Source: a virus (taxonomy: Duplodnaviria > Heunggongvirae > Uroviricota > Caudoviricetes). Taken from it: a DNA stretch of 19,503 nt. Positions 1 to 19,503 of the stretch are shown here, in pieces. Numbering within the stretch: the first letter of the stretch is position 1; each line of letters begins with the position of its first letter. Under the pieces are notes generated by a model. That model saw only the letters and a program-made list of their open reading frames with translations, made no database searches and had not been told where the DNA came from. Position numbers and translations under genes: made by a program. The stretch lies in IMG/VR virus record IMGVR_UViG_3300005836_000011, positions 64,001-83,503 of that record, one strand, 5' to 3'.

Positions 1-1
1 T

Positions 2-442
2 CGCCGCAAGACTGAGGCTTGGACGTTTGAGGCACAGCAAGCCCTCGCTGCTACTGGTGAGGACGACCTGCGCGACGTTATTTCACAGGTTCACTCGACG
101 AATCCCACGCCCGAAGAAGTGCGCGAGATTCGCGAGAGTGTGAAGCTCGCCAAGCTCGACCCGGCTGAGGCGGCTGAGGCTGCCAAAGCAAAGGCAAAGC
201 GCGAGAGGGAGACGGCAGCAAGCAAGACTGAGGAGCTTGCTACTTCCCTCAAGCCGATGTTGAAGAAGGTTCGCAGCGATTCGGAATTCGCCGCGTTTCT
301 CCTCGGAGTCGAGATCGGCATTGCACATCGCGATGCCAAGCTAATCGGAAACGCAGTCAAGCAGGTTCGGCAGCAACGCGACGCAGGAGCGAAGGCCGTG
401 CAGACGGCAGCCGCCAAGCTCGCAGAAAAGACTGCCGCGTAA
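2..442 (+). CDS. Hypothetical Ala/Lys-rich helical protein, 5'-truncated by window edge
   Basis: Frame of ORF 119..442 is open back to base 2; TAA at 440-442 followed by a strong terminator. Confidence 0.75.
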   Translation, partial: RRKTEAWTFEAQQALAATGEDDLRDVISQVHSTNPTPEEVREIRESVKLAKLDPAEAAEAAKAKAKRERETAASKTEELATSLKPMLKKVRSDSEFAAFLLGVEIGIAHRDAKLIGNAVKQVRQQRDAGAKAVQTAAAKLAEKTAA

Positions 443-480
443 CACCACTACTTCCCGCCAAGCCACACTCTCGCATTACA

Positions 481-511
481 GCCCCGGAGCTTCGGCTCCG
501 GGGCTTTTTTT
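481..511 (+). terminator. Rho-independent terminator
   Basis: GCCCCGGAGC-TTCG-GCTCCGGGGC perfect 10-bp stem, C(UUCG)G loop, then T7. Confidence 0.93.
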
Positions 512-556
512 GTGCCCGGATTCGGGCGGCCGAGCGGGGAAGTTCTAGGTTCCTAG

Positions 557-589
557 ACGTACGCGCGCACGCACGCGCGCACGCGCGCG
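557..589. repeat. Alternating purine-pyrimidine tract (potential Z-DNA)
   Basis: ACGTACGCGCGCACGCACGCGCGCACGCGCGCG, 33 nt of unbroken RY alternation. Confidence 0.8.
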
Positions 590-612
590 AGGGGGACGGC
601 TGGACGCGGCCG

Positions 613-948
613 GATTCATGCACGTTCATGGAGCTCGAGCTCCGGCCGGGCGCCGGAGTCATGCACGTTCATGCACGCCCGGAGCGGCCGAGATTCATGC
701 AGGTTTCCGGAGCGCGCAGGATTCGTGTAGGTAGGTCTAGGAACCTAGAGCTCCTCGAGCCGGATTCTCACGCCAGCGTGAAGTCTGGAGCCGGCCGGAT
801 TCATGCAGGATCGGAGTGGCGGCCATTCATGTACGTTCGGGCGGGCCGAGATTCATGCAGGGTAGCCCCTGGCCGGGGCTCGAGTCATGCAGGATTCGGA
901 GCCGTCTGGATGCATACATGTTCTCAGAAATGGCTACAGTCATGCTGC
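613..948 (+). repeat. Cluster of about 9 imperfect direct repeats GA(T/G)TCATGCA(G/C)G in a probably non-coding region
   Basis: Copies starting at 613, 656, 692, 720, 798, 824, 850, 882, 937. Confidence 0.8.
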
Positions 949-972
949 TTATGCACTAGTACCTGCTATACT
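944..972 (+). promoter_or_regulatory. Putative sigma70/SigA-type extended -10 promoter P1
   Basis: TGc-TATACT at 964-972; homologous to 5144-5172 and 11554-11582; upstream of first small-gene run. Confidence 0.65.
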
Positions 973-1019
973 TTAGATAGTGAGGGAACGCGTTAGGCGC
1001 CTCACGGGAAAGGAGATCC

Positions 1020-1319
1020 ATGCTCACGGAACACTCTGTGACTTATGGAGATCCCGGCGGAAGGCACACCGTCATCACTCGTTCGATCTATGGGCCGGGA
1101 CGCGAAGATCGCGACCGCAGAATTCTCGGCACAGAGATCACGGCGGAGAGGTGGTTCGAGGGTGAGATGGCTGGATGGAAGTTCATCGAGTCATGCACAG
1201 AGACCCGGCAGTTCGGCCACATCTCTGAGGCGCAGGCCTGGATGGACGAGATGCTCCACGCCTGGGATCTCGCGCAGGTCAAGAAGTCGGGCGGAACGAA
1301 GCTCGTCGTTCTCTCCTGA
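1020..1319 (+). CDS. Hypothetical protein (99 aa)
   Basis: GAAAGGAG RBS at 1008-1015, ATG start. Confidence 0.85.
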   Translation: MLTEHSVTYGDPGGRHTVITRSIYGPGREDRDRRILGTEITAERWFEGEMAGWKFIESCTETRQFGHISEAQAWMDEMLHAWDLAQVKKSGGTKLVVLS

Positions 1320-1411
1320 CTCGCTGCCATCCCTGCCGATGCAAGCTGTCGGCTGGGATGGGAGCGTCTAGGAACCTAGATTGCTCCATCCTCGATCGAA
1401 AGGAGTTGGCA

Positions 1412-1726
1412 ATGTCCACTCTCGAACGGTTGATCGAGGAGGCCGAGAAGATCGCAGGCGACGGTAACTCTATCGTCGTCTGGGATTCCAGGGATACCGC
1501 CTATGGCGGAACTCGCCTGGAGATTCAGCCCGCTCCGCTCGGTGGCTACCGGGCAATCATGCAAGACGGCGCCGGCATTTGCACGTCTATCTGGCGTCCT
1601 GATTGCAAGATGGTCGAAGCTGCCATGAGCGCGCTGGATGCGTATCTCGGCATCCTCAATCCCAAGATCGAGTCACCGCCGATCTACGTTCGGCAAGTCG
1701 ACTCGAGCGTCTGGGAACTGCTCTAG
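1412..1726 (+). CDS. Hypothetical protein (104 aa)
   Basis: Start reassigned to ATG 1412 after GAAAGGAG RBS; follows dyad site 1367. Confidence 0.85.
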   Translation: MSTLERLIEEAEKIAGDGNSIVVWDSRDTAYGGTRLEIQPAPLGGYRAIMQDGAGICTSIWRPDCKMVEAAMSALDAYLGILNPKIESPPIYVRQVDSSVWELL

Positions 1727-1807
1727 CCTGCCTGCCCTACACGGATGCGTGCACGATTCGTGTAGGGAGGGGAGTCTAGGAACCTAGATTCCGAACGAAG
1801 GAGAGTC

Positions 1808-2083
1808 ATGCCGCTCATGACGCAGCTTCACGATCGCGGCGGCAAGCTCCGAAGTATCCCGTGGTCATGGGAAGATCGCATGATCCTCGCGGAGTACGTT
1901 CTCCTCGACGGCGGTACAGTCGGGGATGCGAAGGCTCCTGAGGACTGGGGTCTGCTCAACATGGGGTACATCGGTGCCGGTTGCGATCACACCTTCGCGA
2001 ACACCTTTGGCTACTGCCAGGTGGACACGAAGAAGGCGATCTGGGTGCGCCCAGGTCAGCGTTACCACGAGTACCGCTCTTAG
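1808..2083 (+). CDS. Hypothetical protein (91 aa)
   Basis: GAAGGAG RBS; follows dyad site 1775. Confidence 0.85.
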   Translation: MPLMTQLHDRGGKLRSIPWSWEDRMILAEYVLLDGGTVGDAKAPEDWGLLNMGYIGAGCDHTFANTFGYCQVDTKKAIWVRPGQRYHEYRS

Positions 2084-2162
2084 CCTGCCTGCCCCGCCGG
2101 GATTCATGCATGACCCCGACGGGGAGGAGAGTCTAAGAACTTAGACTCGGAAAGGAGTCCTC

Positions 2163-2414
2163 ATGACCGAGGACGTCGTCGTCTACAAGATCAACTGCGA
2201 CGACTACCGGACAGAACCGGAGTTTCCATCGGTCGGGAGGGACACACTCGAGGTGGCAAAGGAGTTCTGTCGGCGCCCCAAGTGGCCGTACAAGCTCTCG
2301 GATCACTTCATCGGTGTAGACGACTGGGGTCATGGCAACGTCGTCTGCGCCACGCCGTCCTTCTCGAACTGGATCGGTCAGTCGTTTCGCGAAGTGAAGC
2401 GCACGCTGCACTAG
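2163..2414 (+). CDS. Hypothetical protein (83 aa)
   Basis: GAAAGGAG RBS; follows dyad site 2132. Confidence 0.85.
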   Translation: MTEDVVVYKINCDDYRTEPEFPSVGRDTLEVAKEFCRRPKWPYKLSDHFIGVDDWGHGNVVCATPSFSNWIGQSFREVKRTLH

Positions 2415-2501
2415 CTTCTCGATCCTGCTACCCGCAGATGCGTGTGGGCGCAGGGTCGAGAGTCTAGGAACTTAGACTAGACTCCGAAAGGAGGTGGAAC
2501 G

Positions 2502-2627
2502 ATGCGCGGATCGGTAACGACCATGCTCATCGTTGTCGTTGTGTTCGTGGCGGGTTTCTTTCTGCTTGCTCGAGCAGCAGACCAGGAGTTCCGTTCACAA
2601 GAGTGCCGTCTAACCTGCACTCCGTAG
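2502..2627 (+). CDS. Small membrane protein (41 aa, MRGSVTTMLIVVVVFVAGFFLLARAADQEFRSQECRLTCTP)
   Basis: Not in ORF track; GAAAGGAGG RBS after dyad site 2463; one hydrophobic segment. Confidence 0.75.
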   Translation: MRGSVTTMLIVVVVFVAGFFLLARAADQEFRSQECRLTCTP

Positions 2628-2701
2628 GGAAAGGCTGCCATCCTCGCTGACTTGTGCTGCGGGGATGGGAGTCTAAACTTAGACTTCGGGAAGGAGGCTT
2701 T

Positions 2702-3016
2702 ATGGCCGATCTTTCCTGGGAAAGCGTCTCCGGGCGCGATGATCCCGAACAGCGATTCCGCCTTTATCGCCGAGACTACACAGGCGAGAGAACGCTCATC
2801 GCGACGTGCGCGAGCGAGGAAGCTGTCGGGGTGGCGATATGTCAGCTCGGACGCGAGGGAACGTGGCTCGATTGCGCTCTCGGCATTCTGGATACTCGTC
2901 CTGCGGAGGGCGATCCCAAGTGGATTGTCCTACCGTGGGAGGCCAGCGCCAAGAACGTGCATGAAGCTGCGCGCACGCTCGGGAAAGCGCGTCGCAAGAG
3001 TCGTCTAGGAACCTAG
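2702..3016 (+). CDS. Hypothetical protein (104 aa), ends RLGT* within dyad site
   Basis: AAGGAGG RBS at 2691-2697, ATG 2702 in frame with ORF 2654..3016. Confidence 0.85.
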   Translation: MADLSWESVSGRDDPEQRFRLYRRDYTGERTLIATCASEEAVGVAICQLGREGTWLDCALGILDTRPAEGDPKWIVLPWEASAKNVHEAARTLGKARRKSRLGT

Positions 3017-3095
3017 GCGGTTCTCATTCCCGTCGATTCATGCGGCGGGGATGAGAGTGGGGGAAAGCCCCGCTCGGAACCAGAAGGAGGCTCTT

Positions 3096-3353
3096 GTGGA
3101 CCGTAGAGAGGTCTGGGAGCAAATCGTCTGGACGCTCGAGCAGAAGTTCACCTCTGGCGAGTTCGACGAGGGTGAGTTTCGTGTTGCCAACAATCCGGCA
3201 ATGCGTAGCATCACCATCATTGAGAACTCGACCTCGCAGGCGTTCATGCTGCTCGACGTCACTGGCGCGACGTTTGGGGGTGGAAGGAATCCTGGCGACG
3301 CCATCGTCGTGCAGCTTCCCGTCCATCACAGCGCGAAGGTGCTAGGAACCTAG
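3096..3353 (+). CDS. Hypothetical protein (85 aa), ends VLGT* within dyad site
   Basis: GAAGGAGG RBS, GTG 3096 in frame with ORF 3051..3353. Confidence 0.8.
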   Translation: MDRREVWEQIVWTLEQKFTSGEFDEGEFRVANNPAMRSITIIENSTSQAFMLLDVTGATFGGGRNPGDAIVVQLPVHHSAKVLGT

Positions 3354-3428
3354 CCCCCAGTTGCCATCCCCTCGGTTCGGAGGGGATGGGAGCTGACAAT
3401 CGTTAGTTCCGAACCCGAAAGGAACGAG

Positions 3429-3656
3429 ATGCTGACTTTCATCATCCTCGTGTCTTTCGTGGTCGTGTGCATCCTCGTGCTTGCTCTGCGCGAGTTCTCG
3501 CTTCGGCGCAAGGCCGAGGTCGAGTGGCTCGAGGAGCAGATCGAGGAGGACGTCGTCGCTGGAGTGTTCGATTGGGATTACTCCGGTCTGACGAGGATGG
3601 ATGTGCCGGGGAAGTATCCGGCGCTCCGCACACGCTCCACGAAGGTGCACGTCTAG
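3429..3656 (+). CDS. Small N-terminally membrane-anchored protein (75 aa)
   Basis: GAAAGGA RBS; hydrophobic N-terminus LTFIILVSFVVVCILVLAL; stop inside dyad site 3652. Confidence 0.8.
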   Translation: MLTFIILVSFVVVCILVLALREFSLRRKAEVEWLEEQIEEDVVAGVFDWDYSGLTRMDVPGKYPALRTRSTKVHV

Positions 3657-3660
3657 GAAC

Positions 3661-4227
3661 CTAGACCCCCCGTGCTTTTTCAGGCGGGGGGTCCTTTTTT
3701 GTGCTCTCAAAGAGGTTCGTGTGCAAGTTGCGCGGGATCTCCGCTGCTCTTGCTCGTTGCCACAAGGAGGGCTCGTGTCCGAGGTAGTGGCAGATTCGTG
3801 TGCCGAGAGCCACGTCTAAGTCCTCGACCCAGTACGAGATGTGCGTTCGGCCGATCAGACGTTCATGTATGAGTGCGTGCCACTTGCGCTGGAACTTCAG
3901 TGCCTGGTTCGGAGCTGGTGAGATGTGTACATGCTGGCGCGCGAAGGTTGTGTACCCCGATTCCGGTACATGGAAGAACTCATGTCGTTCGAGTGATGCC
4001 GCAGAGAGCTTGAGGTTACGCCACTGATGCAGAATGAGTAGGTCGGCCGGCGCTTCATTCAAGTAGGGTGCGGCAAGCCAGGATGATTCTCCGTAGGGAG
4101 TTTCCCAATCGTGATCGCCGTGCAGGTTGAATGCATTCTCATGCAGCGTAGGGATGCCGAGAGCCGTGAAGAAAGCCGCGGCATACAGTGTCCCGGAGCG
4201 TGGAGCGGATACGACAAGCAGCCTCAC
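3661..4227 (-). CDS. Sulfotransferase-like protein (188 aa)
   Basis: N-terminal LLVVSAPRSGTLY matches the PAPS-binding 5'-PSB loop (xxPRSGT) of sulfotransferases; GTG start. Confidence 0.7.
   Translation of the reverse strand: MRLLVVSAPRSGTLYAAAFFTALGIPTLHENAFNLHGDHDWETPYGESSWLAAPYLNEAPADLLILHQWRNLKLSAASLERHEFFHVPESGYTTFARQHVHISPAPNQALKFQRKWHALIHERLIGRTHISYWVEDLDVALGTRICHYLGHEPSLWQRARAAEIPRNLHTNLFESTKKDPPPEKARGV
3664..3700 (+). terminator. Rho-independent terminator ending first small-gene run
   Basis: GACCCCCCG...CGGGGGGTC 9-bp stem followed by T6; overlaps 3' end of convergent gene. Confidence 0.8.
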
Positions 4228-4495
4228 ATGCTAAGAACCTAGCAACCTTGCACAATCCCTACACATCGACTCCCAGCGTAGCTTTAGCGCACCACAGCGA
4301 CAGCGAAGTGTTCCCATCTTCTACCGCCGGCGTGATGTGGATTCATGCAGCTTTGCGAGTGCTGTTACCGCCAGCGTGAAGGTTGCTGCCACGATATTGG
4401 TGGTGATGCATGTTTTGCAAACGTTGCAGCAGACAGTCGCGCTCTGGCCAGCGTCTGCGTAGCGCGCTGCTGTCAATCGAAGATTCATGCAGGTT

Positions 4496-5062
4496 CTATT
4501 TTCGAGTGTCTATGAGGACATGGGCACGTAGATCTGATTGCAACTTCGATATTTGAATCGCCTGATGCTGCTGCTGTGTCTCGAGCAGTGTGATTCGCCG
4601 TTCTACTATTGGTTTGTCTCGATTCCAGGCAGATTCACGCTGAATCTGCTGTGAGACATCAGCTGCAGTGATGCCCTGACGAATGATCTGTCCAACTCCT
4701 ATCGCGATCAATGTTGCCATGATCCCGGCAGCCGCAACCCACGCCGTTTGTCGTCCGCGCCCCTCATTCTGGCGCTGTGAAAGAACCTCCACCTGCTTCT
4801 GGAGTAGATCGTGCGCCGAGAGCGGCGTAAACCCACGCTCACGATCATTCATGGCCCCGCGCCATTCGTTCTGAGACTGCCGAACGCGCTCTGCTTCGGC
4901 TTCCGCCTTGTCGATCGCTTTCTGCGATGACAACATCGCGAGGTTGACCTGCTTCTCTCGCTCTGCCAGGACTTGGTCGATCCTGCGAATCTCAGAGTCA
5001 AATAGATCCTTCAGAGACTGCAGATCCGTTGCATTGGCTACGCACCGTTCGTGATCATTCAT
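4496..5062 (-). CDS. Coiled-coil protein with one central transmembrane helix (188 aa)
   Basis: Helical Q/E/K-rich segments flanking AWVAAAGIMATLIAIGVG. Confidence 0.7.
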   Translation of the reverse strand: MNDHERCVANATDLQSLKDLFDSEIRRIDQVLAEREKQVNLAMLSSQKAIDKAEAEAERVRQSQNEWRGAMNDRERGFTPLSAHDLLQKQVEVLSQRQNEGRGRQTAWVAAAGIMATLIAIGVGQIIRQGITAADVSQQIQRESAWNRDKPIVERRITLLETQQQHQAIQISKLQSDLRAHVLIDTRK

Positions 5063-5143
5063 ATGAGAAATGATCGCTGCTGATTAGGTCTTGATGCGCG
5101 CATATTCATGCAGGATCCGTGAACGGGGTTGAGGGTTGATGAT

Positions 5144-5172
5144 TTGGCTTACACACTAGTATCTGCTATGAT
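5144..5172 (+). promoter_or_regulatory. Putative sigma70/SigA-type promoter P2
   Basis: TTGGCT (5144-5149), 17 bp, TATGAT (5167-5172) with extended TG. Confidence 0.7.
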
Positions 5173-5265
5173 TTATGCAGGTGGAGATGTATCCACTGTT
5201 GGTTCTACCCGCAGCCATTTCCGGTGCTGCGGAGACTCTAGGAACCTAGACCCGAAAGGAGAGCC

Positions 5266-5451
5266 ATGAGCGCAAGAGACGCGCTTTTGAAGGCTCGGGA
5301 GGCATGGGCGAAGCAGTCTATGCAGTTGGAACTCGAGCTGGAAGAGCCTCCAGACGAGCCATGCATCGGCACTTGCGGCCGCTGCGGGGCTTACTGGGAC
5401 ATGCGCTACTACGAGACGTGTCCGCCACCGTGTGGTGGTTACGTTGGCTAA
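5266..5451 (+). CDS. Small Cys-rich, zinc-ribbon-like protein (61 aa)
   Basis: GAAAGGAG RBS after dyad site 5237; CGRC...CPPPC. Confidence 0.8.
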   Translation: MSARDALLKAREAWAKQSMQLELELEEPPDEPCIGTCGRCGAYWDMRYYETCPPPCGGYVG

Positions 5452-5650
5452 GCGCAAGAAACACACGTGGGAGGTCGGCGTCGAGAACCTGCGTGCTGAA
5501 TACGAACGCCAGCACCTGCTAGTGACCTCCGCCATCGAATTGGATCCGACCTACAAACGACTTGCCGAGTCGTTTGGGGACGATCCGGAGTTGTGTCAGC
5601 TTCTGACCCAGATGCACCTCAACAGCCCTCGGGGCAGAAGAAAAAGGTAA
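5444..5650 (+). CDS. Hypothetical protein (about 68 aa; start uncertain, 5432 or 5444)
   Basis: Fills the gap in the + strand run; overlaps upstream stop. Confidence 0.6.
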   Translation: MAKRKKHTWEVGVENLRAEYERQHLLVTSAIELDPTYKRLAESFGDDPELCQLLTQMHLNSPRGRRKR

Positions 5651-5672
5651 CTCCAGAGAAAGGAGTTTTGTT

Positions 5673-5885
5673 ATGCCTGCGACCTCGCCTGAGGCGATTG
5701 CGAGAGCTCGTGAGCGTTCTCGCATCCAGTCGCGTAATCGCATCAAGACGTTTCCCGAGTACGTGGAAGCTGTAACGGAGACCACGCTGGTAGTGAGCTG
5801 CGAGCGTTGCTTCGCGTTCTTCGATACACCGCGTCGGCGCGGTGGACGGATTCGGAGGCTTTGCGACGAATGCAACAGCGACTAG
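5673..5885 (+). CDS. Small zinc-finger protein (70 aa)
   Basis: GAAAGGAG RBS; CERC...CDEC; similar to 11695..11910. Confidence 0.8.
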   Translation: MPATSPEAIARARERSRIQSRNRIKTFPEYVEAVTETTLVVSCERCFAFFDTPRRRGGRIRRLCDECNSD

Positions 5886-5976
5886 CGCGTTTCCCGGTCC
5901 TGCCACCTATATTTTTTTTTTGGGCGCGGGGCCGGGAGCTGCGATCTAGGATCCTAGCTCCAGAAGGAGGTGATCC

Positions 5977-6282
5977 ATGCCGTTAGATCCGATGGTATGG
6001 AAGTTGCCGCCTTACATGCGCCGCTTCCCCGACTTCATTGCCGAAGTCTATGAGTCGGAGGAAACCGCACTCGTCGATCTTCTCGAGTTGTGGTTGTGGA
6101 AGTGGGACCTCGCGGACGTGCATCCGGTCTTCGGGCACGCACCGAACAACTTCAAGATGGCCGAACGGCTCGGTCTCGAGGTCGAGGACTATCTTCGCAT
6201 TGAAGAAGAGTCCAGGGCGGTGCTCGACAAGCTCGATACGGCGCTCGGTGAGAGCGATACTCACGAGATGCCAGAGTCTTAG
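5977..6282 (+). CDS. Hypothetical acidic protein (101 aa)
   Basis: GAAGGAGGT RBS after dyad variant 5945. Confidence 0.85.
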   Translation: MPLDPMVWKLPPYMRRFPDFIAEVYESEETALVDLLELWLWKWDLADVHPVFGHAPNNFKMAERLGLEVEDYLRIEEESRAVLDKLDTALGESDTHEMPES

Positions 6283-6364
6283 GGGCTTCGATCCCACGTC
6301 GGTTACCGCTGGCGTGAGGTCGTGGCGTCTAGGAACCTAGGCGTAAACAACAGAAAGGAAATAG

Positions 6365-6613
6365 ATGATTCCGCAAATCAAGTACTTGGACGTTGCTCCC
6401 TCCAAGATGGACGAGCTTGTCTTTGTCGGAGTGGCGCACCAGACCACGATTGAGGACGACGGAGAAATTATCTCGCTCTACATCTATCCCCACGAACAGC
6501 ATCCCGCCCGTTACGTGTGCGAGACAGAGGAACTCGACGTTCTAACTGCCTCTGCTGACATCAACAACAAAGGCAATCTGCAAGGCATCGAAGTCATCCT
6601 GAAAAGGAGGTGA
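6365..6613 (+). CDS. Hypothetical protein (82 aa)
   Basis: GAAAGGA RBS after dyad site 6328. Confidence 0.8.
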   Translation: MIPQIKYLDVAPSKMDELVFVGVAHQTTIEDDGEIISLYIYPHEQHPARYVCETEELDVLTASADINNKGNLQGIEVILKRR

Positions 6614-6614
6614 T

Positions 6615-6785
6615 ATGAGGTTGATTCTCAACTCAATGATCGAGAAGTGCCCATTCCTCATCATGGTCGCTGCGCACTATCGGGACGATGGCACATGCAA
6701 GTGCGATGATCCCAAAGAGCGTGCTCGCATGATCGCAGAGTGGGGCTACACCGAGGAATCGTTCAAAAGAGCTGGCATCGTCTAA
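6615..6785 (+). CDS. Hypothetical protein (56 aa, MRLILNSMIEKCPFL...KRAGIV)
   Basis: Not in ORF track; AAGGAGGT RBS; TAA stop lies within dyad site 6781. Confidence 0.75.
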   Translation: MRLILNSMIEKCPFLIMVAAHYRDDGTCKCDDPKERARMIAEWGYTEESFKRAGIV

Positions 6786-6807
6786 GAACCTAGACAGGAG
6801 GGAGTTC

Positions 6808-7074
6808 ATGGCAACGTATGAGGTCTCGCTCGTCATCGACGGCATGGCGGGTGAAGTAGAGACTCATCGTAACGAGGGCGCTGCGTATGCAGCCGCGGAC
6901 AGGCTTGCGGAAGAGGCGAAGGATGTCGCCGACAAGCAGATCAAGTGGAATGTGTACGTCACTCCGCACTACTGCCGTCCGGACGAGGACGAATGCATGT
7001 GCGTTTCGTGGATGCCAGACCATCGACCCTATCGCTCCGGAAAAGGAGTGCAACCAGAAAGGGGTACGTCGTGA
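6808..7074 (+). CDS. Hypothetical protein with Cys/His cluster (88 aa)
   Basis: GGAGGGAG RBS; HYC...CMC...H. Confidence 0.8.
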   Translation: MATYEVSLVIDGMAGEVETHRNEGAAYAAADRLAEEAKDVADKQIKWNVYVTPHYCRPDEDECMCVSWMPDHRPYRSGKGVQPERGTS

Positions 7075-7424
7075 ACGCAAGAGGAACCAAGATCAAGGCT
7101 TCGGTCGAGGGACTGAAGGTTCTGATTCGCGCCAAGCTCGACCTGGAGACGGCCGAATACGAGAAGGACCAGGCGGAGTACGAGAAGAAGATCATCGCGT
7201 GGGCTGAGAACGTCAAGACAAAGATCGCGGCCATGACAGTCGACGAGATCATCGGCGACAAAGACAGGTACGGAAGGCTTGCATACCAAGCCTTTGAGGG
7301 TCGTCCTGAACCACCGCATCCAGTGGACGCGAACCATCAGCGCCTACTGAACATGCTGGAACTCACGAGCGATGACGTGATCGTGCTCTCGCTCGATTCC
7401 GAGTTCTACCGCTACCTCTCGTAG
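7071..7424 (+). CDS. Hypothetical coiled-coil protein (117 aa)
   Basis: GTGA overlap with upstream gene, GAAAGGGG RBS; in frame with ORF 6945..7424. Confidence 0.8.
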   Translation: MNARGTKIKASVEGLKVLIRAKLDLETAEYEKDQAEYEKKIIAWAENVKTKIAAMTVDEIIGDKDRYGRLAYQAFEGRPEPPHPVDANHQRLLNMLELTSDDVIVLSLDSEFYRYLS

Positions 7425-7433
7425 TCCAGACAC

Positions 7434-7465
7434 GGGGGCGCCCGATCTGTGTGTCGGGTGCCCCC
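7434..7465. other. GC-rich intergenic hairpin without U-tract
   Basis: GGGGGCGCCCGA...TCGGGTGCCCCC. Confidence 0.6.
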
Positions 7466-7494
7466 ATTACGCACGTCCTGAAAGGAAAAGATCC

Positions 7495-7872
7495 ATGTCT
7501 GATTTCAAATGGCAAATGCAGGAAAGGATCGACGCCGGCATGAATCCTGACGCTGCCTACGAGGCCACGCGCGAGAGCTATCTCGACGCGGCCGATCAGA
7601 AGCGCAAGGAGGATAAGGAGACACCACGTGAGAGCCGCTTCACGAAGGGTCAGAAAGTCATGCGCTATCTCTCGTCAGCGCGTATCCCCATGCCCATGAT
7701 CGTCACGAACGTGCACGAAGGACTCGTCTCATGTGGCCCCTGGACTTTCGACGATGCATCGGGAATCGAGGAAGATCCCGAACTTGGTTGGGGAGCATCT
7801 TCAGGCATCACTGGTTCGTGGATCGAGGAGATCAGCGAAGCCGAGTGGGAAGCACAGCGGGTAAAGACATGA
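7495..7872 (+). CDS. Hypothetical protein (125 aa)
   Basis: GAAAGGA RBS, ATG start. Confidence 0.8.
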   Translation: MSDFKWQMQERIDAGMNPDAAYEATRESYLDAADQKRKEDKETPRESRFTKGQKVMRYLSSARIPMPMIVTNVHEGLVSCGPWTFDDASGIEEDPELGWGASSGITGSWIEEISEAEWEAQRVKT

Positions 7873-8099
7873 AGCCGTACCGCACTTTCGCACCAGCGCG
7901 CGGAATCCCTGTCGTAGGACGGGGATCTCGGTCTGCTATGCCCGGATCCGATCCTCTGGCTGCAATCATCGCAAAGGAGAATCGCGGCCGGCTTCATCTT
8001 CGTGCACATGCACCGGAGCCACTTGAGCCTCCCCAACCCACTACGTCACCCGTGCGCCGTCGTTTAGGGAGGCGCGTGGTGAATCAACGGCACTTGTGA
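7869..8099 (+). CDS. Hypothetical basic/Pro-rich protein (76 aa)
   Basis: ATGA overlap upstream and GTGA overlap downstream. Confidence 0.6.
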   Translation: MKPYRTFAPARGIPVVGRGSRSAMPGSDPLAAIIAKENRGRLHLRAHAPEPLEPPQPTTSPVRRRLGRRVVNQRHL

Positions 8100-8314
8100 T
8101 GGATTGTTTGTATCAACAGCAAAAAAGGAAGGCCTACCGATTCCTGCACAACGAGTCAGACGAATCTCTGCTGAAGAGACGCAGGCAGCATGAGGAGGAG
8201 TGTGAACAAGGATATTATGGGGATGCTGGAACGCTTGCACGAGGGAGACGACTTATCTGGATGCGCACAACTCGTATGGAAATCGCGGCTAGGAACCTAG
8301 AAAGGGGTTTCTAA
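8096..8314 (+). CDS. Small protein of the E[AIL]xxR(G)L family (72 aa)
   Basis: GTGA coupling; C-terminus WMRTTRMEIAARNL; reads through dyad site 8288. Confidence 0.7.
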   Translation: MMDCLYQQQKRKAYRFLHNESDESLLKRRRQHEEECEQGYYGDAGTLARGRRLIWMRTTRMEIAARNLERGF

Positions 8315-8776
8315 ATGAGCAAGCTTGCACTACCGTGCATCAAGTGCGGAAAACCTTTGCGCAACTGCGACGAGGACATAGACAACCAACCATCCGGCGG
8401 AACGGAGTTCACAACTTACGGACACTACGGTTCCACCATTCATGATGAAGTGATGTTCCTCTACGAGGGGGCTGAGAAGGAGAATCTTCTTGAACTCGTC
8501 GTGAACATCTGCGATACGTGCATCCTGCGAGCAATCGACGCTGGCATAATCCAGTCCCGATCCAAGGAGGTCATACTTAGCCGGCATCCTGTCACGCCTG
8601 AATCTCGAGCATGGGTGCTCGCGCAGAACGAGAAGCAGTACGGCTCTGCCTGGGGAGATGATGAGCCGGTCGATTACGACGCCGAGATGCTCAAAGCGGG
8701 CTGGTCTGAGGAGTTGATAGGAGATGACGAGGTGCGCGAAGCGCATGTCTTTCCTGATGATGAGCTAAGAACTTAG
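8315..8776 (+). CDS. Zinc-finger-containing protein (153 aa), ends LRT* within dyad site
   Basis: CIKC and CDTC pairs; TAAATG junction. Confidence 0.8.
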   Translation: MSKLALPCIKCGKPLRNCDEDIDNQPSGGTEFTTYGHYGSTIHDEVMFLYEGAEKENLLELVVNICDTCILRAIDAGIIQSRSKEVILSRHPVTPESRAWVLAQNEKQYGSAWGDDEPVDYDAEMLKAGWSEELIGDDEVREAHVFPDDELRT

Positions 8777-8791
8777 AAGGGAGCAGAAAAG

Positions 8792-8899
8792 ATGTTTCGT
8801 AACTTTTCTTTGGGCGTTCTTTTCGGCGCCCTCATTATCTTCGCCCCAACTTGGGCAATCATCGTTTTCATTGCCTATCTACTGTTGCCAAGATCATGA
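8792..8899 (+). CDS. Small membrane peptide (35 aa, MFRNFSLGVLFGALIIFAPTWAIIVFIAYLLLPRS)
   Basis: Not in ORF track; GAAGGGAG RBS; ATGA overlap with next gene. Confidence 0.7.
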   Translation: MFRNFSLGVLFGALIIFAPTWAIIVFIAYLLLPRS

Positions 8900-9282
8900 C
8901 TGGACATACGCCTTGGAGCGAAATCAAGCACAAGCGGGATGATCCGGCAGACGACGTGCGGATCGTGCGGGGGACACTGTTGATAGATGGGTATGCGAAT
9001 CGGGACGCCCTCGCCGCCCTTGCTCGCCTGGAAGCTCGCATCGCGGAGTTGGAACGGATCGCACCTATTGGTCAAGAAAGCGAAATGGAACGAGCGCAAC
9101 GCAAACGCGCTGAAGCCGCCGAAGCCCGCGTGCGCGAACTTGAAGCGGCGCTGGAGATTATCGCCACTACGACTTATCCCGCCATCTACATCGGTAGACG
9201 CGACGATGGAACAGAGATGTACGGCGGCAGCGATGACGCCTCACGATTCGCCCGCGCCGCACTCAAGCAAGCCGAGGAGTGA
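8896..9282 (+). CDS. Hypothetical protein with coiled coil (128 aa)
   Basis: ATG 8896 in frame with ORF 8851..9282; coupled on both sides. Confidence 0.75.
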   Translation: MTGHTPWSEIKHKRDDPADDVRIVRGTLLIDGYANRDALAALARLEARIAELERIAPIGQESEMERAQRKRAEAAEARVRELEAALEIIATTTYPAIYIGRRDDGTEMYGGSDDASRFARAALKQAEE

Positions 9283-9656
9283 GCGTGACTCCCATCTTCA
9301 TGGTTGCCCTACTCATCTATCTCGTCGTGGCGTCATACGTCGCGCATGAGTACGGACACGCGTTCACGGCCAAGGCGCTGGGCGGGAAGCTGCACGGCTG
9401 GCGCTTCTACTGGTATGCAGTCGGGTACGCCATCGAAGTGCCGAGTGGAAACCGTCTACGTCTAACTGCGCTTGGAGGGATAGTTGTCACGCTGGCGTTA
9501 GCTGGCGTGGGATGGATGCTGACGCCGGCGTGGTGGGCGGTGTGCCTGATGGTATTCAACCTGGCACTTGCATTTTGCAATCTCATCCCTGTTCCCGGCA
9601 CGGACGGATGGATCATCCTCAAAGGCAAGGCAACATCTAGGAACTTAGAACCCTGA
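9279..9656 (+). CDS. Minimal site-2 protease-like (peptidase M50) membrane metalloprotease (125 aa)
   Basis: HEYGH within a hydrophobic helix and NLIPVPGTDG (NxxPxxxxDG); several hydrophobic segments. Confidence 0.85.
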   Translation: MSVTPIFMVALLIYLVVASYVAHEYGHAFTAKALGGKLHGWRFYWYAVGYAIEVPSGNRLRLTALGGIVVTLALAGVGWMLTPAWWAVCLMVFNLALAFCNLIPVPGTDGWIILKGKATSRNLEP

Positions 9657-9671
9657 AAGGGGGGGTCGGAA

Positions 9672-9896
9672 ATGGAAGTCACTGACGCGTATCAGGAGTA
9701 CCTTTGTGCCAAGCATGAAGTTGCTCCAGAGGACAAGATCGCGCAACTAACGCTGCCCGTTTCACATATGGCAGCGATCGCCAACGTGATCTTGGAAGCA
9801 CTCGATGGGGCGGAGGGCAAATTGAGCGCCCCCACCATGCGTAAGTGGGATTCGATCATGCGCTCTATAGCGAAGGCGATTGAGGGGGCGGTGTGA
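9672..9896 (+). CDS. Hypothetical protein (74 aa)
   Basis: GAAAGGGG RBS after dyad site 9636. Confidence 0.75.
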   Translation: MEVTDAYQEYLCAKHEVAPEDKIAQLTLPVSHMAAIANVILEALDGAEGKLSAPTMRKWDSIMRSIAKAIEGAV

Positions 9897-10114
9897 TGCG
9901 AGAAGCCGTAGTGGGTGATCGCATCGAACTCGACTTCATGCTCAATGATCCCGCCCCTATCGAAACAGGTGCACGAGGAACGATCAGGCGTATTCAAGCT
10001 CTTGACTGGGCTAAATGCATACAGATCGACGTTGAGTGGGACAACGGACGAACGTTGTTCCTGTGCTGTCCTCCCGACAAGTACCACATCATCCAAAGGG
10101 AGGTGAAGTGGTGA
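9893..10114 (+). CDS. DUF4314-like small beta-barrel protein (73 aa)
   Basis: Pattern GDRIEL..M.NDP.PI..GARGT...QIDVEWDNGRTL resembles DUF4314 (recognised by eye). Confidence 0.65.
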   Translation: MMREAVVGDRIELDFMLNDPAPIETGARGTIRRIQALDWAKCIQIDVEWDNGRTLFLCCPPDKYHIIQREVKW

Positions 10115-10488
10115 TGGATGCTGCAGATATTGCAAGTCTGCAGAAGCTAGACAAAGAACTTCCCGACGGTCGCTACTTCGATATCACTGGCAAGCCCATC
10201 CTGTTTTCTGAATGGGCAATCCGTTTCGAGGACAAGAGATACCAGGTCATAATCCAGGAGGACAAGGGGAAAGTCCTGGTTTCGACAGTATGGCTTGGCA
10301 TGGATCACGGTTGGGGAAGATCCGCGCCGATCATCTTCGAGACCATGATCTTTGGTGGCTACTACGACCAGTACCAAGAACGAGCTTCAACGCTCGAGGG
10401 TGCGTTGGCGTGCCACATTCAAGCGCGCAGGCTTGCATTCAGCTGGCGAGCGCGCTTCCTGGGCCTGCTGCGTAGGAGACGGAGATGA
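10114..10488 (+). CDS. Conserved phage-type hypothetical protein (124 aa)
   Basis: GGAGGTG RBS; VSTVWLGMDH...IFETMIFGG pattern recalled from phage hypothetical proteins. Confidence 0.75.
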   Translation: MDAADIASLQKLDKELPDGRYFDITGKPILFSEWAIRFEDKRYQVIIQEDKGKVLVSTVWLGMDHGWGRSAPIIFETMIFGGYYDQYQERASTLEGALACHIQARRLAFSWRARFLGLLRRRRR

Positions 10489-10685
10489 AGACCTGCGAGG
10501 GATCCTTGGCGAGCGATCAACGTTGCATCATCGCTTTCGATGACGCTCAAATCGTGGAGGGCGTTACGAAGCATGCCGATCCTGAGTGGTGGAAAGAAAT
10601 TCGCAATGGCGCCTACAACATCGCTTATCTGCGACGTTGGGGCACGCAACTCAGACGCGAAGCACGAAGGCGAGGAATCTTGTGA
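10485..10685 (+). CDS. Small protein of the E[AIL]xxRG[LI] family (66 aa)
   Basis: ATGA overlap; WGTQLRREARRRGI. Confidence 0.75.
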   Translation: MKTCEGSLASDQRCIIAFDDAQIVEGVTKHADPEWWKEIRNGAYNIAYLRRWGTQLRREARRRGIL

Positions 10686-10873
10686 GCGAGAAATCCAAAC
10701 TCAACCTGGAGATAAATCAGCTTCGGCTAGAAGTAGCCCAGGCTGCCGGAAAGCTTCGCGCGGCGTACAACCACGAGGACTGGACAACTTTCCATTTGCA
10801 ACTCGGGATGCTGCAAGGTCTTGGCATGCGCGTGTATGAGGCGAATGCAAAACTCGACCGTCTAGGAACCTAG
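10682..10873 (+). CDS. Hypothetical helical protein (63 aa), ends RLGT* within dyad site
   Basis: GTGA overlap; in frame with ORF 10586..10873. Confidence 0.75.
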   Translation: MSEKSKLNLEINQLRLEVAQAAGKLRAAYNHEDWTTFHLQLGMLQGLGMRVYEANAKLDRLGT

Positions 10874-10888
10874 AGAAAGGAGGTTCAA

Positions 10889-11149
10889 TTGCCCGAAAGG
10901 CGGTATACGCCCGAAGAATCCTCTCGGTTTCATGATCTACGTCATAGTTCCTACTCGATCGGCAGGAAAAGACAGGAAGAAGCTGCTCGAAAGGAAACTG
11001 ATTTGGACCTCCACCAACAGTTGGCTAAATACGTAGACAAAAGTGATGAGTGGTTTAGTAGAAGAACCCTAGCTCGCGTGAAGAGGCGGGTCTATATTCA
11101 AGAGGCTCTCCGGCGTGGCCTAATTCTTCCGAAAGGAGTGAGTAAATGA
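10889..11149 (+). CDS. Small protein of the E[AIL]xxRG[LI] family (86 aa)
   Basis: GAAAGGAGG RBS, TTG start; VYIQEALRRGL. Confidence 0.75.
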   Translation: MPERRYTPEESSRFHDLRHSSYSIGRKRQEEAARKETDLDLHQQLAKYVDKSDEWFSRRTLARVKRRVYIQEALRRGLILPKGVSK

Positions 11150-11562
11150 ACGAGCCAACAGCCCAGGATCTTGCGCGGTGGGCGAAATGGGACGATCTAC
11201 GCGCCCGTGAAGCCGCGGCTACGAGTGACGAGGAACGTGCTGCTCTTGTAATCGAGCGAGACAAACTTGATGCTGAGAGCATCAAGGAGATGCTGCTCCA
11301 GGAAATGGATACGGAGCCTCAGTGGTACTGGCTCTCGTTTCGAGACCCCGATACCAACACCAATCTCGGAGTTGCCATCGTCGAAGGAGGAGGGATCGTC
11401 GAAGCATCACTTAACGCCAAGCTCGCCAAGTGCAATCCCGGAGGAGAAATCCTGGGCTATGTACTTGACTCCGAGAACTTGCCGCCGGAAGAACTGCGCT
11501 ATCGCCTGCTCTCGGAGCAGGAACTCGAAGACGCTGGTCTCTTGGCTACCGATTCTGCTTAG
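11146..11562 (+). CDS. Hypothetical acidic protein (138 aa)
   Basis: AAGGAG RBS, ATGA overlap. Confidence 0.8.
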   Translation: MNEPTAQDLARWAKWDDLRAREAAATSDEERAALVIERDKLDAESIKEMLLQEMDTEPQWYWLSFRDPDTNTNLGVAIVEGGGIVEASLNAKLAKCNPGGEILGYVLDSENLPPEELRYRLLSEQELEDAGLLATDSA

Positions 11563-11582
11563 AGCCTGAAACCTGCTAAGAT
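11554..11582 (+). promoter_or_regulatory. Putative extended -10 promoter P3
   Basis: CTGCTTA-N9-ACCTGC-TAAGAT; aligns without gaps to P1. Confidence 0.6.
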
Positions 11583-11694
11583 ATAGTTAGTGCCCTTTGC
11601 GGGCACTCTCTGCGTTTATCCACACCCTGCGTCTAAGAACTTAGACGCCAACCCGATAAGGAAGGGCGTGATGAGTAACGCTGAGTATTAGGCC

Positions 11695-11910
11695 ATGTCG
11701 CACGCCCTGGAAAGGGGGTCGCCATTGTCCAGAAGCCCAGACAAGAAGCTCGACAATGTCGGCTGGTGCGAGCGTTGTCTGCGTCCATTCGATCGTCCAA
11801 CACCCTCCAAGCTCGGAGGGTGGAAGGTGTGCGACGACTGTATGGCTCACAACACGAGCGCTCGTGCACGTCGCAGAAAGGAGAGAAGCCTGGCTCACAA
11901 AACGAAGTAA
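11695..11910 (+). CDS. Small zinc-finger protein (71 aa; an RBS-linked in-frame start at 11671 is interrupted by TAG 11689-11691)
   Basis: CERC...CDDC; similar to 5673..5885. Confidence 0.7.
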   Translation: MSHALERGSPLSRSPDKKLDNVGWCERCLRPFDRPTPSKLGGWKVCDDCMAHNTSARARRRKERSLAHKTK

Positions 11911-11952
11911 CTGATCTAGGAACCTAGACCAACAAATCCGAAAGGACATAAG

Positions 11953-12954
11953 TTGACTCAGATTATGGATTGGAACATCATCGAGGCTATCGAGCGGGGC
12001 GCGTATCGCGTTCTCTTGTACGGGCCTCCGGGAACGGGCAAGACGACCAGTGCATACAACGCAGCGAAAAAGCTCGGCAAGAGCGTCTACAACATCACGC
12101 TCTCGGACGAAACTCCTGCCGCCGAGTTGCGCGGTCACTTCATCCCAATGGGATCGGAGTGGAAGTGGATGCATGGTCCTGCGGTGCGCGCATACCTGGA
12201 AGGCGCCGTGCTGCTCTTGGATGAGATCGACAAGGCCTCGCAGGATGCGCTCGACTTCCTGCACGGTCTGCTCAACGACCCCGATGTGGCGCGTCTCACG
12301 CTTCCGAATGGCGAGACGATCACTCCCGCACCGGGCTTCCAGGTCATCGCCACGATGAACGGAGAACTCGACGACCTGCAGCCCGCTCTGCAGGATCGGT
12401 TTGCCATCGCCATCGAGGTGCGTAAGCCCCATCCTGACGCCATCAAGGCGCTCCCTGCCGATCTGCAGAGTGCAGCCAAGACGGTCGAGGACTACGAGAA
12501 CGCAGAGAGGCCGGCCACGCTCAGGCGCTGGGCGGCTTTCGCACTTCTGCGGGAGTTGGAGGAAGTCGGTCCTCAGAATGCGGCCAAGGCCGTGTTCGCG
12601 CACCGCGCAGGGGAACTGTTGGACGCCATCTCCTTCAAGGCCACCAAGGGTGGAGTGGCGACGAAGAGCAAGACCGCCAAGCGTGCCAAGAGCAAGCCCG
12701 CCACCGCTGCCATGAAGGCGAAGGCCAGGGTTATTCGCGGCGAGGAAGGATTCTGCACTTGCGAGGACTGCGTGGAGGGCCGTGCGTGGGATTGGGCTGG
12801 CCATACGTACAACATCTCCGTGATCGAGGAGAACGATGGCGTGTACGAGTGCCCACAGTGTGGCGAAGAGCACCCCGGAACGCTCGAGGCGCTCACGTGC
12901 TGCTTCCAGGAGGATCGCTGGCTCATCGAGGGACGTAAGCTCGGGTTGGTCTAG
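11953..12954 (+). CDS. MoxR/CbbQ/CobS-like AAA+ ATPase (AAA_5 type) with Cys-rich C-terminal extension (333 aa)
   Basis: Walker A GPPGTGKT, Walker B LLLDEID, sensor-1 IATMN, Arg-finger ALQDRF; GAAAGGA RBS, TTG start. Confidence 0.92.
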   Translation: MTQIMDWNIIEAIERGAYRVLLYGPPGTGKTTSAYNAAKKLGKSVYNITLSDETPAAELRGHFIPMGSEWKWMHGPAVRAYLEGAVLLLDEIDKASQDALDFLHGLLNDPDVARLTLPNGETITPAPGFQVIATMNGELDDLQPALQDRFAIAIEVRKPHPDAIKALPADLQSAAKTVEDYENAERPATLRRWAAFALLRELEEVGPQNAAKAVFAHRAGELLDAISFKATKGGVATKSKTAKRAKSKPATAAMKAKARVIRGEEGFCTCEDCVEGRAWDWAGHTYNISVIEENDGVYECPQCGEEHPGTLEALTCCFQEDRWLIEGRKLGLV

Positions 12955-12956
12955 TC

Positions 12957-13208
12957 ATGGACTGCCGAGCACCATCAGCGAAAACATGGCGTCTGAACTG
13001 TCCAGACTGGAGCGATGACTACGCCGTCCAGGAACTTCGTCGAGCATGGGATCGACTGGAAGGCGGAAAACCGTGGCATCAAGGCCCTCCTTACAACACC
13101 ACCCATCACGACTGGACAAACTTCCGAGCCTCCACGCTGAGGGAGGCACGCAAACGCGGGCTTGACCTCTCGGTCACCGGAAAGGCCGCGCATAAGGGTA
13201 GGAGGTGA
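12957..13208 (+). CDS. Small protein of the E[AIL]xxRG[LI] family (83 aa)
   Basis: DWTNFRASTLREARKRGLDLSVT; tandem paralog of next gene. Confidence 0.8.
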   Translation: MDCRAPSAKTWRLNCPDWSDDYAVQELRRAWDRLEGGKPWHQGPPYNTTHHDWTNFRASTLREARKRGLDLSVTGKAAHKGRR

Positions 13209-13212
13209 GTGC

Positions 13213-13431
13213 ATGGAATGCAGATCACCATGCCTCGAAGAACATCGTGAGAACATGGAAAACTACGCTGATGAGGACGTCCTCGACGAACTCGAACGTG
13301 CCTGGGAGCATCCTCGTAGGGAAGAAACAGGCGACTGGCAGAGGCAGGACTGGTCGACGTTCCGTGCAATCACGCTACGCGAGGCACGTAGACGCGGACT
13401 CGACCTTTCGGTAACGAAGGCACGCCGATGA
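13213..13431 (+). CDS. Small protein of the E[AIL]xxRG[LI] family (72 aa)
   Basis: AGGAGGTG RBS, ATG 13213 in frame with ORF 13162..13431; DWSTFRAITLREARRRGLDLSVT. Confidence 0.8.
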   Translation: MECRSPCLEEHRENMENYADEDVLDELERAWEHPRREETGDWQRQDWSTFRAITLREARRRGLDLSVTKARR

Positions 13432-13622
13432 GCGAACCTCGCCATAAGGTCATGTCTGCTGCAATCCATACCAATCTACGCGTTTGGAGTAACTACTTGC
13501 GCGAGGCCCAGAACTCCTTAATAACGGCCTGCCTAAGAGAGGTGTATCCCGCAGATGCTTACCACGACCTGTGGAGGAGACTCGTAAGGCAGGAGGCAGC
13601 TAGACGAAAGCTAGGAACCTAG
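13428..13622 (+). CDS. Small protein of the E[AIL]xxR family (64 aa), ends KLGT* within dyad site
   Basis: ATGA overlap; WRRLVRQEAARRKL. Confidence 0.75.
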   Translation: MSEPRHKVMSAAIHTNLRVWSNYLREAQNSLITACLREVYPADAYHDLWRRLVRQEAARRKLGT

Positions 13623-13832
13623 ATGGCATGCCTAGGCAGGTATATCGGGAATTATCGGAATGGTGTTTCCGTAAAGACCGACAAAATCCTGCTTCTCAAT
13701 GCGAAGGGTCTCACGGATGACGGTAAAGGCTACTGGTACATACACACCAGACCAGAGTTGCGCTTGTACATGCGACTCGTGAGGCAGGAAATTCATCGAC
13801 GTGGACTCAAAGTTCCGACGCTAGGAACTTAG
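13623..13832 (+). CDS. Small protein of the E[AIL]xxRG[LI] family (69 aa), ends TLGT* within dyad site
   Basis: TAGATG junction; YMRLVRQEIHRRGL. Confidence 0.75.
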   Translation: MACLGRYIGNYRNGVSVKTDKILLLNAKGLTDDGKGYWYIHTRPELRLYMRLVRQEIHRRGLKVPTLGT

Positions 13833-13843
13833 AAGGAGGTTCA

Positions 13844-15340
13844 ATGGCAACCCGCAGAGGAAAAAAGCAACCCGCGACGATCCTGGGAGGAACTCCCGTT
13901 GGGAAGAAGGTCCCTCACAAGGTACGTCCGTTCCCTGAGATCATCGACGAAACCGATTGGGAAGTGCGCGAGGGTCGTTACCCATCGTTCATCAAGCGTT
14001 CAGAAGTTGCGGAGAGGCCGCACATCATGCAGGTGCCGCTCGGGGAGACGCCGATTGATCGCAAGATTCGGCTTCACGAGCAGGCGCACGTTGCCTGGAC
14101 GCCACCAATCCGTGAGGATGATGAGCGTCTGTGGAGTCTGGGTGAAATCGACACACTCAACGCAACCGAAGATGCGCGCATCATCGAACTGATGAATCGC
14201 ACAAATCCCGAGTGGAGGAAGCTCAACGAGAAGGAGGTGGGACTACTCACACCACAAATGCAGTCGGCATTCCAGGATGGCTTTTCTCGTCTGGCGGCAC
14301 ATCTGCGTGGAGAGAAGAAGAAGGAAGTACCGAAGGGCAAGCTGGCCCCCAAGGATATGAACCTCGTGGAGGCTGCGCGTTTGATCGCCTCAACGCGTGG
14401 CTATGCCGAGGGGCACATCTTCGATCAGATCGCTGCAAGCTCAGACCTTGCATGGGTGACGAGCGAAGTCGAGAAGATGCACGATGCGTACATTGCATCC
14501 AATCCCGAGCCAACTTTCGATGATGCTATCGGGTACGCCGAGGAGCTGGAGCAGTACTTCTACCGAAAGCAGGAGCAGATCGAGGAAGAGAATGCGGCGC
14601 TCGCAGAATCTGGCATGGAGCGATGGGGAGGCGATTCCACGAAGGAAGGAAAGCCTGTCTTCACTCCCCCCACGATCGAAAAGGGCAAGTACAAGCCCTC
14701 GGAAGCTCGCGATGGCTTCGGTAAGAAGCCGAAGCGCACGCGGTACGGAGAGGCTCGCTGGGGCCAGCTCACTATCGTGCAGCAGCCTCTTGTGGACAAA
14801 CTCGCCGCACGTGAGGCGCGCAGGGTCCGTCCATCTGATATGGGTGCTGTCCCTCGTTACATGCACCGACTTCTCACCGACCAGCGCGTCTTTGGCCGCA
14901 GGCGTAAGAAGAAGGCATTTGAGGGAACGGTGCTGATCGACTGCTCTGGCTCTATGCATCTCACGGCCGATATGGTTGATGAGATCCTCAGACGTTGGCC
15001 CGCTGTCACAGTGGCGACGTATGCGGGAATGGGCGAAACCGGCCAGATGTGGATCATCGCCAAGAAAGGCAAGCGAGCAAGTAAGGACAGGATCAAGCCA
15101 CCCGGCGGCGGGAACGTTGTGGACGGCCCCTGCCTGGATTGGCTCGCCAAGCAGCGTATGCCGCGCGTGTGGATCTCGGACGGAGGAGTCACTGGCATCG
15201 GGGACGGTGCCCACATCGACTTCGTCAAGGATGCCGCCGTCAAGATGAAGCGCGGAAACATCAAGCGTCTCGGAAATGCACAAGCCCTTCTTCGCGGAGG
15301 AGGATCCGAGGAGTACAGCGACTATGCCGAGCGTTACTAA
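13844..15340 (+). CDS. VWA-domain protein with N-terminal HExxH metallopeptidase-like motif (CobT/DUF2201-like architecture, 498 aa)
   Basis: IRLHEQAH near the N-terminus; VLIDCSGSM (MIDAS DxSxS); GAAGGAGGT RBS; near a MoxR-type ATPase. Confidence 0.85.
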   Translation: MATRRGKKQPATILGGTPVGKKVPHKVRPFPEIIDETDWEVREGRYPSFIKRSEVAERPHIMQVPLGETPIDRKIRLHEQAHVAWTPPIREDDERLWSLGEIDTLNATEDARIIELMNRTNPEWRKLNEKEVGLLTPQMQSAFQDGFSRLAAHLRGEKKKEVPKGKLAPKDMNLVEAARLIASTRGYAEGHIFDQIAASSDLAWVTSEVEKMHDAYIASNPEPTFDDAIGYAEELEQYFYRKQEQIEEENAALAESGMERWGGDSTKEGKPVFTPPTIEKGKYKPSEARDGFGKKPKRTRYGEARWGQLTIVQQPLVDKLAAREARRVRPSDMGAVPRYMHRLLTDQRVFGRRRKKKAFEGTVLIDCSGSMHLTADMVDEILRRWPAVTVATYAGMGETGQMWIIAKKGKRASKDRIKPPGGGNVVDGPCLDWLAKQRMPRVWISDGGVTGIGDGAHIDFVKDAAVKMKRGNIKRLGNAQALLRGGGSEEYSDYAERY

Positions 15341-15380
15341 CCAGAGTCTAGGAACCTAGACAGGAAAGGAGAACCTCTCT

Positions 15381-16280
15381 ATGTCAGAGGTCAACTTCAT
15401 GGTTTGTGCACGCGTCGATGAGATCGACGAACCCATAGAGAACTCCACCACAACGGCTTGCGTGGAATGTGGCTGCGATATTTGGATCAGCCCCGAGTCA
15501 CGCAAAGTCATGCGCGAGAAGAAGGCTTTTCCCTGCTGTGGACCTTGCGCATTGCGTCTGGCGGGAGAGCATCACACCGAGATTCGTAGCGTGCCCGGAA
15601 TAGATGGAACAGGACTGAATGCTGGGCAAATTCAGGAACTTGAGCAGGCTCTCGAAAAGACGCGAGAGATGCATCAGTTCGCCGAAAGCATGGGCATGAG
15701 CTTCGACGAGCTAAAGAACAAGGCCGAGAAGATCATCGAGGCGGGTATCGGCGAAGACACCGACCACTTCGAAGCGCTCAAGATCACTGCTCGACTGGCA
15801 GCGAAGGAAATGACCAATCCGGAGCAAAGTTGGGGATCAACAGTCATCATGGAGGACTACGATCGGCGGCTCTCTCCTCCGCTTCCATTTGAGGAGATGT
15901 GTGAGAACCTTGGGAAGGAGATGGTGGCCAACAACGTGTTGCCTTCCCTGGCGCTTGCAGTACACGCAAAGAGAGTGATCTTTGCACTTGAGGCCTGGGG
16001 TCTCCAGTCGGAGACTGAGAGAATAGAACTCACCGGACCGATCTCAGAACATCCCGACAAGATGGAAATGTTGGTCTTGCTCGACGTACGGGCCGTGGGC
16101 GTCGTGAAGATGAGTAGAGCTGAGATCAAGAGGGATGGCATCAGCCCGCCCAGCCTTAGTGAGTGGGAGGATGAAGAACCCGAGTCAGGAAAGCATGGAG
16201 GGCTATTTGTGGAAGCTCTCATCCCTACCTTGCAGCTGATCAAGCAGCTGCACGACCAACAGGAAGGAGGCTCTATGTGA
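15381..16280 (+). CDS. Protein with N-terminal zinc-finger-like domain (299 aa)
   Basis: GAAAGGAG RBS after dyad site 15347; CVEC...CCGPC. Confidence 0.85.
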   Translation: MSEVNFMVCARVDEIDEPIENSTTTACVECGCDIWISPESRKVMREKKAFPCCGPCALRLAGEHHTEIRSVPGIDGTGLNAGQIQELEQALEKTREMHQFAESMGMSFDELKNKAEKIIEAGIGEDTDHFEALKITARLAAKEMTNPEQSWGSTVIMEDYDRRLSPPLPFEEMCENLGKEMVANNVLPSLALAVHAKRVIFALEAWGLQSETERIELTGPISEHPDKMEMLVLLDVRAVGVVKMSRAEIKRDGISPPSLSEWEDEEPESGKHGGLFVEALIPTLQLIKQLHDQQEGGSM

Positions 16281-16489
16281 ATCCCGTCCTGCCATGCCCT
16301 TGGTGTGGAAAGGACACCGATTTCCATGAGGATGAGGTGGAAGAGGTCGCAGATGGACGCGCGATTTGCCTCAAATGTGGGCTTGAAATGGCCGAGACCA
16401 CGATGATCCTCGAGATAGTTGCGGGGGAACACCCGCATCTAGTCCCGGATGAAGAGGACGAAGGGGACGGTGCTAGTGCGACCGAGTAG
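16277..16489 (+). CDS. Small acidic zinc-ribbon protein (70 aa)
   Basis: GAAGGAGG RBS; CPWC...CLKC. Confidence 0.75.
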   Translation: MNPVLPCPWCGKDTDFHEDEVEEVADGRAICLKCGLEMAETTMILEIVAGEHPHLVPDEEDEGDGASATE

Positions 16490-16515
16490 TATGATGGTCG
16501 CGAAAGGGGTGATAG

Positions 16516-16740
16516 ATGAGCGAAGATAATGGCCCTGGAACCAGGCCACAACCAACGAGTTTCTGGCTCGATGATGAGACGAAGACCATTCTGACTCGCC
16601 TAACACGCGAGCTAGGCATGAACCGTTCGGCCGTCGTGCGTGAAGCTGTGCGCAGGATGGTCGCAGCAGACAATGGTGCTGAAGTCCGTCGTCTCGTTGC
16701 TGAACTCGAACGTGCCGTGACCGGTGGAGGTGATGTCTAA
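16516..16740 (+). CDS. Ribbon-helix-helix (CopG/Arc-like) DNA-binding protein (74 aa)
   Basis: PTSFWLDDETKTILTRLTRELGMNRSAVVREAV fits the RHH strand-helix-turn-helix pattern; TAA stop within dyad site 16736. Confidence 0.85.
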   Translation: MSEDNGPGTRPQPTSFWLDDETKTILTRLTRELGMNRSAVVREAVRRMVAADNGAEVRRLVAELERAVTGGGDV

Positions 16741-16827
16741 GAACCTAGCTATGACGTACTTGAACACCGTGTCGTAGGTGTGGTAGATTTCCACCTACAC
16801 TATGTTCACCGACCTGAAAGGAGAAAG

Positions 16828-17157
16828 GTGAGCGCAACTGAAGTAAAGAACAAGAAGAATGTTCGGAGGAAGGGCACAATGGCCCTCCTCCCCATCGACT
16901 TCGCACTGCTGGACCTGCTGCCGGACGAGGGGCAGATGATCGGGTACAAGCCGATCGCACTCCAGGTCGGCTCCATCAAGAAGCGCCCGGAGTTCGACGA
17001 ATTCTCTGGCAACCAGCTCGCAGGAAGGCTCAAGTCGATGTCATTCCAGGGACTCACAGTCACTCAGATCACTCTCCCGATCCAGCGTGGGCTGGGCTGG
17101 CAGAGGACTGCAAAGGGCAAGGAGATCCTGCAGCGCAACGGAAAGGTGGCAGTATGA
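16828..17157 (+). CDS. Probable winged helix-turn-helix protein (109 aa)
   Basis: GAAAGGAG RBS, GTG 16828; S..QLAGRLKSM..QGL...GWQRTAKGKEIL pattern typical of wHTH wings. Confidence 0.6.
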   Translation: MSATEVKNKKNVRRKGTMALLPIDFALLDLLPDEGQMIGYKPIALQVGSIKKRPEFDEFSGNQLAGRLKSMSFQGLTVTQITLPIQRGLGWQRTAKGKEILQRNGKVAV

Positions 17158-18044
17158 CCGCAACCGAAACCCGCACCGGAACACGATTGACTGACATTTC
17201 GGTCGATACAGGCGGTGCTGGGACGATCGAAGTCGTTGCGCTCGCAGACTTGAAAGTCGATCCCGTCTACCAGAGGGATCTGACAGCCGAGTTTGTCGAG
17301 CGTCTCGCGAACAACTGGGACATCATCACCGCAGGAACGATCGTCGTATCGAAGCGACCCGATGGCTACCTCTACATCGTAGATGGACAGCACAGAGCCG
17401 CAGCAGCCGTGAGAGCCGGAGAGACGCACATCCTTGCGCAGGTGGTCAACGAGCCATCAGCAGAGGAAGAGGCACGTCTTCGACTCAGGGGCAACGTCAA
17501 GCGGACTGACCGTGTGTTCGAGGTCTTCCGCGCCCGACTCGCCTCGAAGGATGAGACCGCTCTTGCCATCGAGCGTATCCTGCTCGACTTCAGCACTCAG
17601 ATCAACATGGTGCCGACGACCAACACGGGGATCAACGCGGTCACCGCAGTCGAGAAGCTGTACAACCTCGACAAGGGCGTCTCGTTGATCACAGTCCTCA
17701 CGATGATGAAGAAGCTGTTCGGGGAGATTCGTCCCGAAATTGCTTCTTCAGACATGCTCAAGGGAGTCACGTGGTTCTTGGGCCAGCATGGCGACAAAGT
17801 GGACATGGAGCGTTTCGAGCGGATGTTCAAGCTCACGGGTCCCGCGGCGCTGTCGCGGAGTGCGCGTGCGCACAAGGCATCGCTCGGCGGTTCTCTGTGG
17901 GTGAACACCTACAGGGCGCTGGTGACCATGTACAACGAAGGACTCTCCGACGCCAGCAAGCTGGAGTGGAAGACGAGGGGTTCGACCAGTTGGAAGGCCA
18001 GCGGGGGAGGCATCTTCTCCCGCGGCGGCGAGTCCGCCTGGTAG
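17154..18044 (+). CDS. ParB-like (ParB/Srx fold, DUF6551-type) protein (296 aa)
   Basis: LKVDPVYQRDL...GTIVVSKRPDGYLYIVDGQHRAAAA; ATGA overlap. Confidence 0.8.
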   Translation: MTATETRTGTRLTDISVDTGGAGTIEVVALADLKVDPVYQRDLTAEFVERLANNWDIITAGTIVVSKRPDGYLYIVDGQHRAAAAVRAGETHILAQVVNEPSAEEEARLRLRGNVKRTDRVFEVFRARLASKDETALAIERILLDFSTQINMVPTTNTGINAVTAVEKLYNLDKGVSLITVLTMMKKLFGEIRPEIASSDMLKGVTWFLGQHGDKVDMERFERMFKLTGPAALSRSARAHKASLGGSLWVNTYRALVTMYNEGLSDASKLEWKTRGSTSWKASGGGIFSRGGESAW

Positions 18045-18053
18045 CAGAAAGCG

Positions 18054-18080
18054 CGGGGGGCGGTCATCAGCCGCCCCCCG
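18054..18080. other. GC-rich intergenic hairpin without U-tract
   Basis: CGGGGGGCGG-tcatcag-CCGCCCCCCG perfect 10-bp stem. Confidence 0.65.
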
Positions 18081-18111
18081 TCTCCCCTACTGACCTGAAA
18101 GGAGGTCGGGA

Positions 18112-18231
18112 ATGAGTATATCGCAGAAGCTGCGTGCTTTTGCATGGAAACGTGACGCAACGTGGCGTGACGTGATCGTTCTCACCGCTGTGATCGTGCT
18201 CGTCATCGCGCTGATTGGGATTGCGCGATGA
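18112..18231 (+). CDS. Small membrane peptide (39 aa, MSISQKLRAFAWKRDATWRDVIVLTAVIVLVIALIGIAR)
   Basis: Not in ORF track; GAAAGGAGG RBS; ATGA overlap with next gene. Confidence 0.75.
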   Translation: MSISQKLRAFAWKRDATWRDVIVLTAVIVLVIALIGIAR

Positions 18232-18425
18232 GACATGAATGTGTGGCCAACGAGGTTAATACATATCGTCAGCTGGCAAAGAAGGATGCCGACGAGGCCC
18301 TTGTGCGCAAGATTACCAACTTGGAAGAGTTCAAAAGGCCCCTTATGAAAAACAACCGAGCATGGAGACTCTACTGCGGAATTATGCGACGAGAGGCTTA
18401 TAAGCGCGGCCTTGGAATCCTATGA
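18228..18425 (+). CDS. Small protein of the E[AIL]xxRG[LI] family (65 aa)
   Basis: YCGIMRREAYKRGL. Confidence 0.75.
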   Translation: MRHECVANEVNTYRQLAKKDADEALVRKITNLEEFKRPLMKNNRAWRLYCGIMRREAYKRGLGIL

Positions 18426-18443
18426 ACTGAAGGAGGTGAAGAG

Positions 18444-18626
18444 ATGGCCATTGAAATGTACTGCGATCGCTGCGAAGACCTCGTCAACCCAAACGTCAGT
18501 GGTGGCGTCCGTCTCAAGATGGGTAAGAAAGAGTATGTGTTTCATCTCTGCTTGGCCTGTCAGGCGTTACTTCAAAAGGAAGTAAAGGAAGTTTTCCTCA
18601 AGGGGGCAGAATGGCGCGAGATGTAA
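18444..18626 (+). CDS. Small zinc-finger protein (60 aa)
   Basis: GAAGGAGGT RBS; CDRC...HLCLAC. Confidence 0.8.
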   Translation: MAIEMYCDRCEDLVNPNVSGGVRLKMGKKEYVFHLCLACQALLQKEVKEVFLKGAEWREM

Positions 18627-18868
18627 CACGAGAAGAGTCTTATAGAGACGGATGGCATGAAGGAAGGAGACGTGCTGAGAAAGATCTCAGTGACGGAGGC
18701 CCCGTCGGCTCATTCAGCGCCGAACTTCGAGAATGGGCGTCTCGCGACGGAAACCGCGCTTGGAACCTCGGAGTAGCTCGTGGATATAGAGACACGGTTG
18801 CTCGCTTTGAGGCGGGCGAGATCTCATGGGAAACCTTTGATCACATGCCCTTGGGGAGAGAATACTAA
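18611..18868 (+). CDS. Hypothetical protein (85 aa)
   Basis: AAGGGGG RBS; TAATG junction with next gene. Confidence 0.75.
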   Translation: MARDVTREESYRDGWHEGRRRAEKDLSDGGPVGSFSAELREWASRDGNRAWNLGVARGYRDTVARFEAGEISWETFDHMPLGREY

Positions 18869-19053
18869 TGGCATGCATCAGAATGAACAAAGACTGGGAC
18901 TTCTACACAGACAACGTAAAGTCTCGAGGTACTCCCAAACTATGGGAATCTCTTGCTCGAGAGACTTATCCGGGTAATTTCCTGGATACGCAATGTCGCG
19001 TTTGGCGTTTAGTCGTGCGTAAAGAGTTGCGCGCGCGAGGAATAGAGGCCTAG
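18868..19053 (+). CDS. Small protein of the E[AIL]xxRG[LI] family (61 aa)
   Basis: WRLVVRKELRARGI. Confidence 0.75.
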   Translation: MACIRMNKDWDFYTDNVKSRGTPKLWESLARETYPGNFLDTQCRVWRLVVRKELRARGIEA

Positions 19054-19176
19054 GAAGGAGGCATTAATGAACGAGTTCGAGCTCAGCTGGGAAGAAACTA
19101 GTGAGCAAAACGACGCTCGTGCGATGGCATCGCAAATACGATGAGTGGCTGGCCGAAGGGAAAACCTAGGGGTCCC

Positions 19177-19503
19177 ATGTCGGAAGAGCATCGACGGAAA
19201 TTCATAGCCGCTGGTGCTCGCTCCCGTCATCGCAAGAAAATACGGGCGGCCGAAGTATCGTCGGGGCGTTCTTTGGGCGGTGGACTGAACGATGATAATC
19301 GTCCTTCTCGCGCTCATCAGGATGTGAGTCCGGCAGTTTGGCGTAGTGCGCATGAGTACATCGGCGACTGTGAGTATGTTGACGATGGAGTCGATCAGAT
19401 TCTTCTTCGTGCTCTTTGTAGCCGACTCGTGTATGCAGGTTCGGCCTGTTGTCACCATGAGTTCATATTCGAGGACGTCACTATCGCCACGCTCGCGGCC
19501 ATA
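19177..19503 (+). CDS. Hypothetical protein, 3'-truncated by window edge; NUMOD3-like basic N-terminus
   Basis: ATG 19177 after AGGGG, open for 109 codons to window end; MSEEHRRKF resembles the NUMOD3 SEE.R.K pattern. Confidence 0.55.
   Translation, partial: MSEEHRRKFIAAGARSRHRKKIRAAEVSSGRSLGGGLNDDNRPSRAHQDVSPAVWRSAHEYIGDCEYVDDGVDQILLRALCSRLVYAGSACCHHEFIFEDVTIATLAAI

Follow-up and report, generated by a model that had tools for sequence, protein, structure and literature searches.

A short palindromic repeat at early gene junctions of an uncultivated actinobacterial siphovirus, most likely the docking site of a small phage regulator

The closest known system to the repeat described here is the set of 17-bp palindromes of the Cluster O mycobacteriophages: in Corndog and its relatives the repeat reads TGTTCGG-NNN-CCGAACA, and a dimeric regulatory protein was proposed for it (PMC4351075). 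The stoperators of the Cluster A phages, which belong to repressors of the L5 gp71 type, are thought to halt elongating RNA polymerase in addition to initiation; they are asymmetric, are bound by a protein that acts as a monomer and has two DNA-binding domains, lose repression upon reversal and serve the maintenance of lysogeny (PMC9283540, PMC6550527). The present repeat was analysed in the final 19.5 kb (the window; 19,503 nucleotides) of the 83.5-kb genome of a siphovirus, an uncultivated phage of actinobacteria. On sequence comparison, its most likely role is that of a DNA docking site for a small, predicted phage regulator.

A pattern search of the window returned 23 exact CTARGAACYTAG matches, composed of CTAGGAACCTAG (n = 14), CTAGGAACTTAG, CTAAGAACCTAG and CTAAGAACTTAG (n = 3 each), against a mean chance expectation of 0.01 copies; none of 200 dinucleotide-preserving shuffles of the window reached 23. 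Recount and shuffles thus agree with an earlier note on this DNA, which had claimed 23 CTARG-AA-CYTAG copies in the proportions 14/3/3/3 with about 0.01 expected, and the recount also bears out its claim that the central AA lies on the + strand in 22 of the 23, the sole reversed copy being 545-556. The two additional variants that it listed, an AT-centred copy, CTAGGATCCTAG (5946-5957), and a copy 2 nt shorter, CTAAACTTAG (2673-2682), are real as well; its coordinates, in contrast, were mostly 1 nt low, because the flanking T had been counted in. The full genome holds 32 exact copies, or 35 with AT centres included, and the density map that the note had proposed is uneven, with 1.5 sites/kb where the early arm begins versus 0.07/kb in the arm of the virion genes. 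When 185,579 species genomes were scanned with a 15-mer, only single chance matches turned up, so the repeat is not one of host genomes.

According to rough gene calls made in the present analysis, every copy in the window apart from 545 and 737 is situated at a gene junction, in agreement with the earlier note (544 and 736 in its numbering), and only about 4 of the 35 genome sites fall inside genes. The two exceptions, both CTAGGAACCTAG, belong to a control region before the first early gene (506-1019, + strand), which further contains an alternating GC tract, an array of GATTCATGCA and a -10-like TATACT; the same layout is seen in a second phage. The reversed copy (545-556, - strand) lies 40 nt past a strong terminator (480-505) and far from any ribosome-binding site (RBS), the other (737-748, + strand) amid the GATTCATGCA repeats, with the first early gene 271 nt on. 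The remaining copies are on the + strand, apart from the perfectly palindromic AT-centred one, which has no strand.

At the first junctions, the site stands between a stop codon and the next start: CTAGGAACCTAG at 1368-1379 (stop at 1319, 48 nt before; ATG 1412, 32 nt after) and at 1776-1787 (stop 49 nt before; ATG 1817, 29 nt after). They are followed by CTAAGAACTTAG at 2133-2144 (ATG 2163, 18 nt after), CTAGGAACTTAG at 2464-2475 (ATG 2502, 26 nt after) and the degenerate CTAAACTTAG, which on direct reading sits where the full copies do within their intergenic units. About a dozen sites supply, with a TAG or TAA of their own, the stop codon of the gene before them. The stop is the second TAG of CTAGGAACCTAG at 3005-3016 (ORF 2702-3016) and 3342-3353 (ORF 3096-3353), and the first TAG at 3653-3664 (ORF 3429-3656), behind which a terminator-like hairpin with a T-run follows; likewise TAA in CTAAGAACCTAG at 6782-6793 (ORF 6615-6785; ATG 6808, 14 nt after), and TAG in CTAAGAACTTAG at 8765-8776 (ORF 8315-8776) and in CTAGGAACCTAG at 10862-10873 (ORF 10682-10873). 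The following start codon is usually 0-32 nt 3' of the site, as for CTAGGAACCTAG at 5238-5249 (ATG 5266, 16 nt), 6329-6340 (ATG 6365, 24 nt) and 8289-8300 (ATG 8315, 14 nt), for the AT-centred copy (ATG 5977, 19 nt), for CTAGGAACTTAG at 9637-9648 (ATG 9672, 23 nt), through which ORF 9285-9656 reads at its end in the one open frame, and for CTAGGAACCTAG at 11916-11927, 5' of an AAA_5 (MoxR-like) ATPase gene (TTG 11953, 25 nt). CTAAGAACCTAG at 4231-4242 lies 3 nt 5' of the start of a minus-strand ORF (3661-4227), and CTAGGAACCTAG at 13611-13622 directly adjoins ATG 13623. A gene for a 498-aa protein is preceded by CTAGGAACTTAG (13821-13832), at a junction whose orthologue has a site in five relatives, and followed by CTAGGAACCTAG (15348-15359), kept by four relatives and lost in one. 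The last copy, CTAAGAACCTAG at 16737-16748, contributes its TAA as the stop codon of a gene for a ribbon-helix-helix (RHH) protein. The arms of CTAAGAACTTAG at 2133-2144 and 11633-11644 extend to 9 bp (2129-2148 and 11629-11648), as the note had described.

When 75 unique sites from five phages are combined in a logo, the information is confined to positions -2 to +13, a conserved 14-15-bp palindrome whose full informative word is (G)T-CTARGAACYTAG-A. This bears on the idea that the site forms the core of a phage-specific promoter, providing a separate start for each early gene or gene group in the manner of T4 early or late promoters. Most non-overlapping gene starts are indeed preceded by a site, and at the first five junctions its 3' end reads TAGATT or TAGACT, resembling an actinobacterial -10 hexamer; however, the would-be last T of this hexamer occurs in only 6 of the 75 sites, and neither flank holds a -35-like or any other element at constant spacing, or looks promoter-like. 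The palindrome is symmetric and both orientations are tolerated at the same junction, and some sites are so near the start codon (0-11 nt) that a leader would not fit in between. An RNA polymerase-sized phage gene was not seen, the sole sigma-like match being a small GerE-type protein, and a promoter function appears extremely improbable. In a simple consensus scan, almost no sigma-70-like promoters were detected near the sites; a repressing protein would hence have to target elongation, a point against the favoured reading for symmetric sites in a lytic phage.

Most sites end 0-20 nt 5' of an RBS, a placement that would suit an operator at the RNA level: each early cistron would carry in its 5' leader, immediately before the Shine-Dalgarno sequence, a small hairpin that might be bound by a phage RNA-binding protein repressing translation, comparable to T4 RegA, or might label or protect a 5' end produced by processing at the larger hairpins nearby, comparable to the RNase III-processed early mRNAs of T7. 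The unrelated palindrome of a distant relative is placed likewise before the RBS and would fold at -6.9 kcal/mol, the pooled sites are aligned with transcription 68:7, and at five consecutive junctions a larger GC-rich hairpin without a T-run lies immediately 5' of the site. The core hairpin of the present phage is marginal, however (-1.4 kcal/mol for the 12-mer, -3.3 for the 14-mer), and the common variant CUAAGAACCUAG has no fold at all (0.0). Among the 75 sites, the variable half-site positions pair as G-C in 59, A.C in 10, A-T in 3 and G.T in 3, so that non-compensated A.C exceeds compensated A-U, and extra complementarity in the flanks is weak and restricted to ±3 and ±4. The non-pairing combination, A opposite C, also makes up the three CTAAGAACCTAG copies of the window; the independent variation of the half-sites that the earlier note had pointed out is therefore real. 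Moreover, the distance from site to RBS spans 0 to about 65 nt, and a sense transcript or RBS is not expected past the terminator 480-505, 271 nt before the first gene, or in the divergent region between the arms, where RBS-remote, operator-like sites are found in three lineages. Such control regions look untranscribed. An RNA operator thus seems unlikely, and the confinement of information to the palindrome, the missing compensation, the weak hairpin and the control-region sites support recognition of double-stranded DNA by a symmetric protein, in line with the dimer that the note had proposed; that the repeat is a protein-bound site on double-stranded DNA is probable on these grounds.

Five independent relatives carry the same word at orthologous junctions, with the neighbouring 498-aa protein 62-75% identical, and the word is kept exactly at such junctions among relatives of 66-74% nucleotide identity, which indicates purifying selection. 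A sister lineage, 45% identical in the 498-aa marker, employs the perfect palindrome CTAGGATCCTAG, and more distant relatives have unrelated palindromes at the equivalent place just 5' of the RBS, one of them 20 copies of CTTCTCA-N4-TGAGAAG. Such lineage-specific words are compatible with a co-evolving reader encoded by the phage.

Comparison of related genomes also addresses the possibility that the 12-14-bp words serve as microhomology or recombinase targets, by which small-gene cassettes are shuffled to build the array, as modelled on the PeSL elements of T4-type phages or integron attC sites. In the present phage a site-ORF-site arrangement (13611/13821) stands where relatives show one site, the site-bounded cassettes between the gene for a 138-aa protein and the AAA ATPase gene differ among phages, and two deletions between palindrome copies were inferred in Cluster O (PMC4351075). 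Nevertheless, sites are found at 31 of 125 synteny breakpoints versus 26 of 79 conserved adjacencies (Fisher p 0.26), and leaving out junctions too tight for a site does not change this result. The breakpoint excess looked for on the suggestion of the earlier note is hence lacking, the sites are stably inherited at orthologous junctions across the above range of protein identity, and a genome search found neither a tyrosine or serine recombinase domain nor an integrase. Beyond ±2 the flanks of the copies share no similarity, so the copies were not spread as part of larger cassettes. The junction-building function that the note had offered as one of two readings is therefore highly improbable.

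If a sequence-specific protein reads the site, it is slightly more probably encoded by the phage than not; a host-encoded protein may also serve. Three readers had been suggested. The best fit is the 74-aa RHH protein (16516-16740, + strand; Pfam RHH_1, E 1.6e-6), which shows weak matches to CopG, NikR and antitoxins in the PDB (E 0.02-0.2). Every one of the six site-bearing lineages has a homologue, as do another six small contigs, each with at least one site. The N-terminal strand PTSFWL of the protein, the predicted DNA-reading strand, is invariant even where overall identity is 43%. The site-bearing phages all form one lineage, so this co-occurrence is not independent of descent, and a zinc-ribbon protein and proteins of 138, 299 and 498 aa without assigned function are equally conserved in the core; the RHH protein is accordingly proposed as the reader only tentatively. 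The 296-aa ParB-like protein (DUF6551; 17154-18044, + strand; Pfam and PHROG matches) is a poor fit: in a phage sharing the exact site word its identity is only 28%, and no counterpart was found in the 31 kb that were read of the sister lineage with the AT centre. No winged-helix protein, the third suggestion, was detected by Pfam among the 44 window ORFs scanned.

On the favoured reading, which is probable as a whole and corresponds to the region-wide operator network suggested before, (G)T-CTAGG-AA-CCTAG-A, 14-15 bp, would be read on double-stranded DNA by a sequence-specific protein of the phage lineage, and the copies would jointly form a genome-wide operator network, densest in the early arm, at operon boundaries, and in the two control regions. 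The site contains two CTAG sub-palindromes with centres 8 bp apart, each of which would accommodate one dimer of the RHH protein. Produced from the middle of the early arm, the protein might then fill the sites and damp or block transcription across the small early genes, resulting in negative feedback or early shut-off in an apparently lytic phage; such a roadblock or shut-off function is less likely than not.

The AA centre runs along transcription at 28 versus 4 sites in the genome (p between 0.03 and 1e-4 according to the null chosen), a bias that is real but soft. A single orthologous site, such as that at the RHH gene stop, has an AA, AT or TT centre depending on the phage, so that orientation is not strictly required. 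The 28:4 bias exceeds the prediction from base composition, and a symmetric dimer gives no account of it.

The earlier note had named stoperators, start-associated sequences and PeSL elements as analogues and had equated the repeat with none of them. Like Cluster A stoperators, the present site (at least 20 copies, 13-14 bp) occupies short intergenic gaps genome-wide and is oriented with transcription. In detail the analogy fails: the site is a palindrome rather than an asymmetric 13-mer, reversed and symmetric centres persist at orthologous junctions, and there is no sign of a temperate phage, an integrase not being found in the genome. Cluster K start-associated sequences and PeSL elements are likewise repeated motifs just 5' of many small early genes. 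The former lack symmetry and overlap the RBS with constant spacing, in contrast to a palindrome at variable distance; PeSL elements combine an early promoter with a stem-loop that marks shuffling points, whereas the present sites have neither a promoter consensus nor a breakpoint excess. The operators of RHH proteins such as MetJ, Arc and CopG, and the trp operator, resemble the site in its pair of CTAG elements: tandem MetJ met-boxes follow an 8-bp register, the core of the E. coli trp operator is CTAG-N4-CTAG, and each RHH dimer has its own two-fold axis, so one dimer could occupy one CTAG. Sequence similarity to the present site is otherwise lacking, and these regulators control a few promoters, as opposed to at least 30 junctions here. 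The OB operators of KorB on the IncP plasmid RK2 (PMC11790492) likewise form a global control network of short palindromes distributed across a replicon, and the present phage, too, has a ParB-family gene; its product, however, shows the divergence and absence described above.

The likeness is greatest with Cluster O. In each system an invariant inverted repeat around a short A/T-rich centre, mostly AA here and AAA/TTT in Cluster O, occurs in over 30 copies, which are enriched in the short intergenic gaps of the non-structural arm; in both, positions are kept among related phages, single base changes remove individual sites, a few indels lie between copies, and the repeat is not found in host genomes. 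The geometry differs (7-3-7 versus 6-2-6, or 7-2-7 with the G/C flank), as does the word; Corndog shows little orientation preference and has about a third of its sites within genes, in contrast to the 28 of 32 sites along transcription and the few intragenic ones of the present genome. The phages are only remotely related, the major capsid protein being at most 35% identical to that of any cultured actinobacteriophage, and, in distinction from Cluster O, the present phages allow one candidate reader to be singled out by its distribution. The repeat adds a new example to a known kind of phage repeat.

This genome carries a strongly selected, symmetric and lineage-specific DNA word at the operon boundaries and in the control regions of its early arm, alongside a conserved ribbon-helix-helix (RHH) protein. 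The window contains 23 exact copies of the CTARGAACYTAG word, compared with a mean of 0.01 in dinucleotide-preserving shuffles (pattern search, 19.5 kb), and the whole 83.5-kb genome contains 32 exact sites, or 35 if the three AT-centred ones are included; the arms are invariant save for one position per half-site. An earlier note had reported counts for each variant, an AT-centred copy (5946-5957), a copy shorter by 2 nt (2673-2682) and two copies with 9-bp arms, all of which are borne out. Sites are densest over the first 16.4 kb of the early arm, the plus-strand array of small genes (1.46 per kb, or one per 0.7 kb); the density is 0.33 per kb in the remainder of this arm and 0.07 per kb in the virion arm, which carries the structural genes on the minus strand. 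According to rough gene calls, ~4 of the 35 sites are located wholly within a coding sequence, the non-coding fraction of the genome being 18%, and about half of all non-overlapping gene junctions are occupied by sites. The next start codon usually follows within 0-32 nt; the full range is 0-79 nt, and in the three cases with 75-79 nt a larger hairpin is positioned between site and start. The word holds a stop codon in two frames per strand, and about a dozen upstream genes terminate within it. The tetramer CTAG is rare genome-wide (0.58 of expectation), and 56 of its 182 occurrences fall in sites.

PHROG matches to a tape measure protein, a major head protein, a portal and a large terminase in the 83.5-kb record, of which the window forms the final 19.5 kb, identify the phage as a siphovirus. 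Its virion arm extends on the minus strand from 18.5 to 63 kb, and its small-gene arm on the plus strand from 63.7 kb through the record end to ~18.4 kb. Because a gene spans the record ends (window 19141-19503, onward from genome position 121), with a product that aligns over 101-157 residues with proteins of the relatives, the 120-bp “direct terminal repeat” probably marks where the assembly of a circular or circularly permuted genome overlaps itself, and not a physical end. Homologues of the major capsid protein are confined to actinobacteriophages, with at most 35% identity to cultured ones, and a nucleotide search with the whole window against cultured phages returned zero matches. Neither Phage_integrase nor Resolvase domains (tyrosine and serine recombinases) were detected in the complete record; the phage seems probably to be lytic, other routes to lysogeny being possible. 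No DNA polymerase, primase or helicase was recognisable among the scanned subset of ORFs of the 83.5-kb genome. A conserved gene pair (window 11953-15340) encodes a MoxR-type AAA_5 ATPase (333 aa) and a 498-aa protein (13844-15340), which features an invariant HExxH-like motif and, at its C-terminus, a vWA MIDAS-like DxSGS motif, has zero Pfam matches and has 74 homologues in metagenomes.

The anatomy of the site was derived from a logo that pools 75 unique sites of this phage and four independent relatives. All information falls within (G)T-CTARGAACYTAG-A, with symmetry between -1 and +13, and no conserved element is found at a fixed distance upstream or downstream of the palindrome. The variable positions 4 and 9 are mirror images of each other and change without compensation (G-C in 59 sites, A.C in 10, A-T in 3 and G.T in 3), and in the flanks complementarity is only weakly in excess, at +/-3 and +/-4. 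Folded as RNA, the core reaches -1.4 kcal/mol, or -3.3 kcal/mol with the T/A flank, and the common variant CUAAGAACCUAG does not fold. Owing to this confined and symmetric information, the uncompensated positions, the weak flank complementarity and the weak RNA fold, the anatomy appears more in keeping with a symmetric protein on duplex DNA than with a hairpin, for which flank complementarity, core covariation and folding all fail to provide support. The main rival explanation, according to which the sites act as RNA-level operators in the leaders of early genes, is quite unlikely: a leader-RNA role is hard to reconcile with sites in the divergent inter-arm region (genome 63334), 40 nt past the terminator that closes the first plus-strand gene (window 545) and, at window 737, 271 nt before the early genes begin. 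The second phage, an 80-kb relative, and the AT-centred sister lineage likewise have a site in the divergent region and further sites ahead of the first early gene.

The control region ahead of the first early gene and its surroundings hold several further elements. Directly past its first site, an alternating purine-pyrimidine GC tract, ACGCGCGCACGCACGCGCGCACGCGCGCG (window 558-590), has a Z-DNA-forming composition, and the second phage has a tract of the same kind (L316:3420-3450). A second repeat, GATTC(A/G)TG(C/T)A, occurs in 11 copies between 600 and 5110 of the window, all on the + strand (~614, 693, 721, 799, 825, 851, 1756, 2102, 4341, 4483 and 5104); six copies are clustered within 250 bp before the first early gene, and others are located in the loops of intergenic hairpins. 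This repeat is also present, on the + strand only, in the matching control region of the 80-kb relative (L316:3490-3700), and the array could be one of iterons or an activator or promoter-upstream array. In the inter-arm region (L012:9190-9330, genome 63190-63330), ~10 GGCAAC/GTTGCC repeats are situated directly beside the AT-centred site, and the corresponding region of the second phage has two copies of another direct repeat, GCTAAGCATTAGCCAC, beside its own site. Within the early arm, five consecutive junctions between 1320 and 3400 of the window have the order stop codon, ~35-nt GC-rich hairpin without a T-run, site and RBS, and the following two have the order site, hairpin and RBS; two of these junction units have TAGCCTGCCTGCC in common after the stop codon. 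The GC-rich hairpins may be RNA processing or stabilising elements.

A promoter function of the sites is unsupported by both the logo and a simple consensus scan. Neither a -35-like nor a -10-like element is discernible at the sites in the 75-site logo, 6 of 75 sites have the T needed for a full TANNNT hexamer, and the scan yielded 3 sigma-70-like promoter matches in the window, compared with 6.8 by chance. The sole promoter-like element shared by two phages consists of ATGCTGCTTA, ~12 nt and TATACT or TACAAT (window 940-1020; L316:3740-3803). Located ~50 nt before the first early gene and downstream of the plus-strand GATTCATGCA repeat array, it may be the main early promoter. Given the scarcity of sigma-70-like matches and this single convincing promoter-like element, the early arm may be transcribed from few promoters, with the sites serving as internal punctuation.

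The AA centre is aligned with local transcription in 28 of 32 sites in this genome (28:4) and in 68 of the 75 pooled ones (68:7). This bias exceeds the prediction from the A-over-T bias of the sense strand, with p ranging from 0.03 to 1e-4 depending on the null (this genome). Where the site overlaps the RHH stop codon, its centre is AA in this phage, AT in two phages and TT in another two. Upstream of one conserved gene, the site is inverted in both phages in which it occurs. Each of the remaining site asymmetries adds an A to the sense strand or preserves stop codons. The orientation bias appears to be real but loose and not strict, and part of it is left over after base composition.

As an alternative, the earlier note had proposed that the sites are recombination junctions that build the array of small genes. 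In a synteny comparison of six genomes, based on our own rough gene calls and BLASTP families, sites were found at 31 of 125 breakpoints versus 26 of 79 conserved adjacencies (Fisher p 0.26), and the result was unchanged when it was limited to junctions with room for a site. This lack of an excess at breakpoints and the absence of recombinase domains from the record speak against the proposal, and against recombination as the reason for the sites. Two local patterns are compatible with the exchange of cassettes between sites; such patterns are expected by chance, since sites fill about half of the non-overlapping junctions. Recombination may be an occasional side effect of the sites, as proposed for Cluster O mycobacteriophages (PMC4351075).

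Multi-copy occurrences of the word were absent from cultured phages, IMG/VR and GTDB genomes. A scan of IMG/VR with the exact 14-mer retrieved 93 contigs with one chance copy each, the true relatives of this phage being absent there, and a scan of the GTDB species genomes with the 15-mer retrieved 49 single chance matches in unrelated taxa; being single and scattered, the latter point neither to a host repeat nor to a prophage. In the searchable literature, the literal words occur in unrelated cloning oligonucleotides only. Searches of IMG/VR with the 498-aa protein (single protein and profile) revealed no close relatives, the best identity being at most 30%. Relatives were reached via this protein in a large protein collection and its contigs: contigs that encode homologues with 62-75% identity carry the same word in many copies and in the same orientation, for example 17 exact copies in 21.5 kb of an 80-kb contig. 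As two pairs of loci are 100% identical where they overlap (L169 and L168 over 11.8 kb, L171 and L170 over 9.8 kb), four of the six loci represent independent phages, and L174 is a fifth independent relative. Where the flanking DNA is 66-74% identical, sites remain intact at orthologous junctions, e.g., on both sides of the 498-aa gene; individual sites are lost in some relatives.

More distant phages use other words. The L174/L304 lineage (45% identity) has the perfect palindrome CTAGGATCCTAG, with ~25 copies in 21 kb including near variants. In the phages related through capsid proteins (G006-G010), the word is absent and own palindromes are present instead. One of them (G007, IMG/VR, 100.9 kb) contains an 18-bp palindrome, CTTCTCA-N4-TGAGAAG, 20 times, with the centres ATAT, GGAC/GTCC, AGAT and ACAT, mainly at 85-100 kb; in its small-gene region, most copies precede the RBS of a small minus-strand gene by 3-10 nt. 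G007 and G008 are apparently one phage, with identical matches at a constant offset of 6,386 bp. To judge from this arrangement, G007 is a case of the same architecture with another word. Across the genomes compared, the architecture is apparently common to the group and the word specific to the lineage, as would be expected of a phage-encoded reader that co-evolves.

Three candidate DNA-binding proteins emerged from Pfam scans of 44 ORFs in the window and ten further ones in the early arm: (i) a 74-aa RHH_1 protein (16516-16740; Pfam E 1.6e-6, residues 14-47), (ii) a ParB-like DUF6551 protein (window 17154-18044) and (iii) a small GerE-type protein of 109 aa (genome 18080-18409). The RHH protein has weak PDB matches to CopG, NikR, MazE6 and VapB26. 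Its homologues are present in all six lineages that have the site, including the AT-centred one (48% identity over 56 residues), and the N-terminal strand PTSFWL never varies among them, although overall identity ranges over 43-75%. Scanning metagenomes with the RHH profile retrieved six further small contigs that encode the same strand and carry at least one site each, even though some are only 1-7 kb long; unrelated RHH proteins in the same scan had no site alongside. As far as these sequences indicate, the co-occurrence of RHH protein and site is a correlation within one phage lineage. In two capsid-level relatives the reading strands of the RHH proteins are alike although the palindromes differ, and the covariation argument therefore stops at this lineage. 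The site itself is composed of two CTAG sub-palindromes with centres 8 bp apart, a geometry that, by analogy with MetJ, Arc and CopG, could suit an RHH tetramer with one two-fold-symmetric dimer per CTAG.

Conservation argues against the ParB-like protein as a reader that is kept together with the palindrome: its identity is 73-83% in three phages, drops to 28% in the 80-kb phage (L168) despite the same word, and in the 31 kb read of the AT-centred lineage (L174/L304) a convincing homologue is missing. Set side by side, the relatives shift the odds from a ParB/KorB-type reader towards the RHH protein. For the 109-aa GerE-type protein, tblastn against the loci of the relatives gave zero matches at E <0.1; three of these loci have a listed GerE domain, but the locus of the 80-kb phage and the AT-centred ones do not. 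A 254-aa protein encoded beside the control region was also considered as a regulator and rejected; it is 51% identical in the second phage, has no Pfam or PHROG match, and its positional counterpart in the AT-centred lineage is unrelated. The reader could also be another conserved small protein or a host factor.

The site and its candidate reader could operate in the following manner: The RHH protein would bind the site as a dimer of dimers. Occupied sites, 30 or more per genome, would damp initiation in the control regions as well as read-through in the early arm, and this damping would provide feedback or shut-off in a seemingly lytic phage. If true, this would explain the timing of dozens of small early genes in a phage that is probably lytic and nearly devoid of recognisable promoters. 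Members of this phage group could also be easier to spot in metagenomes with the word, since it is built of two CTAGs, a tetramer depleted in the genome (0.58).

The repeat is a new instance of a known, mechanistically unsolved type of phage repeat, with a concrete candidate pair of protein and site. Dispersed palindromes at gene boundaries are known in actinobacteriophages, above all those of Cluster O, but neither a reader nor a function has been assigned to them. The present case is unusually clean, as it combines a dense site, at least six independent uncultivated phages, an altered centre in a sister lineage and an invariant strand in one small candidate. Several systems invite comparison. 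T4-type PeSL elements contain a promoter consensus and coincide with the end-points of gene gain and loss, neither of which is seen at the sites of this phage. The Cluster K start-associated sequence is asymmetric and overlaps the RBS at a fixed distance, whereas here a palindrome is found at 0-79 nt. KorB-OB is a formal analogue, which the ParB-like gene of this phage fits poorly. Cluster A stoperators, which are asymmetric, read by a monomer and orientation-dependent, serve lysogeny (PMC9283540). They are alike in distribution; the stoperator is an asymmetric 13-mer, in contrast to the palindrome here, and it serves lysogeny, whereas this phage has no integrase or resolvase domain. Nearest among the described cases is the 17-bp palindrome of Cluster O mycobacteriophages, of which 34 copies are located mostly in the non-structural arm and whose function is not known (PMC4351075). 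Both repeats are inverted repeats with a short A/T-rich spacer and at least 30 copies per genome, concentrated in the non-structural arm at positions kept in related genomes. The words differ (TGTTCGG-NNN-CCGAACA in Cluster O), this phage has no nucleotide match to any cultured phage, and its capsid protein is at most 35% identical to those of cultured actinobacteriophages. Possibly, a large group of uncultivated actinobacteria-type siphoviruses, perhaps with Cluster O among them, has one palindrome per lineage at nearly all early operon boundaries, with read-through gated one gene at a time by a tiny phage protein, here the RHH protein encoded midway along the early arm; this generalization is tentative and, in our estimate, rather unlikely. 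If true, it would provide a symmetric-site counterpart of stoperators in lytic phages and explain the Cluster O repeats, which have stood without a function since 2015.

Follow-up and report, generated by a model that had tools for sequence, protein, structure and literature searches.

The locus studied here raises the question of whether a row of small viral genes separated by hairpins is an array for gene capture, comparable with those of integrons, or a series of elements that work in RNA. It lies in a window of 19,503 bp (the whole stretch of DNA analysed, IMGVR_UViG_3300005836_000011:64001-83503), which forms the right end of a complete virus genome of 83.5 kb (100% complete, with direct terminal repeats). 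The virus is uncultivated and actinophage-like, and has no integrase.

Layout of the array

Eight small genes of unknown function, all with strong Shine-Dalgarno sites, occupy the plus strand from 1020 to 3656, and each one is followed by a dyad (Table 1). A first-pass annotation had described this succession, with five stop-to-dyad distances in a row of 47, 48, 48, 48 and 44 nt and a hairpin devoid of a U-tract in each of these gaps; our measurements gave the same values. Folding energies of the gap hairpins range from -21 to -32 kcal/mol (z from -3.0 to -6.2). The hairpins are GC-rich and start 0-7 nt after the stop codon. The proposed order of gene, stop, hairpin and dyad applies to genes 1 to 5 but not to genes 6 and 7, where the stop codon is inside the dyad and the hairpin is located 3' of it. 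The annotation also held the spacing to be fixed, which is too strict: the stop-to-dyad gaps of relatives range from 40 to 61 nt with a mode of 47-48, so the unit length is not strictly fixed.

A single promoter leading the run and a single terminator closing it had been suggested as well. The terminator is canonical; the promoter, P1, is plausible but fell below the threshold of the promoter scan, which flagged P2 (5144-5172). P1 aligns with P2 and with the equivalent promoter in relative L021, suggesting that it is a promoter too. The two canonical terminators of this phage, with tails TTTTTTGT and TCCTTTTT, are placed at operon ends and present 6-7 T in the 8 nt after the hairpin. Gene 1 had no match in Pfam; its homologs (53-73% identity) head the array in L025, L027, L029, L030 and L032.

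Table 1 Features of the array and related sites in the window
Feature	Position	Strand	Remarks
Promoter P1 (predicted)	944..972	+	Extended -10 TGC TATACT at 964-972, weak -35
5' UTR stem-loop	981..1006	+	Precedes gene 1 ribosome site; same leader 5' of gene 1 homolog in L030
Gene 1	1020..1319	+	99 aa; conserved first gene of array
Hairpin 1, family A	1322..1366	+	Outer stem CCATCCC/GGGATGG; -31.7 kcal/mol, z -5.2
Dyad 1	1367..1380	+	Crossover point of gene 2 indel relative to L032
Gene 2	1412..1726	+	104 aa; missing from L032
Hairpin 2, family B	1728..1774	+	CCTGCCTGCCC/GGGAGGGGAG; -27.5 kcal/mol, z -4.9
Dyad 2	1775..1788	+	Motif match
Gene 3	1808..2083	+	91 aa; 88% identical homolog in L032
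Hairpin 3, family B	2085..2129	+	GATTCATGCA in loop; -23.0 kcal/mol, z -3.0
Dyad 3	2132..2145	+	Symmetric variant TCTAAGAACTTAGA
Gene 4	2163..2414	+	83 aa; homolog start seen at end of L032
Hairpin 4, family C	2417..2461	+	ATCCTGC/GCAGGGT; -32.0 kcal/mol, z -6.2
Dyad 4	2463..2476	+	Motif match
Gene 5	2502..2627	+	41 aa, hydrophobic
Hairpin 5, family A	2635..2671	+	-21.0 kcal/mol, z -3.5
Dyad 5	2672..2683	+	Degenerate 12-mer, two central bases missing
Gene 6	2702..3016	+	104 aa; stop codon within dyad 6; family of 106 representatives
Dyad 6	3004..3017	+	Holds gene 6 stop codon
Long hairpin (3024-3054) and short hairpin (3055-3075)	3024..3075	+	GATTCATGC in loop of long hairpin; both 3' of dyad 6; -35.8 kcal/mol, z -4.5
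Gene 7	3096..3353	+	85 aa; stop codon within dyad 7
Dyad 7	3341..3354	+	Holds gene 7 stop codon
Family A hairpin (3365-3388) and short hairpin (3389-3410)	3365..3410	+	From folding
Gene 8	3429..3656	+	75 aa, N-terminal membrane segment; stop codon within dyad 8; homologs in L025, L030
Dyad 8	3652..3665	+	Stop codons of gene 8 and of convergent minus-strand gene
Canonical terminator	3666..3700	+	8-bp GC stem, then U-tract; tail TCCTTTTT
Second-array unit	5886..5958	+	Family C-like hairpin and GGATCC-centred dyad; -34.6 kcal/mol, z -5.4; orthologs in L021, L026
Second-array unit	6285..6341	+	Hairpin with five G-U pairs, and dyad; orthologs in L021, L026
Gene 6 family remnant	19067..19144	+	25 codons; full gene occupies this position in relatives

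Folding and covariation of the hairpins

Fold statistics were obtained from 31 units of 7 phage contigs, several of whose hairpins are orthologs and so not independent. Their stems measured 11-25 bp (mean 16.8 bp). The sense fold was the more stable one in 30 of the 31 units (mean difference from the antisense fold -6.7 kcal/mol vs -2.7 kcal/mol in shuffles), an advantage that the G+T-rich composition accounts for in part, and G-U pairs numbered 65 in the sense folds as against 10 in the antisense folds.

The related hairpin subtypes noticed in the first-pass annotation are real for families A and B, which in this genome are confined to the array. For the similar units that it had pointed out, folding gave -34.6 kcal/mol (5886-5944) and -25.0 kcal/mol (6283-6327). 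It had also held that hairpins free of covariation would argue against its reading; covariation was found in both families B and C, with compensatory changes in 6 of 14 pairs in family B and 5 of 16 in family C, and each family has an invariant U-G pair. The alignment cells were paired in 97-100% of cases, compared with 38-70% when the partners were slid, and none of 500 shuffles reached the covariation score. In the orthologs of hairpin 1 from L025 and L032 the outer stem is preserved and the inner stem has been replaced. As judged from folding and covariation, the hairpins behave as sense-strand RNA structures. A search of the region 400-7200 against Rfam 15 gave no family; the sole match, a snoRNA with an E value of 0.3, was far below the gathering score and due to chance.

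These data bear on a reading in which each unit is a composite of promoter and operator, the inverted repeat being a DNA operator and every gene having its own promoter, after the pattern of the ESAS of Cluster K mycobacteriophages or of PeSLs (both described below). Arms of about 17 bp in an element of 46-47 bp directly upstream of a conserved start-associated motif have parallels in other actinophages (PMC3203893, PMC11373665), the units are restricted to the non-structural arm and to a single orientation, and, when extended by two further bases, the right half of the dyad is often TAGAYT, which resembles a TANNNT hexamer. This reading is nevertheless very unlikely: the promoter scan found neither promoter-like sites nor hexamer pairs in the units of 1020-3665, the T after TAGA is inconsistent at other dyads, the arms vary by compensatory changes with no operator sequence kept, and the G-U pairs favour one strand.

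The dyad and its association with the hairpins

The dyad is a palindromic 14-mer, consensus TCTAGGAACCTAGA, which occurs throughout the genome in the orientation of transcription. It had 41 strand-wise matches at three mismatches or fewer where 1.0 was expected, a result obtained in 0 of 200 shuffles, and it precedes the ribosome site by 0-25 nt. A hairpin accompanies only about 9 of the 34 dyads in the genome, all within about 6 kb downstream of P1 and P2; the hairpin is therefore a non-obligatory partner of the dyad. We take the dyad to be a separate, genome-wide regulatory site. The motif GATTCATGCA, frequent in the hairpin loops, is identical to DNA iterons upstream of P1.

Such features could be expected if the hairpins were attenuating terminators without a U-tract ('I-shaped'), stepping down early transcription, with the dyad and possibly GATTCATGCA as operators or roadblocks for a phage shut-off regulator. 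The hairpins are GC-rich, lie immediately past stop codons and are confined to the first kilobases after the two promoters; the dyad follows the direction of transcription, like the stoperators of L5; and the loop motif is that of the control-region iterons. We consider this reading unlikely on the following grounds. The U-tract of 7-9 nt that is the hallmark of intrinsic terminators was absent directly after the unit hairpins, whose next 8 nt contain 1.7 T on average compared with the 6-7 at the two canonical terminators, and the phage does have such terminators for its operon ends. Stems of 15-25 bp that contain internal mismatches and conserved U-G pairs do not resemble those of typical terminators. 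Moreover, purified mycobacterial RNA polymerase, even with NusA and NusG, fails to terminate at structures without a U-tract (PMC3993855).

The closeness of hairpins to stop codons would also suit a relay of translational coupling, in which a ribosome at the upstream stop melts the outer stem, whose purine-rich 3' arm then forms new pairs across the dyad and so releases the next ribosome site. In some units the 3' arm has its complement in a segment beyond the dyad (e.g., 1356-1391), and with the first 13 nt after the stop blocked the modelled accessibility of the ribosome site rose by more than 0.1 in 8 of 30 units. The mean accessibility, however, hardly altered (0.43 to 0.48), three units shifted the opposite way, and flanking complementarity was not longer at dyads next to hairpins than at the rest (p = 0.21), which makes the relay highly improbable.

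Gene exchange among relatives

Metagenome relatives contain the same unit families with different genes between them. Comparing cassette order in relatives, as the first-pass annotation had advised, revealed steps of whole genes plus units, a swapped order and a relocated gene; the unit-wise indels whose absence, together with an unchanging gene order, it had named as evidence against its reading are present. L032 lacks exactly gene 2 and one unit, and the crossover falls inside the dyad (the one clean crossover mapped, n = 1). In L030 the homologs of genes 7 and 8 occur in the opposite order, that of gene 7 being the last gene of the array, and in one relative a single unrelated gene replaces genes 2-7. 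The homolog of gene 6 in L021 and L024 sits elsewhere, adjoining the homolog of the window's 19141+; the remnant in the syntenic place of the window shares 10 of 17 residues with the N-terminus of the L024 homolog. The linkers themselves are conserved: the unit at 3341-3428 (about 90 nt) is about 88% identical to a unit of L030 located between unrelated genes.

Note that mosaicism extends beyond the units. The homology between L021 and L026 stops at the dyad of the unit at 6285-6341, and homology blocks of these two genomes ended at 10 of 12 boundaries without a dyad vs 8 of 12 with one (Fisher p = 0.64). Boundaries without a dyad are thus equally mosaic, and therefore the units are not needed for mosaicism.

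The unit-wise gains and losses, along with promoterless small genes in a single orientation behind one promoter and a folded imperfect palindrome 3' of each gene, are what had suggested a resemblance to integrons, i.e., a site-specific gene-capture array with the hairpins as attC-like recombination sites. The resemblance does not extend to the defining features of integrons. The annotation saw no recombinase in the window, and the same holds for the complete genome, where searches with PF00589, PF00239 and PF01797 gave no match to tyrosine (the IntI type), serine or Y1-HUH recombinases. As it had also noticed, the attC boxes are missing: GTTRRRY has no match in 1020-3665, and the two matches to RYYYAAC (1954 and 2608) are intragenic. 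An attC site moves with the gene on its 5' side, whereas the hairpin family here is not tied to the upstream gene: gene 1 is followed by family A in the window, L025 and L032, by family B in L030 and by family D in L029, and gene 3 by family B in the window vs family C in L032. Furthermore, attC folds as bottom-strand single-stranded DNA, while the units favour folding of the coding (top) strand, and the mapped crossover is outside the hairpin. The integron reading is close to refuted. Of the wider proposal in the annotation, the shuffling array and the RNA processing or stability elements both find support; the integron analogy is lost.

Proposed role of the units

The explanation we favour, and to which we give slightly better than an even chance, is that the units work as RNA elements between the cistrons of a hypervariable early operon and double as recombination linkers. 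The region 1020-3665 would be the promoter-proximal hypervariable block of this operon, its eight genes apparently transcribed from P1 to one canonical terminator. Each unit combines an imperfect stem-loop, some 45 nt long, with the dyad TCTAGGAACCTAGA in the same orientation as the gene and with a strong ribosome site; some units have a short second hairpin as well. The outer stem of the stem-loop is conserved and specific to the family, the inner stem is variable, and the loop often contains GATTCATGCA. We infer that the stem-loops act in the sense RNA as processing or stability elements, splitting the polycistronic early mRNA into protected pieces in the manner of the RNase III sites of T7, and we take them as neither terminators, promoters nor recombination sites. 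Because the units recur and vary less than the genes that they separate, they may also provide short stretches of homology where ordinary recombination would delete, insert, swap and reorder genes. Two points count against this explanation: RNase III substrates are typically about 20-22 bp long and the unit stems are mostly shorter, and neither an RNase III nor a dsRBD protein was found among those encoded by the phage.

A more elaborate form, which we regard as quite unlikely, is a dedicated RNA regulon of the whole lineage: a phage protein would recognise GAUUCAUGCA in the hairpin loops as well as in the identical DNA iterons that precede P1 and P2, coupling promoter control to the fate of early mRNA segments, and the units would be a recombinase-free grammar of gene exchange in an uncultivated actinophage clade.

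Comparison with known systems

A parallel at the RNA level is the early region of T7, whose RNase III processing sites were reportedly described by Dunn and Studier in 1973. This region has an upstream promoter region, a polycistronic early RNA, related imperfect intergenic hairpins and one closing terminator. Our array likewise has a hairpin in each intergenic space of one predicted polycistronic early RNA and a single terminator. Cleavage has been demonstrated in T7, while here it is predicted from sequence, and the stems average 16.8 bp as compared with about two helical turns.

In gene exchange, the units resemble the PeSL (promoter-early stem-loop) cassettes of T4-type phages (Arbiol et al. 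2010, PMC2839356; 2014, PMC4122927), which were themselves compared with integrons by their authors (PMC2839356). In both, composite stem-loop motifs are repeated between small ORFans of a hypervariable early region, close relatives gain, lose or replace genes between motifs with crossovers inside the motif, and there is no dedicated recombinase. They differ in that a PeSL has a strong sigma-70-type promoter, in place of which we find a 14-bp palindrome and no promoter-like site; that its stem-loop is a tested terminator, whereas the unit hairpins have no U-tract; and that the host here is an actinobacterium-type organism. A further trait by which PeSL cassettes are recognised is the formation of mini-circles via recombination between flanking motifs.

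Actinophages offer the start-associated SAS and ESAS repeats of Cluster K mycobacteriophages and Cluster EF Microbacterium phages (PMC3203893, PMC11373665, PMC7302621). The Cluster K SAS is the asymmetric 13-bp GGGATAGGAGCCC, located 3-9 bp upstream of the start codon (PMC3203893), and the current interpretation of the ESAS is a SigA-like promoter combined with an operator-like repeat (PMC11373665). As in the array, a short conserved motif stands just 5' of many start codons of the non-structural arm and keeps one orientation. Directly upstream of about half of these motifs is an element of about 46-50 bp built from imperfect inverted repeats of 15-17 bp (in the array 40-61 nt, the stems averaging 16.8 bp), and this element is retained even with a different downstream gene family. 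The SAS, however, is asymmetric and overlaps the ribosome site, while the dyad is palindromic and upstream of that site; and unlike the ESAS, the hairpins fall into several sequence families with RNA-type covariation and G-U pairs, and no SigA-like hexamers were found in the units. SAS and ESAS have no sequence similarity to the units.

The palindromes of 17 bp in Cluster O mycobacteriophages (PMC4351075) and the stoperators of Cluster A (PMC3203893) are comparable with the dyad only, at about 30 copies per genome at gene boundaries, the stoperators also being oriented as transcription; they have no long hairpin families attached.

Significance

With no sign of dedicated machinery, the finding weighs less than the discovery of a genuinely new recombination system. 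The host-takeover and anti-defence genes of phages reside among early-region ORFans, and the fast exchange of these genes is poorly understood outside the T4-type phages. The lineage described here presents a PeSL-like arrangement in actinophages, in which the linkers outlast the genes in conservation and gene sets differ by whole units. The units could serve as portable intercistronic insulators in the design of actinobacterial operons. As the linkers carry clear RNA-level signatures, they provide a lead, open to testing, on the still unexplained repeats, start-associated and extended, of Cluster K and EF actinophages.

Source virus and relatives

The virus record is a single contig of 83,503 bp (56.5% G+C), rated 100% complete and bearing direct terminal repeats, and the window forms its final 19.5 kb (64001-83503). 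Its terminase, portal and capsid genes matched phage families. Identity of the capsid protein did not exceed 36% to any isolate (Gordonia, Mycobacterium, Arthrobacter and Microbacterium phages), which argues that the virus is an uncultivated actinophage-like siphovirus without a close isolate; a DNA search of window positions 1-8000 against GenBank phages gave no match. A scan of GTDB genomes for the dyad, a short palindromic site recurring throughout the phage genome, together with a ribosome site returned a single unrelated chance match and identified no prophage or host. Outside the window, where the left arm ends, a frame of 138 codons holds a weak match to a sigma-70 region 4-like helix-turn-helix (genome 18161-18247; 19.3 bits, under the cut-off).

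Scans of IMG/VR with protein patterns (gene 1, the 261-aa upstream protein and the VWA protein) gave single chance matches only, as did a scan with the 15-mer dyad, which revealed no close relatives there. The sulfotransferase-like gene was discarded as an anchor, its homologs lying in cellular contexts and not in phages. The relatives' contigs were gathered through two anchors, namely the MoxR-type ATPase, with homologs 75-87% identical in metagenome assemblies, and gene 1, with seven homologs. They were L021, L024, L025, L026, L027, L029, L030, L031 and L032; L021 and L025 overlap and represent the same phage, and L030 and L031 are two versions of one phage. Most of these contigs contain the same dyad, its central AA nearly always on the coding strand (24 of 24 sites in L021). 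In the more distant L027 (5238-6625) and L029 (7057-7865), GGATCC-centred palindromes, e.g. CCTGGGATCCCAGG, replace the GGAACC dyad; here the palindrome stands before a long hairpin, and a short hairpin whose GCAAACGT loop is conserved comes next.

Organization of the gene array

Eight small genes, whose proteins had no match in a Pfam search of all eight, follow the putative promoter P1, and the run is closed, as the first-pass annotation had it, by one terminator, which is canonical. The coordinates are listed in the table.

Coordinates of the array and of other features in the window
Feature	Position	Strand	Remarks
Terminator	480-511		6-7 T in following 8 nt
Reverse-oriented dyad	544-557		
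Purine-pyrimidine tract	558-592		
P1, putative promoter	944-972		
Leader stem-loop of gene 1	981-1006		
Gene 1	1020-1319	+	strong ribosome site
Gene 2	1412-1726	+	strong ribosome site
Gene 3	1808-2083	+	strong ribosome site
Gene 4	2163-2414	+	strong ribosome site
Gene 5	2502-2627	+	strong ribosome site
Gene 6	2702-3016	+	strong ribosome site
Gene 7	3096-3353	+	strong ribosome site
Unit between genes 7 and 8	3341-3428		dyad, family A hairpin, short hairpin, ribosome site
Gene 8	3429-3656	+	strong ribosome site
Terminator	3666-3700		6-7 T in following 8 nt
P2, putative second promoter	5144-5172		
Hairpin with T run	5886-5943		ten T in loop, 5908-5921
MoxR-type ATPase gene	11953-12951		
Genes for RHH, winged-helix and ParB-like proteins	16516-18044		
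Gene 6-like ORF	19067-19144		25 codons

The dyad does occur after every one of the eight genes, as TCTAGGAACCTAGA or in variant form, and the stop-to-dyad gaps reported for the first five (47, 48, 48, 48 and 44 nt) were confirmed. These gaps fold as single hairpins (-21 to -32 kcal/mol, z-scores -3.0 to -6.2), and the two units (hairpin with dyad) at 5886 and 6283 fold likewise. The proposed module order of gene, stop, hairpin and dyad holds for genes 1-5 and is not fixed beyond them: the stop codons of genes 6-8 fall within the dyad, and at genes 6 and 7 a long hairpin and a short second one come 3' of the dyad, so that module order is variable. The dyad is far above chance, with 41 strand-wise matches versus 1.0 expected. 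The whole genome has 34 dyad sites, 22 of them inside the window. With a cut-off of -20 kcal/mol, scanning the whole genome for hairpins let too much through in DNA this rich in GC, and units were set by gene coordinates instead.

TAG is the stop codon in 17 of the 32 well-supported genes at 1020-19053, in part because it comes with the dyad; CTAG is otherwise less frequent in the genome than expected (182 observed versus 315 expected). At its left edge, the control region has a tract of about 35 nt of alternating purines and pyrimidines (CG/CA repeats), adjoined by the only reverse-oriented dyad. Directly ahead of the ribosome site of gene 1, the leader has a stem-loop (GTGAGG...CCTCAC), kept nearly base for base in L030 (~720-745), that may stabilise the early transcript at its 5' end. 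The ten-T run in the loop of hairpin 5886-5943 is absent from the L021 and L026 orthologs.

The motif GATTCATGCA is present in about half of the hairpin loops, at apical positions (e.g. 1755, 2101 and 3035, and likewise in L025, L030 and L032), and also builds a cluster of direct repeats ahead of P1 and close to P2. In the form GATTCATGCA(GG), there are about ten such repeats on the upstream side of P1, and the motif flanks P2 (613-5181). Its copies are almost all on the plus strand, and 13 of the 14 plus-strand copies in the genome fall at 613-5170.

Several known kinds of element were rejected for the hairpins. Canonical terminators do not fit: the mean is 1.7 T in the 8 nt past the hairpins versus 6-7 at the phage's own terminators, and U-less structures gave no termination by purified mycobacterial RNA polymerase (PMC3993855). 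Nor does each unit carry a promoter, the units having no promoter-like site and the promoter scan flagging P2 only; no known RNA family matched the units. The array had been likened to integron cassettes, with the remark that canonical attC boxes are absent and that no recombinase is visible in the window. Both remarks stand, the second now for the complete genome, in which searches for tyrosine recombinases, serine recombinases and Y1 transposases found none, and the analogy itself fails on these grounds. The attC reading is also disfavoured by the fold, which is favoured on the coding strand.

Hairpins as RNA structures

A set of 31 intergenic hairpins from seven contigs, which includes several mutual orthologs and was mostly delimited by gene and dyad coordinates, not by fold, had a mean stem of 16.8 bp. 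The sense strand folded better than the complementary strand did in 30 of the 31, the mean difference (sense minus complement) being -6.7 kcal/mol versus -2.7 for composition-matched shuffles, and G-U pairs numbered 65 in the sense folds and 10 in the antisense folds. This asymmetry is partly due to the G+T excess of the sense strand.

The hairpins were grouped by outer stem into family A (CCATCCC/GGGATGG), family B (CCTGCCC/GGGAGG), family C (ATCCTGC/GCAGGGT) and family D (CCCCAGAG/CTGGGGGG); within each family the outer stems are identical across phages and the inner stems vary. Families A and B are confined to window 1327-3364 in this genome. Covariation was evident in family C, where 5 of 16 pairs show compensatory double changes and 100% of cells are paired, and in family B, with 6 of 14 pairs and 97%. 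None of 500 shuffles reached the observed covariation score, pairing fell to 38-70% when partner columns were slid, and each of the two families keeps an invariant U-G pair. The hairpins thus behave as RNA structures of the sense strand that are under selection.

Array comparison among relatives

The arrays of the relatives differ by whole units, as expected of the modular array first suggested. The window order, 1-2-3-4-5-6-7-8-terminator, compares with x-1-3-4 in L032, 1-a-b-c-8-d-e-7-terminator in L030 and 1-f-8-h-terminator in L025, where letters are genes without a window homolog; in L030 the order of genes 7 and 8 is opposite to that in the window. L032 is missing gene 2 and one unit, and a three-way alignment showed that its unit corresponds to window hairpin 1 on the left and to the gene 3 leader on the right, with the switch point inside the dyad. 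L025, syntenic with window 1-5260, carries the 261-aa upstream protein, the iteron region, the gene 1 homolog and a family A hairpin with dyad (51-nt gap), and continues with one unrelated 48-codon gene, the gene 8 homolog, a terminator, reverse-strand genes and the second promoter.

Hairpin families are not tied to given genes: after gene 3 comes B in the window and C in L032, and after gene 1 comes A, B or D depending on the contig. The unit between genes 7 and 8 is ~88% identical to an L030 unit, and the flanking genes are unrelated on both sides; a family D unit is nearly identical in L030 and L025, likewise between unrelated genes. Conservation of a unit can exceed that of the genes flanking it. 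In L026 the gene from 2976 onward, unrelated to that at the same place in L021 or the window, follows the conserved hairpin and dyad after the window-5977 homolog, and L021-L026 homology stops at that dyad.

Gene 6 is one member of a family of small proteins that is widespread (106 representatives), and its homolog in L021 and L024 lies ~16 kb further along, beside the homolog of window 19141+. The window has only the 25-codon ORF there, and over its first 17 residues this ORF shares 59% identity with the N-terminus of the L024 family member; in both L024 and L021 a full member lies at precisely this place. The ORF looks like a deletion remnant, the intact but diverged copy being gene 6.

As a control on mosaic junctions, homology-block ends within 45 nt of a gene start were counted between L021 and L026. 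They were found at 8 of 12 dyad boundaries and 10 of 12 dyad-less ones (p = 0.64), i.e., junctions were not enriched at dyads over other gene boundaries in this pair. Seven block ends lay no more than 15 nt from the centre of a dyad, the junction being in the dyad where there is one. Mosaic junctions track gene boundaries generally, as in most phages, and the dyad is not needed for mosaicism; the equal frequency at dyad-less boundaries tempers the claim of shuffling.

Comparison with known systems

The closest system in behaviour is that of the PeSLs of T4-type phages, repeated stem-loop composites between ORFans in hypervariable regions, where crossovers fall within the motif and no recombinase is involved (PMC2839356). 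PeSLs carry a promoter and a tested terminator, whereas the units here have neither. In layout and host group the closest are the SAS/ESAS repeats known from actinophages of Clusters K and EF, which have no sequence similarity to the units; the SAS lacks symmetry, and the ESAS is currently interpreted as combining a promoter with an operator-like repeat.

Modelling gave no support to a translational relay, whereby a ribosome at termination would melt the outer stem and free the next ribosome site: predicted accessibility of the ribosome site barely moves (0.43 to 0.48; 8 up and 3 down of 30 units). Nor is the flanking complementarity of hairpin-adjacent dyads longer than that of other dyads. 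No RNase III or dsRBD protein encoded by the phage was found. A role in processing or stability is favoured by the parallel with the early region of T7 (reportedly the subject of Dunn and Studier in 1973), which has one promoter, related long imperfect intercistronic hairpins and one terminator. By this analogy, the hairpins would serve as processing or stability elements of the early mRNA.
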